DNA from: an uncultured Candidatus Saccharibacteria bacterium
GTDB taxonomy: Bacteria > Patescibacteriota > Doudnabacteria > UBA920
Length of the DNA: 51,732 bases
Assembly: GCA_964512925.1 (NCBI GenBank)
Contig: CAZEKH010000006.1
Coordinates: 1-51,732, forward strand
Reading direction: 5' to 3'
Shown here: piece by piece, positions 1 through 51,732 of the stretch
How the letters are laid out: each line of letters starts with the position of its first letter
How positions within the stretch are numbered: the stretch's first letter is position 1
Notes under the pieces: model-generated
What the model was told of the DNA's origin: nothing
Seen by the model: only the letters and a program-made list of their open reading frames with translations
Database searches by the model: none
Translations under genes and position numbers: made by a program

Positions 1-1490
1 CCACTAAAACCACGATGATGATTGACTTTGCTATGGTGAGTATTGGGTGGGTAGATGCTACTCCTCCCGCTCCTTCCGGAATTACCATATCCGGTGTGCT
101 GTATGATGTTGATGAAAGCACTCCTTATGCCACCTCCACATCCTTAACTTTAGCCGTATCCGGCACGACTGCATACAATACAACTTCTTCAAATGGTAAT
201 TTTAGTTTTACTGCTGTAACTGCCCCGTCCAATGGACATATTTTAACCATATGGCTTAACACCAACGGAGGCGCGCAGGCAAGTATAGTGTTTGACTATG
301 GAGCGTCTTGTAGCGGAGGGAATTGTTCAGGAATAAATTTGTATAAAGACCGGGTAATCATTGATAGTCAAAATTCTTCAGTTTTGTCCAATTCCTTATT
401 GGCAGCCTGTGATAATGATTCTGGGAGCGCTTGCAGCGATACTGACATTGGATTTACTTCTGAGGGAGGCGATCTGACTTTAACCTGGACAACAAACACT
501 TTGCGTTTGCCTAACAGCACTTCCAAATTTGCTCCGGGCGGCACTGTAACAGCCCAGCATTTTTCTCAATCAAATGGCACATTTGACGGAGGTAGTTCAA
601 ACTTGACTTTTAACGGCAACTTTACACTTTCAGGCGGTATAGCCACTTCGACGAGCGCGCTTTTGAGAGTCAGAGGCGACTGGACTAATTCAGCGACTTA
701 TAAACACAACAACGGTATTGTGGAAATTGATCCTTTGACATTTGAGGGGGCGTCAGTGGTTTCGGGTATGACTGCCACAGGGACAAAATCTTTCTATGAT
801 TTAAGAATACTAAAACCCGGGGCAGTGGTGAAATTTATGAGCGGCGAACAAGTATATGTTGATCATAATTTCAGATTTGAAGGCAGTCCGGGAAACCCGA
901 GCAGACTAAGGTCAACCACTCCGGATCAAAAATGGTTTTTATTTGCAGGGAACAATGCCTTGGTAAATTTTGCTTCTGTGAAGGATTCCGGATGTGTTCC
1001 CGGCACTGTTGAAATTTTTAACACCCCGACTGCTTTAAATTTCGGGGGCAATGGACCTTGCTGGCATTTTGTCTTGTTTAGCGCCGGCGGGGGAAGCGCG
1101 GGCGGTCCACAAAATCCAGATGATGATCCGGGAGCGGGTCCTGGTGGAGGCACTGGCCAGGGTGGCGGGGGCCAGGGCGGCGGGGGTTGTCAGGCTCCGG
1201 TTGCTACTGCAGTATTAACCGGCGATGCTGTTACTTCGGTTAATGTTAGTTTTGGTGGAAGTTGTTTTACAAACCCTCCAACAGTTGTTTTTACCGGCGG
1301 CGGTGGAAGCGGAGCGTCAGCTCATACAACGGTCTTAAATGGACATGTTAGCGGGGTAATAGTAGATACTGGCGGCAGCGGATATACAACTCCTCCGCAT
1401 ATTAGTTTTGTCGGCGATAGCGGAGACGGAGGCGGAAGCGGTCAAAGCGGCGGCGGGCAGGGCGGCGGTGGAGGTGAAGCTGCGCCATAA
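1..1490 (+). CDS. Secreted/surface protein, C-terminal part (ORF open to the 5' window edge), with Gly-rich GGGQGGGG tracts
   Basis: ORF 15..1490 has no in-frame stop back to position 3. Composition is S/T/G-rich. The C-terminus has two similar segments (V..V.V..GGS..T.PP.V.F.GGGG). No enzyme motif is recognisable. A hairpin terminator follows. Confidence 0.5.
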   Translation, partial: TKTTMMIDFAMVSIGWVDATPPAPSGITISGVLYDVDESTPYATSTSLTLAVSGTTAYNTTSSNGNFSFTAVTAPSNGHILTIWLNTNGGAQASIVFDYGASCSGGNCSGINLYKDRVIIDSQNSSVLSNSLLAACDNDSGSACSDTDIGFTSEGGDLTLTWTTNTLRLPNSTSKFAPGGTVTAQHFSQSNGTFDGGSSNLTFNGNFTLSGGIATSTSALLRVRGDWTNSATYKHNNGIVEIDPLTFEGASVVSGMTATGTKSFYDLRILKPGAVVKFMSGEQVYVDHNFRFEGSPGNPSRLRSTTPDQKWFLFAGNNALVNFASVKDSGCVPGTVEIFNTPTALNFGGNGPCWHFVLFSAGGGSAGGPQNPDDDPGAGPGGGTGQGGGGQGGGGCQAPVATAVLTGDAVTSVNVSFGGSCFTNPPTVVFTGGGGSGASAHTTVLNGHVSGVIVDTGGSGYTTPPHISFVGDSGDGGGSGQSGGGQGGGGGEAAP

Positions 1491-1499
1491 AGTTTTAAC

Positions 1500-1530
1500 A
1501 AAAAGATGCCAAAAAGGCATCTTTTTGTTA
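1500..1530 (+). terminator. Rho-independent terminator
   Basis: Perfect 11-bp stem aaaaagatgcc / ggcatcttttt with a 5-nt loop; the T-run lies in and after the 3' arm. Confidence 0.7.
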
Positions 1531-1605
1531 AAGTGTGGTATAATATATTAAATGACGGCATAAAAATTTTATATTTTTAAAAATTATTATATCGCAAAAG
1601 GATCA

Positions 1606-2607
1606 ATGAAAGTAAGATTTATTTTATTTTTTTTGTTGGGTGCTAGCATAAGCTTTTTTATTACTAAGTCAATTTATTTAAAACCGGATAAAAAACCGGT
1701 CCAGCAAATTTTACAAAATGGCGATTTTGAAAAAAGAGCGGGACAAAGCCAGTTTGTAAATCCTCTCTTGGAGTGCGGGCAAAATATTAACCAACTAAAA
1801 GAGCTTAGTCCATTTAAAAAGACAATTATTTCTCAGATTGAAGATTTAAAAGCTAAGAATCAAATTAGTGAAATTGCTGTCTATTTCCGCGATTTAAACA
1901 ACGGTCCCTGGTTTGGTATAGATGAGCAAAATACTTTTTCCCCGGCCAGCCTTTTGAAAGTTCCGTTGGCTATCGCGTACTATAAACTGGCAGAAGCTGA
2001 TAGTTCGCTTTTAGATAAGCAATATACTTTTAAAGAAAGTTATGAAGTTCCCAATGTAATTCAGTCTGTTTTGCCATCAGACGGCTTAAAGCTTGGTCAG
2101 GCTTATACCGTGCGGGAACTGATATATAGAATGTTAAAATATTCGGATAACCAAGCCTATGCCGTTTTGGTAGAAAACATAGATTTTAAAGATTTAATTC
2201 ACGTGTATAAGGATTTTGGTATTGATTTGTCAGGAAGCGGCGATACAGAGGAAATTGTCAGCGTTCAAAGTTATTCCGCCTTTTTTCGCATACTTTATAA
2301 CGCCTCTTATTTAAACAAGACGGATTCGGAAATTCTTCTTTCTATTTTGTCGGAATCAAGTTTTCGCTCCGCTTTGGTTGCGGCTGTGCCTGAAAATATA
2401 TTGGTTTCCCATAAATTTGGGGAAAGGGGGGTGCAGGATTCTTCTGACAGGCAATTTAGCGATTGCGGAATAGTTTATTACCCGAGCAATCCTTATTTGA
2501 TCTGTGTTATGACCAAAGGTCAAAATCTAGATCAGCAAATTAAAGCCGTCAAATCAATTTCCGGATTGGTTTATAAGGAAGTTGATGCGCAAAAAAATAA
2601 CAAATAA
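1606..2607 (+). CDS. Class A beta-lactamase-like serine hydrolase (membrane-anchored)
   Basis: N-terminal TM helix. SxxK (ASLLK), SDN (YSDNQAY) and a KxG-type motif (HKFGE) occur in the canonical order. Confidence 0.7.
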   Translation: MKVRFILFFLLGASISFFITKSIYLKPDKKPVQQILQNGDFEKRAGQSQFVNPLLECGQNINQLKELSPFKKTIISQIEDLKAKNQISEIAVYFRDLNNGPWFGIDEQNTFSPASLLKVPLAIAYYKLAEADSSLLDKQYTFKESYEVPNVIQSVLPSDGLKLGQAYTVRELIYRMLKYSDNQAYAVLVENIDFKDLIHVYKDFGIDLSGSGDTEEIVSVQSYSAFFRILYNASYLNKTDSEILLSILSESSFRSALVAAVPENILVSHKFGERGVQDSSDRQFSDCGIVYYPSNPYLICVMTKGQNLDQQIKAVKSISGLVYKEVDAQKNNK

Positions 2608-2622
2608 TTATTTTTAGAATTT

Positions 2623-3567
2623 ATGGCAGGAAAAAAATCTCCAAGCAAATCAAAAAAATCAAAAAAAATCCAACAAGCCGAAATGGTAACCGATCCTTTG
2701 TTGATGGTGGAAAATAAAAATTTGGATTCAACCGAGCAGTCGGGTATCTCTTTTACAGATTTGGATACTGTTTTAGACGATCAGGCTGAGACAGGTCAAA
2801 TTTCCCAGAGTCCTTTACTACTCGCTGCTGAGGAGATTGATTTGCCGGAATTGCCTAAAAACAAAACGGTATTAACTTTAGCGGTCGGGCTGGCTGTTGT
2901 GGCTTTTGTCTCAATGGGAGCGTATTTTGTTTATCCAAAATTTAGCCAGTCAAAAAAAGAACATTCAGCTGAAAGCCAAACCAAAGCCTCGGCCCCTGTC
3001 TCAGAAGAAGAAAAAAATTTGGAAACATTAACAGCCCTGTCTAGGCTGATAGTTTTGCCTGAAGGCGAACAGCCGTTTTTTGCCAGGGTATCTGACGCGT
3101 CTAAACTGAAAGATCAGAATTTTTTTGCCTTGGCGCAAAATGGTGATGCTTTAATTATTTATCAGCAGGCAAAAAAAGCCTTTTTGTTTCGCGACAGTGA
3201 AGGAAAGATTATTGAGGCGGCTCCTTTTATTCAGGATGTGAAGTCGCAGGATTCTCGGGTTTTGGGCGCAAAAAGCGCTAAAGAGTCGGTTAAAAAAATT
3301 AGTGTGGAAATTCGCAATGGTAGCGGTAAAACCGGCGAAGCCACCAAAGCCAAAGAAAAAATCGCCGGTTTAAACGGGATTGGAGACATAAAAACCGGAA
3401 ACGGACTGGATTTGACTGGGGACAATCTTATCATTTTTAAAAATCCTGCCAATGCGGAAATTGCTCAGCAAATTTTACAGCTGATCTCGGGGAGAATTGC
3501 GCCTGACCTGCCTGTAGGAGAGAAACAATTTGGCTCAGATATCCTGATCATTCTTGGGAAAAAATAA
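2623..3567 (+). CDS. LytR_C (cell-envelope-related transcriptional attenuator C-terminal) domain membrane protein
   Basis: Lys-rich N-terminus and a single TM (LTLAVGLAVVAFVSMGAYFV). The C-terminal ISVEIRNGSGKTGEA...IILGKK segment is typical of the LytR_C domain. Confidence 0.65.
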   Translation: MAGKKSPSKSKKSKKIQQAEMVTDPLLMVENKNLDSTEQSGISFTDLDTVLDDQAETGQISQSPLLLAAEEIDLPELPKNKTVLTLAVGLAVVAFVSMGAYFVYPKFSQSKKEHSAESQTKASAPVSEEEKNLETLTALSRLIVLPEGEQPFFARVSDASKLKDQNFFALAQNGDALIIYQQAKKAFLFRDSEGKIIEAAPFIQDVKSQDSRVLGAKSAKESVKKISVEIRNGSGKTGEATKAKEKIAGLNGIGDIKTGNGLDLTGDNLIIFKNPANAEIAQQILQLISGRIAPDLPVGEKQFGSDILIILGKK

Positions 3568-3630
3568 TATTTCGCCCCGATGCTCATCGGGGCGATTTTG
3601 TTGTATAATATAGGGGCAAGATTATATAAA

Positions 3631-4923
3631 ATGAAAATAAAATTTTTAAAAAAATATCCAATTTATCTTTTTATTATCGGGATCATTTTTCCCTATTTAG
3701 CAGTTGCCACGGATTACTCGTCCAGCGGTTTTAAGGTGAAAGATCCGGTCATCTCCCAGGGTTCAAAAAACGCTTCCTCTTCTTCTTTTCAGCTTAACCA
3801 GTCTATTTCCCAGTCAGCTATCGGTCAGTCAACCTCCACCAGTTTCCAGCTGTTTTCCGGTTTTCAATATTTTTTTAAAGCTGGTTCCAGCGTGTTGTCG
3901 GCTACAGGCGGGGACAGCCAGGTTAGTCTCTCGTGGACGCTTCCGCAGACTTTCAGCGGAACAGTTATTGGCAACTATGAGCTCGGGGTTGGGACTTCTT
4001 CGGGGAATTTAACATACCAAAATGTCGGCAATGTTTTAAACTTTGTTAAAACCGGACTTTCAAATGGTACCCAATATTTTTTTGCGGTGAGAGCCAGGTC
4101 GCCCGGGGGATTGGTTCTTTCTTATTCCAGCGAAGTTAGTTCAACTCCCCAGGCTGCCTCAACTCCAAGTCAGTCAGGCGGAGGAGGTGGGGCAGCTTTT
4201 TTCGGCAGCGCGGAAATTCAAGGTTTGACAGCGCCGGATTCTAAAGTTTTTATTTTAAAAAACAGCATAATAATTTCAGAAACCAAATCCGACGCTTTAG
4301 GCGGATTTGGTTTCAGTTTAAAGGATCAGCCAGCGGGTCAATATACTTATGCTTTATATTTCGAAGATCCTGACGGCTACAAATCAGCCCTTTTAAATAT
4401 CTTTTTAGACATCACAAAAAATCAAACCTTGAAACTTTCCGGGATTTTATTGCCGCCGACATTAAATGCGGATAAATCGGTTGTAAAAACAGGGGAGAAT
4501 ATTGAGTTTTTCGGATATGGTCCGAAAAGTTCGGGTATTGGGCTTTTGCTTGAAGATCAAAACGGCAAACAGCAGGATTTGTCAGCTTTTACTCAGAGTA
4601 CCGGAAAATTTAAGTTTGATTTTAAAGCAGGAGTAGTTAAAATGTCTTTTAAAGCAAAAGCCAAAGCTGTTATAGGCGGCAGATCCAGCATTTTCAGCCC
4701 AACTGTTTTTTTTGATGTTGGTGATGAAAATAAATCCGCAGATACGGGTATTTGTCCGCAGAAAGGGGATTTAAATTCCGATTGTAAGGTGAATCTGGTG
4801 GATTTTTCCATCCTTGCGTATTGGTTTGAAAAGGAAAATCCCACCAAAAGCGCGGATTTTAATGGCGACGGAATAGTGGACCTGGTGGATTTTTCCATTC
4901 TGGCATTTTTTTGGACAGGTTAG
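3631..4923 (+). CDS. Surface protein with an Fn3 domain and a C-terminal type-I dockerin-like pair
   Basis: Start refined to ATG 3631 (MKIKFLKKYP + TM). Fn3-like segment: SQVSLSWT...GTQYFFAVRA. Two dockerin Ca-binding repeats: DLNSDCKVNLVDFSIL and DFNGDGIVDLVDFSIL. Confidence 0.7.
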   Translation: MKIKFLKKYPIYLFIIGIIFPYLAVATDYSSSGFKVKDPVISQGSKNASSSSFQLNQSISQSAIGQSTSTSFQLFSGFQYFFKAGSSVLSATGGDSQVSLSWTLPQTFSGTVIGNYELGVGTSSGNLTYQNVGNVLNFVKTGLSNGTQYFFAVRARSPGGLVLSYSSEVSSTPQAASTPSQSGGGGGAAFFGSAEIQGLTAPDSKVFILKNSIIISETKSDALGGFGFSLKDQPAGQYTYALYFEDPDGYKSALLNIFLDITKNQTLKLSGILLPPTLNADKSVVKTGENIEFFGYGPKSSGIGLLLEDQNGKQQDLSAFTQSTGKFKFDFKAGVVKMSFKAKAKAVIGGRSSIFSPTVFFDVGDENKSADTGICPQKGDLNSDCKVNLVDFSILAYWFEKENPTKSADFNGDGIVDLVDFSILAFFWTG

Positions 4924-4977
4924 AAATAAAATGCCTTTAGAGTGTTTATTTTTTGTTTGTAAACTAAAAAAATATTT

Positions 4978-5886
4978 ATGGCAAAAATCGGGAAATATAT
5001 AATTTTATGGCAGGCAGGTTTTTTTGCATTTGCGATTTTATTTTTACCTGCCACAGTTCGGGCAGGAATAGAAATTAAAACCGATGCCGAAGTTTATTTA
5101 AACGAAGATTTCAGTCTCAGTGTGTTGTTTAAAGAAGATCAGATATCCGCCAACGGGGTTTCAGGGGAAATATGGTTTCAGCCAAAGACTTTTGCTTTAA
5201 AAAGCATCAGTGACGGAGGTTCTGCGGTAAGTTTATGGCTACAGCAGCCAAAAGAGCAGGGAGAGAAGGTTGTTTTTTCCGGGATCACGCCAGGGGGGAT
5301 TGTAACCGGCAAATTGTTTAATCTCAAATTTTTAGCCAAACAGGAAGGGGATTTTTTTATAAGTCTAAAAAATTCTCAGGTTTTTTTAAACGATGGTTCA
5401 GGCAAAAAAAATCAGATTATGGAGCAAACGGTAAAAATCCACGTTTTACCTCCTGTAAATGCGATTAAAAGCGTTAAAGAACCAAGTTTGGAAGAAGCGG
5501 ATACGGTACCGCCTGAAAACTTTTCCGTGAATATATCCAGAAATGAAAATATTTTTCAAAATCAATGGTTTGCGGCTTTTTCAGCAACCGACGGCCAAAG
5601 CGGAGTGTATAAATACGAAGCTCTGGAAAGTTTATCGCACAAGATGCCTGATGGAGGATTTGTAGAAGTAAAAAGCCCATATGTGCTAAAAGACCAAAGC
5701 AGAAAAAGCTATATTTTTTTTAAAGTTTATGACAGAGCCGGGAATTTTTCTTTACAAACTGTCTCGCCGCAAACGGTAGAAAAAAATGAGTTGTTTGGCA
5801 TAATAAAATATGTTATAATATTTGTTGTTATCTTGGTGATATTGAGTGTTTGGCGTAAGAAACAAAATGCAAAAGAAAAACAGTAA
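4978..5886 (+). CDS. Cohesin-like domain protein with a C-terminal TM anchor
   Basis: Signal peptide (..ATVRA/G), then a cohesin-like beta-sandwich segment (FSLSVLF..ANGVSGEIWF..SGITPGG..FNLKFLAKQEG). C-terminal TM IIKYVIIFVVILVILSVW followed by a basic tail. Confidence 0.55.
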   Translation: MAKIGKYIILWQAGFFAFAILFLPATVRAGIEIKTDAEVYLNEDFSLSVLFKEDQISANGVSGEIWFQPKTFALKSISDGGSAVSLWLQQPKEQGEKVVFSGITPGGIVTGKLFNLKFLAKQEGDFFISLKNSQVFLNDGSGKKNQIMEQTVKIHVLPPVNAIKSVKEPSLEEADTVPPENFSVNISRNENIFQNQWFAAFSATDGQSGVYKYEALESLSHKMPDGGFVEVKSPYVLKDQSRKSYIFFKVYDRAGNFSLQTVSPQTVEKNELFGIIKYVIIFVVILVILSVWRKKQNAKEKQ

Positions 5887-7903
5887 AAAAATAAGGTTTT
5901 TTTGTCGCGCGGTTTTAGGTTTGAGCTTGATGCTCGCAGCTTTTTTTGCATATGTTTCAAAATCGCAAGCCGCAACTTTGTCAGTATCGCCTACCAGCGG
6001 ACAGTTTACGGTTGGTAGCACTTTTGAAGTGTCTCTATATTTAAATTCAGAAGACCAGCAAGTAAATGCTATAGAAGCCTCTTTAGGTTTTCCGCCGGAT
6101 ATGCTGCAGCTCGTTTCGCCTTCCACCGGTAAATCCGTGATTGGGGTTTGGACTGCGCAACCTTCGGTTAACAACCAGACCGGTCGGATAGATTTTCAAG
6201 GCGGCATACCGGGCGGTATCAAAGTTTCCAGCGGGCTCGTTACTACCCTGTCTTTCAGGGTTAAAGCGGTTGGCAGGGCAACAGTGAAGTTTTTAGACAA
6301 TTCCAAAGTGCTTTTGCACGACGGCAAGGGCACCAATATACTTTCCAACACTGCCAATGGAGTGTTTGATTTGGTTTTGCCGCCCCCGGCTGGGCCTTTG
6401 GTGGTTTCAGAAACTCATCCTAACCAGTCTTTGTGGTATAAGTCTAAAAATGTGGTTTTTTCCTGGGCTGGCGATGACAATGTTGAAGGGTATAGCTATA
6501 TTTTAAACACCGACCCGGCAGATATACCAGACGACACAGTGGATAGTAAAAAAACATCGGTTGTTTACAGGCAGATAGAAGACGGGCAGAATTATTTTCA
6601 TATCAAAGCTCTGCGTAAAGGCAGTTGGGGTGGCACTACGCATTTTGCCGTAAAAACAGATTCTGCGGCGCCGGCTGACTTTCCCATAAAAATCATCCCT
6701 TCAGCGAGGACAACCAGAAAGCAGCCAATTTTTGAATTTGCTTCAACTGACAGGGACAGCGGCATCAATCATTATGAAATGAAGCTGGTGGATTTAAACC
6801 CTACCAGCAAGGCTGCGCCGTTGTTTGTAGAAGTTAACAGTCCTTATGTAACTTCAGAATTGGGCTTGGGTAAATACGCGGTGATAATTAGAGCTTATGA
6901 CAATGCTGGTAACTACGTAGATGTTGCCAAAGATTTTCAAATAGTAACCAGCGCTTTGGAGTTTGTCAGCGGTCAGGGTCTTCAGCTCACAAGTTCTTTT
7001 ACCGTTCCTTGGCGATGGTTCTGGCCTCCGGTTCTGGTGGTTTTGATCAATATGCTATATTTTGGTTGGAAGCTTAGGAAATGGCATTTAGGAGTAGAGC
7101 AAAAGCGCAAAGACAGGCATTTGCCGGACAATTTGAAAGTTCAGCTGGAAGAACTGAAAAAATATCGGGAGAAATTTGGTTCTTTAGTTCTGATGTTGGC
7201 TTTATCAGGGACAATATTTTTTAGTTTTCTGTTTACGGGCGTTGCCAAGGCGGATACTTTGACTGTGCCGTCAGTGTCCGTATTTTCCCGAGAGATTTCC
7301 AACCAGGAGATTTTCTATGCCGGTGGCAGGGTTGAAATACCTGAAACTGAAGTGATAGTTTATTTGCAAAATAAAGAAACTGGAGAAACTTTCAGTCATA
7401 CAGTTGTGTCTGACAAAAAAGGCGAGTGGTTTTATCGGCATTCTTCACTCTTGCCCAGAGGTAAATATTCAGTTTGGGTTCAAGCCAAACTTTTAGGCGA
7501 AACCAGTTCACCGGGGCCGGAACACCAGCTGGAAGTTAGTAAATCCGCGCTGCAGTTCGGTAGCAGTCGGTTAAGTTATGATTTCATTTACGTGGTATTG
7601 ATTTTGGTTCTTTTGTGCATACTTTTGGCATTGGTTTTATATTCAATTTATAATTTGGTGCAAGGTAGAAAAAAGCACAAGCTTTTGAAAGAGGAGATAC
7701 AACAAGCTGAAGAGTCTATTAAGAGAGGGTTTGCGGTTTTAAGGAGAGATCTGCAGGCAGAGCTGGAGCTTTTAAAAAAGTCTAAGATAGGGAAAAAGTT
7801 AACCGAGGAAGAAAAGAAAAAAGAGCAAATATTGCTTCAGGATTTGGCTGATACGGAGGCTTATGTGGAGAAAGAGCTATGGCAGATTGAACATATGGGG
7901 TAA
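5867..7903 (+). CDS. Cohesin-like domain protein, multi-TM, with a C-terminal coiled-coil tail
   Basis: ATG 5867 is preferred over GTG 5846 and overlaps the upstream stop. Signal peptide ..SKSQA/ATL. Cohesin-like segment ATLSVSPTSGQFTVGSTFEVSLYL..IDFQGGIPGG..LSFRVKAVG. Three hydrophobic segments and a Lys/Glu-rich tail. Confidence 0.6.
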   Translation: MQKKNSKKIRFFCRAVLGLSLMLAAFFAYVSKSQAATLSVSPTSGQFTVGSTFEVSLYLNSEDQQVNAIEASLGFPPDMLQLVSPSTGKSVIGVWTAQPSVNNQTGRIDFQGGIPGGIKVSSGLVTTLSFRVKAVGRATVKFLDNSKVLLHDGKGTNILSNTANGVFDLVLPPPAGPLVVSETHPNQSLWYKSKNVVFSWAGDDNVEGYSYILNTDPADIPDDTVDSKKTSVVYRQIEDGQNYFHIKALRKGSWGGTTHFAVKTDSAAPADFPIKIIPSARTTRKQPIFEFASTDRDSGINHYEMKLVDLNPTSKAAPLFVEVNSPYVTSELGLGKYAVIIRAYDNAGNYVDVAKDFQIVTSALEFVSGQGLQLTSSFTVPWRWFWPPVLVVLINMLYFGWKLRKWHLGVEQKRKDRHLPDNLKVQLEELKKYREKFGSLVLMLALSGTIFFSFLFTGVAKADTLTVPSVSVFSREISNQEIFYAGGRVEIPETEVIVYLQNKETGETFSHTVVSDKKGEWFYRHSSLLPRGKYSVWVQAKLLGETSSPGPEHQLEVSKSALQFGSSRLSYDFIYVVLILVLLCILLALVLYSIYNLVQGRKKHKLLKEEIQQAEESIKRGFAVLRRDLQAELELLKKSKIGKKLTEEEKKKEQILLQDLADTEAYVEKELWQIEHMG

Positions 7904-7960
7904 AGTATTTGACTTTACTTTGGTTTTTGGTTGTGGTATAGTGTTTTTACAAATTAAATA

Positions 7961-8116
7961 GCTTATCCAGACTCTGCTTTTTTAAGCAGAGGGCAACCTA
8001 TCCTAAATAACCTTGGACAAGGTGCCGATCCAGACCCTCACCCTAACCCTCTCCCATCCTCCTTCATCAAGATTTCGGAGGACAAGGAGGGAGAGGGAAA
8101 AAGTCGGAGATAAGAG
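7961..8116 (+). promoter_or_regulatory. SAM-I-clan riboswitch (SAM-I/IV-like, simplified P2) in the metK leader
   Basis: P1 is CTTATC(7962-7967)/GATAAG(8109-8114). J1/2 is CAGA. P2 is the hairpin CTCTGC-ttttttaa-GCAGAG. P3 is GGCAACC...GGTGCC. J3/4 is GATCC. A long P4 hairpin follows. It sits directly upstream of metK. A possible extended -10 (TGgTATAGT) lies at 7934-7942. Confidence 0.65.
8035..8100. repeat. G/C-rich palindromic element copy (composite) forming riboswitch stem P4
   Basis: The sequence is cctcaccctaaCCCTCTCCcatCCTCCttcatcaagatttcGGAGGacaaGGAGGGAGAGGG. It contains both the CCCTCTCC/GGAGAGGG and the GGAGGACAA (reverse complement of TTGTCCTCC) signatures seen elsewhere. Confidence 0.7.
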
Positions 8117-8179
8117 AAAGGGTTTATTTTATTGCATAAATTTAATTTTTAAAGAGTAATAAAAATAATTTAGATTCTT

Positions 8180-9397
8180 ATGAAGAAACAATTAAAAATT
8201 GTTAAAAAAACAGAAATTAAAAACCCTGGCAGAAGTTTTGTGTTTACTTCCGAATCGGTGACAGAAGGTCATCCGGATAAGATTTGTGACCAGCTGTCAG
8301 ACGCTATCTATGACGAGATGCTTAAAAAAGACCCGAAGGCTCACGCGGGTATAGAATGTTTTTGCACCACGGGTCTGGTGGTGGTGGGAGGGGAAGCTCG
8401 GACCAAAGCCTATGTGGACATCCAGGAAGTGGTTAGAAGAACTTTAAAACGGATTGGCTATGACAAGCCGGAAATCGGTTTTTGTTATAGCGATGTGGGA
8501 GTTTTGTCTACCCTGCACGAACAGTCGCCGGATATTGCGCAAGGAGTAGACGAAGGCAAAGGGGAATTTCAGGAGCAGGGAGCCGGGGACCAGGGACTGA
8601 TGTTCGGTTTTGCCTGCGACGAAACCAAAGAACTGATGCCTTTGCCTATTTCTTTGGCGCATAAACTTACCCGGAAACTTTCCGAGGTCAGGAAATCCGG
8701 CAAGCTGCCTTACCTTAGGCCGGACGGCAAAAGCCAGGTTAGCGTCCAGTATTTAAACGGCAAGCCAATAAAAGTTACGGCTGTGGTGATTGCCGCGCAT
8801 CATAGCGAGCTGATAGAAATGGAAAAACTTCGCGCGGATGTCAAAAGGCTGGTTATAGAGCCGGTTTTGGGCAAGCTACTCAAAAAAGATACGGAAATTT
8901 TTATTAATTCCACCGGAAAGTTTGTCATCGGCGGGCCGCCGGCGGACGCGGGACTGACTGGCCGAAAAATCATTGTTGACACTTACGGCGGGTATGCGCC
9001 ACACGGCGGCGGGGCTTTTTCCGGCAAATGCGTAACCAAAGTGGATAGGTCTGCTTCATATGCCGCCAGGTACATTGCCAAAAATGTAGTGGCCTCGGGT
9101 TTGGCGAAAAAATGCCTGGTGCAGCTGGCTTACTCTATCGGCGTGGCAAAGCCGGTTTCGGTAATGGTTGACACTTATGGCACGGGCAAAATTTCTGACA
9201 GCCGTTTGGAAAGCATAGTAACTGAGATTTTCCCTATTAAGCCTGCAGACATCATAAAAAAGCTGAACCTTGAACGCCCGATTTACGAACAGACCGCGGC
9301 TTATGGCCATTTTGGTAGGACAGATATCAAACTACCTTGGGAAAAGACCGATAAAATTAAGCTGTTAAAAAAACTTTCAAAATCCCGAGTTATTTGA
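8180..9397 (+). CDS. metK: S-adenosylmethionine synthetase
   Basis: [55 protein letters not shown] and GGGAFSGK motifs are present; length is 405 aa. Confidence 0.95.
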
Positions 9398-9414
9398 GGT
9401 AATATTACATATTT

Positions 9415-9455
9415 AACCCTGCCTTGATCCATATCCGGGCGGGGTTTTGTTTTTG
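9415..9455 (+). terminator. Probable intrinsic terminator after metK
   Basis: The stem aaccctgcc/ggcggggtt has one G.T pair and a 14-nt loop, followed by ttgttttt. Confidence 0.5.
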
Positions 9456-9479
9456 GGAAAAAATGGGGTAAAATTAGTT

Positions 9480-9788
9480 ATGATCAATTTTGAACATTCC
9501 TTTTTTCCCGAAAAGCCAGACCAAGAACTTACTCTGGACGACTTGCTATCACAATTAGCTCATTTTAAAAGGCTTAGGAATGACGCAGTATATGCTTTAG
9601 AAAATTTTGTAAAAACATTAAACAGAAATTTGGAAAATTGGACTGACGACTTACCGCCAAGATTGCAACCAGTCCAACAAGCTTTAGTAGACACTCAGGA
9701 ACAAACCATAAAGGGGTATGATGCTGTCATAAGCAACATTGAAACACAAATTGAACAAATCAAGAAACAACAACCAACAGTAAATTAG
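9480..9788 (+). CDS. Hypothetical small helical protein
   Basis: ORF only. The start was moved to ATG 9480 because TTG 9447 lies inside the terminator. No motif is recognised. Confidence 0.4.
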   Translation: MINFEHSFFPEKPDQELTLDDLLSQLAHFKRLRNDAVYALENFVKTLNRNLENWTDDLPPRLQPVQQALVDTQEQTIKGYDAVISNIETQIEQIKKQQPTVN

Positions 9789-9792
9789 ATTT

Positions 9793-11919
9793 ATGAAAAA
9801 TACTATCCAAGAGTTAGCAAAACTTATCCGCTACTGGTCTTTGGTTTCAACCACTGAGGCGGGGAGTGGGCACCCGACTTCCAGTATGTCTGCCGCTGAT
9901 CTGATGACTGTTTTATTTTTTGGAGGCTTGTCCTCCGAAGCCTCGGCGAAGGAGGGATATTTTAAGTTTGACCTGCAAAATCCAGGTTACGAAAACAACG
10001 ACAGACTGATTTTTTCCAAAGGCCACGCAAGCCCGCTTTTTTATGCGCTTTGGGCAGCAGCAGGTCAGAGGGTTATTGGAAGTAGTCAAAACGACATAAG
10101 TTCGACCTCTCCCTCAATCCCTCCCCAGGCCTGGGGAGGGAGGGAAGATGGCGGGGCAGCTGCGGCACAGACGCGGACTTACGCGGACCAGGCTGCAAAC
10201 GCTGACTCACGCGGAAAAATTACAAGGGCGATGGATCCGGAGGAATTATTCACACTCAGAAAATTCGGAAGCCGGCTGGAGGGGCACCCTACTTTGGAGT
10301 TTCCTTATACCGAAGTTCCGACCGGAAGTTTGGGGCAGGGCCTTTCTGTGGGCGTAGGAATGGCAATGTCCGCAAAGCTCGACAAGTTAAGCTACAGGAC
10401 TTTTGTTTTGCTTGGCGACAGCGAAATGGCCGAGGGCAGTGTATGGGAAGCTATGGCTTTGGCTTCGCACTATAAGCTGAACAATTTAGTGGGAATAATA
10501 GATGTAAACCGCCTCGGGCAACGCGGAGAAACTATGCTTGGGCACGACACCGAAACATACAAAAAACGCGCCGAGGCTTTTGGGTGGGAGGCTTATGTAA
10601 TAGATGGACATAATTTGGAAGAGATTGGGTCAGTTTATCAGAAAATCAGTCAATCAGTAGATAAGCCGGCAATGATTATTGCCAAAACTTTGAAAGGCAA
10701 GGGTGTGTCGTTTTTGGAAGACAAAGACAATTGGCACGGAAAAGCGCTTTCGAAAGAAGATTTGGAGAAGGCTTTGAAGGAGTTGGGGGAGGTGGATAAG
10801 AGTCTATTTGGCATTATTTCTTTTCCAGAAGCTGTAGCCTCACCCCAGCCCTCTCCGACAGCGGAGAGGGTGCCGAAGGCGGGTGAGGTAAAAGCGACAG
10901 ATTATCCGCCAGACAAAAAAATTGCGACCAGGAAGGCTTATGGTAATTTATTGCCGGCTTTGTCTGAAGCTTTTCCTAATCTGGTAGTTTTGGACGCGGA
11001 AACTTCTAATTCCACTTATGCCGAAGCTATAAAAAAAACTCATCCGGAAAAATTTAGTGAGTGTTTTATAGCCGAGCAAAATATGGTTGGTATGGCCTTG
11101 GGTTTTTCTAAACGAGGTAAAATTCCTTTTGTTTCCACTTTTGCCGCATTTTTGTCCCGCGCTTTTGACCAGATCCGGATGTCCCAGTTTGCCGGAAGTA
11201 ATATTAAATTTATCGGCTCTCACGCCGGGGTCAGCATAGGGGAAGACGGCGCAAGTCAGATGGCGCTGGAAGACATTGCAATGTTTAGAACGATGCATAA
11301 TTGTGTAGTTTTGTATCCTTCGGACGCTGTTTCGGCAGAAAAGTTAATAGTTGAGGCAACTAAACATTTTGGCAATGTATATATTCGCACGACCAGGATG
11401 GAAACAGAAGTGATTTATGCAAATGACAAAATTGACATAAATGACAAGAGTGATCAAAAATTGATGAATCATAACTTCAGGATTGGGGGAAGCTGTACTA
11501 TCAAATCTTCAGATAAAGATATTGCTACTGTCATAGGCGCGGGCGTTACGCTTCACGAGGCTTTGAAGGCTTACGAGATTTTGCAAAAAGAAAACATCAA
11601 CATTCGGGTTATAGATTTATATTCCATCAAACCCATCGACACCGAAACTTTGGTAAAAGCCGCCAAAGAGACTAAAAATATCATTGTCGTAGAAGACCAT
11701 TACCCCGAAGGCGGCATAGGAGAAGCCATAGCTTCTTCAATTCTGGACTCGTTCTCTCCAAGCCTTGGAGAGAAGGCGGGTAGAGAGGTTGGAGACTTTA
11801 AATTTACAAGTTTAGCAGTCAAAAAAATGCCGAAGAGCGGGAAGTCGGAAGAGTTGTTGGCTTATGAGGAGATAGATGCGGAGGCGATAGCAAAAGCAGT
11901 GAAAAATATTTTGAAATAA
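9793..11919 (+). CDS. tkt: Transketolase (N- and C-terminal halves fused) with several short in-frame insertions
   Basis: TEAGSGHPTSSMSAADL, SKGHASP, GSLGQGLSVGVGMA and GDSEMAEGSVWEA (TPP-binding half); AEQNMVGMALG and VEDHYPEGGIGEA (Pyr/C-terminal half). Confidence 0.9.
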   Translation: MKNTIQELAKLIRYWSLVSTTEAGSGHPTSSMSAADLMTVLFFGGLSSEASAKEGYFKFDLQNPGYENNDRLIFSKGHASPLFYALWAAAGQRVIGSSQNDISSTSPSIPPQAWGGREDGGAAAAQTRTYADQAANADSRGKITRAMDPEELFTLRKFGSRLEGHPTLEFPYTEVPTGSLGQGLSVGVGMAMSAKLDKLSYRTFVLLGDSEMAEGSVWEAMALASHYKLNNLVGIIDVNRLGQRGETMLGHDTETYKKRAEAFGWEAYVIDGHNLEEIGSVYQKISQSVDKPAMIIAKTLKGKGVSFLEDKDNWHGKALSKEDLEKALKELGEVDKSLFGIISFPEAVASPQPSPTAERVPKAGEVKATDYPPDKKIATRKAYGNLLPALSEAFPNLVVLDAETSNSTYAEAIKKTHPEKFSECFIAEQNMVGMALGFSKRGKIPFVSTFAAFLSRAFDQIRMSQFAGSNIKFIGSHAGVSIGEDGASQMALEDIAMFRTMHNCVVLYPSDAVSAEKLIVEATKHFGNVYIRTTRMETEVIYANDKIDINDKSDQKLMNHNFRIGGSCTIKSSDKDIATVIGAGVTLHEALKAYEILQKENINIRVIDLYSIKPIDTETLVKAAKETKNIIVVEDHYPEGGIGEAIASSILDSFSPSLGEKAGREVGDFKFTSLAVKKMPKSGKSEELLAYEEIDAEAIAKAVKNILK
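9927..9957. repeat. Palindromic element copy (TTGTCCTCC..GAAGGAGG type) inside tkt
   Basis: The sequence cttgtcctccgaagcctcggcgaaggaggga encodes LSSEASAKEG. Near-identical copies lie at 45012-45042 and, in reverse complement, within 8059-8090. Confidence 0.6.
10106..10147. repeat. Palindromic element copy inside tkt
   Basis: ccctccccaggcctggggaggg (10119-10140) is a perfect 22-nt palindrome, flanked by tccct/aggga. It lies within extra sequence of about 50 aa relative to canonical transketolases. Confidence 0.7.
10838..10888. repeat. Nested palindromic element copy at the tkt N-half/C-half junction
   Basis: The sequence is CCTCACCCcagCCCTCTCCgacagcGGAGAGGGtgccgaaggcGGGTGAGG. GTAG lies immediately 5' (10834-10837). 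It encodes SPQPSPTAERVPKAGEV. Confidence 0.75.
11752..11774. repeat. Palindromic element copy near the tkt C-terminus
   Basis: ttctctccaag c cttggagagaa has perfect 11-nt arms. It encodes part of SFSPSLGEKAGRE. Confidence 0.6.
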
Positions 11920-11951
11920 GACATGGACACAGTTATAAGTTTAAAATCCAG

Positions 11952-12066
11952 GTCATCCCGGAACCCGCCTTGGGCGGGTATCCGGGATCCAGGGTTAGTT
12001 GCTTAAACTTACGATATGATAATAAACTCCTGGATCCCGGCTCTCGTTTGACTCGGCCGGGATGAC
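11952..12066. repeat. Two-hairpin MITE-like element, empty copy, inverted relative to the 49487-49856 copy
   Basis: Left arm gtcatcccggaacccgccttgggcgggtatccgggatccaggg, 34-nt spacer, right arm cctggatcccggctctcgtttgactcggccgggatgaca. The termini TGTCATCCCGG / CCGGGATGACA are inverted repeats. Confidence 0.8.
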
Positions 12067-12129
12067 AGAGTGAAATATAAAATTACTATATTTATCTGTA
12101 TATCAGTATCAAATCAGTAATCATATATT

Positions 12130-13152
12130 ATGGATCGCAATTTAGCTTTAGAATTTGTACGCGTTACCGAAGCTGCGGCTATTGCTGCAAGCAGGTGGAT
12201 AGGCAAGGGCGAGGCCAAAAAAGCTGACGGAGCCGCGGTTAAAGAAATGCGCGCGCGTTTTAACCAGATAGATTTTCGCGGGGTAGTGGTTATAGGCGAA
12301 GGCGCCAAAGACGAAGCCCCGGAACTTTTTCAGGGTGAAAAAGTTGGGTCAGGCTGGCAGAACTCCCCTAACCCCTCTTTAGCAAAGAGGGGGAGCGCTG
12401 CTTTTGAGGATAAGCATAATACAAAATACATAATACAAAATACAAACACTTTCGACCTCGCCGTAGATCCTCTCGAATGCACTGACTCTGTTGCCTTCGG
12501 CCGCTACAACGCAATGTCAGTTATTGCCGCAGGAAGCAAGGGGAGTTTGCTTTCAGCCCCTGATACTTATATGGAAAAGATTGCCGCAGGGCCGAAAGCT
12601 TCTAAAGTAATTAGTTTAAACAAAACCCCAAAACAAAATATAGAAAATGTAGCCAAAGCACTTGGAAAAAAAGTTTCAGAAATTACAGTTTGTGTTTTAG
12701 ACCGCGAGAGGCATAAAAGTTTAATCGAACAAATAAGAAAAGCTGGGGCAAGAGTTCGTCTTATCACCGATGGTGATGTAGCCGGAGCCATAGCGACTTG
12801 TATGCCAGAAAGCGGGATTGATCTTTTAATGGGCATAGGTGCTTCAGCAGAAGCTGTTTTGGCAAGCGCAGCAATCCGAGCGCTCGGAGGACAGCTAGAG
12901 GCTCGCTTCAAGCCTAAAACTGAAGCTCATTCAATTTTAGTAAAAAAACAAGGCTTGTCCCTGACAAAAATTTACCAAGCAAGAGATTTGGTAAAGGGGA
13001 ATGTGTTAACTTTTACTGCCACTGGCATCATTGACGGCCCGCTTTTAAAGGGAGTGAGAACCTATGGTAATATAATAGAGACCCATTCTATCGTGATCCG
13101 GGCAAAAAGCGGAACAATTAGATATATTAATACTCAACATAGAACAAAATAA
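12130..13152 (+). CDS. glpX: Class II fructose-1,6-bisphosphatase (GlpX-type FBP/SBPase) with an in-frame insertion of about 28 aa
   Basis: LALEFVRVTEAAAIAASRWIGKG..ADGAAV, AVDPLECT, ITDGDVAGAI and GIGASAEAVLASAAIRALGG closely follow E. coli GlpX as I recall it. Confidence 0.9.
   Translation: MDRNLALEFVRVTEAAAIAASRWIGKGEAKKADGAAVKEMRARFNQIDFRGVVVIGEGAKDEAPELFQGEKVGSGWQNSPNPSLAKRGSAAFEDKHNTKYIIQNTNTFDLAVDPLECTDSVAFGRYNAMSVIAAGSKGSLLSAPDTYMEKIAAGPKASKVISLNKTPKQNIENVAKALGKKVSEITVCVLDRERHKSLIEQIRKAGARVRLITDGDVAGAIATCMPESGIDLLMGIGASAEAVLASAAIRALGGQLEARFKPKTEAHSILVKKQGLSLTKIYQARDLVKGNVLTFTATGIIDGPLLKGVRTYGNIIETHSIVIRAKSGTIRYINTQHRTK
12363..12395. repeat. Palindromic element copy inside glpX
   Basis: cccctcttt agc aaagagggg is a 9-bp perfect stem. 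It encodes NSPNPSLAKRGS. The same core occurs at 42263-42285. Confidence 0.7.
12415..12442 (+). repeat. 14-nt tandem direct repeat (2 copies plus a partial one) inside glpX
   Basis: cataatacaaaata occurs twice, followed by caaaca. It lies within the same insertion and encodes HNTKYIIQNTN. Confidence 0.8.
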
Positions 13153-13153
13153 T

Positions 13154-13675
13154 ATGTGGCATAATCATAGTATTAAGTCTTCTTCAGAGTTAGGGCACAA
13201 TGTTGAGTCTGGGTCAGTAGATTTAACTGATATGGGATGGTGGCTTAATGAGTTAAGACAAACACCACCCCAATTTTCAGAAGAAGAAATATCATATTTT
13301 TTTTATAAAAATATTGAACATAGAATAAGAGAATTTAAAAACACTTTAACCGAAGAACAGGCACTGGAGCATATTATCTCTGAATTAAAAGGTCAAGTAG
13401 AAATAACTTTTGAATTTAAGAAGCATTTGATTAGTTTAATTTCAAAAATTTATTCCGTGGATGCTAAAAGTTTTAAACAAACTAAAAGTGATGTTGAGAG
13501 TTCGGATTTAAATTTACAAATTCAAAAATATATAGAGTCATTAGTAGAAAAAAAAGAAATTCAGATAAATCGTAAATTAACTCAGCCGGAAGTTGAAGAA
13601 ATTAAAGACAAGTTGCGAGGGTATATTGTGGCTTTGTTGTTAGTTTCGTCAATAAATAATTATTTAAATTCTTAA
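13154..13675 (+). CDS. Hypothetical acidic helical protein
   Basis: ORF tightly packed between glpX (1-nt gap) and fba. No motif is recognised. Confidence 0.45.
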   Translation: MWHNHSIKSSSELGHNVESGSVDLTDMGWWLNELRQTPPQFSEEEISYFFYKNIEHRIREFKNTLTEEQALEHIISELKGQVEITFEFKKHLISLISKIYSVDAKSFKQTKSDVESSDLNLQIQKYIESLVEKKEIQINRKLTQPEVEEIKDKLRGYIVALLLVSSINNYLNS

Positions 13676-13684
13676 TATTTGTCC

Positions 13685-14734
13685 ATGAACAAAGAACAAT
13701 TACAAACAATCGCAAAACAAATGGTCGCAGAGGGTAAGGGGATACTCGCTGCCGACGAGAGTATGAACACGGTAGGCAAAAGGTTTGCCGCCATTAACTT
13801 GGAAAACAACGAAGAAAACAGGCGCGCTTTTAGGCATATGCTGCTTACAGCGCCCGATGAAGCCGAGTACATAAGCGGCGTGATTTTGTTTGACGAAACT
13901 ATCCGGCAGAACGACTTAAATGGCAAGTCGTTTGTACAAACTCTTCAAGAAGAAGGAATTTTGCCGGGCATTAAAGTAGACCTTGGCCTTACGCCTATGA
14001 AAGAGGGAAGTTTGGAACAACTGACAAAAGGCCTGGACACCTTGGACCAGAGGCTAAAAGAATATGTTTCTTTAGGCGCAAAATTTTGCAAATGGCGCAG
14101 CGTGACGACCATTGGCGAGGGTATGCCGAGTGACGAAAATGTCAGGCAGAACGCGAAAGACCTGGCTCAGTATGCTTTAATATGCCAGCAAAACGGCCTG
14201 GTGCCTATGGTTGAGCCGGAAGTGCTTTTGGAAGGTTCTCATAGCATAGAGCAGTCTGAAATGGCAACGGAAAAAATCTTAACCGCTCTTTTTGAAGAAA
14301 TGAAAAACTCAGGGGTTATTTTTGAAGGAACAATACTTAAAACCAGTATGGTTATTTCCGGCAGTAAGTCCGGGGTCAAAGATACGCCGGAGCAAGTAGC
14401 CGAGGCGACTGTCAGGCTGTTTAACAAAGCTATCCCGGAAAATCTGCCTGGCGTGGTATTTTTATCAGGTGGGCAGGGCGATGTGCAGGCAACCGAAAAT
14501 TTAAACGCCATAAACCAAAAAGGTTCATTTCCCTGGCCGGTAACTTTTTCCTATGCCAGGGCGCTTCAGGACGCGGCCACTAAAGTCTGGACAGGTAAGC
14601 CGGAAAACATACAAGCGGCGCAAAAAGCTTTCCTTCATAGAGCCAAGATGAACAGCCTCGCCAGCCTCGGGCAGTATTCTTCGGAAATGGAAGCGGGTTT
14701 TTCTTCCACCGAAGCGTCAGTAACGCAAAACTAA
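13685..14734 (+). CDS. fba: Class I fructose-bisphosphate aldolase
   Basis: GKGILAADESMNTVGKRF, ISGVILFDET, LPGIKVD, KWRSV, EPEVL and the FLSGGQ motif series are present. ATG 13685 is preferred over TTG 13679. Confidence 0.9.
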   Translation: MNKEQLQTIAKQMVAEGKGILAADESMNTVGKRFAAINLENNEENRRAFRHMLLTAPDEAEYISGVILFDETIRQNDLNGKSFVQTLQEEGILPGIKVDLGLTPMKEGSLEQLTKGLDTLDQRLKEYVSLGAKFCKWRSVTTIGEGMPSDENVRQNAKDLAQYALICQQNGLVPMVEPEVLLEGSHSIEQSEMATEKILTALFEEMKNSGVIFEGTILKTSMVISGSKSGVKDTPEQVAEATVRLFNKAIPENLPGVVFLSGGQGDVQATENLNAINQKGSFPWPVTFSYARALQDAATKVWTGKPENIQAAQKAFLHRAKMNSLASLGQYSSEMEAGFSSTEASVTQN

Positions 14735-14829
14735 GCTTTTTACGGAATACGGAAAATCAGTACGGATATACGGAAAAAAACTACAAGTTAATTAATCCGT
14801 ATATCCGTAAGTATTCGTACTCCGTAAGG
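14735..14829. repeat. TACGGA-arm hairpin element, empty copy
   Basis: Left arm ctttttacggaatacggaaaatcagtacggatatacggaaaaa, about 18-nt spacer, right arm tccgtatatccgtaagtattcgtactccgtaagg. The arms are homologous to those flanking 15703..16095. Confidence 0.8.
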
Positions 14830-14871
14830 TTAAATCTTTAAATCAAAAATCATTAAATCTTAAATTAAAAA

Positions 14872-15645
14872 ATGATTCCTCTCATCAAAAAAACTCAAAA
14901 AGATTCCAACAATCACGACCAGGAAGTGGTGTGTTTTACTTCCCAAGGGCGGGAGATCTGCATCCCTGCCAATCAGCTTGAACATCTGTTTAAGAAAGGC
15001 ACCACGCGCGAAGTTTCCAGCTGGACTATTATGAAGATACTGGCTGAGTTTATAGCCGGTTTTGATTTTTTGAAAAAATTTAAAAAATCTGTCAGTTTTA
15101 TGGGTTCAGCCAGGATAGGGCTTCAAAATGGGGTTTATAAGGAAGCTGAAGACTTGGCGTTTAAGCTGTCAAAATCCGGTTTTAGCATTATCACCGGAGG
15201 CGGTCCGGGCATAATGGAAGCGGCCAACAAGGGGGCTTATGAAGCCGGCGGCAAAAGCGTAGGTATCAATATTAAACTACCTTTTGAACAGCGCACCAAC
15301 CAGTATGTCAAAGAATCGGAAAGTTTTTCTTTTTTCTTTACCAGAAAAGTGATGCTGGAAACCGCTTCTTCCATCTACATCTTTTTTCCTGGCGGTTTTG
15401 GCACGCTGGATGAGCTGTTTGAAATGGTAACCTTGATTCAAACCCGTAAGATCCGTCCTGTGCCGGTCATACTGGTGAACAAAGCTTTTTGGCAGCCGCT
15501 TTTGGACTGGATGAAAAACACTATCTGTAAAGACAACAAGGCTATTGGGGAAAAAGATATGGATATTTTTAACCTGGTGGACAATGCGGACGAAGCCTAC
15601 AAACTGATCAAAGAACTGTCCAAAGATAAACATTTGTTTAACTGA
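14872..15645 (+). CDS. LOG family / TIGR00730 Rossmann-fold nucleotide-binding protein
   Basis: GGGPGIMEAANKGA and PGGFGTLDELFE motifs are present. Confidence 0.85.
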   Translation: MIPLIKKTQKDSNNHDQEVVCFTSQGREICIPANQLEHLFKKGTTREVSSWTIMKILAEFIAGFDFLKKFKKSVSFMGSARIGLQNGVYKEAEDLAFKLSKSGFSIITGGGPGIMEAANKGAYEAGGKSVGINIKLPFEQRTNQYVKESESFSFFFTRKVMLETASSIYIFFPGGFGTLDELFEMVTLIQTRKIRPVPVILVNKAFWQPLLDWMKNTICKDNKAIGEKDMDIFNLVDNADEAYKLIKELSKDKHLFN

Positions 15646-16137
15646 CTTTACGGAGTACGGAAAAGACAGTACGGATATACGGAAAAATAAAATTTTTTTA
15701 ATATGTCTGTAGAAACAAAAAAAGATTTGGTATTTTCTGAATTGAGCGGTAGAGTGATAGGGATTTTATTGGATGTATATAATCAATTGGGTTATGGTCA
15801 TCCTGAAAAAACCTACCAAAAAGCGCTATGTGTTGCTTTCAAAAAAGCCGGCATATCTTATGTTGAACAGCTTTATGTACCGGTAATTTTTGAAGAAAAA
15901 GTGGTAGGAAAAAACTATTTTGATTTTTTGATTGAAGATAAACTGGTGCTTGAAATAAAAAAAGGAGACTATTTTTCCAAAACCCACATTGACCAGGTAT
16001 ATAAATATCTTGTAAGTAAAAATTTAAAATTAGGAATATTGGCTTATTTCGCGCCTAGGACTGTACATTTAAAGCGAGTTGTAAATTTATACTAAATGTA
16101 TTTTCCGTATATCCGTAAATTTCCGTATTCCGTAAAG
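15646..16137 (+). mobile_element. TACGGA-arm hairpin element carrying a GxxExxY (PD-(D/E)XK-like) gene
   Basis: The arms ctttacggagtacggaaaagacagtacggatatacggaaaaa (15646-15687) and ttttccgtatatccgtaaatttccgtattccgtaaag (16101-16137) are inverted repeats that bracket the ORF. Confidence 0.7.
15703..16095 (+). CDS. GxxExxY family protein (PD-(D/E)XK nuclease-like fold)
   Basis: The signature GYGHPEKTYQKAL (G-x-x-E-x-x-Y) is present, followed by D..IEDKLVLEIK (D..E.K nuclease-like). Length is 130 aa. Confidence 0.8.
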   Translation: MSVETKKDLVFSELSGRVIGILLDVYNQLGYGHPEKTYQKALCVAFKKAGISYVEQLYVPVIFEEKVVGKNYFDFLIEDKLVLEIKKGDYFSKTHIDQVYKYLVSKNLKLGILAYFAPRTVHLKRVVNLY

Positions 16138-16145
16138 ATAACTTT

Positions 16146-17045
16146 ATGACAAAATTTTTTCTCGACTCCGGCGATCCGAAAGAAACCAAAGAGGCTTTGG
16201 CGGTTTTGGGTCAGCTGGACGGCCAGACGACCAATCCGTCACTCATTGCTAAAAATCCAGATGCGGTCGGTAAAAAGTTTTCTGAAAGCGAGATTCAAGA
16301 TTTTTACCAGAGAGTGGTAGGGGAGATATCGGCTATGATCCCGAGCGGTAGTGTGTCCATAGAAGTCTATGCTGACCTTGAAACCACAGCGGAACAAATG
16401 GTTAGGCAGGGCAGGCAGTACAACACCTGGATACCAAACGCGCATATTAAGCTGCCTATCACAAAAGAAGGCCTGAGGGCTGCCAATGTTTTGGTTTTAG
16501 AAGGTATAAATGTCAATATGACCCTGTGTTTCTCACAGGAGCAGGCCGCGGCTGTCTATGCTGCAACCAAGGGCGCCAAAAAAGGCCAGGTATTTTTGTC
16601 GCCGTTTGTCGGCCGCCTGGACGACATCGGCTTTCGGGGTATGGATTTGGTGGAAAATATTTTAAAAATGTACAGCAAAGCTTCTAAAGCAACCTCTCTG
16701 TCCGCAGCCCCGGACATCTCCCCTCGCCAGGGGAGAGAAGGTTCTTTGGAGGGGGTGTGTCACGTAGAAGTTTTGGCTGCCAGTATAAGAAGCCTCGGGC
16801 ATATGGATGAATGTATAAAAGCCAATGTGGATATAATTACAGCTCCTTTGAAAATTTTGAAAGAATGGCAGATATTAAGTCATCAGTCATCAGTTGTCAG
16901 TGATCAGTTAAAATTAAAACCAATAGCATATAAACAAATAGACCTAAACCAAGCTTGGGACAGCTTTGATATCCAGCACGAGCTTACAGACAAAGGGCTG
17001 AAAAAATTTGCCGAGGACTGGAACAATTTAATTGCTCAGAAATAA
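16146..17045 (+). CDS. tal: Transaldolase (short Fsa/TalC-type) with in-frame insertions
   Basis: FFLDSGDP, GQTTNPSLIAK, IKLPIT.EGL, NVNMTLCFS, SPFVGRLDD and HELTDKGLKKFAEDW are present. At 299 aa it is longer than the roughly 215-220 aa usual for this type. Confidence 0.85.
   Translation: MTKFFLDSGDPKETKEALAVLGQLDGQTTNPSLIAKNPDAVGKKFSESEIQDFYQRVVGEISAMIPSGSVSIEVYADLETTAEQMVRQGRQYNTWIPNAHIKLPITKEGLRAANVLVLEGINVNMTLCFSQEQAAAVYAATKGAKKGQVFLSPFVGRLDDIGFRGMDLVENILKMYSKASKATSLSAAPDISPRQGREGSLEGVCHVEVLAASIRSLGHMDECIKANVDIITAPLKILKEWQILSHQSSVVSDQLKLKPIAYKQIDLNQAWDSFDIQHELTDKGLKKFAEDWNNLIAQK
16717..16736. repeat. Palindromic element copy inside tal
   Basis: tctcccct cgcc aggggaga is an 8-bp perfect stem. 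It encodes DISPRQGRE within extra sequence between MYSK and VEVLAASIRS. Confidence 0.6.
16881..16908 (+). repeat. 4 x 7-nt tandem repeat inside tal
   Basis: The units are catcagt catcagt tgtcagt gatcagt. They encode HQSSVVSDQ. Confidence 0.7.
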
Positions 17046-17075
17046 ATAAAATTGAACAAAATTGAACAAAATTTA

Positions 17076-17119
17076 GACCAAAGAAAAAAGACCAATTGAC
17101 TGGTCTTTTTTCTTTGGTC
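17076..17119. terminator. Bidirectional terminator hairpin between tal and tRNA-Pro
   Basis: A perfect 19-bp stem gaccaaagaaaaaagacca / tggtcttttttctttggtc with a 6-nt loop. The 3' arm overlaps the encoded CCA end of the tRNA. Confidence 0.7.
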
Positions 17120-17188
17120 GGGATGCTGGGAATTGAACCCAGTCTACCTGCTCCCAAAGCAGGCGTACTACCGGTATACTACATCCCG
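17115..17188 (-). tRNA. tRNA-Pro (anticodon UGG), CCA encoded
   Basis: The minus strand reads CGGGATG-TA-GTATACCGGTAGTAC-G-CCTGC-TTTGGGA-GCAGG-TAGA-CTGGG-TTCAATT-CCCAG-CATCCCG-A-CCA. The cloverleaf has a 7-bp acceptor stem and a canonical T-loop. Confidence 0.9.
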
Positions 17189-17205
17189 AAAATTGATACC
17201 TGATG

Positions 17206-17234
17206 AGTTTAGCATCTAATTAGATTTTTGACAA
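17206..17234 (-). promoter_or_regulatory. Candidate sigma70 promoter for tRNA-Pro
   Basis: The minus strand reads TTGTCA-17 nt-TAAACT. The -10 ends 17 nt upstream of the mature tRNA 5' end. Confidence 0.5.
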
Positions 17235-17256
17235 ATAGGGGAGAATGTATTATAAT
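17228..17256 (+). promoter_or_regulatory. Consensus sigma70 promoter (TTGACA-17-TATAAT)
   Basis: The -35 is ttgaca at 17228-17233, the spacer is 17 nt and the -10 is tataat at 17251-17256. The -35 overlaps the divergent tRNA promoter -35. Confidence 0.6.
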
Positions 17257-17464
17257 CAGGTTATATTTAATATTTGAACTTTGATTTTTGCTTTTTATCC
17301 TATGTGTATAAAGTCTGAAGTTGTCCACAGGAGCTATAATCTAGCTTAAGTAAGCTAAAAAGTCTGTGTATAACTTTAGGCTTTTTATTTGTTTTTATAC
17401 TTACATTTTTTGTAACATTCCATATAAAAGCCCGTCTTTATTAACACTACAGTTATTGTGATTT

Positions 17465-17504
17465 CCGATTAACTGATTTACTGAATATCTGATTCACTAA
17501 CTGT
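17465..17504 (+). repeat. 5 x 8-nt tandem array (CTGATTNA)
   Basis: The units are ccgattaa ctgattta ctgaatat ctgattca ctaactgt, in noncoding DNA. Confidence 0.6.
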
Positions 17505-17510
17505 AATTTA

Positions 17511-17588
17511 CCCCGCACCAAAATTTCAAAGTATTAAAGGTTGCGCGGTAAAATTTCCCAAACCGAAATGTAAAGTTTTGGTGCGGGG
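17511..17588. repeat. Long-range inverted repeat / hairpin in noncoding DNA
   Basis: ccccgcaccaaaa (17511-17523) pairs perfectly with ttttggtgcgggg (17576-17588). The intervening sequence is 52 nt. Confidence 0.6.
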
Positions 17589-17886
17589 TTAACCTTATTT
17601 ATTGAGCCTTATGTTAAGGCAAGCCATCTATACAACTAAATATTGGTACACAAATGCCAGTCTTTGGATTGTTGGTCGATTTTTTGGCGTTTTTATAGTT
17701 GCCCCGGTTTTGTTACAAAACCGGACGCAGCCGTTTAGTCGAGACTTAAGAGTTCAATAAACATCGTTTTTGTCCGGTTTTTTACGACCTCTAGAGCGTA
17801 AAAGATTTAGGTCAAAAAAAGATGCCCAATTAATATTTTTTAGGCCAAAAATTGATTGTCTCAATTGAATAATCAATCGCCTAAAA

Positions 17887-20800
17887 ATGGAGTTTTTTAA
17901 CAAAATGCAAAATTCTTTAGCAAAGAAAATCTTTGCTGTAGGTGTTGCTGCTTCCACAGCTTTGATGGCTTTGGCTCCTTTTGCCGCCCGCGCAGCCGCG
18001 CACGGTGAAGGCACCAACATCAAATCTTCCGATGGCACCGTTTGGATGATCATCGGCGGACAGCGCAGACCCTACACATCCGCAGGCGCGTTCCTTTCCT
18101 ACGGCTTTAACTCATTTAGCCAGGTTGTAGACGCAAATTCGGACGATTTGTCCCTCGCTGCCGGAGCTTTTATCCCTCCGCAGGATGGTAAAATCATTTG
18201 TTCTGACAGAGGAGCTGACAAAGGCACTTGCTACCTTGTAACCCAGGGTATGAAAGCCGGATTCACCTCCGCTTCAGTCTTCACCGGTCTTGGTTTCTCT
18301 TTTTCCAGAACCCAGTCCGGCGATGTTTCCTGGATGCCTTCCACTGCCAACATTGACAACACCACCGACGCTCACCGCGTAGGAGTTTTGATCAACAACG
18401 GCGGCACCGTGCAATTGCGCGGCGTTGCTGGCAATATGGGTATCCCGGATTTAGCCACATTTAACTCATGGGGCTATTCCTTCGCTGATGTCGTTCCAGC
18501 CAATGCGTCTGACAAGGCCATTGTCCAGTCCGGCATTATGTGCACCCGCCAGGCAGGTCAGTTGAGCCCGGTTGCCTCTTGCGCAACCGCCCCGACCCCG
18601 ACTGGCGCTACCCCGACTCCTGGAGTTATCTCCGGTTCTGTCTCAGCCTCTTTGGCTTACGACACCCCGGCAGCCCAGACTGTCGCTGTAGCAGCTGCTA
18701 CCAACAAAACTGTTGTAACCTTAGCTAAATACACCTTCTCCGGTTCCGGAACTGTTACCCAGCTCCAGGTTAAGAGACTTGGCGTATCTTCAGACTCTGT
18801 TTTGTCTAACGTGTATCTCTTCAACGGCGATACCCGCTTGACTGACGGCGCTTCTGTTGGCGGCAACAGCCTTGTGACTTTCGCCAGCCCGTCTGGTCTC
18901 TTTACCGTCAACGGTACAATGACCATTTCCGTGGTTGCTGAAATAGCAGCTGGCACTTCTTCCGGCTCCACCGTCGGTTCCCAGTTGACTTCGTTCACTG
19001 TGGCTAACGGCAGCCCGGCTTCTGTTGCCATCTCTGGCAACTTGTTTACAGTTTCTCAGTCCTCTGACTTGGCTTACGCCACTTTCGGCACGGTAACCCC
19101 GTCCGGATCCAGCTTTGACCCGGCCAAGGACACTGAAGTTTTCCGCAGCAATGTTTCAGTCAACACCCGCGATATGACTCTTTCCAGATTCATCATCCGC
19201 AACATCGGCTCTGCCCAGCAGGCTGATATGAACAACTTCCGCTTGCTCGTTGACGGTACTCAGGTAGGACAGGTCCAAAGCCTGGACTCCAACGGCTATG
19301 CTTATTTCAGCTTCAGCCCGATTACCTTAAAGAGCGGCACCCGCGTGTTCAGAGTGTTGGCCGATGTCATCGGCGGTTCTTCCCGAAACTTCCAGTTCCA
19401 GATCAGGAACGTATCTGATGTCAACTTTGTTGACACTCAGTACAACACCACCATTTCTCCTTCTAACACCTTCCCAGTAGGCAGCGCTTCTTCAAACAGC
19501 ATTGCTTCCGGTACTTTGGTCATACAGAAGGCTTCTGACTCTCCGTCCGGCAACGTAACTGACAACTCCAGCGACGTTACACTCGCTAAGTACACTGTTA
19601 CCGCCTACGGCGAACCTATGAAGATTGAAACTTTGAAAGTCGGTGCCACTTCTTCAAATGCCAGTGTCGGTTCTTTGAGAAACGGCCGCATCTTGATCAA
19701 TGGCGTGCAGTACGGTTCTACTGCTACTCTTTCAAAGACCACCAACAACACCTACACCACTGGTGGCACTCAGTACACCTTGAACTACACTGTTATGCCT
19801 GGCACTCCGATAACTTTGGAGATCCACGCTGATATGTTTGACAACGACGGCACCAACAGCCTTGTTAACCTTGACACTGTCACTGCTTACTTGATGGCTG
19901 ATGGTACTTCCAATGTACAGAGATTGGTTTCTTTGGGTTATGTTGCTTACCCGTCTGTATCAGTTGCAGGAAGCTCCTTGACTGATGTTACAGGTAGCGT
20001 CACCCTTACCAAAAACACCAACTACGCTAACCAGACCACTCCGCTTCCAAGAACCAACTACAAGATCGGTTCTTACAACTTAGCTGGCTCAACTTCAGAA
20101 GATGTAACATTAAACAGCCTGGATTTGGGTACTACTGCTTCCAGCTCCTTGTTTAACTACACTCACCTGAACAATGTGAAAGCTATGATCGGCGGAAATA
20201 TGTTTGGCACAGTTAAGTCCACTCTCTCTAGCGGCACCTCTACCTTCTCCGGCTCTTACACTTTGCCGAAAGGTCAGACTGTTGCTATAGAGTTCTGGGC
20301 TGACTTGGCTACTCCGACTTCCGGAGCTGCCAGCGGTGAATATGTTATATCCAACACCTGTGTCAACGGAACTGCTGTTAACTCTTCTTCCAGCATTATC
20401 AAATGTCAATCAGGACAGACTGTAACCTACGGCTCTGGTGTCTTCACCATTGCCCAGGATCCGTCTACCCCGGTTGCCGCTATCGTAGCTGGTAACCAGA
20501 CCAGGACTGTTGCAGCCTTCAAGTACACCACTGCCAATGACTCTTACACTGTCAATGAAATTACATTGTCATTAGTTGGAGCCACCACTGTCAGCTCGGT
20601 TACTTTGAAAGACGGTTCAACTACTGTAGGTACCCCCCAGCCGGGCGGTTCTACTTCAGTTACATTCTCTAACCTTAACTGGGTTGTCCCGAACAACACC
20701 ACCAAAGTACTCAATGTCGAACTGGCCTTGGGTGACGTGGGAGTTGGAATGGGAACTTCCGGTGAAAATGTGCAAGTAACAGTAGCAACTGTTAAGAGCG

Positions 20801-21402
20801 CTCCTTCTTCATCCGGTGTACAAAGCACCAGTTCTCCAGGTGTAGCTGGAAATGTGACTTATGTTTATAAGTCCATTCCGACTGTTACCAATGTATCTTT
20901 GCCGACAACTCAATTGTCTGCTGGTACACAAACCTTATACAAGTTCTCGGTTAGCTCCGGAGGATCCGGTACTATTGGTTGGGCCAAATTTGGCTTTACC
21001 ATTGCTACCACCACCGGCGTAACTGTCACTGGTTTGCAGGTATGGGATGCTGATACAAATACCCAAATCTCGGGTACTGCCAGCAGCACTTACACTTCTA
21101 CCGGTATGGTTACCGAGTTCTGGCCGAACGTTGAACAGCAAGTTAGTGGAGCTAAGACTTATGTCTTAAAAGGAACTGTCTCTCTGAGCGGCACCGGTTA
21201 TCGTTCTATTTCAACGAACATAACCCAGCCGACCGGTCATGCTGTCCCTGTAGCCGCAACTACCGCTACTTCAACCAACGCTACTTTGGTTTGGTCTGAT
21301 CTTTCAGCCCAAAGCCACAGCTTCACCACTTCTGACTGGAACAACGACAACTTGGTTAAGAACCTGCCAACAGATTCTCAGACCTTGTCCGTCACTAACT
21401 AG
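17887..21402 (+). CDS. Large secreted T/S/G/V-rich surface (S-layer-like) protein
   Basis: Signal peptide ..LAPFAARAAA/HGEG. Two N-terminal repeats of about 90 aa (G.V..I..G.RRP..S...F.S.G..F..VV.A). The remainder is predicted beta-rich, with no enzymatic motifs. It is bounded by a strong terminator. Confidence 0.7.
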   Translation: MEFFNKMQNSLAKKIFAVGVAASTALMALAPFAARAAAHGEGTNIKSSDGTVWMIIGGQRRPYTSAGAFLSYGFNSFSQVVDANSDDLSLAAGAFIPPQDGKIICSDRGADKGTCYLVTQGMKAGFTSASVFTGLGFSFSRTQSGDVSWMPSTANIDNTTDAHRVGVLINNGGTVQLRGVAGNMGIPDLATFNSWGYSFADVVPANASDKAIVQSGIMCTRQAGQLSPVASCATAPTPTGATPTPGVISGSVSASLAYDTPAAQTVAVAAATNKTVVTLAKYTFSGSGTVTQLQVKRLGVSSDSVLSNVYLFNGDTRLTDGASVGGNSLVTFASPSGLFTVNGTMTISVVAEIAAGTSSGSTVGSQLTSFTVANGSPASVAISGNLFTVSQSSDLAYATFGTVTPSGSSFDPAKDTEVFRSNVSVNTRDMTLSRFIIRNIGSAQQADMNNFRLLVDGTQVGQVQSLDSNGYAYFSFSPITLKSGTRVFRVLADVIGGSSRNFQFQIRNVSDVNFVDTQYNTTISPSNTFPVGSASSNSIASGTLVIQKASDSPSGNVTDNSSDVTLAKYTVTAYGEPMKIETLKVGATSSNASVGSLRNGRILINGVQYGSTATLSKTTNNTYTTGGTQYTLNYTVMPGTPITLEIHADMFDNDGTNSLVNLDTVTAYLMADGTSNVQRLVSLGYVAYPSVSVAGSSLTDVTGSVTLTKNTNYANQTTPLPRTNYKIGSYNLAGSTSEDVTLNSLDLGTTASSSLFNYTHLNNVKAMIGGNMFGTVKSTLSSGTSTFSGSYTLPKGQTVAIEFWADLATPTSGAASGEYVISNTCVNGTAVNSSSSIIKCQSGQTVTYGSGVFTIAQDPSTPVAAIVAGNQTRTVAAFKYTTANDSYTVNEITLSLVGATTVSSVTLKDGSTTVGTPQPGGSTSVTFSNLNWVVPNNTTKVLNVELALGDVGVGMGTSGENVQVTVATVKSAPSSSGVQSTSSPGVAGNVTYVYKSIPTVTNVSLPTTQLSAGTQTLYKFSVSSGGSGTIGWAKFGFTIATTTGVTVTGLQVWDADTNTQISGTASSTYTSTGMVTEFWPNVEQQVSGAKTYVLKGTVSLSGTGYRSISTNITQPTGHAVPVAATTATSTNATLVWSDLSAQSHSFTTSDWNNDNLVKNLPTDSQTLSVTN

Positions 21403-21452
21403 TCTTATTGAAGAGGTTAGCGTTACCTAAAATTAATATTTAGGCTAAATTA

Positions 21453-21495
21453 GCCCCATCCCGCTTATCGCGGGATGGGGCCTTTAGATTTTTTG
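21453..21495 (+). terminator. Rho-independent terminator
   Basis: gccccatcccgc ttatc gcgggatggggc is a 12-bp perfect GC-rich stem, followed by ctttagatttttt. Confidence 0.85.
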
Positions 21496-21502
21496 ATAAA
21501 AT

Positions 21503-21531
21503 TTGACAGCTTTTATGCATGAGCATATATT
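21503..21531 (+). promoter_or_regulatory. Near-consensus sigma70 promoter for the RHS gene
   Basis: TTGACA (21503-21508), 17-nt spacer, TATATT (21526-21531), about 30 nt upstream of the ATG. Confidence 0.55.
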
Positions 21532-21560
21532 AGGAATATAAGGGAATTAATTTTTTTAAT

Positions 21561-24500
21561 ATGTTTACAAAAAATTCTAGTTTTTTTGGCAGATGGTATA
21601 AATTGTCAGCTTTGGCGCTGGCTTTTTTTATTTCGCTTCAGCCGTTGGGGGTTGTGTTTGCGGAAGATGTTATTGATTTAACCCAAGCTGAAAATGTTTC
21701 TGAGCAAACATTGAATCAGGAAAATGAAATTATAAATGAAGTTGCTCAAAATACAGACCAAAGTATTCCGCAGGATATAATACAAAATACACAAACTGAA
21801 AAAACCTCCGTAAATGAGCTTTCTTCAAGTCCGAACTTAGAACCGACTGCAATTCCAGAAATGAATACATCGAACCTTTCCGGTCCGACAAATGTTCCAG
21901 AGCCTGTTACAGGGTATGTTGATAGATTCAGCAAGTTACCTAAAGTTGATGACAGCTCCGGCGCTTTAATACAAAATATAGAAATTCAAAGTCCTTTGGG
22001 CAGAAACGGCCTGCAGCCAAATTTGTCTATCGCATATAACTCTCAAGACAAAACCGACCAGGACATTTTTGGGTATGGATGGAAAACAAATATACCCTAT
22101 ATTGAAAGATTGTCTAAAAAAGGTGTTGATCATTTATTTTCGGAAAATTTTTTTGTTTCTTCTTTGGATGGTGAGTTAGCAACAACTGCATTGAGTTCAG
22201 TATTTGTTGCGCGATCGGAAAACGGCAATTTCAACAAGTATGTTTTTTCCAGCAATCAGTGGCTTATGTCGGCAAAAAACGGTTGGCAATATAAATTTGG
22301 GTATGCAACATCAACTCAGCTGTCGGACCCTCAAAATCCGGATAATATTTCTAGATGGATGCTGGAAGAAATCCGTGATATGAATGGTAATTATATAAAA
22401 TACGAGTATTTTAAAGATTCTGGACAAATATATCCTTCAAGGATTGTTTATACAGGAAGTGGGCAGCAGGACGGTATTTTTGAAATTTCTTTTTTAAGAG
22501 AATCCAGGACAGACGTTGTTCCTAGTTATAGAACGGGTTTTTTAGTCCAGTCCAAATATAGGATAAATGAAATTCAAGTCAAAACAAACGGATCCTGGGT
22601 TAGAAAGTACTCATTTTCTTATATTTCAGGAGACAACGGGTGGAGATCCTTGCTTTCAGCTGTGATTGAATATGGAAAAGACGAACTAGGTAATGTCATA
22701 CAGCTCCCGCCTACCGAATTTAAATATCAGAAAGGCACATTTTCTTGGACTTTAAACCAACAAAATTATACCGCTTCTTTTAGCTTGGCTGCTGACCAAG
22801 CTTACCAGTATGAGATTCAGGATTTAAACGGCGACACCAGACCCGATGTATTTCACGGCATTAGTGGTGTATTTTTTACTAACCACACAACTTGGTTTTA
22901 CAATCCGGCGCAAAAGAATTGGCTTGAAGCTCCGAGCTCAACAATTCCTATAGATTTTAAAGTTGGGGAAGATAGAAATAATTTTATTACAAATTGGGAT
23001 AGGGGAGTTAGGGCGGCTGATTTAAATGGGGATTTATATCCGGACATTTTGAAAGCTGAAGATGGGGCAAATGGCGGTTTTACTTCTTATATAAATAACA
23101 AAGGTTTAGGATGGATGCAAAATAATAATTTTTCGGCAAGTATCGGGTTGGGCAAGAGCAAAGACTCCACTGAAGGGAGTTTTCAGGAGTATGGGGGATA
23201 TGTTTTGGATCTAAATGGCGATGGGTTGGCGGATATTATTAGACAAAAGACAGGGCATTATCTGGGCGCGCAATTAAATAACGGGTATGGATATAATTCA
23301 GCTACCAGTACTTGGAATACGCCGGTAGGCTTGAGATATAATAACGATGGTTCGGTTTTTTCCGATGTAAATAACGACGGACTTCCTGATTTGCAGAGTA
23401 CGTATTACACAAATTCTGGTAACGATTATCACTCTGATACATATTTAAATACCGGATCAGGAAGCTGGGTTGCAAACGAAGCAGTATTTAGCGACCCGGC
23501 CCACCGTCTTATAAATAATTCTGGTTACTCTGAAACTGAAGGGATGAGGTTTCTGGATTTAAATGGGGACGGTTTGTTAGATGCGGCAAGAGATTGTTGT
23601 GGCGGGGGGCAAGAACTTTATTTTAATAAAGGCTCTGGTTGGTATCAAAAACCTTATAGTTGGGTTTTGCCAGCAGGAACTGTAAGCCCTGGCAAGGATA
23701 CCGATATAAATGGTGACGGCCTTGTTGATTTTCTGTATGAATTCAACAAAGGAAGCGCTCAATATTATGCTTGGATATATTTTCACGATGGGGTTGTCCC
23801 CGATTTGCTTTCCACAGTTATTTACCCGGAAGGTGGAAGAACTTCTGTTAGTTACAAAAAATCCAGTGAATTAGCTGATAGCAGTGGAAATTTATTAAAC
23901 CCAAATTTGCCTTTACAGATTGATTTGGTAACAGCAATCCAGAATTTTGACGGCGTAAGCACTTCAAGTCCCGAGTCTTATATTTATAAGGGTGGTTTGC
24001 ATTATTATAATAACCCGTTCGATAAAAAATTTGCTGGATTTTCGGAGATAGATAAGACTGATGCGGAGGGGAATGTTACTAAAACTTTCTATCACCAGGG
24101 GGACGGCACGGATGTAAGCCATGGGGAGTTTGAGGATAATTTTTGGAAAATTGGAAAGCCATATAGGGTTGAGCAGTATGACAACAGTGGCAACCTGTAC
24201 AAAAAAACCATTAACAAATGGGAAAGCGCGACTTCTTCCCAAAATTCCCTGGCCGGGTTTGTAAAACTCGGGCAGACTCTACAGCAGGATTATGACGGTA
24301 CTTCAAACCATAAAGACAAAGCTGAAAGCTATACTTACAACAACTCTACCGGCGACATTACGCAAAAAGTAGAGTATGGGGAAGTTACTGGAAGTGACAA
24401 CGGGACTTTTTCAGACTCAGGCACTGACGATTTTACCACCACTTTTTCCTATGCCACAAGCAGTACCAGTAGCGCGCTTAGTTTGCTTTCAGGTTCATTG

Positions 24501-27500
24501 ACTACTGACCACAACTCAAGCAAAGTCAAAGAAGTTAGAAATTATTATGACAGCCTGCCTTTGGGCAGCGCGGACAAAGGCAACTTGACCAAGCAGGAAA
24601 GCTGGAAGTCTGGTTCAAGCTATGTCAGTAGCCAGAAAACTTACAACTCTTACGGTTTGGTTACTTCACAAACAGACCCAAGAGGAAAAGTTACGAGCTT
24701 TAGCTATGACAGCTACAACCTCTATCCTACTACAGTTACCAACCCTTTAAGCCAGGTTACGCTTTTGGAATATGATTATTCTTCCGGCCAGGTGGCGACT
24801 TCCACAGACCCCAACGGCAATATTTTTGTAAATGTTTATGACGGTTTGGACAGACTTGTCTCGCAAAAGCATCCTGATCCGGCAAATCCTTCGGTCTTAA
24901 ACCTCAAATCCTCAATTTCATACACCGACACCCAAGGAGCTTTCAGCGTAAAACAGACTAAATATTTGTCTTCAAGTTTGGCGGTTGATTCCTATACTTA
25001 TTTGGACGGACTTTCTAGACCAAAACAAATACGGGAGATGGCTGAGAGCGGGAATTTTGCAGTAAAAGATTTTAGTTACAACAGCCGGGGACTTTTAAGC
25101 AGGGAAACTTTGCCCTACTTTTCTTCAGGTAGCGCTACTACGACCGCGACTTCCACGGGAAGTTTGTATTTAAATTACAGTTATGATGCTTTAGGCAGAT
25201 TGGCGGTTTCTGGCAGTAGTATTGCCACTACAACTAATTCGTATGTTAACTGGAAGCAGACAACCATTAACCCGAACGGGAAAAATAAAGATTTATACAG
25301 CGACGCATTTGGCAATTTAAGCAGGGTGGATGAGCATAACTCAACCAGCACTTACTCAACTTACTATACCTATGATTACAATAAAAACCTGACCAAGATA
25401 ACCGACGCTTTGGGCAATGTGAGAAATTTTGCATATGACGGCCTTTCAAGGCGCGTATCTGCTGAAGATTTGCATCAAAGCTCAGACGCGACTTTTGGCT
25501 CATATGCTTTTGTTTATGACGACTCGGGCAACCTAACCCAAAAAACCGATCCCAAGTCTCAGGTGACAAACTATTCATATGACGATCTAAACAGAGTTTT
25601 AACAGAGGACTTTACCGGTCAGGCTGGTACAGAAGTTCAATATTCCTATGACAGTTGCGCAAACGGCAAAGGACATATGTGTAACGCTTCTTCCACCGGC
25701 TACAGCCTCACAAACTCATACAATGCCTTAGGACAGTTAACTTCGGAAACAAAACTTATTTCTTCTAACAGTTTTTCAACTAGCTATTCTTACGACCGGC
25801 AGGGAAATGTTATAACCATACAGAATCCTGACAACTCTCAGGTAAAATATATTTACGGCTCAGGCGGGAAAATAGATCAGGTGCAGAGAAAAGAAAGCGC
25901 TGACAGCAGTTTCATAAATGTAGTTACAAATATGGACTACGCGCCTTCGGGCCAGCAGACTTTGGTCGCCTATGCCAATGGTGTTTCTACGGTAAATAAC
26001 TATGACCCTGCTAAGCTCTATAGGCTAACCAAAAAAACTACCACTTTACCCACGACTGTCAAAGCTCAGGACATTTCTTACTTTTACGATGCTGTTGGAA
26101 ATATAACTTCAATTCTCAACGCTTCGGCGAGCAATGCCAGTTCAACCGTATCTTATGTCTATGACGACTTAAACAGGCTGACTTCAGCTTCAGCTACCGG
26201 CACTCCTTTTGGTATATCGGGCTTTAGTCAAACATATTCATACGATGCTTTAGGCAATATTATAAACAAGTCTGATTTAGGGGCTTATAGCTATTTGGGC
26301 AATTTAAATTCAAATTTCGCAAACCCACACGCGGCAACCGGGATATCCGGCACCAGTAACTACAGTTTGGCTTATGACCAAAACGGCAACTTGCTTTCGC
26401 TTTCTTCTGTTGCCAGTTCAACCGGTTGGACTCTTTCGGGCGGTACTTGGAATAGGAGAAAACAAATTACTATAGACCATACCAAAGTTTCCGGATCCAG
26501 TAGCCTTACGAATTTTCCACTTCTATTTTCTACCACAGACGCAGAACTAAAAACACTGGCCAATGGCGGTTATGTCGGAAAATCGGATGGTACGGATATT
26601 GTTTTTACTTCCTCAGACGGCCAAACTAAACTTGACTATGAACTGGAAAAATATTCTTCCACTACCGGAGAAACTTTGGCTTGGGTTAAAATCCCGACTT
26701 TATCTACCAGCACTGACACGACTTTGTATGTATATTATGGAAATTCCTCAGCCTCCGACCAGCAAAACAAAACTGGAGTTTGGGACTCAAACTTCAAAGC
26801 CGTGTACCATTTGCCCAACGGCTCAAGCCTTTCCGCTTCAGACTCCACTTCCAACGCGAACAATGGGTCTGTTACTGGGGCAACTGCAGGCACAGGTCAG
26901 ATAGACGGTGCGGCTAGTTTTTCAGGCTCAAACCAATACATTTCCAACTCTTCAACTTTGCCTTCCGGTACATTTACTTACGAGTCTTGGGTTAAGCCTT
27001 CGGGTACAACTGGCTATCGCCCGATGTTTGGGTCTTCAGGGTACGGAATAGAGTTTAGGATAAATAGTTCAAACAACCAAATTCAGCTTTTAGACCAAGG
27101 TGTAACTGGCATTTTAACATCCACAGGTTCAGCCTCGGCAAATACTTGGACTCATATTGCTCTAACCAGAGACGGAGCAAGTAATGCGGTTAAAATATAT
27201 ATCAACGGTCAGTTAGATTCTTCTACTACAAACGCCCAAAATCCGGCAGGTTCCAACCGACTTGGAGCCGCAACTTCAGTGGGAGAATATTTCGCAGGGA
27301 GTTTGGACGAGATGAGAGCTTCTAATTCAGTTAGAAGCGCAGACTGGATAAAGACCGAATACAACAACCAGTCTTCAGCTTCCACTTTTTACAGTTTGGG
27401 AGCCGGGGATTCAGGCTCAACCGGCGGAGGATCCGGGGGCGGTAGCGGGGGAGGGAATCCTCCTTCTGACTGGTATCCGCCAGCTGGCGGACCAGGAGGC

Positions 27501-29717
27501 GTTTGGACAAACAGAAAGTCTGTTACAGTAGACAAAACCAAAGTTTCCAACTCCGTTTCCAATTTTCCAGTTTTAGTTTCAGTAACTGACGCAAATTTAA
27601 AATCCATTGCAAACGGGGGACTAGTAGGCAAGAGCGACGGCAGTGATATTTTGTTTACTTCTTCGGACGGACTAACCAAACTAAGTCACGAGATAGAAAA
27701 GTATTCCGCCTCAACCGGCGAGCTTTTGGCGTGGGTAAAGGTGACGAGTTTAACTTCTTCCGTAAACACGGGGCTCTATATGTACTTTGGAAATGCTTCT
27801 GCTTCTGACCAGCAAAACAAAACCGGAGTTTGGGATTCAAACTTCAAAGCTGTGTACCATTTACCGAACGGTTCAACTTTATCTGCTTTAGATTCCACTT
27901 CCAACTCTAACAATGGCAGCATAACCGGAGCCACAGCCGGAACAGGGCAGATAGACGGCGCAGGTAGTTTCTCGGGCTCAAGCCAATATATCTCCAGCTC
28001 TTCAACGTTGCCTTCCGGTACATTTACTTACGAGTCTTGGGTCAAGCCTTCGGGTACAACTGGGTATAGAGCTATCTTTGGCGGCTCGTCTTACGCCGCA
28101 GAACTTCGGGTAAACGCCAGCACAAACCAAATTCAGCTTTTAGACCAAGGTATAACCGGTATATTTACTTCCACAGGTTCAGCCTCGGCAAATACTTGGA
28201 CTCACATAGCTTTAACCAGAGACGGCTCAAACAATGCCTACAAACTTTACATTAACGGTCAGCTTGATACTTCCACCACAAACTCCCAAAATCCTCCTGG
28301 TTCAAACCGTCTTGGCGGAGCTATCAGTGTAGGGGAATATTTTGCTGGAAGTTTGGACGAGATGAGAGCTTCTAACTCAGTTAGAAATGCAGACTGGATA
28401 ACCACACAGTACAACAACCAATCTAACCCAAACACTTTTATGTCCTTTGGAGGCTTAGAAAGTTTGGGCAGCGGATCTTCATCTTCTTCCGGTCTTTTAA
28501 ACTCAAACTATACTTGGGACTACAACAACCGTATGCTTAGTGCTGTCATCCCAGTACAAACAGGAATTTTAGCTACTTCCACCAGTAACTATCTTTACGA
28601 CCCTTTTGGACAAAGGATAAAAATGTCTGTTGCAACTGGTACTACTGTAACTACTTACTATCCAACTAAATCCTACAACATTAACGGAAGCATACCAACC
28701 AAACACATCTTTGCAGGGGATATGCTACTTGCTACCTTAACCGGCACCGGCACATCTACCACAGTCAGCTATATCCATCCCGACCACTTAGGCGGAAGTA
28801 ATGTAGTTACAAACAATTCCGGCTCTGTGGTAGAGCTGACCGACTACTATCCATATGGCTCTTCAAGGCTTGATGAACGCTCTGGTTCATTTAATGAACA
28901 GCGTAAGTTCACGGGGCATGAGTATGACGCGAGTACGGGACTTAATTACATGAATGCCCGATATCAACATCCCACAATTGGCAGGTTTGTAAGTCAGGAT
29001 CCACCGTTCTGGGACTTCTCAAGACTAGGGATTCAATTGGTAGACCCCCAAAGCTGGAATAGTTACGCCTATGCAAGAAATAACCCATTGAAGTATAATG
29101 ATCCTGACGGACAATTCTTGGATACTGTTATAGATGCTGGGTTTACAGCATGGGATGGAAGTAGTTTTATACAACACACAGGTAACTGGTTGGGAGATCA
29201 AGCTTTGATAGGAATCGGGAAGCTAACGGGTAATACCAGAATCGAAAACAATGGCAGAGCCGGCTTAGTCCAGTCAGGGACAGCACTGAAGAGTGCATCT
29301 GTTGATTTAGGAATTGATGTTGGGGCGACTTTAATCCCGGGTGTTCCAGCCTTTGTGGGTAGAATAGACGATGTGGCGAAGCTCGCTAACAAGGCCGACA
29401 ATGTTGCCAAAACTTTCAATGCCGTTGAACAGCAGCAAAAAATGTTGAAAGGTATTGAAAATGAAAAAGCAATCAATACTATAAAAGATGTATTCAGAAA
29501 AAGTGATGAAGTGCCTGGTGGTACAATGGGTGCCATTAGGAATGAAATACTAACCGGGAATTCCACCAAGGGAATCTTCCACGGTAATAAAGCTGAAAAT
29601 ACGATTAACAGAATACAAAATGTCTTTAAGTCAGAAAAATTGAATAGCGTTGAAACCAGTCGTTTACAAAGTATTAGTAATAGTCTTAAGTCATTAGTTA
29701 AAAATTTAAATCGCTAA
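21561..29717 (+). CDS. Giant TcB/TcC-like polymorphic toxin: SpvB domain, FG-GAP propeller, YD/RHS shell, 2x(DUF2341+LamG) insert, RHS core and a variable C-terminal toxin domain
   Basis: Signal/TM at the N-terminus. SpvB-type LQPNLSIAYNSQ..GYGW. FG-GAP/VCBS repeats (DLNGDGLADI, DVNNDGLPDL, DLNGDGLLDA, DINGDGLVDF). Many YD repeats (Y.YD..G....). RHS core YMNARYQHPTIGRFVSQDP...NSYAYARNNPLKYNDPDGQF. A unique tail of about 200 aa follows. Confidence 0.9.
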   Translation: MFTKNSSFFGRWYKLSALALAFFISLQPLGVVFAEDVIDLTQAENVSEQTLNQENEIINEVAQNTDQSIPQDIIQNTQTEKTSVNELSSSPNLEPTAIPEMNTSNLSGPTNVPEPVTGYVDRFSKLPKVDDSSGALIQNIEIQSPLGRNGLQPNLSIAYNSQDKTDQDIFGYGWKTNIPYIERLSKKGVDHLFSENFFVSSLDGELATTALSSVFVARSENGNFNKYVFSSNQWLMSAKNGWQYKFGYATSTQLSDPQNPDNISRWMLEEIRDMNGNYIKYEYFKDSGQIYPSRIVYTGSGQQDGIFEISFLRESRTDVVPSYRTGFLVQSKYRINEIQVKTNGSWVRKYSFSYISGDNGWRSLLSAVIEYGKDELGNVIQLPPTEFKYQKGTFSWTLNQQNYTASFSLAADQAYQYEIQDLNGDTRPDVFHGISGVFFTNHTTWFYNPAQKNWLEAPSSTIPIDFKVGEDRNNFITNWDRGVRAADLNGDLYPDILKAEDGANGGFTSYINNKGLGWMQNNNFSASIGLGKSKDSTEGSFQEYGGYVLDLNGDGLADIIRQKTGHYLGAQLNNGYGYNSATSTWNTPVGLRYNNDGSVFSDVNNDGLPDLQSTYYTNSGNDYHSDTYLNTGSGSWVANEAVFSDPAHRLINNSGYSETEGMRFLDLNGDGLLDAARDCCGGGQELYFNKGSGWYQKPYSWVLPAGTVSPGKDTDINGDGLVDFLYEFNKGSAQYYAWIYFHDGVVPDLLSTVIYPEGGRTSVSYKKSSELADSSGNLLNPNLPLQIDLVTAIQNFDGVSTSSPESYIYKGGLHYYNNPFDKKFAGFSEIDKTDAEGNVTKTFYHQGDGTDVSHGEFEDNFWKIGKPYRVEQYDNSGNLYKKTINKWESATSSQNSLAGFVKLGQTLQQDYDGTSNHKDKAESYTYNNSTGDITQKVEYGEVTGSDNGTFSDSGTDDFTTTFSYATSSTSSALSLLSGSLTTDHNSSKVKEVRNYYDSLPLGSADKGNLTKQESWKSGSSYVSSQKTYNSYGLVTSQTDPRGKVTSFSYDSYNLYPTTVTNPLSQVTLLEYDYSSGQVATSTDPNGNIFVNVYDGLDRLVSQKHPDPANPSVLNLKSSISYTDTQGAFSVKQTKYLSSSLAVDSYTYLDGLSRPKQIREMAESGNFAVKDFSYNSRGLLSRETLPYFSSGSATTTATSTGSLYLNYSYDALGRLAVSGSSIATTTNSYVNWKQTTINPNGKNKDLYSDAFGNLSRVDEHNSTSTYSTYYTYDYNKNLTKITDALGNVRNFAYDGLSRRVSAEDLHQSSDATFGSYAFVYDDSGNLTQKTDPKSQVTNYSYDDLNRVLTEDFTGQAGTEVQYSYDSCANGKGHMCNASSTGYSLTNSYNALGQLTSETKLISSNSFSTSYSYDRQGNVITIQNPDNSQVKYIYGSGGKIDQVQRKESADSSFINVVTNMDYAPSGQQTLVAYANGVSTVNNYDPAKLYRLTKKTTTLPTTVKAQDISYFYDAVGNITSILNASASNASSTVSYVYDDLNRLTSASATGTPFGISGFSQTYSYDALGNIINKSDLGAYSYLGNLNSNFANPHAATGISGTSNYSLAYDQNGNLLSLSSVASSTGWTLSGGTWNRRKQITIDHTKVSGSSSLTNFPLLFSTTDAELKTLANGGYVGKSDGTDIVFTSSDGQTKLDYELEKYSSTTGETLAWVKIPTLSTSTDTTLYVYYGNSSASDQQNKTGVWDSNFKAVYHLPNGSSLSASDSTSNANNGSVTGATAGTGQIDGAASFSGSNQYISNSSTLPSGTFTYESWVKPSGTTGYRPMFGSSGYGIEFRINSSNNQIQLLDQGVTGILTSTGSASANTWTHIALTRDGASNAVKIYINGQLDSSTTNAQNPAGSNRLGAATSVGEYFAGSLDEMRASNSVRSADWIKTEYNNQSSASTFYSLGAGDSGSTGGGSGGGSGGGNPPSDWYPPAGGPGGVWTNRKSVTVDKTKVSNSVSNFPVLVSVTDANLKSIANGGLVGKSDGSDILFTSSDGLTKLSHEIEKYSASTGELLAWVKVTSLTSSVNTGLYMYFGNASASDQQNKTGVWDSNFKAVYHLPNGSTLSALDSTSNSNNGSITGATAGTGQIDGAGSFSGSSQYISSSSTLPSGTFTYESWVKPSGTTGYRAIFGGSSYAAELRVNASTNQIQLLDQGITGIFTSTGSASANTWTHIALTRDGSNNAYKLYINGQLDTSTTNSQNPPGSNRLGGAISVGEYFAGSLDEMRASNSVRNADWITTQYNNQSNPNTFMSFGGLESLGSGSSSSSGLLNSNYTWDYNNRMLSAVIPVQTGILATSTSNYLYDPFGQRIKMSVATGTTVTTYYPTKSYNINGSIPTKHIFAGDMLLATLTGTGTSTTVSYIHPDHLGGSNVVTNNSGSVVELTDYYPYGSSRLDERSGSFNEQRKFTGHEYDASTGLNYMNARYQHPTIGRFVSQDPPFWDFSRLGIQLVDPQSWNSYAYARNNPLKYNDPDGQFLDTVIDAGFTAWDGSSFIQHTGNWLGDQALIGIGKLTGNTRIENNGRAGLVQSGTALKSASVDLGIDVGATLIPGVPAFVGRIDDVAKLANKADNVAKTFNAVEQQQKMLKGIENEKAINTIKDVFRKSDEVPGGTMGAIRNEILTGNSTKGIFHGNKAENTINRIQNVFKSEKLNSVETSRLQSISNSLKSLVKNLNR
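26448..28446 (+). repeat. Tandem duplication (period 1056 nt / 352 aa) of a DUF2341 + LamG-like module inside the RHS gene
   Basis: Copy 1 is about 26448-27390 and copy 2 about 27504-28446, separated by a Gly-rich linker (GGGSGGGSGGGNPP). Long near-identical DNA runs occur, for example caaaacaaaac[t/c]ggagtttggga[c/t]tcaaacttcaaagc. Confidence 0.9.
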
Positions 29718-29721
29718 TTAT

Positions 29722-30045
29722 ATGAAATTGTATACTGTAGAAATTACTTTCTCAGATTTTACCTTCGGCATAGAGCAGTATGAATCTAATTCTGTAGAAG
29801 AGGTTTTCCAGCTATTTTTTGAAAAGGCTGAATGTTTCGCTAATTATGATAGAAGTAAAATTCTTGAAATTATGAAAAGACGTCTCAAAGAAGGAAGTGC
29901 ATTGATACATGTCGCCAATAATATACGAGGCGTTTGGCTGATAAACGCAGGTGCGGAGCTTCAAGAAATTACTCACGATGATTTACCAGCTATCTACGGT
30001 GGTAAGGTGGTACAAACTGATCCCCATGCTCCAAGGAAATCCTAG
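29722..30045 (+). CDS. Putative cognate immunity protein of the RHS C-terminal toxin
   Basis: A 107-aa ORF starts 4 nt after the RHS stop on the same strand. The call is by position only; no family is recognised. Confidence 0.5.
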   Translation: MKLYTVEITFSDFTFGIEQYESNSVEEVFQLFFEKAECFANYDRSKILEIMKRRLKEGSALIHVANNIRGVWLINAGAELQEITHDDLPAIYGGKVVQTDPHAPRKS

Positions 30046-30192
30046 TCACTTACAAGAAAAACAGTGGGGACATGACCCATTGTTTGTCAATGGATTTCGT
30101 GCGAAGTGTAATTAAAACAGGCAAAACAATGAAGGGAACAAAAAGGGTCAGGAGCAGTTTACGAAATAATTTAATCTTGTTATATTGTAAAT

Positions 30193-30867
30193 ATGCCAAG
30201 ACCGTTAAGAGCAGATATAGCGGGAATTATTTACCATATTATTAACCGGGCAAATGCCAGGTTAGCCATCTTTAAGAAAGACTCTGACTACATAGCTTTC
30301 CTTAAGGTTCTTTTTGAAGCCAGAGAAAAATTTCCCGTAGAAATTCTTTCTTTTTGCATAATGCCTAACCATTGGCATTTGGTACTAAAACCCTTGGAAA
30401 ATGGGGCACTTTCTAAATTTATGGGTTGGCTGAGTATGACCCATACCCAAAGATGGCATGCTAACCACCATACAGTGGGCAGCGGTCATCTTTATCAGGG
30501 GAGGTATAAATCATTTCCAGTACAGACAGATGAATACTTTCTGCAGCTTGTCAGATATGTGGAGTCAAATTCACTAAGAGCGAAGTTAGTGAAAAGAGCA
30601 GAGGATTGGAAGTGGGGGAGTTTGTGGATTAGGGAAAAAGGAGATGTAAAGCATAAACAGTTTTTAGGTAAATGGCCTATACCAGTACAAAGTAACTATC
30701 TAGTTTTAATCAATAAATCACAAGCAAAAATTCAGTTAGACAGCATTAGAAGTTCAATAATAAAAAACCGCCCATATGGCGATGATTTATGGGTAAAGCG
30801 TACCGCAGAGAAGCTGGGACTGGAGTCTAGTTTAAGACAACCAGGCAGACCTAAAAAAGGCTCCTGA
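30193..30867 (+). CDS. REP-associated tyrosine transposase-like (RAYT / IS200-like Y1 HUH) protein
   Basis: The N-terminal YHIINRAN is present. The HUH motif is MPNHWHLVL. GHLYQGRYKS is present, as is the catalytic-Tyr helix RYVESNSLRAKLV. Confidence 0.8.
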   Translation: MPRPLRADIAGIIYHIINRANARLAIFKKDSDYIAFLKVLFEAREKFPVEILSFCIMPNHWHLVLKPLENGALSKFMGWLSMTHTQRWHANHHTVGSGHLYQGRYKSFPVQTDEYFLQLVRYVESNSLRAKLVKRAEDWKWGSLWIREKGDVKHKQFLGKWPIPVQSNYLVLINKSQAKIQLDSIRSSIIKNRPYGDDLWVKRTAEKLGLESSLRQPGRPKKGS

Positions 30868-30941
30868 CCCCTTTATGTGTGACTGTTTTTTGCAATAATC
30901 ATATCAATATGATACGATATAAGTAGCTAAATGATACGAAA

Positions 30942-31997
30942 ATGATTATAATATCTTCAAAACATCAAAAAATAGCAGGTATTTTTCTTGAAAAAGGAGA
31001 AATGCAATCATCGGCTGTGTATGCAGAAATTATTAGACTCCGAGAAAAAATCTCATTGGTCACGGTTAAAAGGATGCTCTCAGAAATGGCCGATAAAGGC
31101 ATTTTGGAGGTTTTAGGCTCCGGAAGATCAACTAGTTATCGCATTTCATCTAAAGGTAGAATTTATGCTGACATAAATACAAAAGAATACTTTGCAGTGG
31201 AACCTGACAAGCGGTTTGGTTTAAATAGTTATAATTTTGATTTGTTTTCGTCTATAAGTGGGGAAATTTTTTCGGATGAAGAATTGATACGATTGGACAA
31301 GGCTACCACTAAGTATCAAGAAAGGATAACGGATTTGCCTATGGCAATCCAAAAAAAAGAAATGGAGAGGTTGGTTATTGAACTATCCTGGAAATCCTCT
31401 AGAATAGAGGGTAATACTTATACTCTTTTGGATACTGAGAAGTTGCTTCTAGAAAACAAGGAAGCTATAGGCCATAGCAAAAAAGAAGCGCAAATGATAC
31501 TCAATCACAAAGATGCCTTTAACTATATCCATAAAAATTCCTTTCAGTTTAAAACTCTAACTAAAAAAAATCTTGAGGAACTACACACTATCTTAATTAA
31601 AGATTTAAGCGTGGGACTGGGGCTTAGAAAAAAACCGGTAGGGGTTTTGGGTTCTAAATATTTGCCTTTAGATAACATTCATCAGATTACCGAAGCTTTG
31701 GAAAATCTTTCATCCGCAGTAACTTGTATGCTAACCCCTTATGCTAAGGCTCTAGTTGCTTTGCTTGGCATAAGTTATATTCAGCCGTTTGAAGATGGTA
31801 ATAAAAGGACATCGCGGTTAATGGCAAATGCATTACTTCTTTCTCATTCCCTTGCCCCACTTTCTTATAGGAGCGTTGATGAAAATGAATATCGTGAAGC
31901 TGTATTGATATTTTATGAATTAAATTCTATAGTACCCATGAAAAAAATATTTATCAGCCAGTATGAATTCGCTGCCCAGAATTATACAGTAAAGTAA
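30942..31997 (+). CDS. Fic-domain protein with an N-terminal winged-HTH; the Fic motif His is replaced by Gln
   Basis: wHTH-like segment: VTVKRMLSEMADKGILEVLGSGRSTSYRI. Fido core: EGNTYTL...IQPFEDGNKRTSRLMAN (canonical HPFxxGNGRxxR). Confidence 0.8.
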   Translation: MIIISSKHQKIAGIFLEKGEMQSSAVYAEIIRLREKISLVTVKRMLSEMADKGILEVLGSGRSTSYRISSKGRIYADINTKEYFAVEPDKRFGLNSYNFDLFSSISGEIFSDEELIRLDKATTKYQERITDLPMAIQKKEMERLVIELSWKSSRIEGNTYTLLDTEKLLLENKEAIGHSKKEAQMILNHKDAFNYIHKNSFQFKTLTKKNLEELHTILIKDLSVGLGLRKKPVGVLGSKYLPLDNIHQITEALENLSSAVTCMLTPYAKALVALLGISYIQPFEDGNKRTSRLMANALLLSHSLAPLSYRSVDENEYREAVLIFYELNSIVPMKKIFISQYEFAAQNYTVK

Positions 31998-32179
31998 TTT
32001 TATGTTTAAAAAAATTATTTTAGCAAACACACGATACAGGTGGGGGAGGATGGGGAGTTTGCGCACAAGACCCCGCACTTGAGACTGAGCGCATCAATGA
32101 TGTGAGTTTGCTTTTAAAAACCCCCTTGCAGAAAGGTGGATTTTTAGGTATCTTTTATTGTAGGAACTAACATCATTTT

Positions 32180-32914
32180 ATGAAAGAAATGTTTGAAAAA
32201 ATCAGGTTAAAAGCCACTGAGCATAAAACCTTTTTGATCTATGCTTCAGGCGCTGTCCTTTTGGGGTTGGCGCTGGCTTTAGGAAACCACTTTTTACTGA
32301 AAAAGACTTTGGATGTAAAAAATTTGTCTAGCTTTAGCACGCTTAAAAACAAAGACCGGAATTTAACCGAGGCTCAGAAAAAGTTTTATCAAGACCGCAT
32401 AGAAACCGGCGAAGGGTATTTGAAAACCATCAGCCCAGAGGAGCCAAACCGCGCAAATAAAAACGCTTCCGGCTATGTATTTTTAGCCCAGCAGTACTAT
32501 GGCTTGGGGGAGCTCGGTAAGGCTGAGGATTTGTACAACAAGGCTATGTCTGAAGACTCAGGCTATGAGCAGTCGTATCTGGGACTGGCTGCGGTTTTTG
32601 AAGATGTTGGCGATTTTCATGCCAGCAAACAGATTTTGGAAAAAGGCTTGGAGAAAAAGCCGGGCTTTGCGGCACTCCAGTTAAAATATATAGAAGTCAG
32701 AAAAACTCTGGGAGCTTCAGTTGAAGAAATAGAAAAACTTTACCAAGATGCCTTGGTAAAAACCGGGCAAGCTGAAGATGTCTTAACTCAGTTTGCGTCC
32801 TTTGAAGAATTAAACGGCAAAAAAACCGAAGCCTATGAGCTTTGGAAAAAAGCTTTGGAAAAAAATCCTGACAACAAAGTTTATCGCGAACAGGCGGAAA
32901 GGCTCAAACCGTGA
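32180..32914 (+). CDS. Membrane-anchored TPR-repeat protein
   Basis: One TM (LIYASGAVLLGLALALG), then TPR-like AxxYYxLGxxxxA repeats. Its stop overlaps the next gene's start (GTGA). Confidence 0.6.
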   Translation: MKEMFEKIRLKATEHKTFLIYASGAVLLGLALALGNHFLLKKTLDVKNLSSFSTLKNKDRNLTEAQKKFYQDRIETGEGYLKTISPEEPNRANKNASGYVFLAQQYYGLGELGKAEDLYNKAMSEDSGYEQSYLGLAAVFEDVGDFHASKQILEKGLEKKPGFAALQLKYIEVRKTLGASVEEIEKLYQDALVKTGQAEDVLTQFASFEELNGKKTEAYELWKKALEKNPDNKVYREQAERLKP

Positions 32915-35142
32915 AAAATTTAAGGCAAATTTCCGAGTGGGCGTTTGTGGCTCTGGTATTTCTTGCGCTTTTGACGCCGTTTTGGGTGTTTACTTCCGTG
33001 CTTTTTCCTTTTGTTACCAGTAAAGCCTTTTATTTTCGCATTGTGGTGGAGGCAGCCTTGCCGTTTTATGTGTTTTTGATTTTGGACAAAAAAAGCCTGC
33101 GGCCGAATATTTTCAGTAAGCTCAATCTGGCAATTTTGGCTTTCTTGCTTATCAATTTGCTGGCGGGAATCGTGGGAGTAAATCCGGAAAGGAGCTTTTG
33201 GGGTAATTTTGAACGTATGGGTGGGGTTTACTACCTGGCGCACCTGGTTGTTTTTGCTTTTTATATTCAGGCTTTGTCCGGGCTTGGAACAAAATATCTG
33301 AAAGTTTTTTTCCAAAGTTTTGTGGCAGTAGCCGTGGTTGTCAGCGTAAACGGACTTATTGGCAAATTGGGCTGGCCGACTTTGACTTTGGACAGTTCTT
33401 TGCCTGAACGTGTGTCTTCCACTTTAGGCAACCCGATTTTCTTGGCCAGCTATTTGGTCGTGCCTTTGTTTTTAGCCTTGTATTTGTTTTTAAATTCAGA
33501 AAATCGGGTTGCCAAGGTCTGGTATTTAACTTCGGTTTTCCTTCAGTTTTTAGGCATATATTTTAGCGGCACCAGGGGAGCGATGGTGGGTTTGGTTTTA
33601 GCTGTGTTTTTGTCTTTGGTTTTGTATTTATTTTTAGAAAAAAATAAAAAACCCAAACTTTATATCGGTTCCGTATTGGGTAGTTTGCTTTTGTTTGGGA
33701 TTTTATTGTTTTTTGTACAAAACAGTTTGCCAGAAGGATCTGTGTTAAAACGTTTGGTTAAGCTTCGTGACAGCAACTCCGAAGCCCGTTTGATCCAGTG
33801 GCGGATGGCTATAGAGGGCGCCAAGGAAAAACCCCTGCTGGGCTTTGGGCCTGAGAACTATTATGTTGTTGCCAACTCTCACTACAACCCGGAACTCTAC
33901 CGCTATGACGCGTCTTGGTTTGACAAACCTCATAACTACATTTTGGAAGTTTTGGTTACTTCCGGGATCTTTGGGCTTTTGGCTTATGTGTTTATGCTGG
34001 TTTTTTCCGCGCTAGCGCTCTTTAGGGCTTACCGCGAGGAACTGTTAAGCCTGCCGGAAACTTTGGTGTTTTTTGCGGCTTTGGCTACTTATCAAATCCA
34101 AAATTTGTTTGTGTTTGATACTGTGCCTTCCAGCGTGGCATTTTTTGTGTTCTTGGGATTTTTAGCCTACCTGGAAAAGGCGGCCTTTGGAGCGGAAGGC
34201 CTGGAAAAATATAAACCGGAAAAGATTGTATCGGGTAACAGCGGGTCGGCGATTATTTTCAGCGCTTTTTTACTCGTATCTTTTTATGCGATTTTTGTTA
34301 CCAATGTCCAGGCTTACAAAGCCGCCAAAGGCATCAATTTGGGTTACGCTTATACGGAGTATAACCCGAAAAAAGCCGCTGGATTTTTTCAGGAAGCTGT
34401 GGACGCGCCTTTTAATTTAGACCCTAGGGAGAGCGCTAACCGTTTTTCAGCTTTTGCCGTTACATTGTCCAGGCAGTCTCCGGCGCCAGAGAAGGGTTTT
34501 GTCTTGGAGCGGTTGTCAAAAGCCGAGGCGTTTCAGCAAAATCAGGCGGAAAAAGTCCAAAACGATCCGCTGTTATGGCTGAACCTGGCTTTGGTAAAAA
34601 TGGCGCAAAAAACCATCAACGGACAAAATTTAGACGGCGCCGGCTTGTTAGAAGGCAGCAAGGCTTTGGCTTTGGCGCCCAACCGGGTAGAGCTGATGCA
34701 GTTTTTAGTTCAGTATTATGGGTATGAAAAAAATTGGCCGAAAACTTTGGAAGCGGCAAAAAAAATTGTTGAGTTAAACCCTTACAATCCGGAAAACCAG
34801 TGGCAGCTGGCTTTAACATATTTTCTGTCCGGGGATACATTATCTGCTATAACAGCCGGGGATCGTGCTGTAAAAGATGGTTTCAAATTTACCTCAGTCA
34901 GGCAGTTTGCCTGGTATATATCGTATTATAAAGAGCAAAAAAATTACAAAAAAACTGCTGAGCTTTTGGAAATAGCGGTTCAGCTGGAAACGCAGGACAC
35001 GGGTTTGTTCGCGGAACTGGCGTATGCATATGCGGGTTTGGGCGATAAAGACAAAGCCGAGGCCATAGCCCGCCAGGTTGAGCTTTCTGACCCGGGCAGA
35101 AAAGCCGAAATGGAAGCTTTAATAAAATCTTTGCAAAAATAA
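32911..35142 (+). CDS. O-antigen ligase/polymerase-like (Wzy_C) polytopic membrane protein with a C-terminal TPR domain
   Basis: Ten or more TM segments. The Wzy_C-type loop SGTRGAMVGL is present, with LIQWRMAIEG...GFGPENYY. The C-terminus has TPR repeats. Confidence 0.7.
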   Translation: MKNLRQISEWAFVALVFLALLTPFWVFTSVLFPFVTSKAFYFRIVVEAALPFYVFLILDKKSLRPNIFSKLNLAILAFLLINLLAGIVGVNPERSFWGNFERMGGVYYLAHLVVFAFYIQALSGLGTKYLKVFFQSFVAVAVVVSVNGLIGKLGWPTLTLDSSLPERVSSTLGNPIFLASYLVVPLFLALYLFLNSENRVAKVWYLTSVFLQFLGIYFSGTRGAMVGLVLAVFLSLVLYLFLEKNKKPKLYIGSVLGSLLLFGILLFFVQNSLPEGSVLKRLVKLRDSNSEARLIQWRMAIEGAKEKPLLGFGPENYYVVANSHYNPELYRYDASWFDKPHNYILEVLVTSGIFGLLAYVFMLVFSALALFRAYREELLSLPETLVFFAALATYQIQNLFVFDTVPSSVAFFVFLGFLAYLEKAAFGAEGLEKYKPEKIVSGNSGSAIIFSAFLLVSFYAIFVTNVQAYKAAKGINLGYAYTEYNPKKAAGFFQEAVDAPFNLDPRESANRFSAFAVTLSRQSPAPEKGFVLERLSKAEAFQQNQAEKVQNDPLLWLNLALVKMAQKTINGQNLDGAGLLEGSKALALAPNRVELMQFLVQYYGYEKNWPKTLEAAKKIVELNPYNPENQWQLALTYFLSGDTLSAITAGDRAVKDGFKFTSVRQFAWYISYYKEQKNYKKTAELLEIAVQLETQDTGLFAELAYAYAGLGDKDKAEAIARQVELSDPGRKAEMEALIKSLQK

Positions 35143-35166
35143 ATTATGGTTTTTGTACCCTAAGTC

Positions 35167-35195
35167 TTGATTTTCTTTGAAATTTTTGTTATAAT
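35167..35195 (+). promoter_or_regulatory. Sigma70 promoter with an extended -10
   Basis: TTGATT, 17-nt spacer, TGtTATAAT, about 28 nt upstream of ATG 35224. Confidence 0.55.
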
Positions 35196-35223
35196 TTAGT
35201 CTGCTTAACATTAGAAAAATCAT

Positions 35224-36789
35224 ATGGAAAATAACCAACCTATAGTACCGGGCATTCAAAAAAAGAAAAGTTTTTGGCGAATTTTAAAAACTAAAAAATT
35301 TATTTTCGGCTTTTTAGCCGTGCTCTTTTTGGGCTATGTCTTTTTTGGGCGGGGTGATTCCACAGCTAAAGATATCTTGACGGAAACAGTCAAAACTCAG
35401 GATTTAAAACAAACGGTTTTGGCCACCGGACAGGTAACCAGCCAGACAGATTTGTCTTTGAGTTTCAAGGTTTCAGGACGAGTAGGCAGGACTTTAGCCA
35501 AAGTCGGCGACAAGGTCAAAGAAGGTCAGGTTTTGGCGAATTTGGACCAAAACGACCAGGCAGCCAGGCTGACTCAGGCCAGAGGCGCGCTTAAGCAGGC
35601 GGAAGCCAACTACCAAAAAGTTTTAAGCGGGGCTTCCAGCGAAGAAGTTCAGGTTGCGCAAGTTACTTTGGACAATGCCAAAAGCACTTTAGACATAACT
35701 AAAAAACAACAACAGGTTTTAGTGGATAACGCTTACAAAGCGCTGTTAAACTCCGGGCTTTCAGCCATAGCCAATCCCGGCAATACAGGGGATACCGGTG
35801 TAACCATTTCCGGCGTGTACAACGACACTCAAACTGGCAGTTATAAGATTGCCGTGTATTCAACAGGTTCCGGCCTTCGCTATCAAGTTAGCGGACTTGA
35901 AAATATGGACGGGCTGATAGACTTAACACCCAGGCCTTTGGGCACTCGCGGTTTGTTTGTGCAATTTTCTTCTGCCAGCGTGCCGACCAACAACTCTTGG
36001 ACAGTCAGCGTGCCAAACACTCAGGCTTCAACTTATGTGACAAATTTAAACGCATATAATTCTTCCTTGCAAACTCAGGCTTCGGCTATAAGCGCTGCGG
36101 AAAATGCCGTGGCTTCAGCCCAAGCCAGCTTGGATTTAAAACGAGCTCAGGCTCGGCCTGCGGATTTGGAAGTAGCCCAGGCTCAGGTTTTGTCCGCCCA
36201 AGGACAAGTCCAGGCCGCGTCTGCGGATTTGGAAAATACTTTGCTCCGCGCGCCAGCCTCTGGAACCGTAACTAAAGTTGACATCAAGCCAGGCGAGCTG
36301 GCTACGGCTCAAAAAGAGTCAATCATCCTGCAGGATGTTGACAACCTACACATAGAAGCTAACATTTCCGAAGCTAACATTGTTTCCGTCAAACAGGGCC
36401 AGGCTGTAGAAATAACTTTTGATTCTCTGGGAGCAGATAGGAAATTTTTTGCCAAAGTCAGCCAAATAGATCCGGCCTCTACCGTAGTTTCGGGCGTGGT
36501 GAACTACAAAGTTACAATTTCTTTGGACAAGTTTGAAGAAATCAAGCCCGGGATGACAGCCAATGTCAGCATTTTAACCGGTGAAAGAAAATCGGTTATT
36601 GCAGTGCCGCAGAGGGCTGTGGTGGAAAAAGATGGTAAAAAAACCGTAAAAATCGTCACTGACCCGAAAACCAAAGTTTTCAGGGAGCAGGAAATTAAAA
36701 CCGGGATGGAAGCTGACGGCGGATTGGTTGAGATTGTTTCCGGACTTTCCGGTGGGGAAGAAGTGATCACCTTTGTCAAAACTCCATAG
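35224..36789 (+). CDS. HlyD/MacA-family periplasmic adaptor (membrane fusion) protein with an extra domain of about 95 aa in the hairpin region
   Basis: N-terminal TM. Lipoyl-like half motifs (SFKVSGRVGRTLAKVGDKVKEGQVLANLD ... LRAPASGTVTKVDIKPGE). Coiled-coil segments and a beta-barrel/MP domain. Confidence 0.8.
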   Translation: MENNQPIVPGIQKKKSFWRILKTKKFIFGFLAVLFLGYVFFGRGDSTAKDILTETVKTQDLKQTVLATGQVTSQTDLSLSFKVSGRVGRTLAKVGDKVKEGQVLANLDQNDQAARLTQARGALKQAEANYQKVLSGASSEEVQVAQVTLDNAKSTLDITKKQQQVLVDNAYKALLNSGLSAIANPGNTGDTGVTISGVYNDTQTGSYKIAVYSTGSGLRYQVSGLENMDGLIDLTPRPLGTRGLFVQFSSASVPTNNSWTVSVPNTQASTYVTNLNAYNSSLQTQASAISAAENAVASAQASLDLKRAQARPADLEVAQAQVLSAQGQVQAASADLENTLLRAPASGTVTKVDIKPGELATAQKESIILQDVDNLHIEANISEANIVSVKQGQAVEITFDSLGADRKFFAKVSQIDPASTVVSGVVNYKVTISLDKFEEIKPGMTANVSILTGERKSVIAVPQRAVVEKDGKKTVKIVTDPKTKVFREQEIKTGMEADGGLVEIVSGLSGGEEVITFVKTP

Positions 36790-36814
36790 TAAATCTTAAA
36801 TTTATTGATCAATT

Positions 36815-36842
36815 TTCTGCAGTCCGACATCGGACTGCAGAA
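36815..36842. other. Perfect 12-bp hairpin abutting the next start codon
   Basis: ttctgcagtccg acat cggactgcagaa ends 1 nt before ATG 36843. No T-tract follows. Confidence 0.6.
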
Positions 36843-38888
36843 ATGTTATCTGGATTAAAAAAAATGAAACAAAAAATCGCTATTTTTTCTTTGTGGGTAT
36901 TTTGCGCTTTGTGTTTTTTTGCCCCGTTCGCGGTGTTTAAAGACTGGCTGTTTCCGTTTGTCACCAGCAAAGCTTTGGTTTTGCGGTTTTGCGTGGCGTT
37001 CGGACTGCCTTTTTTTATTTATCTTGCCTTGGTAAAAAAAAGTTTGAGGCCAAACTTGAAAAATCCGATGAACATTTTGGTGTTGGGATTTTTGGTTTTG
37101 AATTTTATTTCCGCGATTTTCGGCGTAAACCCGGTGCGAAGCTTTTGGGGGAATTTTGAGAGAATGGGCGGGGTGGTCTATTTGCTGACTTTGGCCTTAC
37201 TGTATTTTTATTTGCAGACCTTAGCTAAGGCGGACGGCCGGTATCTGGAAAGATTTTTAAAATTAGGCGTGTTTTGCGCTTTTATTTTGTCCGCTTACGG
37301 TATGCTGGTAGCCTTCGGGATGAAGCCTTTTTTGCCTGACCCGTCACTGCCCAGGATTTCCATTACTTTTGGCAACCCAATTTATGTCGGCAGTTTTTTG
37401 ATACTGCCAATGTTTTTGTCCGTCTTTTTTGCTTTTCGGGCTGAAAAAATATGGACAAAAATTGCTTATTGGTTTTTCGCCTTCGTCCAGTTTTTAGCCA
37501 TATACCAGAGCGGCACCAGGGGAGCGGCTGTGGGCATAATTCTGGCTTTGTTTTTAGCAGGCATAGCTTTTGTGGTTTTGTCTAAAAACCGGAACGTGAA
37601 GATCTACGGAGCTTCTATTATTTTGTTGTTTTCCGCCATCTTTGGTACTTTGTATTTAAAGAGCTCTTCTCTGCCTAACACTTCGATCGTGTTTAGAGTA
37701 TTTAAGCTAAAAGACAGCAATACCGAAGCCCGTCTGATTCAATGGAAAACAGCCCTTAGGGGAGTGAAGGATTTTCCTCTTTTGGGCGTGGGGCCGGAGA
37801 ACTATTATTTGATTGCCAATAAATACCACAACCCGGAAATGTTTAAATATGACCGCAGCTGGTTTGACAAGCCTCACAATTTTTTGCTGGAAATTTTGGT
37901 CACCACTGGAATTTTCGGTTTTATAGCTTACGGGGGGATTGTTTTATTAACCCTATATTTTTTTTGGTATGCGTACAGGCGCGATCTGCTTTCTTTGCCT
38001 GAGTTGTTGGCTTTGTCAGGAGGAGCTATTGCTTACCAGATTCAAAATCTATTTGTCTTTGACAATGTTTCAGCCAGCCTGACTTTTTTTGTTTATTTGG
38101 TCTTTGCAGTGTATCTGTATTCTTCCGCGGTTTTAGACAGCAGTTCTTCCTCTAAAACCAAAAAACCCCAGGTTTACCGGGAACTGCCAGAGGTATTTGC
38201 CCAGGTGTCAGCAGTCGTGGCTTTAATTGGATCTGCCTGGTTTTTTTATCTTGGGGTGTATCTGCCGGCGCAGGCGGCATATAACGTCAACTACGGCTAT
38301 GCTTACATAAACGCGGATTATAAAATTTCGGAACAGTATTTTAGAACTGCTTTGGATTTGCCTTTCAATTTTGACTACGGAGAAAGCGCTTTGAAGTATT
38401 CCGACTTGCCACTCGCTTTGGCTTCCAGCCAGCAGGCTATGCAAAAAGATCCGGCTTCGGTTGAAAGGAATTTGAAAAATGCGATAGAAAGTTTGTCACG
38501 AGGTGCTTTGGAGCCGGGCAATTATCCTATTTATTGGCAGAGATTGGCGAACTTGTATTTGGTTGATTCTTACATCCATAAAAAACCTTTTCCGCAGGAA
38601 GGCGAAGAAGCTTTGGCAAAAGCCATTTTGCTGGCGCCAAACCGTAACGACGCCCGGATGCTGATGGTTCAAACGCGCTGGGCTTTGGGCAGATTTAGCG
38701 ATGCTTTAAATGTGATTGATGAAGTTTTAAGCCGAAATCCCGATTATCCTGAAGCGATTTTGCAAAAAGCAATGATCTTAAAAGATGCCGGCAAACCAGA
38801 GGAGGCAAAAAAACTGGCTGAAAGCATTACGACTTCAGACCCCCAACTCAAAGTTCAGATTGAAGGGTTTTTAAAAAGTTTTAAATGA
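36843..38888 (+). CDS. Second O-antigen ligase-like (Wzy_C) + TPR membrane protein, paralog of 32911..35142
   Basis: It shares FPFVTSKA...KKSLRPN, SFWGNFERMGGV, SGTRGAAVG, EARLIQW, GPENYY and WFDKPHN with the upstream paralog. The start may instead be ATG 36864. Confidence 0.7.
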   Translation: MLSGLKKMKQKIAIFSLWVFCALCFFAPFAVFKDWLFPFVTSKALVLRFCVAFGLPFFIYLALVKKSLRPNLKNPMNILVLGFLVLNFISAIFGVNPVRSFWGNFERMGGVVYLLTLALLYFYLQTLAKADGRYLERFLKLGVFCAFILSAYGMLVAFGMKPFLPDPSLPRISITFGNPIYVGSFLILPMFLSVFFAFRAEKIWTKIAYWFFAFVQFLAIYQSGTRGAAVGIILALFLAGIAFVVLSKNRNVKIYGASIILLFSAIFGTLYLKSSSLPNTSIVFRVFKLKDSNTEARLIQWKTALRGVKDFPLLGVGPENYYLIANKYHNPEMFKYDRSWFDKPHNFLLEILVTTGIFGFIAYGGIVLLTLYFFWYAYRRDLLSLPELLALSGGAIAYQIQNLFVFDNVSASLTFFVYLVFAVYLYSSAVLDSSSSSKTKKPQVYRELPEVFAQVSAVVALIGSAWFFYLGVYLPAQAAYNVNYGYAYINADYKISEQYFRTALDLPFNFDYGESALKYSDLPLALASSQQAMQKDPASVERNLKNAIESLSRGALEPGNYPIYWQRLANLYLVDSYIHKKPFPQEGEEALAKAILLAPNRNDARMLMVQTRWALGRFSDALNVIDEVLSRNPDYPEAILQKAMILKDAGKPEEAKKLAESITTSDPQLKVQIEGFLKSFK

Positions 38889-39412
38889 TTTATAGTTTAA
38901 AAATCAGCGCAAAAGCCCGACGGGTGCGGATAACCATCCGTCCGAAAACGGGCGCGGTTTTAACTGTGCCAACTGGCTTTGATATTGGGGAAGCAAAGAA
39001 ATTTTTATTTTCCAAATCAGCCTGGGTTTTAAAAAAATTAGCCAAGCTGCACAAATACGAAAATCAGCCGGTTTTAAAAACTTCAAAAAAGGAATTTTTA
39101 GAAAAAAAGCAGGCGGCTTGGGTTTTAGCAAATACCAAGGTAAATGAATGGAATTTGAAGTTCGGGTTTGAGTATAAAGCTATCCGGATCAAAAACAGCA
39201 AAACCCGCTGGGGCAGCTGCAGCCGGAAGGGGAATTTGAACTTTCATTATAAAATTGTGGATTTGCCTGAGAACTTGCTTGACTATCTGGTTGTCCACGA
39301 ACTTTGCCATTTAAAAGAAATGAATCATTCGGCCAAATTTTGGCAGTTGGTTTTTAGGGAAATTTCGGATTATAAAATTTGTAGAAAAAAATTGAAAACA
39401 TTTAGCTTATGA
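38885..39412 (+). CDS. YgjP-like (DUF45/M48-related) metal-dependent hydrolase
   Basis: TRWGSCS..G.LNF and the HExxH motif VVHELCHLKEMNHSAKFW are present. Confidence 0.8.
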   Translation: MIYSLKISAKARRVRITIRPKTGAVLTVPTGFDIGEAKKFLFSKSAWVLKKLAKLHKYENQPVLKTSKKEFLEKKQAAWVLANTKVNEWNLKFGFEYKAIRIKNSKTRWGSCSRKGNLNFHYKIVDLPENLLDYLVVHELCHLKEMNHSAKFWQLVFREISDYKICRKKLKTFSL

Positions 39413-39425
39413 GTTTTGAAATTCA

Positions 39426-39785
39426 ATGGAAAATGCAAAATTGTCCGCCAGCTGGCGGATTGAAAATTTTCGCCAAAAAGTATTGGATGTTGTAGAAAAA
39501 ATTCCATCAGGCAAAGTTATGTCTTACGGCCAGGTGGCAGCTTTAGCCGGAAGCCCCAAAGCCGCAAGACAGGTGGGGCAGATTTTAAAGTTTTTAGACA
39601 TTGAAAAAGCCCATATTCCCTGGTGGAGGGTTTTAAACTCAAAAGGGCAAATCAGCATCAAAGGCAACTGGACAGCGGACAAAAACCTGCAAAAAAGCCT
39701 TTTAATCAAAGAAGGAATAGAGATTTCCGAAGATTTTTCCGTGGATATGGTAAAATATCAGTACATCTTAGAAAATAGAAAATAG
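39426..39785 (+). CDS. Alkyltransferase-like (ATL) protein, MGMT DNA-binding domain without the acceptor Cys
   Basis: IPSGKVMSYGQVAALAG is present. IPWWRVL replaces the PCHRV active site. Confidence 0.8.
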   Translation: MENAKLSASWRIENFRQKVLDVVEKIPSGKVMSYGQVAALAGSPKAARQVGQILKFLDIEKAHIPWWRVLNSKGQISIKGNWTADKNLQKSLLIKEGIEISEDFSVDMVKYQYILENRK

Positions 39786-39788
39786 AAA

Positions 39789-40406
39789 ATGAGAGCTAAA
39801 AAATTGCACAAAATTTTGCTGATTGCTGGCCTGATTGCTTTAGCGGTTTCGGGCATAAAGCCCCACGATTACTTTACCTGGTTTTTGGAAGTCGCGCCGA
39901 CGCTTGTTGGGGTAGCGGTGATGCTTTTAACTTATAATAGATTTCCTTTGACCGATCTTTTGTATATCCTGATATTTATTCATTCCCTGATTTTAATGAT
40001 CGGCGGGCATTGGACTTACGCGGAAGTTCCGTGGTTTAACTATTTGCGGGATATCGGGATATTTGCCCGCAACAACTATGACAAGGTAGGACATTTTGCC
40101 CAGGGTTTTGTGCCATTTTTAATTGCGCGGGAAATTTTACTTAGAACCTCGCCTTTGAAAACCGGCAAGTGGCTGAATTTTTTATCGGTCTCGGTAGTTC
40201 TGGCGATCTCCGCTTTTTATGAGCTGGTGGAATGGTGGGTGTCTTTGCTTTCAGGTTCAAGCGGGGACGCTTTTTTGGGTACTCAGGGGTATGTCTGGGA
40301 TACGCAGTCGGATATGCTTTGGGCTTTGCTCGGGGCTTTAGTTTCAATGGCAATTTTGTCGAAATTGCATAACAAGCAGCTTTCAACACTAAAAGAAAAA
40401 ATATGA
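39789..40406 (+). CDS. DUF2238 (YjdF-like) inner membrane protein
   Basis: About six TM segments. The pattern DYFTWFLEVAPT...NYDKVGHFAQGF...YELVEW matches this family as I recall it. Confidence 0.6.
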   Translation: MRAKKLHKILLIAGLIALAVSGIKPHDYFTWFLEVAPTLVGVAVMLLTYNRFPLTDLLYILIFIHSLILMIGGHWTYAEVPWFNYLRDIGIFARNNYDKVGHFAQGFVPFLIAREILLRTSPLKTGKWLNFLSVSVVLAISAFYELVEWWVSLLSGSSGDAFLGTQGYVWDTQSDMLWALLGALVSMAILSKLHNKQLSTLKEKI

Positions 40407-41335
40407 AAATTTCGGTTTTTGGTTTGGGAAAAATGGGTATGCAGATAGCGAAGAGACTTCATTTAAACGGGTTTGAGGTATATGCCTGGAACAGAAGCGA
40501 AGGACCCAGGCAGGAATTTACGGATTATGTTAAGCAAAATCCTAAAGAGAATAGCCAGGCTTTTTCCAGTATGGATGATTTGTCCAAAGCAATGGGCGAA
40601 GGGCCGAGAGTTTTTTGGCTGATGCTGCTTCAGGAACTGGTGGAAGATTTTTTGTTTAAGCCGGAACTTTTGGGACGCTTGCTTAGGGAAGGCGATATTG
40701 TGATAGACGGCGGCAATAGTTTTTATAAAAATTCCATCAGGCGGGCTGAGGAATTGTCTAAAAAAAATATTATTTTTTTTGACGCCGGCGTGTCCGGAGG
40801 CATTTGGGGAGAAAAAAACGGTTTTGCTATTATGGCGGGCGGGGAGAAAAAAAATTGGCCGACTGTTGAGCCGATTTTTAAAACTTTGTCTTCGGGGAAG
40901 AATTACGGCCTGGTGGGCAAAGCCGGAGCCGGACATTTTGTCAAAATGGTGCATAACGGCATAGAGTACGGGATGATGGAAGCTATCGGCGAAGGTTATG
41001 CCGTGATGCAGGCTTCGCCTTTGGGGCTTGATCTTTTGGAAGTTACCAAGATATACCAGGAAGGCACGGTTATAAGGAGCTGGCTGATAGATTTAACGCG
41101 CAATATTTTTGAGTTTGAAGATGTAGAAAATACCAAAGGCGAGATCAATATGTTGGGGGAAGGGGAGTGGACCGTGGAAGCTGGCAAAGAGCTGGGTATA
41201 GATGTGCGGGTTTTGGAGGATAGCGTCAATGTGCGCAAAGAATCCAAGGATCCGAAAAATCAAAATAAGTTTTCCAACAAAATCGTGGCGCTACTAAGAA
41301 AACAGTTCGGCGGGCATTCCATAGTTAAGAAATAA
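40403..41335 (+). CDS. gnd: 6-phosphogluconate dehydrogenase, short (YqeC/GntZ-like) decarboxylating type
   Basis: The Rossmann motif is ISVFGLGKMGMQIA. DAGVSGGIWG, AGHFVKMVHNGIEYGMMEAIGEG and RSW are present. Confidence 0.85.
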   Translation: MKISVFGLGKMGMQIAKRLHLNGFEVYAWNRSEGPRQEFTDYVKQNPKENSQAFSSMDDLSKAMGEGPRVFWLMLLQELVEDFLFKPELLGRLLREGDIVIDGGNSFYKNSIRRAEELSKKNIIFFDAGVSGGIWGEKNGFAIMAGGEKKNWPTVEPIFKTLSSGKNYGLVGKAGAGHFVKMVHNGIEYGMMEAIGEGYAVMQASPLGLDLLEVTKIYQEGTVIRSWLIDLTRNIFEFEDVENTKGEINMLGEGEWTVEAGKELGIDVRVLEDSVNVRKESKDPKNQNKFSNKIVALLRKQFGGHSIVKK

Positions 41336-41382
41336 AATCATTATATAAATTATAAGTAAGATTGATATAGGAGAACAGAAAT

Positions 41383-41811
41383 ATGTTCGGAAATTTGATG
41401 GAGAGGCTGATGCCTGAACCAGAAAAGCCTGAAAAAAAAGAAAGTACTGAGGCAGATTTGGCAGAATATATAAAAAAATACCAAATAACTTATGAGCTGA
41501 GTGAGGATTCAGCGGTTACCCTTTGTTCGGTTTTGCCGGAGGGGAGTATAGATGAGTATCGCAGGGAAATCGCTATTGCGTTTGATGCTATTTTAAATAA
41601 GTTAAAGCTAGAGGGTTTGGTTTCCCAAACTTTGGAAGTTACCCGAAGTTATACATATGGCAAAAATGGCGGACCGGCAGTCAGATTTAAAATATTGGCA
41701 AAAGACAAAATAAGTCTGCTGCCTAGTATGGGTATAAATCAGTTGTCTGACAGAAAAGTTGTTGACGCTTCAATGTTTGTAAATGCCCACCAGCTGCCAG
41801 AAAAAGAATGA
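41383..41811 (+). CDS. Hypothetical protein
   Basis: ORF only. Its stop overlaps the next start (ATGA). Confidence 0.4.
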   Translation: MFGNLMERLMPEPEKPEKKESTEADLAEYIKKYQITYELSEDSAVTLCSVLPEGSIDEYRREIAIAFDAILNKLKLEGLVSQTLEVTRSYTYGKNGGPAVRFKILAKDKISLLPSMGINQLSDRKVVDASMFVNAHQLPEKE

Positions 41812-42449
41812 ATATTTATTCCAAGCAGGAAATAAAATTGTTTAAAAAATTGAACTCGGAGAAAAAGGTTCAGGATTTTTTAAATTCTTTAAAAATTAAT
41901 TTTGAAGAAAAAGGCGACACCTGTATGTCGCCACGCAGAGTCCTTGAAACAAAAAAAGCTCACTGTATGGAAGGGGCAATGCTGGCTGCGGCGGTTTTGG
42001 AATTTCATAAGCAAAAGCCTTATGTAATGGATTTAAGAAGCGCTGCGCACGATTTTGACCACGTGGTTTGCGTGTTTAAGCGGTTTGGCTGCTATGGCGC
42101 TGTGTCTAAAACCAATCACGCGGTTTTACGCTACCGCGAGCCGATATACAGAACGCTTCGGGAACTTGCCTTGTCTTACTTTCACGAATATTTTGACGAT
42201 GACGGCGAGAAAACTTTAAGGCAGTATTCCCGGCTTTTGGATTTAGGGCATTTTGATTTAGACCCCTTCTTTAACAAAGAGGGGGATGGGGGGAGTTGGA
42301 GGACAGCAAAACGGGATTTGTTTGAAATTCCCGAATACTTAGATACCATAAAACATTTTAACATCCTAACGCCCAAACAAATCAAAAACTTAAGGCCGGC
42401 TGATGATATTGAAATTCAGGCAGGAAAATTGGTTGAGTATACAGAATAA
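41808..42449 (+). CDS. Hypothetical protein, possible transglutaminase/papain-like Cys-His fold
   Basis: KAHCMEGAMLAA ... DHVVCVF suggests a Cys/His pair. The assignment is weak. Confidence 0.4.
   Translation: MNIYSKQEIKLFKKLNSEKKVQDFLNSLKINFEEKGDTCMSPRRVLETKKAHCMEGAMLAAAVLEFHKQKPYVMDLRSAAHDFDHVVCVFKRFGCYGAVSKTNHAVLRYREPIYRTLRELALSYFHEYFDDDGEKTLRQYSRLLDLGHFDLDPFFNKEGDGGSWRTAKRDLFEIPEYLDTIKHFNILTPKQIKNLRPADDIEIQAGKLVEYTE
42263..42285. repeat. Palindromic element copy inside the hypothetical CDS
   Basis: ccccttcttt aac aaagaggggg forms a 10-bp stem with one G.T pair. It encodes DPFFNKEGDGG. The core is as at 12372-12392. Confidence 0.6.
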
Positions 42450-42514
42450 CCTCTTATGGCATATAGGTGTTTGCAATATCAATCAACTTTAAGAGAATAA
42501 GTTTTGTGTAGATT

Positions 42515-42569
42515 CCCTCTCCGAACACGGAGAGGGTTAGAGCCTGCCCTGAGCTTGTCGAAGGGGTGA
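42515..42569. repeat. Palindromic element copy, intergenic (between convergent gene ends)
   Basis: The sequence is CCCTCTCCgaacacGGAGAGGGttagagcctgccctgagcttgtcgaaGGGGTGAGG. GTAG lies 3 nt upstream (42508-42511). Confidence 0.7.
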
Positions 42570-42673
42570 GGTAATAATATTTGGTTATTAAATAAAATTA
42601 TGTTTCATGGGAGAGGGAGTAAAACAGCTTCAATTTTTTTATAAATATTTTGAAGAGATGTGGAACGGGTAGG

Positions 42674-43804
42674 CTATTTAGGATTTTCTGAAATTATTTT
42701 TTTGTAATAGTCTAGATATTTGGGGACTATGTGGCTTGAGCAAAAAAGTTCGCAGGCGATCTTTTTTGCTTTTTCGCCCATTTCATTTCTAAGCGCCTGC
42801 TCTTCAGTTAGCCTTTTTATGCTTTTGGCAATGGATTTTATATCGCCGACTTTATGGAAAAAGGCGACTTGGTCCTTGTCTATTATCTCCGAAAGTCCGC
42901 CAGCTTTGGTTGCCACCACGGGCTTTTGGTAGCTTAAGACTTCCAAAATTCCCATCCCAAAACTTTCGTCTTTGGAAGTAAACACGCCGAAGTCCGAAGC
43001 GTTTATATAGTTTTGGATGTCTTTAATATTGTTTCTTATTACCAACTTATTTTTTAGCCGCAGTTTTTTTACCAATGGCAAAAAAGGTGAAAAATCGCTT
43101 CCGCCGAGAATCAAAAGTTTAAATTTGGGATTGTGTATTAAAGAAGCGGCTTTTAGTAAATCTGGAATTCTTTTTACAGGCCTTAAGTTTGAGAGGTGGA
43201 TAGCAGCGATATCATCATTTTTAATTTGTAAACTTTGACGTACTATTGCCCGGGACTTGGTAACTTTCGGCGGAGTATAAAAGTTGTGGATGATTTCAAT
43301 CGGTTTATCTGTTTTTAAAATAGAAATCGTTTGTCGTTTTAAAGTTTCTGAAACCGCAGTCACGCCGTCTGAGCGCTCTATGGAGTACTTGATAATTTCA
43401 AACAGCGCTGGGTCTTTGGCCAGAAGGGTAATGTCAGTGCCGTGCAGGGTGGTGATGATTTTAGGCAGGCGAATGTTGTTTTGCCTCATTATCCGTTTTG
43501 CTAAAAGCGCGGCCGTGGCGTGGGGGACTGCGTAGTGAACGTGGACAATGTCCAGATTGTATTTTTTTTGGACTTTTTCTATTTCTACTGCCAAAGGCAG
43601 GGTATAGTCCGGGTATTTAAAAAGCGTATATTCATTTATTTTGACTTGGTGGAAATAAATGTTTTTATTTTTCGGTAGCCTAAAAGGCGGCTCATAGGCG
43701 ATGAAATGCACCTGATGCCCCAGATTTGAAAGTTCAAAACCCAAATTTGTAGCCACCACGCCACTGCCTCCTACAGTCGGGTAACAGACAATACCTATTT
43801 TCAT
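42674..43804 (-). CDS. bshA: GT4 glycosyltransferase, BshA-type (N-acetyl-alpha-D-glucosaminyl L-malate synthase)
   Basis: The N-terminus MKIGIVCYPTVGGSGVVATNLGFELSNLGHQVHFI and the C-terminal E..FG...LE are typical of BshA. It lies in a cluster with a PIG-L deacetylase. Confidence 0.75.
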   Translation of the reverse strand: MKIGIVCYPTVGGSGVVATNLGFELSNLGHQVHFIAYEPPFRLPKNKNIYFHQVKINEYTLFKYPDYTLPLAVEIEKVQKKYNLDIVHVHYAVPHATAALLAKRIMRQNNIRLPKIITTLHGTDITLLAKDPALFEIIKYSIERSDGVTAVSETLKRQTISILKTDKPIEIIHNFYTPPKVTKSRAIVRQSLQIKNDDIAAIHLSNLRPVKRIPDLLKAASLIHNPKFKLLILGGSDFSPFLPLVKKLRLKNKLVIRNNIKDIQNYINASDFGVFTSKDESFGMGILEVLSYQKPVVATKAGGLSEIIDKDQVAFFHKVGDIKSIAKSIKRLTEEQALRNEMGEKAKKIACELFCSSHIVPKYLDYYKKIISENPK

Positions 43805-43863
43805 AGATCACAAATACATTAATAACACTAATAAAAATTTATATTTCCCTGCGCGTAGTTTTT

Positions 43864-43992
43864 TGTCATCCCAGAATTTTTATAGCTTTGTATTAAAAAT
43901 ATCTGGGATCTATGAGTTTGCATTTGCATCAAAGTTTAATGCTGTTTACACTGGATCCCGGATATCTCGCTTAGCGAGATTCCGGGATGACA
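43864..43992. repeat. Two-hairpin MITE-like element, empty and partly degenerate copy, between bshB and bshA
   Basis: Left arm tgtcatcccagaattttt...atatctgggatc (AT-rich, decayed). Right arm ctggatcccggatatctcgcttagcgagattccgggatgaca. Confidence 0.7.
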
Positions 43993-44009
43993 CAAGGAGT
44001 TTAAAATAT

Positions 44010-44708
44010 TTAGTAGTTTCTTGATGATAGGCTTAGGTCGGTCAAATTATGTATCCTTATAGGGTCGTTGGTCCAGAGGCCGATGGCGTATTTTACGCCA
44101 ATTGAAGCTCCCCAGGCTGCTGCTTTAGTTGAAACCAGATTCAGGTAGCCCTTGGTTTGCATCTGGCTTTGGTGAGCCTGCATTGCTTGTACCCAGGTTT
44201 CGTAATTGTCCGACACATCAATTATGATGTCCGGTTTTTGTCCCCACTCAGCGCGGGACGGATAGTAATAGAGTGAGGACACATTGTGGGTAGGTAAGTG
44301 CTTAAGTTCGCTTAAACCGCCATATCTTGCCAAGCGACAGGCGCTGTGAGCTATTTTCGCCACTTCATAGTGGTCAGGGTGCTGGTTATGCTGGTTTTCC
44401 GGGGCTAGCACAATATCGGGTTTGAATTTGCGTATTACTTCCGCAATCTTTATATTGTTTTCCGGCTTGTGCTCTATGTGGCAGTCGCCGCCCAGGTCTA
44501 AAAATTCTATATCCGAAACTCCGCAAATTTTTGCCGCTTCTATAGCTTCTTGTTTTCGGCTTTCCGGCGTGCCGTTTGAGCCGGCTTCGCCCAATGAGCA
44601 AACTAAATATTTTATTTGACTTCCTTTTTTGGCTTCCTTGACCATCAGCCCGCCCATGCCAAACTCAATATCATCCGGGTGGGCGCCTATAGCTAAAATT
44701 TGTGTCAT
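44010..44708 (-). CDS. bshB: PIG-L/LmbE family deacetylase, BshB-type
   Basis: AIGAHPDDIEFGMGG and HPDH motifs are present. It lies adjacent to bshA. Confidence 0.75.
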   Translation of the reverse strand: MTQILAIGAHPDDIEFGMGGLMVKEAKKGSQIKYLVCSLGEAGSNGTPESRKQEAIEAAKICGVSDIEFLDLGGDCHIEHKPENNIKIAEVIRKFKPDIVLAPENQHNQHPDHYEVAKIAHSACRLARYGGLSELKHLPTHNVSSLYYYPSRAEWGQKPDIIIDVSDNYETWVQAMQAHQSQMQTKGYLNLVSTKAAAWGASIGVKYAIGLWTNDPIRIHNLTDLSLSSRNY

Positions 44709-44747
44709 AAGATTGTAAATAGACTTTAGTGGTTAGTTTTCTTAAAA

Positions 44748-45647
44748 TTATAGATTGGGTAAATATGCTAATTCCTGGTTTTCGATTTGGTCTCTTTTGA
44801 TAAAATTAACTTCCGGGAAATCCTCCCTTTTTAAGTATTCGTATTCCGCGTTGCCGGTTATGTAGTGGGTAGAGTTGATGACTGAGTTCATCCAGGCAAA
44901 CCTTTGGTCGCGGCCTGGAGTTATTTGCGACTTTTCTATTTTATCATTTACTGAAAACTGGGTAAATTTGTCGCCGCCGTGGTGGAGTTCGGCTAGTTTA
45001 AGGCTAAGGGCACCCTCCTTCGCTGAAGCTATGGAGGACAAAAGGGGTGTAGGGTTTATAGAGGGGGCAGGGGAGGGGAGGATGCGGGCGCGGACGATTT
45101 CGTTTTCGTACAGTACATCCGCATAAAAATTCTCGGTTAAATCAGCCGCGTTGTTTCTAAAAGTTTTGTCCGAAGACCTAACTACTTCAATCCCGTCTAA
45201 GAGACCCAATTTTTGGTACATCTCCAGGCAAAAATCCGCCACGTTTGTCGCATTAACCGATTGAAAAATAGAAATGGGGTTCGCACCCTCTCCCTTAATC
45301 CCTCTCCCCTCGAGGGAGAGGGAAGGTTGGGGGGAGACAAAGCGGGGGAGTTGTTTTAGGATTTCTGCTTGCCAGCTAGCCGGTATCCTTTTTAAATACA
45401 GCGGGGAAAAGTTTTTTTGGATTTTATTTTCCTGGACAAAATTTAAGCGTACTTCCGCGCCGGTTTTTATGTCGTTTAAAACAGTTATGGTTTCTCTAAA
45501 GTCCGCGTCCGAGTCATGGTAAAAAAATATGATCTTGCCGCCGATTTGTTTTTGCAGGTTTTTGGCTGTATTGATCTTGGCCACCAAAAAGCGTTTGGGG
45601 AAAAATCCGCACGGTTGTTGGCCAAAACAAATAATAGGTTCTTGCAT
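44748..45647 (-). CDS. Compact BshC-like protein (putative bacillithiol cysteine-adding enzyme homolog) with palindromic-element insertions
   Basis: FGQQPCGFFPKRFLVAKINTA...IIFFYHDSDADFRE resembles the BshC segment GGQQAGLLTGPLYTIHK...IFWVAGEDHDLDE. ITGNAEYEYL resembles IAGPGEINYWGEL. At 299 aa it is far shorter than the roughly 540 aa of BshC. Confidence 0.45.
   Translation of the reverse strand: MQEPIICFGQQPCGFFPKRFLVAKINTAKNLQKQIGGKIIFFYHDSDADFRETITVLNDIKTGAEVRLNFVQENKIQKNFSPLYLKRIPASWQAEILKQLPRFVSPQPSLSLEGRGIKGEGANPISIFQSVNATNVADFCLEMYQKLGLLDGIEVVRSSDKTFRNNAADLTENFYADVLYENEIVRARILPSPAPSINPTPLLSSIASAKEGALSLKLAELHHGGDKFTQFSVNDKIEKSQITPGRDQRFAWMNSVINSTHYITGNAEYEYLKREDFPEVNFIKRDQIENQELAYLPNL
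45012..45042. repeat. Palindromic element copy (TTGTCCTCC..GAAGGAGG type) inside the bshC-like CDS
   Basis: The coding strand reads ttgtcctccatagcttcagcgaaggaggg and encodes LSSIASAKEG. Compare the tkt copy, which encodes LSSEASAKEG. Confidence 0.65.
45285..45335. repeat. Palindromic element copy inside the bshC-like CDS
   Basis: The sequence is caCCCTCTCCcttaatCCCTCTCCCctcgaGGGAGAGGGaaggttgggggg. On the coding strand it encodes SPQPSLSLEGRGIKGEG. Confidence 0.7.
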
Positions 45648-45697
45648 TAGGGTAGTATACCTTATTTAAACCTGCAAATCAACCAAATTTATGAAAT

Positions 45698-45726
45698 TTG
45701 ACTAATACCCCAGGGGGGTATATTAT
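45698..45726 (+). promoter_or_regulatory. csoR-copA promoter with a CsoR-type operator in the spacer
   Basis: TTGACT, 17-nt spacer, TATTAT. The spacer contains the GC-rich inverted repeat ATACCCCAGGGGGGTAT (45705-45721), which resembles known CsoR boxes (TACCC..GGGGGTA). Confidence 0.65.
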
Positions 45727-45766
45727 TATATTACAATTTTCAATTATTAATTTTACAATTTACAAA

Positions 45767-46033
45767 ATGCTTAAAAATAATAAGAACCTGTTAGTAAACA
45801 GATTAAAGAGAATAGAGGGGCAGGTTAGGGGGATTAGGAAAATGGTGGAAAACGGCAAATATTGCGTGGATATTTTAATTCAAAGCCTGGCTGTGGAAAA
45901 CTCCTTGGAGAGTTTTAACGCCCGGATGCTGGAAAATCATTTAAATGAACATGTAGCTCACCAGTTTATGCGCGGGCAGACCAAGAAAGCGGTCAAAGAA
46001 CTGCTAAAAATATATAACCTGGCAAATAAATAA
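45767..46033 (+). CDS. csoR: CsoR/RcnR-family metal-sensing repressor
   Basis: LVNRLKRIEGQVRGIRKMVENGKYCVDILIQ matches the family. Start taken as ATG 45767 because TTG 45698 is the promoter -35. Confidence 0.85.
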   Translation: MLKNNKNLLVNRLKRIEGQVRGIRKMVENGKYCVDILIQSLAVENSLESFNARMLENHLNEHVAHQFMRGQTKKAVKELLKIYNLANK

Positions 46034-46066
46034 GAGCGGAATTTTTAAATATTCTAAATATTGATT

Positions 46067-48427
46067 ATGGGGGTTCAAAATAAACAATTTAATGTTCAGG
46101 GTATGCACTGTTCTTCTTGCGGCGCAATTATTAAACGCACTTTGCAGAAACAAGAGGGTGTGGTTTCGTGCGAAGTAAATTATGCTACTGAAACAGCAAA
46201 TATTAGTTTTGACGAAACAAAAATTTCACCGAAAAAAATGTCGGAAAAAATTCAGCCTTTGGGATATAGTTTAAAACTGCCGAATAGCAATTCCTCTAAA
46301 GACCTCTCTTCAAAAGGAGAGGGGGGAAAGCATATTATGCCGGATGGCAGTGTTATGTCGGCCGGAGACCATAGCGCGCATTTGGGACTTAGCCAGACTA
46401 AAGAAGAAAAGTTACTAGAGCTAAAAGAGCAGAAACAAAAAGTTGAATTTGTTTTGCCTTTGGCGTTTTTGGTTTTTATTTTGATGCTTTGGGAAATTGC
46501 CGGCAATTTTTTTGATATTATCCCAAAGTTTTTTTTGCCGATGGATTTATATAATCCTGTTTTATTTGTTTTATCTACCTTGGTGCTATTTTGGGCTGGG
46601 AAGCAATTTTTACTGGGGGTTTGGCGATTTATCCGCTTTGGCGCTGCCAATATGGATACCCTGGTGGGGATCGGCACTTTGACAGCGTATATTTATAGCG
46701 GGATTTTGGTTTTATTTCCCGGAGTTAAGGTCAAGCTGAACTTGCCTGAATTGGTGTTTTTTGACGTGACTATCGTGGTAATTGGGTTTATTGTTTTGGG
46801 AAAATTTTTAGAAATGCGCTCTAAGCTAAAAACCAGCGAAGCCATAGAAAAATTGTTAGGCCTCCAGGCTAAAACGGCGCTGGTGCTTCAAGCAGGCAAA
46901 GAAATTGAACTGCCGATTGACTTGGTTAAAATAGGGGATTTGATAATAGTCAAGCCTGGAGGCAGGCTAGCGGTTGACGGAGTTATTGTTGAAGGTAAAT
47001 CTTCTGTGGACGAGAGTATGATAACCGGCGAACCTATGCCCGTAGGTAAAAATATCGGCGACAAGGTTGTTGGGGGTACGATAAACAAACAGGGAAGCTT
47101 TGTAATGCGCGCGGAAAAAGTTGGCAAAGAAACTCTGCTTAGTCAAATTATAAAAATGGTGGAAAATGCACAAGGGAGTAAAGCGCCTATAGAAGAATTG
47201 GCAGATAAAATTTCCGCTGTGTTTGTGCCTGTGGTTTTGGGTATTTCCTTGTTATCGTTATTGTTATGGTTATTTTTTGCGCCAAGGTTTGTTCCATTTG
47301 ACCAGGCGTTGTCTTTGGGAATTTTGTGCTTTGTCAGCGTTTTAGTGATTGCTTGCCCGTGCGCTTTGGGACTTGCCACTCCCACTGCTATTATTGCGGG
47401 CGTGGGCAAAGGCGCGTCTTTGGGTATACTTATAAAAAATGCGGAAAGTTTGCAACATTTGGCAAGTATTGACACATTGGTTATAGACAAGACAGGTACA
47501 CTGACTTATGGAAGACCAGAGGTTGTAGATCAATTTAAAATTGAAAATTTAAAAATAAAAAAAATAAGTAGTCTGCAAATAGCTGCGAGTTTAGAAAAAA
47601 AATCCGAACATCCTTTGGCTGAGGCTTTTGTGAATAAAGCTAAAGAAGACAAAGCAGAAATTGTAGAAGCTACGGAGTTTGAAAATTTAGAAGGCCGGGG
47701 AGTGAAAGGTAAGGTGTTAGGCGAAATATATTTTGTCGGCAGCCCAAAACTTGCCGAGGAATTAAAAATAAAGATTGATGTTGAAAAAGTTAGCGCATTT
47801 ACAAAACAGGGAAAGACCCCTGTGCTTTTAATGTCAAAAACAGAACTTTTGGCGATTTTTGCCGTGGCTGACAAGCCGAAAGAAAATGCCAAAGACAGTA
47901 TTGAGATTTTGCATAAGCTGGGTATAAAAGTTGTGATGTTAACCGGGGACAACAGGCAAACAGCCGAGTATGTTGCGCAAAGTTTAGGTATAGACAAAAT
48001 ATTTGCTGAAATGCTGCCGGCTGAAAAAGCACAAAAAATTCAAGAACTGCAAAAGCAGGGCCTTCTGGTTGCTATGGCCGGCGACGGGATCAATGATGCG
48101 CCGGCTTTGGCTCAGGCAAATGTGGGGATGGCTATGGGCAGCGGAACCGATGTGGCAATTGAAACCGCTGATCTAACTTTACTATATGGCGATATTGGAA
48201 AAATCGCGCTGGCAATCCGACTTTCAAGGCTGACTATGCGCATTGTTAAACAAAATTTGTTTTGGGCTTTTAGCTACAATATCATTGGTATACCTTTGGC
48301 GGCTGGGATTTTTTTCCCGCTATTTGGCTGGCTCTTAAACCCGGCGTTTGCCGGCCTGGCTATGGCTCTAAGTTCGGTAATGGTGGTAAGTAACTCCCTG
48401 AGGCTGAAGCGGATAAATTTGCTATAA
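46067..48427 (+). CDS. copA: Copper-translocating P1B-type ATPase
   Basis: The N-terminal HMA motif is GMHCSSCG. TGEP, CPCALGLATP, DKTGTLT and GDGINDAP are present. An alternative TTG start lies at 46061. Confidence 0.95.
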   Translation: MGVQNKQFNVQGMHCSSCGAIIKRTLQKQEGVVSCEVNYATETANISFDETKISPKKMSEKIQPLGYSLKLPNSNSSKDLSSKGEGGKHIMPDGSVMSAGDHSAHLGLSQTKEEKLLELKEQKQKVEFVLPLAFLVFILMLWEIAGNFFDIIPKFFLPMDLYNPVLFVLSTLVLFWAGKQFLLGVWRFIRFGAANMDTLVGIGTLTAYIYSGILVLFPGVKVKLNLPELVFFDVTIVVIGFIVLGKFLEMRSKLKTSEAIEKLLGLQAKTALVLQAGKEIELPIDLVKIGDLIIVKPGGRLAVDGVIVEGKSSVDESMITGEPMPVGKNIGDKVVGGTINKQGSFVMRAEKVGKETLLSQIIKMVENAQGSKAPIEELADKISAVFVPVVLGISLLSLLLWLFFAPRFVPFDQALSLGILCFVSVLVIACPCALGLATPTAIIAGVGKGASLGILIKNAESLQHLASIDTLVIDKTGTLTYGRPEVVDQFKIENLKIKKISSLQIAASLEKKSEHPLAEAFVNKAKEDKAEIVEATEFENLEGRGVKGKVLGEIYFVGSPKLAEELKIKIDVEKVSAFTKQGKTPVLLMSKTELLAIFAVADKPKENAKDSIEILHKLGIKVVMLTGDNRQTAEYVAQSLGIDKIFAEMLPAEKAQKIQELQKQGLLVAMAGDGINDAPALAQANVGMAMGSGTDVAIETADLTLLYGDIGKIALAIRLSRLTMRIVKQNLFWAFSYNIIGIPLAAGIFFPLFGWLLNPAFAGLAMALSSVMVVSNSLRLKRINLL
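46303..46322. repeat. Palindromic element-like hairpin inside the copA MBD-TM linker
   Basis: cctctctt caaa aggagagg forms an 8-bp stem with one G.T pair. It encodes DLSSKGEG. Confidence 0.45.
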
Positions 48428-48438
48428 TATAAGCACAT

Positions 48439-49476
48439 ATGAATGAAACTAATCTTTGGATAATATTTACAACCGGACTTTTAACCGGCGGCCTGTCTTG
48501 CCTGGCGGTTCAGGGCGGGTTGCTTGCTGCAACCATAGCTCAAAGGGAAGAGGAAAAGGCTACTCAGAAAGATAAAAGTATAAAAAGCGCAGCATTGCCG
48601 GTTTTGGCTTTTTTAATAGCTAAGCTTGTTGCTTATACGGCTTTAGGCTTGCTCTTGGGTTGGTTTGGCTCTTTGTTTGAGTTGTCATTATCTGTAAAGA
48701 TAGTTATGCAGTTTGTGGTGGTTATGTTTATGCTGGGCACGGCTATGGCAATCTTAGACGTACATCCTTTTTTCAGATATTTTATTATCCAGCCGCCGAA
48801 GTTTATAACGCGAAAAATAAAAAATATTTCAAGATCACGGGATGTTTTCGCGCCGGCTTTTTTGGGCGCGTTTACAGTGTTTATTCCTTGCGGCACGACT
48901 CAAGCAATGATGGTTTTAGCTATAGCTTCAGGAAATCCTTTTTTGGGGGCCGCTATTATGTTTGCTTTTGTTTTAGGCACCAGCCCGCTGTTTTTTATTT
49001 TTGGCTTTCTAGCAACCCGTCTTGGCGAGGTAATGCAGAAAAAGTTTTTTCGCCTGGCCGCGTTTGCCATCATCCTTTTAGCGGTCTTTAATTTAAACAA
49101 TGCTATTGCTTTAACCGGGGCTAAGTGGACGCCCGCCAATATTGCCAAATCTGTTTTTTGCGGCGTTGCGTATTGTACTGAGCAAAATTCCATTTCAAAT
49201 CTGAAAGTTGTAACAGAACAGACAATAATAATAGAAAATAATGGTTATAGTCCAAGAAATTTTACAGTCAAAGCCGGAAGCGAGGTAAAGTTGACGCTTG
49301 TAAACAAAGGCGGATTTTCCTGCGCCCAGGCTTTTACCATCCCAAGTCTAAATATCCAAAAAATAGTTATTCCAAATACTACGGACTCTTTAACTTTTAT
49401 TGCGCCAAAAGAAAAAGGCCAACTGGCCTTTATGTGCAGTATGGGTATGTATAGAGGGACTATCAATGTAAATTAA
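48439..49476 (+). CDS. DsbD_2/TauE-like polytopic membrane protein fused to a C-terminal cupredoxin-like domain
   Basis: TGGLSCLAVQGGLL and several TM segments are present. The C-terminal beta-sandwich is FTVKAGSEVKLTLVN...LAFMCSMGMYRGTINV. Confidence 0.65.
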   Translation: MNETNLWIIFTTGLLTGGLSCLAVQGGLLAATIAQREEEKATQKDKSIKSAALPVLAFLIAKLVAYTALGLLLGWFGSLFELSLSVKIVMQFVVVMFMLGTAMAILDVHPFFRYFIIQPPKFITRKIKNISRSRDVFAPAFLGAFTVFIPCGTTQAMMVLAIASGNPFLGAAIMFAFVLGTSPLFFIFGFLATRLGEVMQKKFFRLAAFAIILLAVFNLNNAIALTGAKWTPANIAKSVFCGVAYCTEQNSISNLKVVTEQTIIIENNGYSPRNFTVKAGSEVKLTLVNKGGFSCAQAFTIPSLNIQKIVIPNTTDSLTFIAPKEKGQLAFMCSMGMYRGTINVN

Positions 49477-49486
49477 ATAAATTGTC

Positions 49487-49856
49487 TGTCATCCCGGCCT
49501 TGAGCCGGGATCCAGGGTTATATGCAAAACGAATATTATGTATACATCCTTGCAAACAAAAGAAACGGAACACTGTATGTGGGAGTGACCAATGACTTAA
49601 TAAGAAGAGTTTATGAACATAAAAATGATTTAATAGAAGGCTTTACTAAAAAGTACCAGATACATACTTTAGTCTATTTTAAAAATACAGGAAACATAGA
49701 AAGCGCAATAAACAGAGAAAAACAGTTAAAAAGATGGCAAAGACAATGGAAAATATCCCTCATTGAACAACAAAATCCGCAGTGGAATGATTTATACTCT
49801 AACTTGACTTAACCCTGGATCCCAGATATCCGCCTAAGGCGGATTCCGGGATGACA
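49487..49856 (+). mobile_element. Two-hairpin element carrying a GIY-YIG nuclease gene
   Basis: Left hairpin tgtcatcccggccttgagccgggatccaggg (49487-49517). Right hairpin ccctggatcccagatatccgcctaaggcggattccgggatgaca (49813-49856). The ORF fills the interval between them exactly. Confidence 0.75.
49522..49812 (+). CDS. GIY-YIG nuclease family protein (YhbQ/UPF0213-like)
   Basis: YYVYIL...GTLYVGVTNDL.RRV.EH and E.A...EKQLK.W.R..K are present. Length is 96 aa. Confidence 0.9.
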   Translation: MQNEYYVYILANKRNGTLYVGVTNDLIRRVYEHKNDLIEGFTKKYQIHTLVYFKNTGNIESAINREKQLKRWQRQWKISLIEQQNPQWNDLYSNLT

Positions 49857-49884
49857 AACAAATTACTTACTACTTACTACTACA

Positions 49885-50106
49885 ATGCCGACTGAAAAAC
49901 TCAAACTTAAAATTTCCGATATGCATTGCGCTTCGTGCTGTATGCTGATTGATATGGGTGTGGAGGATTTGGAAGGGGTAAAAAGCTGTACAGCGTCTTT
50001 TGCCAATCAAATTTGTGAAGTGGAGTATGATGGGGAGAAGGTAAATAAAGAAAAAATTATTGAAACAATAAAAAAAACCGGCTATCAGGCCACGGTTTCA
50101 GAATAA
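49885..50106 (+). CDS. copZ: Heavy-metal-associated (CopZ-like) copper chaperone
   Basis: The MxCxxC motif is DMHCASCCM. The 73-aa size fits a ferredoxin-like HMA domain. Confidence 0.8.
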   Translation: MPTEKLKLKISDMHCASCCMLIDMGVEDLEGVKSCTASFANQICEVEYDGEKVNKEKIIETIKKTGYQATVSE

Positions 50107-50107
50107 T

Positions 50108-50875
50108 ATGAAAAAAAAATCTGTAAAAAAATCTTTGTCTTTGACTTCAAAAATTGGCTCTGAGCAGTTTGCTTTTGTGGCTGCTCACCAGCTAAAAACC
50201 CCACTTACTGCTCTTCGGTGGTATACGGGTGAACTGTTAAAAGACCAAAAAGAGATGACTTCCCAGCAGCAGGAAACAGTCAGGGAAATAAGGCTGACTT
50301 TGGAACAGATGTCAGAAATGCTTAACGCGCTTTTACGGATCGGTCGTATCCGTTCCGGCAGGTTGACTGTGGAGCCAGTGCCTTTGGATATATTGTCTGT
50401 AACCAAGGAAGCGATTTTAAATTTAGATAAGCAAATTTTGCACAAAGATGTTGAAGTAAGCGTCAAATCTGTGCCCAGTACTTTACCTTTGGTCCCTATG
50501 GACAAAGACATCCTCCGCCACGTGCTGCAAAATTTGCTGGAAAACGCGGTTAGGTATTCGCAAAAAAAAGGAAAGGTTTCGGTTATAGTCAAGCAAACTG
50601 ACGGACACCTGCAGTTTGCGGTCAAAGACCAGGGGATAGGCATACCGGAAAATGAGCAGAAAGAAATTTTTAAAGAATTTTTCAGGGCGAGAAACGCTGC
50701 CCAGTTCCAGCCGCGCGGCACAGGTTTGGGTTTGTCTTTGGTCAAATATCTGGTCAATCACTGGAAAGGCAAAATCTGGTTTACCTCGCACCTAGGCAAA
50801 GGCACAACTTTCTTTTTTACCATCCCAGTCAAAGGCGTCAAAGCCCAAAAAGGGGAAGTAAGTTTGAGCGCGTAG
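50108..50875 (+). CDS. Soluble histidine kinase (HisKA + HATPase_c, no sensor or TM domain)
   Basis: The H-box is FVAAHQLKTPLTAL, the N-box LLENAVRY and the G-boxes DQGIGI and GTGLGLSLVK. Confidence 0.85.
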   Translation: MKKKSVKKSLSLTSKIGSEQFAFVAAHQLKTPLTALRWYTGELLKDQKEMTSQQQETVREIRLTLEQMSEMLNALLRIGRIRSGRLTVEPVPLDILSVTKEAILNLDKQILHKDVEVSVKSVPSTLPLVPMDKDILRHVLQNLLENAVRYSQKKGKVSVIVKQTDGHLQFAVKDQGIGIPENEQKEIFKEFFRARNAAQFQPRGTGLGLSLVKYLVNHWKGKIWFTSHLGKGTTFFFTIPVKGVKAQKGEVSLSA

Positions 50876-50878
50876 TGT

Positions 50879-51604
50879 ATGAAAAAATCAAAAATTTTTG
50901 AAAGGGCAGTAAATTCCGAACAATATAATTTTGAAGACTTGGAATGGGAAGCGGAAGGTTCAAATAATTCTGCAAGAACTGGTTTTTTTAGAGAATATTT
51001 AAGTCAATATTACCCAGAATTTAAAGGTAAGGATATATTGGATATTGGTGCAGGGATTGGGTGGTTAGTAAATGACTTAAAAAAATCTGGCGCAAATTTT
51101 GTATTGGGTATTGAGCCATCTACCCGTAATAAGAAATTTGCCGAGAAACAAAATCCTGACTCTTTAATTATTGAGACCTCATTTGAAAATTATGCGAATG
51201 AAGGCAGAACTTTTGATGTAGTTGTTTCAGTAATGACATTTTCCCATCTAAAAGATATTTCAGAAGCATTTTCTAAAATATTTTCACTTCTCAAAGAAGA
51301 TGGAGAGCTAATAATTATTGTGCCAGACTTTAAATATTTTAAATTACCTCGGCATGATTATGAAATAGAAATGGAAAGTTTAAATGACAAAGAGTATGTG
51401 ATAAGTGTAAAGCGCTCAAGCGGTAAGATAGCAGATATCGTAAGGGAGAATTCAGTTTATGAGAACGCTGCAGCTTTAGCAGGGTTTCATTTAAGCGAAA
51501 TTGTCGCTATGTTTCCAACCCCTGATTTTATTTCTAAAGTACCGAAGTATTCTTCGCTGAGAAACCAACCTATATCTCAGATATTAAGGTTTAAAAAATT
51601 TTAA
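50879..51604 (+). CDS. Class I SAM-dependent methyltransferase
   Basis: Motif I is ILDIGAGIGWL. An acidic residue lies after beta2 (LGIEPS). Motif post-I is DVVVSVMTFSHL. Confidence 0.75.
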   Translation: MKKSKIFERAVNSEQYNFEDLEWEAEGSNNSARTGFFREYLSQYYPEFKGKDILDIGAGIGWLVNDLKKSGANFVLGIEPSTRNKKFAEKQNPDSLIIETSFENYANEGRTFDVVVSVMTFSHLKDISEAFSKIFSLLKEDGELIIIVPDFKYFKLPRHDYEIEMESLNDKEYVISVKRSSGKIADIVRENSVYENAAALAGFHLSEIVAMFPTPDFISKVPKYSSLRNQPISQILRFKKF

Positions 51605-51607
51605 AAT

Positions 51608-51645
51608 AAAATTCCCCGATATGCATATCGGGGAATTTTATTTTG
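51608..51645. terminator. Bidirectional terminator hairpin
   Basis: aaaattccccgatatg / catatcggggaatttt is a perfect 16-nt palindrome, followed by a T-run (ttttatttt). Confidence 0.8.
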
Positions 51646-51732
51646 GGGTGGGCGACGGGGTACGATCCCGCGACCTTCGCTGCCATCCCGACGCCCCAAA
51701 GGGGATCGGGACTCCGACCAAAGCGTCGGAGC
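51645..51732 (-). other. tRNA-like 3' end (His-type acceptor, CCA encoded) preceded by non-canonical hairpins; truncated by the window edge
   Basis: The minus strand ends GGTC-GCGGG-ATCGTAC-CCCGT-CGCCCAC-C-CCA. No 5' acceptor strand or normal anticodon arm lies within the window. Confidence 0.3.

Follow-up and report, generated by a model that had tools for sequence, protein, structure and literature searches.

Short hairpin-forming repeats in genes, spacers and a putative riboswitch loop of a CPR bacterium

Short G/C-rich palindromes that also occur in the protein-coding genes of an A/T-richer genome are found in mitochondria, as the mobile G+C clusters of yeast and the 'byp' elements of Magnusiomyces; the length of the byps is not a multiple of three, and the ribosome skips them. 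In Nostocaceae, small dispersed repeats (SDR; Elhai et al., 2008, Genome Res 18:1484) of 21–27 nt, some of them palindromic, reportedly form nested insertions and are said to have been judged mobile although they are too small to encode anything. PMC5861425 mentions these SDR, and PMC10969869 describes the Rickettsia palindromic elements (RPE; Ogata et al., 2000, 2002) as palindromic repeats of ~100–150 bp with a conserved peptide of ~30–50 aa, which reside in frame in many unrelated housekeeping genes. REP and REPIN sequences are linked to RAYT (Y1/HUH) transposases (Nunvar, 2010; Bertels and Rainey, 2011, PMC3116915; Di Nocera, 2013, PMC3733652). For E. coli and other Proteobacteria, BoxC/PIT/TMECO is described as an intrastrand-triplex motif (Bachellier et al.; Hoyne et al., 2000; Holder et al., 2015, PMC4666352); Holder et al. 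give the E. coli copies as always intergenic, a location checked here for one copy.

Two families of hairpin repeats

The window, that is the whole 52-kb stretch of DNA covered by the analysis, holds at least two families of hairpin repeats with units of 20–66 nt, along with other insert families that are AT-rich or GC-rich. All 12 sites listed in the preliminary description hold sequences as described there, and the linked and nested types that it reported are real, but its single family of related palindromes has to be divided. Type 1 is a palindrome of a pyrimidine arm and a purine arm (CCCTCNCC..GGNGAGGG) with the blocks CCCTCNCCC..GGGNGAGGG and sometimes a third block. By its sequence it is the already known BoxC/PIT/TMECO motif, which the preliminary description had not recognised; a 24-nt stretch (ACCCTCACCCTAACCCTCTCCC) matches E. 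coli BoxC copies exactly, and the matched copies occur in 5401 of 5426 E. coli genomes. Four window copies are of the three-block form, with the pyrimidine block ahead of the purine blocks, and many are plain two-arm hairpins with variant arms. None of the window copies, whose loops are longer or contain nested elements, matches the strict published TMECO pattern, and only the one at 10838..10888 in tkt does so at no more than one mismatch per block. Type-1 inserts are composite and not constant in unit length (30 to 162 nt), and the hairpin also occurs in loci of CPR, Verrucomicrobiota, Armatimonadota and unclassified MAGs.

Type 2 (motif GTCCKCCGAAGCYTYRGCGAAGGAGG, arms TTGTCCTCC..GAAGGAGG) is a separate bulged hairpin of ~30–36 nt that is unrelated to type 1 and is sometimes nested within it, at unrelated loci. 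In its predicted fold, the outer stem GTCCKCC/GGMGGA leads through a symmetric internal loop (GAA/GAA) to the inner stem GCY/RGC, which is capped by a loop of 2 nt. The predicted hairpin is supported by base-pair covariation: pair 13/16 is C-G in 65 copies, T-A in 46 and other in 10, pair 10/29 is found as T-A, G-C and A-T, and pairs 11/18 and 12/17 are both switched in the window's leader copy. A covariance model scores three of three window copies, the same three that were in its build set. No published description of the type-2 sequence was found in the literature searched, and this type is apparently undescribed.

Judged by shuffles, the motifs are far commoner in the 52-kb window than expected, and strictly with the pyrimidine arm ahead. 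CCCTCTCC-N3-12-GGAGAGGG has three exact copies (0.00 expected), GGAGAGGG occurs 11 times (1.0 expected), and two type-2 copies lie within three mismatches of the 26-nt core (0.00 expected). Seven perfect hairpins that are G/C-rich and have only pyrimidines in the 5' arm (stem of at least 7, loop of 3–12) are present, vs 0.09 expected from 200 dinucleotide shuffles; of the mirror class, in which the purine arm leads, the window has none. Decayed copies form almost no tail: 9-nt-arm hairpins comprise 13 perfect, 7 one-mismatch and 3 two-mismatch cases, where 0, 0.1 and 1.1 are expected.

Copies in non-coding DNA and in genes

Ten of the listed copies lie in ORFs and two (8035–8100 and 42515–42569) in non-coding DNA, so that the same motifs, as had been noted, occur in intergenic DNA and in a riboswitch loop. 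The metK leader (7950..8125, + strand) contains a putative SAM-I riboswitch core, arranged as CTTATCCAGA..GGCAACC..GGTGCCGATCCAGAC, the insert and GTCGGAGATAAGAG. An Rfam search of the window detected no SAM riboswitch; the relatives L002 and L083 have RF00162 matches upstream of metK, and in alignment A1 the window keeps the conserved core plus a 66-nt insert in P4. Because of this alignment to Rfam-positive relatives, the leader is probably a SAM-I riboswitch whose P4 loop is taken up by a composite element. This element (8035..8100, unstranded) reads on the − strand as CCCTCTCCC, a 33-nt type-2 hairpin and GGGAGAGGG-TTA-GGGTGAGGG, that is, as TMECO 'type A' blocks whose loop 1 holds a nested type-2 element; the latter (8053–8088) scores 47.8 bits with the covariance model, to whose seed alignment it belonged. 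Type-1 copies further occupy an intergenic spacer (42515..42617, unstranded), as CCCTCTCCG-AACA-CGGAGAGGG and then ..GGGGTGAGG, with an additional GGAGAGGG at 42610; the spacer measures 224 nt in the window vs 52 nt, element-free, in the syntenic locus L221.

Pfam confirms the gene calls metK, tkt, glpX, tal and copA. In tkt, glpX and tal, where extra residues had been noted, and also in copA, alignment identifies the copies as in-frame insertions without counterpart in orthologues. The tkt product has 708 aa vs ~605 typically, with extra residues at every element site. At its first hot spot (9925..9960, +) a type-2 hairpin forms an in-frame 30-nt insertion read as LSSEASAKEG; L081 and L083 carry 33-nt type-2 inserts at this site, and their closest relatives, L082 and L084, have none there. 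A composite insertion of 162 nt (54 aa; 10090..10251, +) holds a three-block type 1 (10106–10147) and a second G/C-rich segment (ADQAANADSRG). Further downstream, a nested double palindrome (CCTCACCCC-AG-CCCTCTCCG-ACAG-CGGAGAGGG-..-GGGTGAGG; 10838..10888, +) sits in the inter-domain linker (SPQPSPTAERVPKAG), and a type-1-like hairpin (TTCTCTCCAA-GCC-TTGGAGAGAA, read as SFSPSLGEKAGRE; 11752..11774, +) in the C-terminal domain, where, in the orthologous copy of L001, a double change from T-A to C-G preserves the hairpin. In an AlphaFold model of mean pLDDT 88.7, all tkt inserts are low-confidence coil (<50 at residues 100–103 and 107–138 of the 162-nt insertion, 58 at residues 351–360 of the linker copy, 61–72 in the C-terminal insert), in line with the earlier expectation of surface loops, and the inserts are thereby predicted to add disordered surface loops to the proteins. 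The inserts that distinguish pairs of tkt genes with 88–91% identity measure 33 nt (type 2), 33 nt (AT-rich) and 102 nt (type 1), and the gain or loss of copies is accordingly recent.

These comparisons bear on the notion that the extra peptides are low-complexity linkers of ancestral or convergent origin, with only an incidental palindromy of the DNA. The sites do fall in linkers and loops, which often vary in length. However, the peptides are absent from most orthologues, close ones included, identical DNA occurs in non-coding sequence and the riboswitch, the reading of type 2 varies in both frame and orientation, and the enrichment resides in the DNA motif and is strand-symmetric. The present data contradict this notion, which we regard as highly improbable, and the repeated-DNA origin proposed earlier is upheld.

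In glpX, a type-1-like hairpin (CCCCTCTTT-AGC-AAAGAGGGG; 12363..12395, +) lies within a ~93-nt insertion that gives ~31 extra aa relative to orthologues, instead of the ~28 first estimated; the site carries Y/R hairpins of differing sequence in L011, L085 and L087 and is empty in L001, L003, L004 and L083. Two adjoining hairpins in tal (GTCCG-CAGCCC-CGGAC and TCTCCCCT-CGCC-AGGGGAGA; 16693..16738, +) are contained in a 72-nt (24-aa) insertion absent from seven of seven aligned orthologues. In copA, a weak Y/R hairpin (CCTCTC-TTCAAAAG-GAGAGG; 46303..46322, +) falls within a 33-nt (11-aa) insertion in the linker after the HMA domain. With its 6-bp stem it is among the weakest copies, as is the imperfect Y/R hairpin with one mismatch (CCCCTTCTTT-AAC-AAAGAGGGGG; 42263..42285, +) in the conserved hypothetical ORF 41808–42449, where the L221 orthologue has a longer type-1 element (HPHPQPLSQRERGEK). 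The − strand gene 44748–45647 contains a sense-oriented type-2 hairpin (45009..45044, −; LLSSIASAKEG) and a three-block type 1 (45285..45337, −), which on that strand reads CCCTCTCCC-TCGA-GGGGAGAGGG-ATTAA-GGGAGAGGG (SPQPSLSLEGRGIKGEG). Its protein is ~42 aa longer than the family baseline of 255–260 aa, and in this protein and that of 41808–42449 the element sites are insert-bearing or variable among homologues. The label 'bshC-like' given to this gene has no Pfam or NCBIfam support; its neighbours encode a PIG-L deacetylase and a GT4 glycosyltransferase.

The copy at 45285..45337 is common to L221, with 35 of 36 nt and 11 of 11 synonymous codons identical, vs 65% nt identity and 45% identical same-residue codons in the rest of the gene (Fisher p = 2e-4). 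Such synonymous conservation is unexpected for purely selfish or neutral DNA. The hairpins might accordingly be functional nucleic-acid elements kept in place by selection and not tolerated passengers, either as mRNA or ssDNA structures or as protein-binding sites affecting translation pausing, mRNA stability, replication or recombination; for instance, an SD-like GGAGG arm could be masked by an anti-SD-like CCTCC arm. The compensatory change in L001, the type-2 covariation, the scarcity of decayed copies and the near-identity of sequence over phyla and GC contents would all fit. Yet the conservation argument depends on the one shared copy, the conservation itself could equally reflect recent re-insertion or gene conversion among copies, the same sites lack copies in the closest relatives, the positions are unrelated to gene function and spread over many different genes, and Holder et al. 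(PMC4666352), like earlier work, detected no regulatory function of BoxC in E. coli. We consider such a function unlikely, though deserving of real weight.

Spread and persistence of the copies

Type 2 extends to at least 120 metagenome contigs of 33–72% GC with unrelated flanks. In low-GC contigs it lies in frame within pyrG, dnaG, ligA, dprA and an XerC/D-type recombinase gene; it is found outside genes as well, and its reading in other contigs covers at least five combinations of frame and orientation, both orientations included. This spread over unrelated flanks, frames and orientations argues that it is not protein-driven. Nor are genes avoided by type 1, since the proportion of its perfect hairpins inside open frames of at least 100 codons (19 of 21, in 273 kb of CPR loci) about equals the open-frame fraction of those loci (~0.9). 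The preliminary description had stressed that every copy keeps its frame open; the frames are open, but this carries less evidential weight than it seems, because all-pyrimidine and all-purine arms exclude TAA, TAG and TGA in any frame, and because an insert in an essential gene survives only if its length is 3n.

The best explanation, at a probability of about 0.7, is that the hairpin repeats are RPE-like DNA insertions tolerated in genes, spacers and a riboswitch loop. The host, a Doudnabacteria-like CPR genome, would have been colonised by several ultra-short, non-autonomous, hairpin-forming dispersed repeat families, new copies of which would form in the DNA itself, at numerous positions. 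In a genome this dense in genes, copies would survive where added sequence is tolerated, namely in short intergenic spacers, the apical loop of the riboswitch helix, the loops of other copies and surface-loop or linker codons. Genic copies would persist thanks to a length divisible by three and to arms that are stop-free in any frame; presumably transcribed and translated, they would add 10–54 residues as a Pro/Ser/Gly/Glu-rich disordered loop. From presence/absence and nesting we infer that the copies are mobile, as first suggested, although no target-site duplication was seen at three filled/empty comparisons. As to how they spread, our best guess is that single-stranded DNA undergoes a hairpin-dependent event, for which either an enzyme acting in trans or template switching at stalled forks would be responsible. 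The window encodes a RAYT-like Y1 transposase (30193–30867); no link of this gene to the hairpin repeats was found, and the inverted repeats on either side of it (14-mers) are its own and unrelated to them.

Codon positions are reused in several lineages at the first tkt site and the glpX site, for which ancestry plus loss, or recombination between relatives, could account in place of new insertion. A pathway free of transposition, in which copies would spread and be lost as related genomes recombine homologously or undergo gene conversion, or would arise where unstable hairpin or triplex sites let the template switch between copies, would make the hot spots a matter of instability and not of targeting. 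It would suit the different inserts found at the same sites in relatives, the 5' extension (GGCCGNAGG) common to the filled alleles of L081 and L083, the absent target duplication, the variable, composite inserts and the local rearrangement to which Holder et al. (PMC4666352) tie TMECO loci in E. coli. However, it leaves unexplained the near-identical, sharp-edged units of 26–37 nt in unrelated genes and genomes and the nesting of type 2 in type 1 at unrelated loci, and we rate it slightly below even the functional alternative.

Comparison with known systems

In the RPE-like insertions favoured here, type 1 shares with BoxC/PIT/TMECO identical blocks, the TTA second loop included, as well as local instability and the lack of a known transposase. 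It differs in its host, a CPR bacterium and not a proteobacterium, and in that eight of ten window type-1 or composite copies are in frame within genes. The resemblance to RPE, already pointed out for the in-frame insertion into unrelated housekeeping genes, is one of behaviour: RPE are likewise described as fold-compatible inserts that also occur in non-coding DNA and RNA genes and have no known transposase, whereas the window elements are shorter, type 2 occurs in more than one reading frame and the host lineage is another. REP and REPIN sequences are likewise imperfect, highly repeated 20–40-nt palindromes with bulges, and the RAYT-like gene adds to the likeness; however, REPs are extragenic, flank their own RAYT and as a rule bear a tag, GTAG or CGTC, whereas the window copies are genic, have a nearby GTAG in 2 of 12 cases only and are unrelated to the 14-mers around the RAYT-like gene. 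The SDR, by description, belong to another phylum, have other sequences and do not count systematic in-frame residence in housekeeping genes among their hallmarks. Finally, the mitochondrial G+C clusters and byps are organellar; the window inserts are all 3n in length and stop-free, so that, unlike for byps, read-through translation suffices.

Abundance and identity of the hairpin elements

The short G/C-rich palindromes noted in the window (~42% G+C, densely packed with genes) are present at all 12 coordinate ranges for which they had been described, and they are repeats. The pattern CCCTCTCC-N3-12-GGAGAGGG occurs three times against 0.00 expected, GGAGAGGG by itself 11 times (1.0 expected), and perfect G/C-rich hairpins with an all-pyrimidine 5' arm seven times, compared with 0.09 in dinucleotide shuffles. 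The same scan found 0 perfect G/C-rich hairpins of the mirror class, in which the purine arm comes first. A pyrimidine-first palindrome stays pyrimidine-first on the opposite strand, so this asymmetry is a genuine feature of the family rather than a strand effect. In the CPR loci, hairpins with 9-nt arms are perfect in 13 cases, with one mismatch in seven and two mismatches in three (0, 0.1, and 1.1 expected, respectively), and decayed copies form almost no tail. An assembly artefact is ruled out by the presence of the same elements in many independent assemblies.

Judged by sequence, the blocks CCCTCNCCC and GGGNGAGGG of these pyrimidine-arm/purine-arm palindromes (type 1) are the BoxC/PIT/"TMECO" motif. 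The paper on this intrastrand-triplex motif (Holder, 2015; PMC4666352) gives the pattern 5'-CCCTCNCCC N3-6 GGGNGAGGG N3 GGGNGAGGG-3', counts 3610 copies across 262 genomes of Proteobacteria and 23 for E. coli K-12, describes TMECO as "always located intergenically" and as linked with local genome instability, and states that its function and any association with mobile elements are not known. In a blastn search of window positions 8030-8105 against 5,426 genomes of E. coli, 5401 contained an exact match of 24 nt (ACCCTCACCCTAACCCTCTCCC) that spans two blocks and the TAA/TTA loop, with a median of 13 occurrences per genome. The strict TMECO pattern has no match in the window. With up to one mismatch per block a single copy is recovered (10837-10870, minus strand), and the three-block layout with relaxed loops occurs at 8035-8097, 10105-10144, 10837-10889, and 45286-45322; all other type-1 copies are hairpins of two arms whose pyrimidine/purine sequences vary. 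The hairpin CCCTCTCC(C)-loop-(G)GGAGAGGG was also detected in tkt-anchored loci of Verrucomicrobiota, Armatimonadota, unclassified MAGs, and other CPR. Whereas BoxC/TMECO is reported to be intergenic, as is the one E. coli BoxC copy that was checked (cpsG-wcaJ), ORFs contain eight of the window's ten type-1 or composite copies. BoxC/TMECO is described as forming an intrastrand purine-motif triplex; the window copies are computationally predicted to fold as hairpins. By sequence, type 1 appears to belong with BoxC/TMECO, yet breaks its intergenic habit and its strict pattern.

The preliminary description had assumed one family and included in it a "linked" type, TTGTCCTCC..GAAGGAGG. This is instead a separate element, a bulged hairpin of ~30-36 nt (type 2). 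Its 26-nt core, GTCCNCCGAAGCNTNNGCGAAGGAGG, recurs exactly in 12 viral contigs and in at least 120 metagenome contigs, which range from 33 to 72% G+C and have unrelated flanks, and conservation ends sharply beyond gaCyT-core-AwG. In the fold, a symmetric GAA/GAA internal loop separates the outer stem (GTCCKCC/GGMGGA) from an inner stem (GCY/RGC) that closes a 2-nt loop. At pair 13/16, 65 copies have C-G, 46 have T-A, and 10 have another combination; the leader copy in the window shows a switch at both 11/18 and 12/17, with A-T in place of G-C and T-A in place of C-G, and pair 10/29 is T-A, G-C, or A-T among covariance-model copies in loci not chosen for the motif. Columns 2-5 with 32-35, an extension of the outer stem, pair in 29-72% of copies and were omitted from the model except for one pair. 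Among 89 tkt-anchored sources (1.45 Mb), the covariance model found confident copies only in the window and in Doudnabacteria-like loci. Of 43 type-2 copies in low-GC metagenome contigs, 19 are located well inside long ORFs, Pfam-confirmed hosts being pyrG, dnaG, ligA, dprA, and a XerC/D-type recombinase gene. Over all contigs, the reading of the core covers at least five combinations of frame and orientation. The core sequence was not found in the literature lying outside most subscription journals.

That every copy keeps the reading frame, as had been pointed out, is correct insofar as the inserts are stop-free and 3n in length, but it is expected anyway and offers no independent evidence of design. 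Since stop codons need T plus purines, an arm made only of pyrimidines or only of purines is stop-free in all six frames. Read directly from the sequence, the common type-2 variants are open in all six frames as well; in the GCTTTAGC variant, one frame on each strand contains TAG or TAA. With such stop-free arms, and as only 3n-length inserts survive in essential genes, an open frame is what every copy should show. Nor do type-1 hairpins avoid genes, since 19 of the 21 perfect ones in 273 kb of CPR loci fall in open frames of at least 100 codons, which equals the open-frame fraction of ~0.9. Ribosomal bypass or splicing would be superfluous, all inserts being 3n and stop-free.

A third palindromic family, GTCATCCCGG..hairpin..CCGGGATCCAGGGT, contrasts with these gene-entering families in that its five copies (11947-11995, 12034-12063, 43945-43992, 49488-49517, and 49809-49856) are all intergenic. 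Perfect A/T-rich hairpins of 17-19 bp, directly after genes at 1494-1532, 17076-17119, and 51603-51644, one of them abutting a tRNA (17118-17188), look like terminators and are unrelated to the G/C-rich families.

Insertions in proteins and in the metK leader

The window, part of a contig of 96,437 bp, contains the Pfam-confirmed genes metK (8180-9397), tkt (9793-11919), glpX (12130-13152), tal (16146-17045), and copA (46061-48427). In a tkt protein scan with one genome per species, the best relatives were CPR/Patescibacteria MAGs, mostly labelled Doudnabacteria, in which the gene order metK-tkt-glpX-aldolase-LOG-tal is kept despite only ~63% tkt identity. Because the nearest tkt among 5.8 billion proteins is only 65% identical, insertion junctions were read from other close pairs. 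Between LOG and tal the window has a small PD-(D/E)XK_3 "GxxExxY" gene (15703-16095), and L081-L084, four of the relatives' loci compared with the window (L-numbers), carry small 23S_rRNA_IVP/bAvd four-helix-bundle genes in this and the neighboring slots (tkt-glpX, glpX-aldolase), which suggests that small selfish genes move between housekeeping genes here. The window also encodes an RHS/SpvB/LamG/FG-GAP protein of 2718 aa (21561-29717) with an internal tandem duplication of ~1050 nt (26506-27374 versus 27556-28424, 69-82% identical).

The extra residues noted for tkt, glpX, and tal were borne out by orthologue alignments. Transketolase has 708 aa compared with ~605 in most orthologues, and the additional residues coincide with each element site: 10 aa at 9927, 54 aa at 10090-10251, a linker at 10838, and ~10-14 aa at 11752; an AT-rich 14-aa insert is carried in addition. 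GlpX (element at 12363) and Tal (16693-16738) have ~31 and 24 extra residues, which the aligned orthologues lack. Peptides predicted to span inserts include VASPQPSPTAER and LSSEASAK. Comparison with the syntenic contig L221 places the copA copy (46303) in a 33-nt insertion and gives a spacer of 224 nt around the intergenic copy (42515-42617), versus 52 element-free nt in L221; at the site in ORF 41808-42449, L221 has a different type-1 element. The expectation that inserts occupy surface loops agrees with the AlphaFold model of transketolase (mean pLDDT 88.7), in which every insert is predicted to be coil with lowered confidence (pLDDT <50 at residues 100-103 and 107-138, mean 58 at 351-360, 61-72 at 651-670).

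Alignment of 120 tkt homologues (603-739 aa) revealed about eight hot-spot sites with recurrent insert peptides. These include NPHPNPLPKGEGK / SPQPSP..GRE for type 1, RRSAEALAKE or, in opposite orientation, PSFAKASEGESA for type 2, and the further families NFKFQIPNSK, KNDENDKNEQKL, and ADKTAVADARGN. In-frame insert families other than pyrimidine/purine palindromes were seen at 11425-11466 and 10150-10215 and in the tkt of L083 and of L001/L002; they comprise an AT-rich family (KIDINDKSDQKLMN), represented by a 33-nt RIENREKDITF insert that L083 has and L084 lacks, and a G/C-rich family, "ADQAANADSRG / ADKTAVADARGN". The protein family of the unnamed minus-strand gene at 44748-45647 follows the same pattern, with a baseline of 255-260 aa and up to 368 aa. 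Its homologues contain the in-frame inserts ARFIEPxEPDKSGNY, EWRDPL..DSS..LGMT, and DAPQGQRGF, which we take to resemble translations of widespread short repeats; if they are such translations, more repeat families behave alike.

The element at 8035-8100 in the metK leader had been assigned to P4 of a riboswitch, an assignment that holds by homology to Rfam-positive relatives and not by a direct model match. With Rfam 15, one tRNA alone reached the gathering score in the window and no riboswitch did; 8028-8135 gave only chance-level miRNA-like matches at E up to 10, and 7850-8250 neither a riboswitch nor a known RNA family even at E <= 10. Rfam does identify SAM-I (RF00162) upstream of metK in L002 and L083, and relative to these leaders the window keeps the conserved core while 66 nt replaces the P4 loop. 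The SAM-riboswitch leader of L004 (150-395) has its own, different palindromic insert in P4, and that of L087 (1480-1652) has different palindromic inserts in P2 and P4. Such helix-loop inserts may explain why Rfam finds the riboswitch in only two of the eight relatives with a metK leader in the scanned locus, the L085 leader being mostly cut off.

Gain, loss, and possible modes of entry

Recent gain or loss is evident from tkt proteins that are 83-91% identical and differ by whole inserts. At the DNA level, a type-2 insert of exactly 33 nt, at the site corresponding to 9927, distinguishes L081 from L082. L083 and L084 differ by the same 33-nt insert at that site plus a 33-nt AT-rich one, and L085 and L086 by a 102-nt type-1 composite; none of these three filled/empty pairs shows a target-site duplication. 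Elements are also nested in one another. The metK-leader element has, on the minus strand, the sequence CCCTCTCCC-[33-nt type 2]-GGGAGAGGG-TTA-GGGTGAGGG, and would, from this arrangement of blocks, be a "type A" TMECO whose loop 1 holds type 2. Type 2 within type 1 recurs in the glpX insert of L085, type 2 is nested in type 2 in L004, and a type-1 hairpin adjoins a type-2 copy in L126. The glpX site holds four different pyrimidine/purine hairpin sequences in the window, L011, L085, and L087, all preceded by G-x-G-W-K/Q, and is empty in L001, L003, L004, and L083.

One shared copy is unexpectedly conserved. The three-block copy in gene 44748-45647 agrees with that of L221 (protein 66% identical) at 35 of 36 nt, with 11 of 11 same-residue codons unchanged, versus 45% of same-residue codons and 65% nucleotide identity in the rest of the gene (Fisher p = 2e-4). 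The C-terminal tkt hairpins of the window and of the L001 orthologue are distinguished by a compensatory change, T-A to C-G. This conservation could reflect nucleotide-level constraint in place, homogenization by gene conversion, or site-specific re-insertion.

A candidate enzyme in the window is a RAYT-like Y1/HUH transposase (30193-30867; PF01797 4e-18; NF047646 68.7 bits, below the cutoff of 80) with HWH and YQGRY motifs. It is bracketed by inverted 14-mers, AAAGGGTCAGGAGC (30142-30873), that occur nowhere else in the window, and its homologues in L168, L036, and L111 have private inverted repeats with a GGGTCAG core. A link to type 1 or type 2 was rejected, since they share no sequence with the gene or its homologues, which have their own flanking repeats. 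We propose that these non-autonomous hairpin repeats might enter DNA through a hairpin-dependent event, mediated either by a trans-acting single-strand enzyme or by template switching at replication-stalling structures. Copies would survive at permissive positions alone, and the ribosome would then read through the surviving inserts. The data show that the elements are repeats, that they are insertions, that these are recent, and that they occupy loops; how they enter and that they are expressed is inferred.

Significance and comparison with known systems

The most far-reaching interpretation, to which we assign a probability of about one in three, is that a small set of ultra-short hairpins (BoxC/TMECO, the ~30-36-nt hairpin with the GAA/GAA loop, and probably others) persists near-unchanged across bacterial phyla and is actively gained and lost in coding sequences and structured RNAs of CPR, where it would be a major source of protein length variation and be held at the nucleotide level. 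If true, this would imply a conserved trans-acting machinery or nucleic-acid function so far unrecognized. To our knowledge, protein-coding palindromic repeats have been treated so far as a peculiarity of Rickettsia, and a literature search outside most subscription journals yielded no account of palindromic repeats in coding regions of CPR. A BoxC-like and a second, apparently undescribed hairpin, in frame in CPR genes of central metabolism and replication, show the phenomenon to be much wider. The inserts are a concrete source of protein length heterogeneity in CPR, transketolase varying between 603 and 739 aa within a single clade, and can hide riboswitches and distort homology-based annotation. 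The recurrence of the same 26-37-nt sequences from E. coli to CPR becomes approachable, and filled/empty alleles, nested copies, and synonymous-site conservation provide material for finding the mechanism.

The elements fall outside the definitions of both MITEs and the REP/RAYT system. MITEs have terminal inverted repeats and a target-site duplication, whereas no duplication is seen at the three filled/empty pairs. In REP/REPIN-RAYT systems the repeats stand in inverted orientation on either side of the RAYT gene and contain its recognition hairpin, whereas the 14-mers around the window's RAYT-like gene are unrelated to the elements. REPs are extragenic and usually carry GTAG or CGTC at the foot of the hairpin; here, the type-2 flank consensus is gaCyT|GTCC, GTAG is close to only two of 12 copies (10834, 42507), and most window copies lie in genes. 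Closest in behavior are the Rickettsia palindromic elements (RPE), as summarized in PMC10969869. RPEs are ~100-150 bp long and encode a conserved peptide, whereas the elements here measure 20-66 nt, three to five times shorter, and type 2, unlike RPEs as described, is not bound to one reading frame. The RPE-like behavior originally proposed is nevertheless upheld, as the window copies are likewise inserted in frame, at fold-compatible sites of unrelated housekeeping genes, in tkt, glpX, tal, copA, and two conserved hypothetical proteins.

What the first reader, a model, noticed from the sequence alone, without database searches (positions are those of the whole stretch)
11952..49856. Two-hairpin element family: two empty copies and one copy carrying a GIY-YIG nuclease gene exactly between the hairpins
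Three loci share the architecture TGTCATCCCGG-loop-CCGGGATCCAGGG ... CCCTGGATCCC(R)GATA-stem/loop-TTCCGGGATGACA. They are 11952-12066 (inverted orientation, 34-nt spacer), 43864-43992 (left hairpin decayed, 40-nt spacer) and 49487-49856. In the third, a 96-aa GIY-YIG ORF (49522-49812) begins 4 nt after the left hairpin and its stop abuts the right hairpin. All three sit between co-directional genes of operon-like arrays: tkt|glpX, bshB|bshA and cupredoxin-membrane gene|copZ. This looks like an autonomous/non-autonomous (MITE-like) pair, with the GIY-YIG enzyme as the candidate mobilising or homing nuclease. Alternatively, a structured-RNA cassette may have captured the gene.
Basis: partly seen in the sequence, partly recalled or inferred. 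Interest (0 to 1): 0.7.

Follow-up and report, generated by a model that had tools for sequence, protein, structure and literature searches.

The report
Ssn ssDNA nuclease with hairpin repeats
The three loci are real, but they belong to a system published in 2025: a small GIY-YIG nuclease (Ssn) that cuts single-stranded DNA next to a specific hairpin repeat, found here in a Patescibacteria-like genome with one gene-carrying hairpin pair and two gene-less pairs.

Summary
The window holds six copies of one oriented hairpin motif (YGTCAT, 8-bp palindrome ATCCCGG(A/C), loop or nested stem, then C-CAG). They form three outward-facing pairs, all in the 6.6% of the window that is non-coding. One pair encloses an intact 96-aa GIY-YIG gene. 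The other two enclose 35-nt spacers.

This is the Ssn/SRM system of Chenal et al. 2025 (PMC11893778). The protein is 54% identical (E 4e-38) to the Neisseria gonorrhoeae SsnA ortholog, and the three residues shown there to be needed for cleavage are conserved. All six hairpins carry the GTC and the post-palindrome C that the paper found critical for cleavage and binding.

Across 207 loci from many phyla, outward-facing pairs dominate. Their spacing is bimodal: about 20-80 nt (empty) or about 300 nt (ssn). In two other genomes the empty pairs share leader and trailer sequence with the loaded one, so they are gene-less versions of the same unit.

Mobility and its mechanism remain unproven. There are no target-site duplications, and Ssn is a hydrolytic nuclease that does not cut double-stranded DNA. 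The hairpins are not terminators.

Verdict: a new member of a known kind, of moderate interest.

The parts
11952..11993 (+). SRM hairpin A-left, long type: GTCAT, then ATCCCGGA/TCCGGGAT lower stem with nested CCCGCC/GGCGGG upper stem, then C-CAGGG
11994..12028 (.). 35-nt AT-rich spacer of empty pair A (equivalent to an RS element)
12029..12066 (-). SRM hairpin A-right (reads GTCATCCCGGCCGAGTCAAACGAGAGCCGGGATCCAGG on the - strand). The same CTCTCG..ACTCGG loop type occurs in Saccharibacteria and Marinicauda loci
43865..43914 (+). SRM hairpin B-left, long type with compensatory CCCAGA/TCTGGG and an AT-rich upper stem; the tail is C-TATG instead of C-CAGG
43915..43949 (.). 35-nt spacer of empty pair B; weakly similar to the reverse complement of spacer A (p about 0.008)
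43950..43991 (-). SRM hairpin B-right, long type (upper stem TCTCGC/GCGAGA)
49487..49517 (+). SRM hairpin C-left, short type: TGTCATCCCGGCCTTGAGCCGGGATCCAGGG
49522..49812 (+). ssn gene: 96-aa single-domain GIY-YIG nuclease, 54% identical to the Neisseria gonorrhoeae SsnA ortholog; Y8, Y19 and E66 align with the catalytic residues Y6, Y17 and E64
49813..49856 (-). SRM hairpin C-right, long type (on the - strand: TGTCATCCCGGAATCCGCCTTAGGCGGATATCTGGGATCCAGGG); one position of the lower stem forms a G-T pair on the - strand

Best explanation
The loci are one Ssn/SRM module plus two gene-less SRM pairs.

The enzyme. ORF 49522-49812 encodes an Ssn-family enzyme: a roughly 95-aa single-domain GIY-YIG nuclease that acts only on single-stranded DNA. 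By analogy with SsnA of Neisseria and Wolbachia, it should bind each hairpin when that strand is single-stranded. Recognition would use the palindrome sequence, the GTC just 5' of it and the C just 3' of it. It should then hydrolyse the strand a few nucleotides 5' of YGTCAT.

Predicted geometry. In every pair the GTCAT ends face outward, one hairpin on each strand. The predicted cuts therefore fall just outside the pair, at its 5' edge on each strand, and only one cut per strand is possible.

The pairs. SRM(+), a slot, then SRM(-) is the standard unit of this repeat family across phyla. The slot holds either the ssn ORF or a 20-80-nt spacer. Gene-less pairs are ORF-less versions of the loaded unit, comparable to dRS3-RS-dRS3 units of Neisseria NIMEs or to REPINs next to RAYT genes.

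Shown here: sequence anatomy, homology to SsnA, conserved catalytic and recognition positions, the orientation rule, bimodal spacing, and the loaded/empty relationship in two other genomes.

Inferred: the enzymatic activity of this particular protein, the cut positions, a role in processing incoming or replicative single-stranded DNA in this Patescibacteria-like host, and spread by recombination or horizontal transfer rather than by transposase chemistry.
For: Protein identity:
- Pfam GIY-YIG, E 7.5e-14, 96 aa, single domain.
- A tblastn hit in two N. gonorrhoeae chromosomes at a single site. The 94-aa ORF there has Y6, Y17 and E64, exactly as in the published SsnA mutants.
- Pairwise comparison gives 54% identity, E 4e-38, no gaps, with Y8/Y19/E66 aligned.
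- The published work shows cleavage of single-stranded DNA only, 5' of the NTS, with GTC and the post-palindrome C critical, and loop extensions tolerated. All six window hairpins have GTC and that C.

Flanking hairpins in relatives:
- Homologs in Doudnabacteria, Planktothrix and Rhizobium show the same flanking arrangement. The Planktothrix hairpin is almost the canonical Neisseria NTS.
- Of 72 homologous genes from metagenomes, 50 have an outward hairpin upstream, 48 downstream and 40 on both sides.

Pair statistics over 207 loci:
- Neighbouring pairs: (+,-) 158, (-,+) 48, (-,-) 30, (+,+) 25.
- (+,-) gaps cluster at 20-80 nt and at 290-400 nt.

Loaded versus empty: empty pairs share the leader and trailer of the loaded unit in Rhizobium sp. 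CIAT894 and in Methylococcaceae (34 of 36 nt).
Against:
- The published degenerate SRM search pattern finds 0 hits in the window. Membership of the hairpins therefore rests on shared features, not on the authors' own pattern.
- CDD family cd10448, which defines the family in the paper, could not be checked.
- In Neisseria itself the hairpins next to ssnA face inward, the opposite of the arrangement here. The geometry argument may therefore not carry over.
- The biological role outside Neisseria is unknown, as the paper itself says.
Confidence: 0.8

Rival explanations
1. This is an active autonomous/non-autonomous transposon pair, with Ssn acting as the enzyme that excises and reinserts both the loaded element and the empty pairs in trans (a MITE- or REPIN/RAYT-type system).
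For: - The ends are inverted repeats, and loaded and empty versions of one unit exist.
- Within genomes, empty pairs form families with conserved spacers, as in L010, L022, L073 and L083.
- The syntenic tkt|glpX junction in three related lineages lacks the pair.
- Only 1 of 126 related Rhizobium plasmids carries the ssn region.
- Ssn is about 70% identical across phyla, whereas the best GlpX relative is 73% identical within the phylum. A 94%-identical Ssn exists with no matching close GlpX relative.
- The paper itself raises the analogy with insertion sequences and REP elements.
Against: - There are no target-site duplications: 1.77 against a null of 1.70 +/- 0.10.
- By established knowledge, GIY-YIG enzymes hydrolyse DNA and form no covalent intermediate, so they cannot carry out strand transfer alone.
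- The outward orientation gives only one cleavable site per strand, unlike IS200/IS605, where both ends are cut on the same strand.
- In arrays the sequence outside the pairs is repeated too, which fits tandem or recombinational amplification rather than transposition.
- No precise strain-level empty site was found.
Confidence: 0.25
2. The GIY-YIG gene is a free-standing homing endonuclease gene that invaded a pre-existing hairpin pair by cutting the empty allele.
For: - The gene fills exactly the slot between the hairpins.
- The shared leader and trailer of loaded and empty units fit insertion as well as deletion.
- GIY-YIG is a classic homing endonuclease fold.
Against: - The protein is a bare 96-aa catalytic domain with no DNA-binding domain.
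- Published relatives do not cut double-stranded DNA.
- There are no homologs in 50,697 phage records.
- The match to the group I intron endonuclease model scores 23 bits against a cutoff of 56.
- The predicted cut sites lie outside the pair, not in the slot.
Confidence: 0.08
3. The hairpins are ordinary transcription terminators or mRNA-stabilising or processing structures of this genome, and the gene lies next to them by coincidence.
For: All three loci lie between co-directional genes and would be transcribed. The hairpins are stable.
Against: - None is followed by a T-tract, and none appears among the 17 terminator-like sites scanned in 40000-51732.
- No Rfam family matches.
- The same motif flanks homologous genes in unrelated phyla.
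- The conserved unpaired GTCAT and C-CAG have no role in termination.
- SsnA does not bind RNA.
Confidence: 0.04

Closest known systems
Ssn nucleases with their SRM/NTS hairpin repeats (SsnA NMB0047/NMV_0044 of Neisseria meningitidis; Chenal et al. 2025, PMC11893778)
   Same: - A roughly 95-aa single-domain GIY-YIG protein, 54% identical to the gonococcal ortholog, with the catalytic Y, Y and E conserved.
- Hairpins with GTCAT on the 5' side and C-YRG on the 3' side.
- The gene is flanked by hairpins on both sides.
- Extra hairpins are dispersed in intergenic DNA.
   Different: - The palindrome is ATCCCGG rather than ATTCCCGC.
- Four of the six hairpins carry a nested upper stem.
- The published SRM search pattern finds none of them.
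- The host is Patescibacteria-like, a group not mentioned in the paper.
- The hairpins face outward here but inward next to Neisseria ssnA.
- Activity is untested.
Neisserial intergenic mosaic elements (NIMEs: dRS3-RS-dRS3 units; PMC1797815)
   Same: The two empty pairs are two inverted hairpin repeats enclosing a short AT-richer spacer, like an isolated dRS3-RS-dRS3 unit. Arrays of such units occur in the Rhizobium and Methylococcaceae loci.
   Different: In the window the units are isolated, not in arrays. NIMEs were described in 2007 as specific to Neisseria.
REPIN/RAYT systems (REP doublets with an IS200/IS605-like Y1 transposase)
   Same: A single-copy nuclease gene is flanked by inverted hairpin repeats, with many gene-less inverted doublets in intergenic DNA and no target-site duplication. 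In both cases the enzyme acts on hairpins in single-stranded DNA.
   Different: The enzyme is a hydrolytic GIY-YIG nuclease, not an HUH/Y1 transposase, so no covalent intermediate and no known strand-transfer chemistry are available.
GIY-YIG homing endonucleases (I-TevI, I-BmoI, phage Seg proteins)
   Same: The catalytic fold.
   Different: There is no DNA-binding domain, no intron or phage context and no phage homologs. The target is single-stranded rather than double-stranded DNA.

Membership tests
Ssn nuclease family (cd10448, Chenal 2025) | Single-domain GIY-YIG protein of about 94 aa | tested here: met
   96 aa; PF01541 covers residues 5-77; no other domain
Ssn nuclease family (cd10448, Chenal 2025) | BLAST homology to Neisseria SsnA at E < 1e-10 (the paper's criterion) | tested here: met
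   Compared with the N. gonorrhoeae ortholog rather than the N. meningitidis protein: tblastn E 4e-27; blastp 54% identity, E 4e-38
Ssn nuclease family (cd10448, Chenal 2025) | Catalytic residues Y6, Y17 and E64 of SsnA conserved | tested here: met
   Y8, Y19 and E66 align without gaps
Ssn nuclease family (cd10448, Chenal 2025) | Assignment to CDD family cd10448 or placement in the Ssn clade | not testable with these tools
   No CDD library is available. The protein is only weakly similar to UPF0213 structures (1ZG2, E 0.0045), which fits a separate family
Ssn nuclease family (cd10448, Chenal 2025) | Sequence-specific cleavage of single-stranded DNA only | not testable with these tools
   Requires purified protein
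SRM / NTS hairpin repeats | Match to the published pattern HGTCWYN(0-2)YYVSBRHN(0-5)WNVSBRGN(0-2)RNCYNB | tested here: not met
   0 hits in the window. The same implementation finds 9 in the Neisseria locus and 6 in the Rhizobium locus. Only 261 of 617 hairpins found by my feature-based rule match the pattern
SRM / NTS hairpin repeats | Oriented hairpin: GTC immediately 5' of the palindrome, C immediately 3', 20-50 nt long, flanking an ssn gene on both sides | tested here: met
   All six hairpins; lengths 29-50 nt; locus C is flanked on both sides
MITE / classical transposon | Target-site duplication flanking terminal inverted repeats | tested here: not met
   158 pairs: best direct repeat 1.77 against a null of 1.70 +/- 0.10
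REPIN/RAYT or IS200/IS605 | HUH/Y1 transposase gene | tested here: not met
   The enclosed gene is GIY-YIG only
GIY-YIG homing endonuclease | C-terminal DNA-binding domain and an intron or phage context | tested here: not met
   96 aa with no extra domain; TIGR01453 scores 23 bits against a cutoff of 56; no phage hits
Intrinsic terminator | GC-rich stem followed by a T-tract | tested here: not met
   Loci B and C are absent from the terminator-like sites scanned in 40000-51732; no T-tract follows locus A in the sequence

The most novel reading that the evidence does not exclude
Outward-facing SRM pairs, with or without the ssn ORF, are a self-propagating repeat system that spreads between phyla, a counterpart of REPIN/RAYT. 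It would be driven by a hydrolytic nuclease specific for single-stranded DNA rather than by an HUH transposase. Gene-less pairs would be non-autonomous derivatives that spread by a recombination- or replication-coupled route, and the system would reach candidate-phyla bacteria that depend on DNA uptake.
Probability: 0.35. Interest if true: 0.65.

Novelty: new member of a known kind. Interest (0 to 1): 0.35.

Why it matters
This places the recently described Ssn/SRM system in a Patescibacteria-like genome and shows that the published SRM search pattern misses a large share of real sites (356 of the 617 found here).

It also adds three general rules that bear on the open question of whether the system is a mobile or domesticated element:
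- The hairpins usually form outward-facing pairs.
- The slot between them holds either the nuclease gene or a short spacer.
- In at least two genomes, empty pairs are gene-less versions of the loaded unit.

Each new Ssn/hairpin pair is also a candidate reagent for site-specific cutting of single-stranded DNA.

Tried and rejected
- Rfam, at gathering and permissive thresholds: no relevant family.
- PDB sequence search: only weak UPF0213 hits and spurious repeat-protein hits.
- Contig look-ups for the window's own protein and for its 94%-identical relative: not on record. The cluster look-up gave no names, so the source organism of the 94% relative is unknown.
- Supplementary files of the Ssn paper are not held. 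The N. meningitidis sequence itself was therefore unavailable, and the gonococcal ortholog was used instead.
- Full-text search for the motif strings returned only cloning primers.
- Are the window's spacers remnants of the ssn ORF? Not significant (B against C, p 0.16).
- Strain-level empty site in Rhizobium plasmids: related plasmids lack the whole ssn region, but the intergenic DNA is not alignable, so no precise boundary could be defined.
- Duplicate ssn copies in L185 and L188: the similarity extends beyond the hairpins in L188, so unit boundaries could not be defined.
- Target-site duplication: absent.
- Terminator reading: rejected.
- Phage origin: no hits.
Full report
**Observation**

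The three loci exist as described. Each consists of two hairpins on opposite strands. Read 5' to 3' on its own strand, every hairpin is YGTCAT, an 8-bp palindrome arm ATCCCGG(A/C), a loop or a nested second stem, the complementary arm ending GGGAT, and then C followed by CAG(G).

- GTCATCCCGG with up to 1 mismatch occurs 9 times against 1.37 expected (0 of 100 shuffles reach 9). Six of the nine are the element ends, and the other three lie inside genes.
- The inner motif is also enriched, 13 against 3.7 expected.
- As single-stranded DNA, loci A and B fold with z-scores of -7.7 and -6.6.
- Non-coding DNA makes up 6.6% of the window, yet all six hairpins lie in it.
- The ORF in locus C (49522-49812) starts 4 nt after the left hairpin, and its stop codon abuts the right one.

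Two details need correcting. The left hairpin of locus B is not decayed: it is a long-type hairpin with compensatory changes in the lower stem (CCCAGA/TCTGGG) and an AT-rich upper stem. The orientation of locus A relative to C is ambiguous, because hairpin types suggest inversion while the inner flanks match in the same orientation.

**What the gene is**

The ORF is a bare GIY-YIG domain of 96 aa. It has more than 8000 relatives at about 70% identity in metagenomes, named where named as Doudnabacteria, Portnoybacteria, Patescibacteria, Dehalococcoidales, Chloroflexi and Planktothrix.

Homologs in a Doudnabacteria contig and in Planktothrix have the same flanking arrangement. The Planktothrix hairpin, GTCATTCCCGCGAAGGCGGGAATCCA, is almost the Neisseria dRS3/NTS repeat.

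A literature search then found Chenal et al. 2025 (PMC11893778). That paper reports the following:
- SsnA of N. meningitidis (94 aa, CDD cd10448) binds the NTS hairpin CGTCATTCCCGCGMAVGCGGGAATCYRG only as single-stranded DNA and cuts a few nucleotides upstream of it.
- It has no activity on double-stranded DNA, on RNA or on the reverse strand.
- Y6A, Y17A and E64A mutants lose cleavage.
- Extensions at the loop are tolerated.
- Homologs across bacteria are flanked by "Ssn-related motifs" (SRM): 71% have at least one and 42% have one on both sides.
- In Neisseria the enzyme lowers transformation by DNA that carries NTS.

**Membership test**

Two N. gonorrhoeae chromosomes are present in the plasmid collection (the records are titled as plasmids although each is about 2.17 Mb). 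Each gave a single tblastn hit. The ORF there is 94 aa with Y6, Y17 and E64.

The window protein aligns with it without gaps at 54% identity, E 4e-38, with Y8, Y19 and E66 in register. All six window hairpins have GTC before the palindrome and C after it.

The authors' degenerate SRM pattern finds none of them. My implementation of that pattern does recover the Neisseria, Rhizobium, Planktothrix and Doudnabacteria sites, but it matches only 261 of the 617 hairpins found by a feature-based rule. The window's sites therefore belong to a part of SRM diversity that the published pattern misses: the stem reads GGC or GGA where the pattern requires a purine, or the loop is longer than 5 nt.

CDD assignment and enzyme activity could not be tested.

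**Wider survey**

These came from Alpha- and Gammaproteobacteria, Wolbachia, Rickettsia, Sphingomonas, Saccharibacteria, Microgenomates, Daviesbacteria, Azambacteria and others. A metagenome scan returned 80 loci with homologous genes.

Results from these loci:
- Of 72 genes with enough flanking DNA, 50 have an outward-facing hairpin within 150 nt upstream, 48 have one downstream, and 40 have both.
- Over all 207 loci (1.27 Mb, 609 hairpins), neighbouring hairpins within 600 nt are (+,-) 158 times, (-,+) 48, (-,-) 30 and (+,+) 25 times.
- At spacings up to 100 nt, (+,-) outnumbers (-,+) by 105 to 30.
- The (+,-) gaps are bimodal: 97 below 80 nt, with the most populated bin at 20-40 nt, and 40 at 290-400 nt, which is the ssn ORF.
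- The spacers almost always begin with CAG and end with CTG, and many are themselves partly palindromic.
- The base before GTCAT is C or T in 92% of hairpins. There is no target-site duplication.

One caveat applies. The first set of loci was selected for having a hairpin and the second for having the gene, so the ratio of loaded to empty pairs is not a natural frequency.

**Loaded versus empty**

In Rhizobium sp. CIAT894 plasmid e, a loaded unit is followed by two empty pairs. Both share its 17-nt leader and its roughly 38-nt trailer, and about 25 nt replaces the ORF.

In a Methylococcaceae contig, the empty pair shares 34 of the 36 inner-flank positions with the loaded unit. A second Methylococcaceae genome has the same empty pair.

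In those arrays the sequence outside the pairs is repeated as well, as in Neisseria NIME arrays (PMC1797815). The pattern therefore fits recombinational amplification as well as it fits transposition.

In the window itself the signal is weak:
- A against C inner flanks: 22 of 36 (null 99th percentile 20).
- B against C: not significant.
- Spacer A (reverse complement) against spacer B: p about 0.008.

**Evidence on mobility**

- The gene order metK-tkt-glpX-fba is conserved in the three nearest available lineages, whose GlpX is about 72% identical to the window's.
- None of the three has a hairpin pair upstream of glpX. One has a 50-bp tkt|glpX spacer, one has a bAvd-like gene between tkt and glpX, and one has lost tkt from this position.
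- Only 1 of 126 related Rhizobium plasmids carries the ssn region, and two that were examined have no hairpins there.
- Ssn is about 70% identical between phyla, and one relative is 94% identical. The window's GlpX has no relative above 73%.

These points fit gain, loss and horizontal transfer. No precise strain-level empty site was found.

**Mechanism**

By homology, the enzyme should cut each strand once, just outside the pair at its 5' edge. This differs from IS200/IS605, where both ends are cut on the same strand. By established knowledge, a GIY-YIG hydrolase forms no covalent intermediate.

I therefore favour an Ssn/SRM module that acts on single-stranded DNA, either incoming or exposed during replication. 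The pairs would be maintained or amplified by recombination and horizontal transfer. An active transposon is a weaker possibility, not excluded.

The other readings are poorly supported:
- Homing is unlikely: there is no DNA-binding domain, published relatives do not cut double-stranded DNA, and there are no phage homologs.
- A terminator or RNA role is unlikely: there are no T-tracts, the hairpins are not among the terminator-like sites, no Rfam family matches, and SsnA does not bind RNA.

**Verdict**

The system was published in 2025, so this is a new member of a known kind, found in a Patescibacteria-like genome.

The outward-pair rule, the bimodal slot and the ORF-less derivatives are modest additions. 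They make the REPIN-like hypothesis testable.

Noticed in passing
L129:3626-3955 and L129:6845-7204; L126:5042-5452 and L126:7575-7937: In relatives, small bAvd / 23S-rRNA-intervening-sequence-protein genes (PF05635/PF22296) sit between conserved glycolytic genes. One occupies the tkt|glpX slot that holds the empty hairpin pair in the window. This looks like a second class of small intergenic hitch-hiker in these genomes.
   Followed up: no
L211:600-2230 (N. gonorrhoeae chromosome, record titled as a plasmid): Around gonococcal ssnA the NTS hairpins form arrays. The two hairpins immediately next to the gene face inward (-,+), the opposite of the outward (+,-) arrangement seen in 40 of 72 metagenomic homologs and in the window.
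   Followed up: partly
L212:1943-2878 (Rhizobium sp. CIAT894 plasmid): A loaded ssn unit is followed by two empty pairs in a tandem array with a 271-bp period, next to an IS4 transposase. Related plasmids lack the whole block.
   Followed up: partly
window 12029-12066; L023:5468-5573; L073:3277-3374 and 6477-6590: The loop sequence GGCTCTCGTTT(G/C)ACTCGGCC of hairpin A-right recurs almost unchanged in a Marinicauda (Alphaproteobacteria) locus. The loop type, CTCTC..(A/T)TCGG, also appears in a Saccharibacteria locus. Loop conservation across phyla is unexpected if only the stem and flanks matter.
   Followed up: no
L001:2910-2954: The Doudnabacteria loaded unit has an extra long-type hairpin in tandem just upstream of the usual left hairpin, again next to a transketolase gene.
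   Followed up: no
window 21561-29717: A 2718-aa ORF with SpvB, FG-GAP, RHS-repeat, DUF2341 and Laminin_G_3 domains looks like a giant RHS/toxin-like surface protein. It is followed by a 107-aa ORF, and a Fic-domain protein lies further downstream at 30942-31997.
   Followed up: no
window 17046-17886: The longest non-coding stretch of the window (841 bp) holds a single tRNA gene on the minus strand (17118-17188). The remaining 700 bp or so is unexplained.
   Followed up: no
window 45698-50106: The loaded ssn unit sits inside a copper-handling cluster: CsoR-type repressor, CopA P-type ATPase, DsbD_2-cupredoxin membrane protein, [ssn], CopZ. It is co-oriented with these genes and is probably co-transcribed with them.
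   Followed up: partly
window 3580-7903: Adjacent ORFs carry dockerin (3580-4923) and cohesin (5846-7903) domains, suggesting a cohesin-dockerin surface assembly in a small-genome bacterium.
   Followed up: no
window 11949-12069: The minimum-energy single-strand fold of empty pair A is not two local hairpins. It is a long cross-paired stem (outer GTCATCCCGG with the distal CCGGGATGAC, inner CCGGGATCCAGG with CCTGGATCCCGG) with the nested stem as a branch. Pairs can therefore switch between two conformations.
   Followed up: no

What the first reader, a model, noticed from the sequence alone, without database searches (positions are those of the whole stretch)
14735..16137. Second nuclease-carrying hairpin family: TACGGA-repeat arms with and without a GxxExxY (PD-(D/E)XK-like) gene
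The arms contain TACGGA three times each (CTTTACGGAnTACGGAAAAnnCAGTACGGATATACGGAAAAA and its inverted partner). At 14735-14829 the arms are separated by about 18 nt, forming a long imperfect hairpin right after the fba stop. At 15646-16137 the same arms bracket a 130-aa GxxExxY ORF. GxxExxY genes are known to sit in odd, selfish-looking locations. Finding the loaded and empty forms 800 nt apart, on either side of one gene, shows that the arms rather than the ORF are the repeated unit.
Basis: partly seen in the sequence, partly recalled or inferred. Interest (0 to 1): 0.65.

Follow-up and report, generated by a model that had tools for sequence, protein, structure and literature searches.

The report
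Nuclease gene inside repeat-array hairpin
Two neighbouring gene gaps of a tiny bacterium hold the same foldback built from eight copies of TACGGA, one with a small nuclease gene in its loop and one empty; comparison with relatives shows that the repeat arms are the conserved and spreading part, a nuclease-plus-repeat pairing I could not find described for this gene family.

Summary
Window 14738-14829 is a gene-less foldback (dG -37 kcal/mol, z -8.4). Window 15646-16137 has the same arms around a 130-aa GxxExxY (PF13366) nuclease gene. Each arm has four TACGGA units, not three, on the scaffold CTT-TACGGA-n-TACGGA-[4-9 nt]-TACGGA-TA-TACGGA.

The refutation condition is not met. All six GxxExxY paralogues of the genome have arms of their own, each with its own unit. 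A third, decayed TACGGA copy lies on another contig. The inner 14-mer occurs about 115 times in 25 of 95 genomes of the family, against 1 for a reversed control.

fba-LOG-tal synteny is conserved. The loaded element sits at LOG|tal in other genera. Its arms are 89-97% identical although synonymous sites are saturated. The protein changes more slowly than its housekeeping neighbours.

Related elements keep the scaffold but switch all eight units together (TACGAA, TACGGA, TACTAA). Single odd units are not compensated in the partner arm. This points to a sequence-specific multimeric reader, most plausibly the encoded Cas4/RecB-like nuclease.

Movement, cutting and binding were not seen. Some genomes carry many TACGGA hairpins without a TACGGA-armed gene. 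The closest published analogues are REPIN/RAYT and Ssn/NTS.

The parts
13679..14734 (+). Class I fructose-bisphosphate aldolase gene (fba). Its stop codon lies 3 nt before the empty foldback.
   Evidence: PF00274 E 3e-135; NF033379 455 bits.
14738..14774 (+). Left arm of the gene-less foldback: TTT-TACGGA-A-TACGGA-AAATCAG-TACGGA-TA-TACGGA.
   Evidence: (D3, D6, I3, I4, I10).
14775..14795 (+). 21-nt loop AAAAAACTACAAGTTAATTAA. It contains AGTTAATT, which equals the last codons (V-N-L) of orthologous GxxExxY genes next to their right arm. This is a possible remnant of an internal deletion.
   Evidence: 3' ends of L039 and L040. The match is only 8 nt, so this is suggestive only.
14796..14829 (+). 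Right arm of the gene-less foldback: TCCGTA-TA-TCCGTA-AGTA-TTCGTA-C-TCCGTA-AGG (one variant unit).
   Evidence: D2, I10, I11; dG -37.1, z -8.4.
14830..14871 (+). Array of AAATCTT-type units just upstream of the LOG start. It belongs to a different repeat family. Part of it (TTAAATCTTAAA) is also present in the otherwise empty fba|LOG spacer of relative G002.
   Evidence: (D1). The same 14-mer ends the right arm of the PF05635 gene at C6:65061-65378.
14872..15645 (+). LOG / TIGR00730-family gene lying between the two foldbacks. It is syntenic in relatives.
   Evidence: PF03641 E 2e-33; TIGR00730 149 bits. Synteny.
15646..15683 (+). Left arm of the loaded element: CTT-TACGGA-G-TACGGA-AAAGACAG-TACGGA-TA-TACGGA. 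It starts at the base after the LOG stop codon.
   Evidence: (D3, D6, I5, I7).
15703..16095 (+). 130-aa GxxExxY gene encoding a minimal Cas4/RecB-like PD-(D/E)XK nuclease. It runs in the same direction as the operon.
   Evidence: PF13366 and TIGR04256. Invariant G30 E35 D74 K86 Q98 Y102. AF2 pLDDT 90.4. Best fold match Cas4 SSO0001, 4ic1. dN 0.14-0.18 with saturated dS.
16104..16137 (+). Right arm of the loaded element: TCCGTA-TA-TCCGTA-AATT-TCCGTA-T-TCCGTA-AAG. It ends 8 nt before the tal start codon.
   Evidence: (D2, I3, I4, I5, I7).
16146..17045 (+). Transaldolase-family gene (tal), the downstream neighbour.
   Evidence: PF00923 E 1e-50.

Best explanation
This locus is one instance of a repeat-plus-nuclease partnership.

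The conserved, selected and multiplying module is the arm. It is about 36-40 nt long and made of two dyads of a 6-nt unit on a fixed scaffold: CTT-TACGGA-n-TACGGA-[4-9 nt]-TACGGA-TA-TACGGA. Two arms always face each other in the same convergent order (TACGGA...TCCGTA) and form a foldback.

One foldback (15646-16137) carries in its loop a single-copy gene for a 130-aa Cas4/RecB-like PD-(D/E)XK nuclease (GxxExxY). The gene has no promoter of its own in view and is transcribed with the host operon. The other foldback (14738-14829) is a gene-less copy that arose in this lineage.

Shown here:
- the anatomy of the arms and foldbacks;
- the dispersal of gene-less copies;
- long-term purifying selection on both units and protein;
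- the concerted switch of all eight units between related elements.

Inferred:
- The units are binding sites for one multimeric, sequence-specific reader.
- The innermost unit abuts or overlaps the start codon in relatives, so binding would also give self-control of expression.
- Action of the nuclease at the arms, on foldback or single-stranded DNA followed by host repair, would account for the copying or upkeep of gene-less foldbacks, as in REPIN/RAYT and Ssn/NTS systems.
For: 1. Every PF13366 gene in the genome (6 of 6, two of them decayed) lies between inverted arrays of 3-4 short units. Each has its own unit.

2. In 30 related loci the scaffold recurs on both arms, and units are uniform within an element. 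In the 15 parseable elements most units equal the element's consensus. The consensus differs between clades: TACGGA at 72-100% protein identity, TACGAA at 59-62%, TACTAA at 57-64%. The odd units in TACGGA and TACTAA elements are TACGAA, the one-step intermediate.

3. Odd units are almost never matched in the partner arm: 1 matched against about 15 unmatched (17 counted, 2 of them a parsing error at L039). The single base between units 1 and 2 is free (A 21, T 17, G 13, C 1), while the units are kept in 34-39 of 52 arms. The constraint is therefore on the unit sequence and not merely on pairing.

4. At the orthologous LOG|tal site in G083 and G002 the arms are 89-97% identical, while coding DNA is about 75% identical and dS is saturated. 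dN of GxxExxY (0.14-0.18) is below that of LOG (0.25-0.31), tal (0.32) and fba (0.25-0.29).

5. The 14-mer TACGGATATACGGA gives about 115 hits in 25 of 95 genomes of the family, against 1 for the reversed control. Close pairs are always (+) then (-).
   - All 25 of those genomes have a GxxExxY gene of this clade (Fisher p 3e-10).
   - At genus level, all 11 genera with the 14-mer are among the 17 of 28 genera that have the gene, p 9e-4.

6. Loops of gene-less copies are more alike within a genome than between genomes (0.645 against 0.449, permutation p 2e-4). Copies therefore multiplied inside genomes.

7. The TACGGA hairpin at fba|LOG is absent from all relatives. In G002 the spacer is 28 nt and empty.

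8. The same element type (72% identical protein, TACGGA arms) sits at a different site in G027.

9. The ORF runs in the same direction as its neighbours in at least 26 of 30 upstream and 24 of 25 downstream cases.

10. The catalytic set E35, D74, E84-x-K86 and Q98xxxY102 is conserved, and the fold matches Cas4, lambda exonuclease and RecB-type nucleases.
Against: - No binding, cutting or movement was observed.
- Three assemblies of the population are identical.
- No target-site duplication is visible at about 15 junctions. Complementarity of the flanks beyond the arms is marginal (p 0.03).
- G029 (100% complete), G084 and G085 carry about 5-9 TACGGA foldbacks each, but none of their PF13366 genes has TACGGA arms. 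A cognate gene is therefore not needed for the hairpins to be present.
- Genes for an unrelated, non-enzymatic protein (PF05635, 23S rRNA IVS protein, Avd-like) sit in the same kind of unit-array arms. This is seen in this genome and at the same LOG|tal site in G029. The chassis is not specific to the nuclease.
- A lone PD-(D/E)XK nuclease cannot carry out strand transfer.
- Gene and arms are physically linked, so their co-variation is partly trivial. The candidate specificity positions (16, 19, 90, 101, 126) are confounded by phylogeny.
- Concerted change could in principle come from conversion between repeats rather than from selection by a reader.
Confidence: 0.45

Rival explanations
1. The foldback is the primary, independent element, either a REP/MITE-like repeat or a host structural repeat read by some other factor. 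Small genes (GxxExxY, PF05635) are secondary residents that entered at the dyad axis. For example, a dimeric nuclease could recognise the palindromic hairpin as its target and home into its centre. Empty hairpins would then be unoccupied targets.
For: - TACGGA hairpins without a cognate gene occur in G029, G084 and G085.
- Two unrelated cargo families use the same chassis.
- ORF start and stop codons abut or overlap the innermost units in relatives.
- Loops of the gene-less family in genus g3 share GGGAGCACT-type sequence that is not derived from the ORF.
- Palindromic targets suit homodimeric PD-(D/E)XK enzymes (established knowledge of restriction enzymes).
Against: - Loaded and empty copies coexist in one genome without conversion. 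There is one loaded copy per unit type in G000, G002 and G083, next to 2-6 empty ones.
- Every paralogue has its own unit type, which needs a matching hairpin family for each.
- It does not explain what keeps the units uniform in hairpins.
- Arrangements such as L-ORF-[L loop R] in G083 and [L loop R]-ORF-[L loop R] in G077 do not look like a simple insertion at the axis.
Confidence: 0.2
2. The arms act at the RNA level, like the stems of 23S rRNA intervening sequences. In the operon transcript they pair, loop out the inserted ORF, and bring the upstream stop and downstream start together. They may be cut by RNase III. This would make the insertion harmless or provide mRNA processing or stability.
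For: - The left arm starts 0-3 nt after the upstream stop codon, and the right arm ends 3-8 nt before the downstream start codon, in many loci.
- The ORF is almost always in the sense direction of the operon.
- The predicted stems are strong.
- PF05635 genes, the family found inside RNase III-excised rRNA IVSs (PMC4990558), use the same kind of arms here.
Against: - Mismatches between arms show no excess of sense-strand G-U over antisense G-U (24 against 31).
- Odd units are not compensated in the partner arm.
- A stem alone does not explain why the four units of one arm are identical, or why they switch together.
- No Rfam family matches.
- RNA data could not be consulted.
Confidence: 0.15
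3. It is a classical cut-and-paste DNA transposon with multi-site terminal inverted repeats. GxxExxY is its transposase and the empty hairpin is its MITE.
For: - Inverted ends made of several sites resemble multi-site transposon ends.
- Gene-less copies have multiplied within genomes.
- The same element type occurs at different sites in different genomes.
Against: - No target-site duplication.
- No polymorphism in the population.
- There is one gene copy per unit type per genome.
- The element has stayed at one locus across genera, with dS saturated and strong purifying selection.
- A 130-aa nuclease core has no strand-transfer domain.
Confidence: 0.08
4. It is a chance resemblance or a local duplication or assembly artefact without further meaning.
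For: The two copies lie only about 800 nt apart. Only three TACGGA copies exist in this genome.
Against: - Shuffle tests.
- Identical independent assemblies.
- The same arms occur in other genera and at other loci, with about 115 hits against 1 for the control.
Confidence: 0.01

Closest known systems
REP/REPIN repeats with their RAYT gene (REPtron). From my own knowledge: Nunvar et al. 2010; Bertels and Rainey 2011.
   Same: A single-copy enzyme gene is flanked by inverted copies of its own repeat. Many gene-less inverted doublets form hairpins in intergenic spacers. Repeat and gene families match each other. Inheritance is long-term and mostly vertical.
   Different: The enzyme here is a 130-aa PD-(D/E)XK nuclease, not an HUH/Y1 transposase. 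Each arm is an array of four short direct units rather than one REP palindrome. Copy numbers are low (2-10 per genome). Some genomes have the hairpins without a matching armed gene.
Ssn family: small GIY-YIG single-strand-specific nucleases flanked by the NTS/SRM repeats that they cut (PMC11893778).
   Same: A small stand-alone nuclease gene is framed on both sides by the repeat it recognises. In the paper, 42% of homologues are flanked on both sides. Repeat variants go with nuclease variants, and gene-less repeats are dispersed in the genome.
   Different: The nuclease fold differs (GIY-YIG against PD-(D/E)XK). The repeat is a single hairpin motif present in hundreds of copies, not a four-unit array. 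For Ssn, binding and cleavage were shown in vitro. Here nothing has been shown biochemically.
23S rRNA intervening sequences carrying an S23p (PF05635) ORF between inverted repeats, excised by RNase III (Coxiella burnetii IVS, PMC4990558).
   Same: A small ORF lies in the loop of a long inverted repeat inserted in a transcribed region, in the sense direction, and is vertically maintained. PF05635 genes in this genome and in G029 sit in the same unit-array arms as GxxExxY.
   Different: The site is between protein-coding genes, not inside rRNA. The arms are unit arrays. There is no sign of RNA-level selection. RNase III processing was not tested.
Insertion sequences and transposons with multi-site ends, and their MITEs.
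   Same: Inverted ends are built of several protein-binding sites. Non-autonomous gene-less derivatives exist.
   Different: There is no recognisable transposase, no target-site duplication and no recent identical copies. The element is fixed at one locus across genera.
Free-standing homing endonuclease genes.
   Same: A small nuclease gene lies between housekeeping genes. The same site is occupied or empty in different relatives.
   Different: Homing genes lack inverted repeat arms and target a conserved host sequence. Here the conserved sequence is the arm itself, and sites differ between genomes (LOG|tal, after ftsZ, before glpX, before tpiA).

Membership tests
GxxExxY protein family (Pfam PF13366 PDDEXK_3; NCBIfam TIGR04256) | Profile score above the curated cut-off over the full domain. 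| tested here: met
   PF13366: 94.8 bits against 22, residues 13-124 on profile positions 2-115 of 117. TIGR04256: 92.9 bits against 35.
PD-(D/E)XK nuclease superfamily, Cas4/RecB-like branch | Catalytic D...(D/E)xK plus QxxxY motif on an alpha-beta-beta-beta-alpha-beta core. | tested here: met
   E35, D74, K86, Q98 and Y102 are invariant and E84 is conserved in at least 90% of 26 sequences. AF2 model pLDDT 90.4. Best Foldseek hits are Cas4 SSO0001 (4ic1, E 1e-4), LHK-Exo, lambda exonuclease and AdnAB. TM-scores are only 0.47-0.52. Cas4's Fe-S cysteines are absent from the sequence (sequence read directly). Nuclease activity was not tested.
REPIN/RAYT system | The enzyme is an HUH (Y1) REP-associated tyrosine transposase. 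| tested here: not met
   The only gene between the arms is PF13366.
REPIN/RAYT system | The gene is flanked by inverted copies of the repeat, and gene-less inverted doublets are dispersed in the genome. | tested here: met
Ssn/NTS system | GIY-YIG (cd10448) single-domain nuclease. | tested here: not met
   Pfam gives only PF13366.
Ssn/NTS system | The nuclease binds and cuts its flanking repeat as single-stranded DNA. | not testable with these tools
   This needs purified protein and oligonucleotides.
Insertion sequence / MITE | Transposase gene, and direct target-site duplication flanking the terminal inverted repeats. | tested here: not met
   No transposase domain. No consistent direct repeat at about 15 inspected junctions.
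23S rRNA intervening sequence (IVS) | Located in helix 25 or 45 of 23S rRNA and excised by RNase III. | tested here: not met
   The element lies between protein-coding genes.
Intrinsic (rho-independent) terminator | G+C-rich stem with a short loop, followed by a T run. | tested here: not met
   The consensus scan lists no terminator at either element. The sequence after the stems is GGTTAAATC and ATAACTTTATG.
Known RNA families (Rfam 15), anti-phage defence proteins (PADLOC), phage protein families (PHROGs) | A significant model match. | tested here: not met
   Only a chance-level miRNA hit at E 0.28. PADLOC best E 0.01 with no passing stretch. No PHROG.

The most novel reading that the evidence does not exclude
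GxxExxY proteins would be a very large family of minimal, multimeric, sequence-specific nucleases. Each one's recognition word could be read directly from the eight units that flank its gene.

Gene plus arms would form a so far undescribed class of persistent repeat-nuclease symbiont. It would live in operon spacers, ride on host transcription, spawn gene-less foldbacks, and change specificity by stepwise co-evolution of protein and sites (TACGAA to TACGGA or TACTAA).

The Avd-like PF05635 proteins of rRNA intervening sequences would use the same chassis. That would link the long-unexplained IVS ORFs to the same biology.
Probability: 0.2. Interest if true: 0.8.

Novelty: new variant of a known kind. 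Interest (0 to 1): 0.6.

Why it matters
- PF13366/GxxExxY is a very common prokaryotic family. Its function is listed as unknown in the reference survey of PD-(D/E)XK enzymes (PMC3424549). I found no paper on its repeat arms.
- This locus gives a compact and testable hypothesis: the flanking hexamer arrays are the protein's recognition sites.
- The family offers natural specificity variants (TACGGA, TACGAA, TACTAA) on one scaffold, with 57-81% identical proteins. That is ideal material for binding and cleavage assays, and possibly a source of small sequence-specific nucleases.
- It also shows that in ultra-small genomes a noticeable share of the few intergenic spacers is taken by such foldbacks. 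This matters for annotation and for understanding operon expression.
- It ties the ORFs of rRNA intervening sequences to the same kind of chassis.

Tried and rejected
- **RNA-seq and read evidence.** Transcription, processing and termination at the arms remain untested.
- **Population polymorphism.** Exact-protein look-ups found only three short Logan contigs, all 100% identical to the window. There is no occupied-versus-empty allele.
- **Single-sequence AF2 model.** It was poor (pLDDT 47). It was replaced by a model built with a 26-sequence alignment.
- **Sequence search of the PDB.** No relative was found with the protein or with a profile.
- **G-U bias test for an RNA stem.** Sense 24 against antisense 31, so no signal. 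Power is low.
- **Target-site duplications.** None seen at the inspected junctions.
- **Inverted complementarity of host flanks beyond the arms.** Marginal only: mean score 11.1 against 10.3, p 0.03. I do not rely on it.
- **Recent horizontal transfer** as the reason for the high protein identity with G083 and G002. Rejected because dS is saturated.
- **LOG inversion or deletion** by recombination between the copies. Rejected by conserved synteny.
- **Strict dependence of hairpins on a cognate armed gene in the same genome.** Rejected for G029, G084 and G085.
- **Specificity-determining residues.** Five columns separate the TACGGA group from the rest, but they are confounded by phylogeny.
- **Literature.** Searches for GxxExxY, PDDEXK_3 and PF13366 returned no description of the arms.
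Full report
**What is there**

The window is contig C6:1-51732 of a 1.08-Mb, 41% G+C genome. Earlier notes of this scan call it a Candidatus Doudnabacteria / Patescibacteria genome. I did not verify the name.

Between 13679 and 17045 lie four genes running in the same direction:
- class I aldolase (fba);
- a LOG/TIGR00730 gene;
- a 130-aa GxxExxY gene;
- a transaldolase-family gene (tal).

The fba|LOG spacer holds a 93-nt imperfect foldback at 14738-14829. The LOG|tal spacer is filled entirely by the same two arms with the GxxExxY ORF between them (15646-16137).

Each arm has four hexamer units arranged as two dyads: CTT-TACGGA-n-TACGGA, a 4-9-nt spacer, then TACGGA-TA-TACGGA. Only the right arm of the empty copy has a degenerate unit (TTCGTA).

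The pattern is far beyond chance:
- 4 hits against 0.33 expected;
- fold z-scores of -8.4 and -6.2;
- only one further TACGGA cluster in the whole genome, at C5:57143-57213. It is a complete left arm with a decayed right arm, placed after a GNAT gene.

Three independent assemblies of public runs reproduce the arrangement base for base.

**The protein**

- The ORF is a full-length PF13366/TIGR04256 member.
- In an alignment of 26 relatives, G30, E35, D74, F75, K86, Q98 and Y102 are invariant and E84 nearly so. This gives the motif set E...D...ExK...QxxxY of RecB/Cas4-type nucleases.
- With that alignment, AlphaFold gives a confident model (pLDDT 90.4).
- The best structural matches are Cas4 SSO0001, alkaline and lambda exonucleases, AdnAB/AddAB nuclease domains, tRNA-splicing endonucleases and an Hjc resolvase, all at modest TM-scores.
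- There is no solved relative by sequence.
- There is no defence-system or phage family match.
- The reference survey of the superfamily lists PDDEXK_3 as 'unknown' (PMC3424549).

1. *Genome-wide arm search.* It finds the two elements plus the decayed copy on C5. It also finds a related foldback with TACGAA units on the same scaffold at C1:230413-230537.

2. *Flanks of all paralogues.* All six PF13366 genes sit between inverted arrays of 3-4 short units. Two of the six are decayed. Each has its own unit:
   - TACTAAA at atpD|atpC;
   - T/ACGAAT before tpiA;
   - TTTGCAAAT/TACAAAT before smc;
   - TACTAAT/TACAAAT after lemA;
   - a more complex one at gap|pgk.

   All are in the sense direction of their neighbours.

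3. *LOG synteny.* fba-LOG-tal is conserved in order and direction in every relative where the flanks are visible. There is no sign of inversion or deletion.

**Comparison with relatives**

The LOG|tal spacer is a hot spot. It holds:
- a GxxExxY gene in TACGGA arms in G000, G083 (81% identical protein) and G002 (75%);
- a GxxExxY gene in TACTAA arms in G084, G013, G062 and G078 (57-64%);
- a GxxExxY gene in TACGAA arms in G075 (43%);
- a PF05635 (23S rRNA IVS protein, Avd-like) gene in arms of ACAAGCAA units in G029;
- a gene-less foldback of GTGACAAAA units in G027;
- an unrelated 139-146-aa ORF in G026 and G018;
- almost nothing (50-80 nt) in G016, G017 and G028.

The TACGGA hairpin at fba|LOG exists only in the window's genome. 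In G002 the spacer is TAAAGCAATATTAAATCTTAAACTTTTTTAATG. In the window the foldback sits between TAAGC and TTAAATCTTTAAATC. Other relatives have other unit-array foldbacks there, with TTGACAAGA, TTAACA or TTGCAGATTT units.

A TACGGA-armed gene with a 72% identical protein lies at a different locus in G027. TACGAA-armed relatives lie after ftsZ in four genomes. Others lie before glpX or tpiA.

**Selection**

Between the window and G083 or G002, coding DNA of fba, LOG, tal and GxxExxY is about 75% identical and synonymous sites are saturated. The arms are nevertheless 89-97% identical over aligned positions.

dN of GxxExxY (0.14-0.18) is lower than that of LOG (0.25-0.31), tal (0.32) or fba (0.25-0.29). 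Both the protein and the non-coding units are therefore under strong purifying selection over a long time at one locus. This is not what a decaying insertion looks like. It also excludes recent transfer as the cause of the similarity.

**The units behave as a word read by one reader**

- Most units equal the element's own consensus. This holds across the 15 elements whose eight units could be parsed and that have a consensus of at least 5 of 8.
- The consensus itself differs between clades: TACGGA, TACGAA, TACTAA, TACAAA.
- The odd units inside TACGGA and TACTAA elements are TACGAA, the one-step intermediate.
- Odd units are almost never matched in the partner arm: 1 matched against about 15 unmatched after discounting a parsing error at L039.
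- In 52 arms from many genomes, the base between units 1 and 2 is free (A 21, T 17, G 13, C 1). Spacers and loops vary in length and sequence. The hexamers are kept.
- Mismatches between arms show no excess of sense-strand G-U (24) over antisense G-U (31).

A stem alone, in RNA or DNA, explains neither the identity of the four units within one arm nor their joint switching. One sequence-specific reader that binds each unit does. Conversion between repeats is the alternative. It is harder to reconcile with the conserved, non-identical contexts of the four units.

**The arms are the multiplying part**

- TACGGATATACGGA occurs about 115 times in 25 of 95 genomes of the family. The reversed control occurs once.
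- About five of those hits follow ATGA and lack the outer dyad, so they are probably coding.
- Close pairs are always in the order (+) then (-).
- Only G000, G083, G002 and G027 have a loaded copy.
- The 20 unpaired hits and 19 paired hits that I fetched are all gene-less foldbacks or solo arms in intergenic spacers. They often lie flush with a stop codon on one side and 3-8 nt from a start codon on the other.
- Loops are more alike within a genome than between genomes (0.645 against 0.449, p 2e-4). Copies therefore multiplied inside genomes after these diverged. At about 75% loop identity the copies are not young, yet their units are nearly perfect.
- All 25 genomes with the 14-mer have a GxxExxY gene of this clade (p 3e-10). 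At genus level, all 11 genera with the 14-mer are among the 17 of 28 genera with the gene, p 9e-4.
- G029, G084 and G085 carry 5-9 TACGGA foldbacks, but their PF13366 genes have other units. A matching armed gene is therefore not required for presence.

**Origin of the window's empty copy**

Its loop is unrelated to the GGGAGCACT-type loops of the gene-less family in genus g3. It does contain AGTTAATT next to the right arm. These are the last codons (V-N-L) of orthologous GxxExxY genes at the same place. This fits an internal-deletion derivative of a loaded element copied into the neighbouring spacer. An 8-nt match is weak evidence.

**The wider setting in this genome**

- Unit-array foldbacks are common in its spacers.
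- A CTAATT-unit family has at least 12 gene-less copies. It has one loaded copy, whose cargo is a PF05635 gene (C1:26187-26711).
- The two other PF05635 genes also sit in unit arrays.
- Ordinary genes such as rpsE, a methyltransferase and LOG here simply have a foldback in each flanking spacer.

**Mechanism**

I commit, at 0.45, to a repeat-nuclease partnership of the REPIN/RAYT or Ssn/NTS type.

- Shown: the anatomy, the dispersal, the selection and the concerted unit switching.
- Inferred: Rivals are:
- an independent hairpin that small genes invade at the dyad axis (0.2);
- an RNA-level, IVS-like stem that insulates the insertion (0.15);
- a classical transposon (0.08);
- an artefact (0.01).

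**Comparison with the known**

The design of a small nuclease gene framed by the repeats it recognises is in print for Ssn (PMC11893778). It is also known for RAYT/REP (my own knowledge, not read here). The ORF-in-a-stem design is in print for rRNA intervening sequences (PMC4990558).

For PF13366 I found no description. Earlier notes of this scan report the same bracket around this family in many phyla. Later checks of those notes confirmed the framing but found no movement. My results agree with both points.

This locus adds five things:
- conservation at an orthologous locus;
- the stepwise unit switches on one scaffold;
- the uncompensated odd units;
- the within-genome loop similarity;
- the hairpins without a matching gene.

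I rate it a new variant of a known kind, with interest 0.6.

Noticed in passing
window 14830-14871; also C6:65458, C6:65922, C1:47449, C1:105652, C1:218413, C4:88493, C5:46770, C5:102481: A separate family of AAATCTT(T)AAAT unit arrays lies just upstream of start codons. The copy before LOG shares a 14-mer with the right arm of the PF05635 gene at C6:65061-65378. Part of it is conserved in the otherwise empty fba|LOG spacer of G002.
   Followed up: partly
G000 C1:26187-26711, with gene-less copies at C1:64706, 123816, 164039, 201759, 230850; C4:92060; C5:61444, 66710, 75093; C7:37542: A CTAATT-unit foldback family has at least 12 gene-less copies. Its one loaded copy carries a PF05635 (23S rRNA IVS protein, Avd-like) gene instead of a nuclease. 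The copy at C7:37542 abuts a run of N and has 6 or more tandem units.
   Followed up: partly
L021 (G029), LOG|tal spacer: At the same intergenic site where the window has GxxExxY, G029 has a PF05635 gene (E 3e-35, with a weaker bAvd hit) between arms of ACAAGCAA units.
   Followed up: yes
L009 (G026) and L010 (G018), LOG|tal spacer: A 139-146-aa ORF with no Pfam match and no obvious arms occupies the same spacer in two other genera.
   Followed up: partly
L048 (G078), 5' flank of the GxxExxY gene: The left arm is composite. A degenerate CTTTACGGGATACTG dyad (TACGGA-like) precedes a complete TACTAA arm. This may be a trace of turnover of element types at one site.
   Followed up: no
L038 (G083) and L055 (G077): Other arrangements of the same modules occur: L-ORF-[L loop R] in G083 and [L loop R]-ORF-[L loop R] in G077. 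In G077:C16:94460-94487 the two inner dyads abut with no loop at all.
   Followed up: partly
G000 C5:79425-80149 and C1:5031-5758: Ordinary genes (rpsE; a 198-aa methyltransferase) have a complete unit-array foldback in both flanking spacers. This is the same situation as LOG in the window.
   Followed up: no
L074, L075, L080, L092, L094 (G010, G033, G035, G086, G093): The 14-mer TACGGATATACGGA also occurs directly after ATGA, without the outer dyad, in several genera. It may be the start of a conserved ORF (M-I-R-I-Y-G) rather than an arm.
   Followed up: no
window 15625-15645 versus 16146-16165; L039: The 3' end of LOG and the 5' end of tal are partly reverse-complementary beyond the arms (AAACATTTGT against AAAATTTTGT). 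Over 23 loci the effect is marginal (p 0.03).
   Followed up: yes
window 17076-17192 (- strand): A tRNA gene (Rfam 63.7 bits, 17118-17188) is directly adjoined by a 20-bp perfect hairpin with a T tail (17076-17119) downstream of tal.
   Followed up: no
G000 C2:131777-132124: Inverted arms of CAAATATACAAAT units enclose about 205 bp without an intact ORF. It fits a decay series from loaded gene to pseudogene to remnant to bare foldback.
   Followed up: partly

Follow-up and report, generated by a model that had tools for sequence, protein, structure and literature searches.

On the forward strand of the window (the whole stretch of DNA that was analysed, 51,732 nucleotides), a 2718-aa RHS cocoon toxin, P0001, carries two tandem DUF2341-LamG modules at a position where a short loop of its shell would be expected. 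We consider it fairly likely that P0001 is a secreted, TcB-TcC-like cocoon that bears the module pair on its outside as binding domains for the envelope of a target, and the extra shell-loop domains probably aim or anchor the toxin without a TcA carrier. RHS/Tc cocoons are commonly regarded as passive containers, with TcA, a T6SS or a cell-wall anchor doing the aiming; in Tc toxins, the targeting role belongs to TcA. In the family of P0001, the container itself appears to bear aiming or anchoring parts, in recurrent loops and in the form of many domain types.

The gene occupies 21561..29717 (+) as an 8.2-kb reading frame without interruption, as delineated from the ORF list, the translation and Pfam, which returned SpvB, FG-GAP_3, RHS_repeat, DUF2341 and Laminin_G_3. 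With an SpvB domain, an FG-GAP propeller, an RHS shell, an RHS core and a payload, the predicted architecture looks like that of a TcB-TcC fusion. Inspection of the N-terminus by eye revealed a basic N-region, a hydrophobic core and a VFA cleavage-type motif (LQPLGVVFA, followed by EDV), which together form a candidate Sec signal peptide (aa 1-35; 21561..21665, +), and export of P0001 by means of this peptide is probable. Beyond the signal peptide, no membrane or sortase anchor is visible. The SpvB/TcB-type N-terminal domain (aa about 133-400; 21957..22760, +; Pfam SpvB PF03534, E 1.4e-15) has many nearly invariant columns in a separate alignment of 74 full-length relatives, from which all conservation figures were taken. 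It is followed by an FG-GAP beta-propeller region (aa about 401-730; 22761..23750, +; Pfam FG-GAP_3, E 2.3e-7, three stretches), whose repeated D.NGDG motifs are kept in the family consensus, and by the RHS/YD-repeat shell, which runs to the insertion point (aa 731-1621; 23751..26423, +; Pfam RHS_repeat, five stretches, E 8.6e-35). Rhs cocoons were matched by both Foldseek and the PDB sequence search, in which the shell hit RhsA, Tse5 and Tre23. TcdB_toxin_midN (PF12256) was found in many relatives of P0001; in P0001 itself, it was detected neither at E <= 0.01 nor in the precomputed domain list.

Behind the insert, the last YD repeats and the RHS core (aa 2317-2518; 28509..29114, +) contain the motifs GRFVSQDP and NNPLKYNDPDGQ. 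Residues 2403-2518 align to the TccC3 core in the PDB sequence search, the region matches the tail of TIGR03696, and at D2480, D2514 and G2517 the residue is retained by at least 90% of the 74 family members. With a PxxxxDPxG-type cleavage motif and the conserved Asp pair, the core has the predicted motifs of a self-cleaving aspartyl protease. The start of the C-terminal payload was placed after Q2518, at the predicted cleavage site DPDGQ|F, from the usual RHS cleavage position, which leaves a putative toxin domain of 200 aa (aa 2519-2718; 29115..29714, +) with no significant match in Pfam, NCBIfam or the PDB and with only two homologs, both within P0001's own protein family. A 107-aa ORF listed at 29722..30045 (+), which begins 4 nt past the stop codon of P0001 and whose translation matched no family in Pfam or NCBIfam, is a candidate immunity protein on account of the toxin-immunity gene order that is typical of polymorphic toxins.

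Module 1 spans aa 1622-1949 (26424..27407, +) and comprises a DUF2341 domain (aa about 1626-1752; best Pfam stretch 1676-1741) and a LamG jelly roll (aa about 1753-1945; best Laminin_G_3 stretch 1789-1931). A flexible Gly/Ser/Pro linker (aa 1950-1978; 27408..27494, +), located by motif position and pLDDT, joins it to the second DUF2341 and LamG copy, module 2 (aa 1979-2300; 27495..28460, +), as delimited by a phmmer domain map, and a Ser/Gly-rich return linker of sequence LESLGSGSSSSSGLLN (aa 2301-2316; 28461..28508, +), assigned from pLDDT, leads back to the shell. Pfam assigned DUF2341 (PF10102) at 83 bits against a gathering threshold of 23.4 and Laminin_G_3 (PF13385) at 148.5 bits against a cut-off of 27.6, with two stretches for each, and a six-frame search across the whole genome recovered both DUF2341 copies at 59.1 and 49.9 bits; the DUF2341 and LamG/concanavalin-like identity proposed in the initial annotation was thus confirmed over an assignment to RHS repeats. 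The same annotation had described two 352-aa units between 26448 and 28446 (aa 1630-2296 of P0001) joined by GGGSGGGSGGG. Units with a period of 352 aa indeed start at aa 1630 (WNRRK) and aa 1982 (WTNRK), the linker motif lies between them at aa 1955-1965, and the motif GSLDEMRASNSVR recurs at aa 1913 and aa 2263. A PDB sequence search with the module returned nothing significant.

In the insert-free ortholog P0123, which reads YDNNGNLTATKVGTSTLASYTWDYNNRL, two repeats are separated by 13 aa, and in P0001, 706 aa separate YDQNGN from YTWDYNNRM. By this comparison, the module pair takes the place of a loop of about 13 residues between two YD repeats, ahead of the RHS core. The pair adds about 76 kDa to a single inter-repeat loop, some 25 residues ahead of the stretch that aligns to the RHS core, and both the ortholog comparison and the secondary structure and pLDDT of a structural model indicate that the chain exits and re-enters the shell within that one loop. 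The view that the YD-repeat region is interrupted just before the core therefore holds. Orthologs with no, one or two modules, whose comparison had been proposed at the outset, all exist at P0001's site, with conserved flanks. The same site is filled in at least 10 independent relatives, and P0110 carries sister DUF2341-LamG modules in two different shell loops.

A 1200-aa part of P0001 that covers part of the shell and the modules was modelled with AF2 from a 41-sequence alignment (pTM 0.51). Residues 1316-1618 form beta-hairpins with pLDDT mostly 85-95, the modules have pLDDT mostly above 70, and values fall below 50 at all three linkers, including model residues 655-684 (aa 1950-1979) and 1008-1015 (aa 2303-2310). 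Modelled alone with AF2, the module is a beta-sandwich with a pLDDT of 87.4 and a pTM of 0.89, and it is thus predicted with confidence to fold as a self-contained unit. Foldseek matched it to ConA-like carbohydrate-binding domains with TM scores up to 0.74-0.78. Among them are AbnA domain 4 (TM 0.74, rmsd 3.0 A), whose solved structure includes a bound ligand, subdomains of lectin type from the receptor-binding domains of toxins, a trans-sialidase lectin domain and a pentraxin; these matches are generic ConA-like jelly rolls, and we know of no ligand for either DUF2341 or the LamG subfamily of the modules. For the shell model, one-sided Foldseek alignments of about 400 columns beside the insert gave an rmsd of 6-7 A to TcC, and alignments that cross the whole insert are meaningless at an rmsd of about 40 A. 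The cavity of published Tc BC structures is estimated to be sized for 20-35 kDa of unfolded cargo, so there is probably no room inside for about 76 kDa of folded insert. We infer that the modules point outward from the shell.

The initial annotation had also regarded the DNA copies as highly similar and their duplication as recent, and neither statement survived the comparison of the copies. Modules 1 and 2 share 254/345 residues (74%), and codon alignment over 322 codons gave 73.6% nucleotide and 76% amino acid identity; the DNA repeat blocks are 69-82% identical and spaced by 1050-1056 nt. With a dN of 0.19 and a dS of 1.08, the duplication is not recent, and the dN/dS of about 0.17 indicates purifying selection on both copies. 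The two modules are sisters in the module tree with a support of 100/100, and the duplication is therefore lineage-specific.

Relatives were sampled as 121 sequences, mostly named Patescibacteria, that were aligned with MAFFT; over aa 1-1620, identities of 39-57% were seen among relatives. According to the insert map based on this alignment, the arrangement is no one-off, with shell inserts at recurrent inter-repeat loops in 72/121 relatives (about 60%). Among the inserts are LamG domains, alone or together with DUF2341, as well as glycine-rich/Ig-like, Sortilin-like and unassigned domains, and the insert types differ strongly among close relatives. The main sites in the family, near aa 1349, 1448, 1497, 1548 and 1621, map to one loop class, the inter-hairpin loops of the model. 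Throughout the family, the loop that follows strand two of a YD hairpin may be a permissive display site, filled by different lineages with domains of different binding types. The backbone of the module trees is a polytomy that does not distinguish one acquisition of the in-shell modules from repeated recruitment. A query spanning the junction (aa 1540-1760) gave 20,362 matches at E <= 0.001, dominated by multi-module DUF2341 proteins, and P0110 alone clearly spans the shell-DUF2341 junction among the 150 matches listed.

P0001 is encoded in a genome of 1.08 Mb with a completeness score of 100%. Searches of the whole genome for TcA_TcB_BD (PF18276) and VRP1 (PF03538) gave no match. The control genomes gave none either, so that these searches carry less weight, and the main argument against a TcA is that no large ORF qualifies as a candidate: a single further ORF exceeds 2000 aa (3993 aa), and it is without a Tc domain. 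Three more proteins encoded in this genome, all secreted or at the surface, contain the module, and apart from their twin, the P0001 modules have their closest relative in a surface protein of that genome. In one of the three, a type IV pilin N-methylation motif is present; the pilin-like protein maps to contig C2:31217-34174, and a module-bearing protein of 792 aa to C2:1919-4294. The presence of the module on a type IV pilin-like protein suggests an adhesin-type context. Directly upstream of P0001 lies a secreted protein, very large and rich in S/T, which resembles a surface-layer component. An upstream protein of 1171 aa had no match in Pfam or NCBIfam.

Under the targeting proposal, the shell would close around the base of the insertion loop, and the modules would hang outside it on Gly/Ser linkers, where, as putative glycan- or surface-binding domains, they would hold the cocoon on the envelope of a target cell, most likely a bacterium that neighbours this small-genome organism or serves as its host. 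The tandem copy could provide higher avidity or a second specificity. A counterpoint is that, without TcA, the route by which the payload enters is not evident. The modules might instead bind envelope or S-layer glycans of the producer itself and keep the cocoon there for contact-dependent delivery, in parallel to the cell-wall-associated WapA-type RHS toxins. Lectin-like domains can mediate self-attachment, P0001 has a probable signal peptide and no other visible anchor, the surface-layer-like S/T-rich protein is encoded directly upstream, and the fold data do not separate self from foreign ligands, as binding to the own envelope would produce an identical sequence picture. However, the pilin-like protein with the same module has its own anchor, so that the module there presumably binds something foreign, and the strong variation of insert types among close relatives is easier to reconcile with changing targets than with a self envelope that is conserved; overall, we regard self-anchoring as unlikely.

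Considerably less probable is that the inserts are enzymes, the ConA-like domains cleaving glycans and opening the polysaccharide layer of the target rather than binding it. PF13385 is described by Pfam as 'Concanavalin A-like lectin/glucanases superfamily', and glycoside-hydrolase-associated proteins are among the Foldseek matches, but the best matches are non-catalytic (AbnA domain 4, the trans-sialidase lectin domain, Hcn subdomains and pentraxin), and neither Pfam nor NCBIfam gave a hit to a glycoside hydrolase or lyase family. The idea that the modules break the cocoon, leaving the gene a non-functional remnant or reflecting an assembly artefact, is the most improbable of all. The insert is indeed very large (about 700 aa) and close to the core, and the model covers only part of the shell. 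Against disruption or decay stand the intact 8.2-kb frame, the dN/dS of about 0.17 between the copies, the conserved catalytic Asp motifs, the occupation of the same site in at least 10 independent relatives and the high confidence of the modelled shell flanks. An assembly artefact was rejected because the frame is intact and the copies differ by 26% in DNA, a divergence that excludes a collapsed or duplicated assembly.

The targeting proposal could be extended, tentatively and with rather more doubt, to the TcA-less BC-type cocoons of this family, most of them named Patescibacteria, which might use a defined set of shell loops between repeats as exchangeable display sites for domains drawn from their own adhesin repertoire. 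If so, toxin and attachment apparatus would share one host-surface ligand as their target, the number and position of modules would be reshuffled by intragenic duplication, and RHS toxins would possess a built-in targeting system independent of TcA.

Among known systems, the mosquito protein SGS1 offers the closest precedent for decorated shells. Its cryo-EM structure has a CBM, a lectin-CRD, a second propeller and a wedge domain that are inserted in the Rhs/YD sequence and decorate the shell exterior as putative receptor domains (PMC9935623). The initial remark that set such an arrangement apart from characterised RHS/Tc proteins is therefore out of date (PMC9935623). In the literature searched on Rhs in Patescibacteria, LamG or shell inserts, no account of the bacterial family turned up, and SGS1 was the one structural precedent to emerge. 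Both proteins have an Rhs/YD cocoon with a Tc-like propeller, and Foldseek matches the P0001 shell model to 8fjp. SGS1, however, is eukaryotic; its inserts are Ig-like beta-sandwiches rather than DUF2341-LamG, and lie mid-shell and are not tandem paralogs, whereas those of P0001 adjoin the core. It also differs in its cargo, a set of helices rather than a putative polymorphic toxin that is paired with a candidate immunity gene.

Tc BC complexes (TcdB2-TccC3 and YenB-YenC; 4o9x, 6h6e, 4igl) share with P0001 the SpvB-type N-terminus, the shell-inserted FG-GAP propeller, the YD-repeat cocoon, the RHS core with two catalytic Asp and the C-terminal hypervariable payload. P0001 differs in that TcdB_toxin_midN was not detected in it and no TcA marker was found in its genome, and in its candidate signal peptide and putative immunity gene. 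To our knowledge, solved BC shells have no lectin-like inserts, and receptor binding is the task of TcA. Single-gene B-C fusions occur naturally (PMC7861908). In teneurins (6fb3, 6fay), the YD shell likewise bears an NHL propeller and additional domains that mediate partner binding from the outside, but they are eukaryotic membrane adhesion proteins that do not release a toxin, and their decorating domains are of other types. The T6SS Rhs effectors (RhsA, RhsP, Tse5, Tse15 and Tre23-Rhs) are the best matches of the shell in sequence and fold, have the same autoproteolysis motifs in the core and are polymorphic toxins with immunity genes; they differ in their PAAR/VgrG-binding N-termini, which lack SpvB and propeller, and in delivery by the T6SS, whereas P0001 has a candidate Sec signal. 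We know of no lectin inserts in the matched T6SS Rhs structures. The same two-domain module, at 35-52% identity, is found in DUF2341-LamG giant surface and type IV pilin-like proteins (MJ1470-type), where they line up along the fibrous or pilin-like chain or precede an RHS shell on its N-terminal side, whereas those of P0001 are nested inside a shell loop. Three of these proteins are encoded in the genome of P0001. Giant DUF2341-bearing proteins of Patescibacteria have been treated as candidate adhesion or host-interaction proteins (PMC11809585).

If the inserted domains do bind targets, they would help to explain how the abundant TcA-less BC-type proteins of uncultured, host-dependent bacteria find their targets, and the principle of mosquito SGS1 would extend to bacteria. 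The modules would then be concrete probes for hosts or ligands of small-genome organisms, and DUF2341, a widespread domain of unknown function, gains a testable role. The module fold is also matched by many LamG-type proteins of phages and viruses, some of which are annotated as virion or baseplate components.

P0001, the product of one unbroken ORF (window 21561-29717, forward strand; 2718 aa), has an N-terminus that reads like a Sec signal peptide and Pfam matches to SpvB (best stretch aa 133-209), FG-GAP_3 (three stretches), RHS_repeat (five), DUF2341 (two; 83 bits versus a cut-off of 23.4) and Laminin_G_3 (two; 148.5 bits versus 27.6). The RHS core motifs ...GRFVSQDP... and ...NNPLKYNDPDGQ are located in the C-terminal part, which was aligned with the TccC3 core of solved Tc structures, and D2480, D2514 and G2517 are kept in at least 90% of 74 aligned relatives. 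No family assignment was found for the 200 residues past the presumed cleavage point; a 107-aa ORF starts 4 nt past the stop codon. YD/RHS repeats and the RHS core motifs are thus both present in P0001, and its domains, signal-like N-terminus, core and C-terminal tail together indicate, at the level of sequence, a secreted RHS cocoon toxin resembling a TcB-TcC fusion. Natural B-C fusions have been mentioned in, yet excluded from, a large survey of Tc toxins (PMC7861908). P0001 is the only RHS protein of its source genome (1.08 Mb, 10 contigs, scored 100% complete), in which the TcA families PF18276 and PF03538 gave no match, although control genomes were silent too, which weakens both searches; the only other ORF of that genome above 2000 aa (3993 aa) carries no Tc domain. 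As the searches yielded neither a TcA marker nor a TcA candidate, and TcdB_toxin_midN was undetected in P0001, the protein should be called Tc-like rather than a Tc toxin. For the payload domain (window 29115-29714), candidates of comparable overall length from a collection of 5.8 billion proteins included only two homologs, at 53-55% identity; both are members of the same RHS family with LamG inserts.

The DUF2341-LamG modules are genuinely inserted in a loop of the shell. At the corresponding site, the insert-less relative P0123 reads YDNNGNLTATKVGTSTLASYTWDYNNRL, with 13 residues separating the two repeats, whereas YDQNGN and YTWDYNNRM of P0001 are 706 residues apart; the interruption of the YD-repeat region described in the initial annotation is thus borne out. 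Other relatives carry one module at this site, about aa 1621 (P0125, P0126, P0129, P0134, P0142, P0156 and P0181), or two in tandem, as in P0127, P0135 and P0001 itself, while P0110 has one module there and its sister in a different loop, at around aa 1349 (P0001 numbering). In an AlphaFold2 model covering aa 1296-2495 and based on 41 aligned sequences (mean pLDDT 77.7, pTM 0.51), the shell hairpins flanking the insert on both sides had pLDDT values of 85-95 and the modules were mostly above 70; module 1 modelled alone reached pLDDT 87.4 and pTM 0.89. The longest stretches below 50 include the entry linker (aa 1619-1626), the inter-module linker (aa 1950-1979) and the return linker (aa 2303-2310). 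In solved structures of Tc BC cocoons, the cavity encloses a single cargo that is unfolded and measures a few tens of kDa. Because the folded insert amounts to about 76 kDa, and given the single-loop topology and the flexible linkers, we infer that the modules are located outside the shell.

A search with aa 1-1620 of P0001, leaving the modules out, retrieved a large family of SpvB/FG-GAP/RHS proteins (39-57% identity), the named members of which belong mostly to Patescibacteria (Paceibacterota, Parcubacteria, Staskawicz-, Ryan-, Doudna- and Falkowbacteria); GTDB genomes gave the same taxonomic picture. Of 121 aligned members, 72 had one or more inserts of at least 60 aa upstream of the payload. 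In P0001 numbering, inserts recur at about aa 1497 (37 inserts), 1621 (24), 2340 (8) and 2399 (9), with rarer sites at 249, 508, 575, 888, 1139, 1189, 1264, 1349, 1380, 1399, 1448, 1548 and 2443. LamG with or without DUF2341 accounts for 41 inserts at more than 10 sites; the other types are two unassigned beta-rich ones, Gly_rich_2 with Ig-like domains, and a Sortilin/BNR-like propeller. In the AlphaFold2 model, sites 1349, 1448, 1497, 1548 and 1621 all map, to within about 2 residues, to one class of loop, located after the second strand of the YD hairpins and distinct from the tight DxxGN turn. At 46 of the 68 GTDB loci with both flanks found, at most 24 residues separate the flanks, and at none of the 68 does a DUF2341 module lie between them. 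Orthologs occur in nine of 30 genomes from the same family or order; the most similar one (47% identity) lacks an insert at about aa 1621. For these reasons, the DUF2341-LamG tandem is, on present sequences, a rare variant of a common theme, and the interest of the arrangement stems mainly from the family-wide pattern of inserts, which is the main addition to the original finding.

The two units, starting at aa 1630 and 1982 with a period of 352 aa, as well as their motifs and the GGGSGGGSGGG linker, lie where the initial annotation had placed them, and its DUF2341 and LamG assignments agree with the Pfam scores. Protein identity is 74% (345 aligned positions). The DNA copies had been called highly similar, which did not hold up: nucleotide identity over 322 codons is 73.6% (repeat blocks 69-82%), with dN 0.19 and dS 1.08, so that synonymous sites are near saturation. 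The initial annotation was otherwise right in its observations and partly right in its interpretation. In module trees, the copies of P0001 are sisters (support 100/100), as are the pairs of P0110 and P0127; duplication, or homogenisation, thus took place independently in each lineage. In P0110 (2547 aa), the two sister modules (support 100/100) sit in different shell loops about 600 aa apart, which points to an intragenic duplication re-inserting the module into a second permissive loop. Both copies in P0001 are under purifying selection (dN/dS about 0.17), and it is unlikely that the inserts mark a broken gene.

A sequence search of the PDB with the module gave no match; a fold search led to ConA-like jelly rolls, including domain 4 of the arabinanase AbnA (TM 0.74 on target, rmsd 3.0 A), lectin-like subdomains of several toxin receptor-binding domains, a trans-sialidase lectin domain and pentraxin. 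Among predicted viral structures, similarity to the module was seen in many LamG-type proteins from phages and giant viruses, a subset of which is annotated as belonging to the virion or baseplate; two of these proteins cover the whole two-domain module (TM 0.72-0.75 on query). Such matches are compatible with binding to surfaces without being proof of it, and enzymatic inserts are unlikely. In the most likely mechanism, the modules would be displayed on the outside of the closed cocoon and would bind a surface glycan or protein of the target cell, thereby supplying the targeting that TcA gives Tc toxins; two copies may provide avidity or two specificities. The main rival, less probable but also compatible with the sequence, is that the modules would anchor the cocoon on the envelope of its own producer. 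The literature mentions the DUF2341 of giant Patescibacteria proteins as a possible adhesion element (PMC11809585), and three further proteins of the source genome carry one DUF2341-LamG module each. One of these (986 aa; contig C2:31217-34174, reverse strand, loci L085 and L088) combines a type IV pilin N-methylation motif (PF07963, 26.2 bits) with CarboxypepD_reg, DUF2341 and LamG, and is a candidate pilus-associated adhesin with the same module as the toxin shell. After its twin, module 1 best matches the module of a 792-aa protein of this genome (51.8%, 315 bits); the in-shell modules of relatives follow slightly behind (49%, 282 bits), and the trees give no order of events.

The closest solved case is mosquito SGS1, whose Rhs/YD sequence contains, as insertions that decorate the shell exterior, a CBM, a lectin-CRD, a propeller and a wedge domain; propeller and other receptor-type domains have also been described on Tc TcB and teneurin shells (PMC9935623). 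Our literature searches brought up no account of either lectin-like inserts in RHS shells of bacteria or the insertion sites of this family.

Several minor observations concern the genomic surroundings and the wider family. The 3993-aa ORF (contig C2:7717-19695, reverse strand, locus L086), the largest of the source genome, lies between two DUF2341-LamG genes and has no Pfam domain besides a weak HTH_17 match. The gene upstream of that of P0001 (window 17887-21402) encodes a secreted protein of 1171 aa, rich in S, T and G, for which no family match was obtained and which may be a surface-layer protein; a 2-kb bin over most of its gene has 52% G+C versus about 40-44% around it. Eight relatives (P0122, P0133, P0145, P0147, P0166, P0183, P0190 and P0195) carry a beta-rich domain of about 210 aa, without a Pfam match and paired within one protein, with one copy at about aa 1621 and the other inside the core region at about aa 2399; the two copies of P0122 are very similar to each other. 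Some members of the family (P0174 and L042, NZ_FZMP01000168.1; P0142; L019, L028 and L041) come from records that bear the names Candidatus Methanoperedens (an archaeon), Bryobacteraceae/Terriglobia and Alphaproteobacteria, which could be due to horizontal transfer or binning contamination. In the related genome G002 (contig C2:15769-19873), three ORFs, each about 440 aa long, match the RHS core region only (query aa about 2306-2527), lie near the full-length ortholog and have the appearance of an array of orphan core-plus-toxin cassettes.
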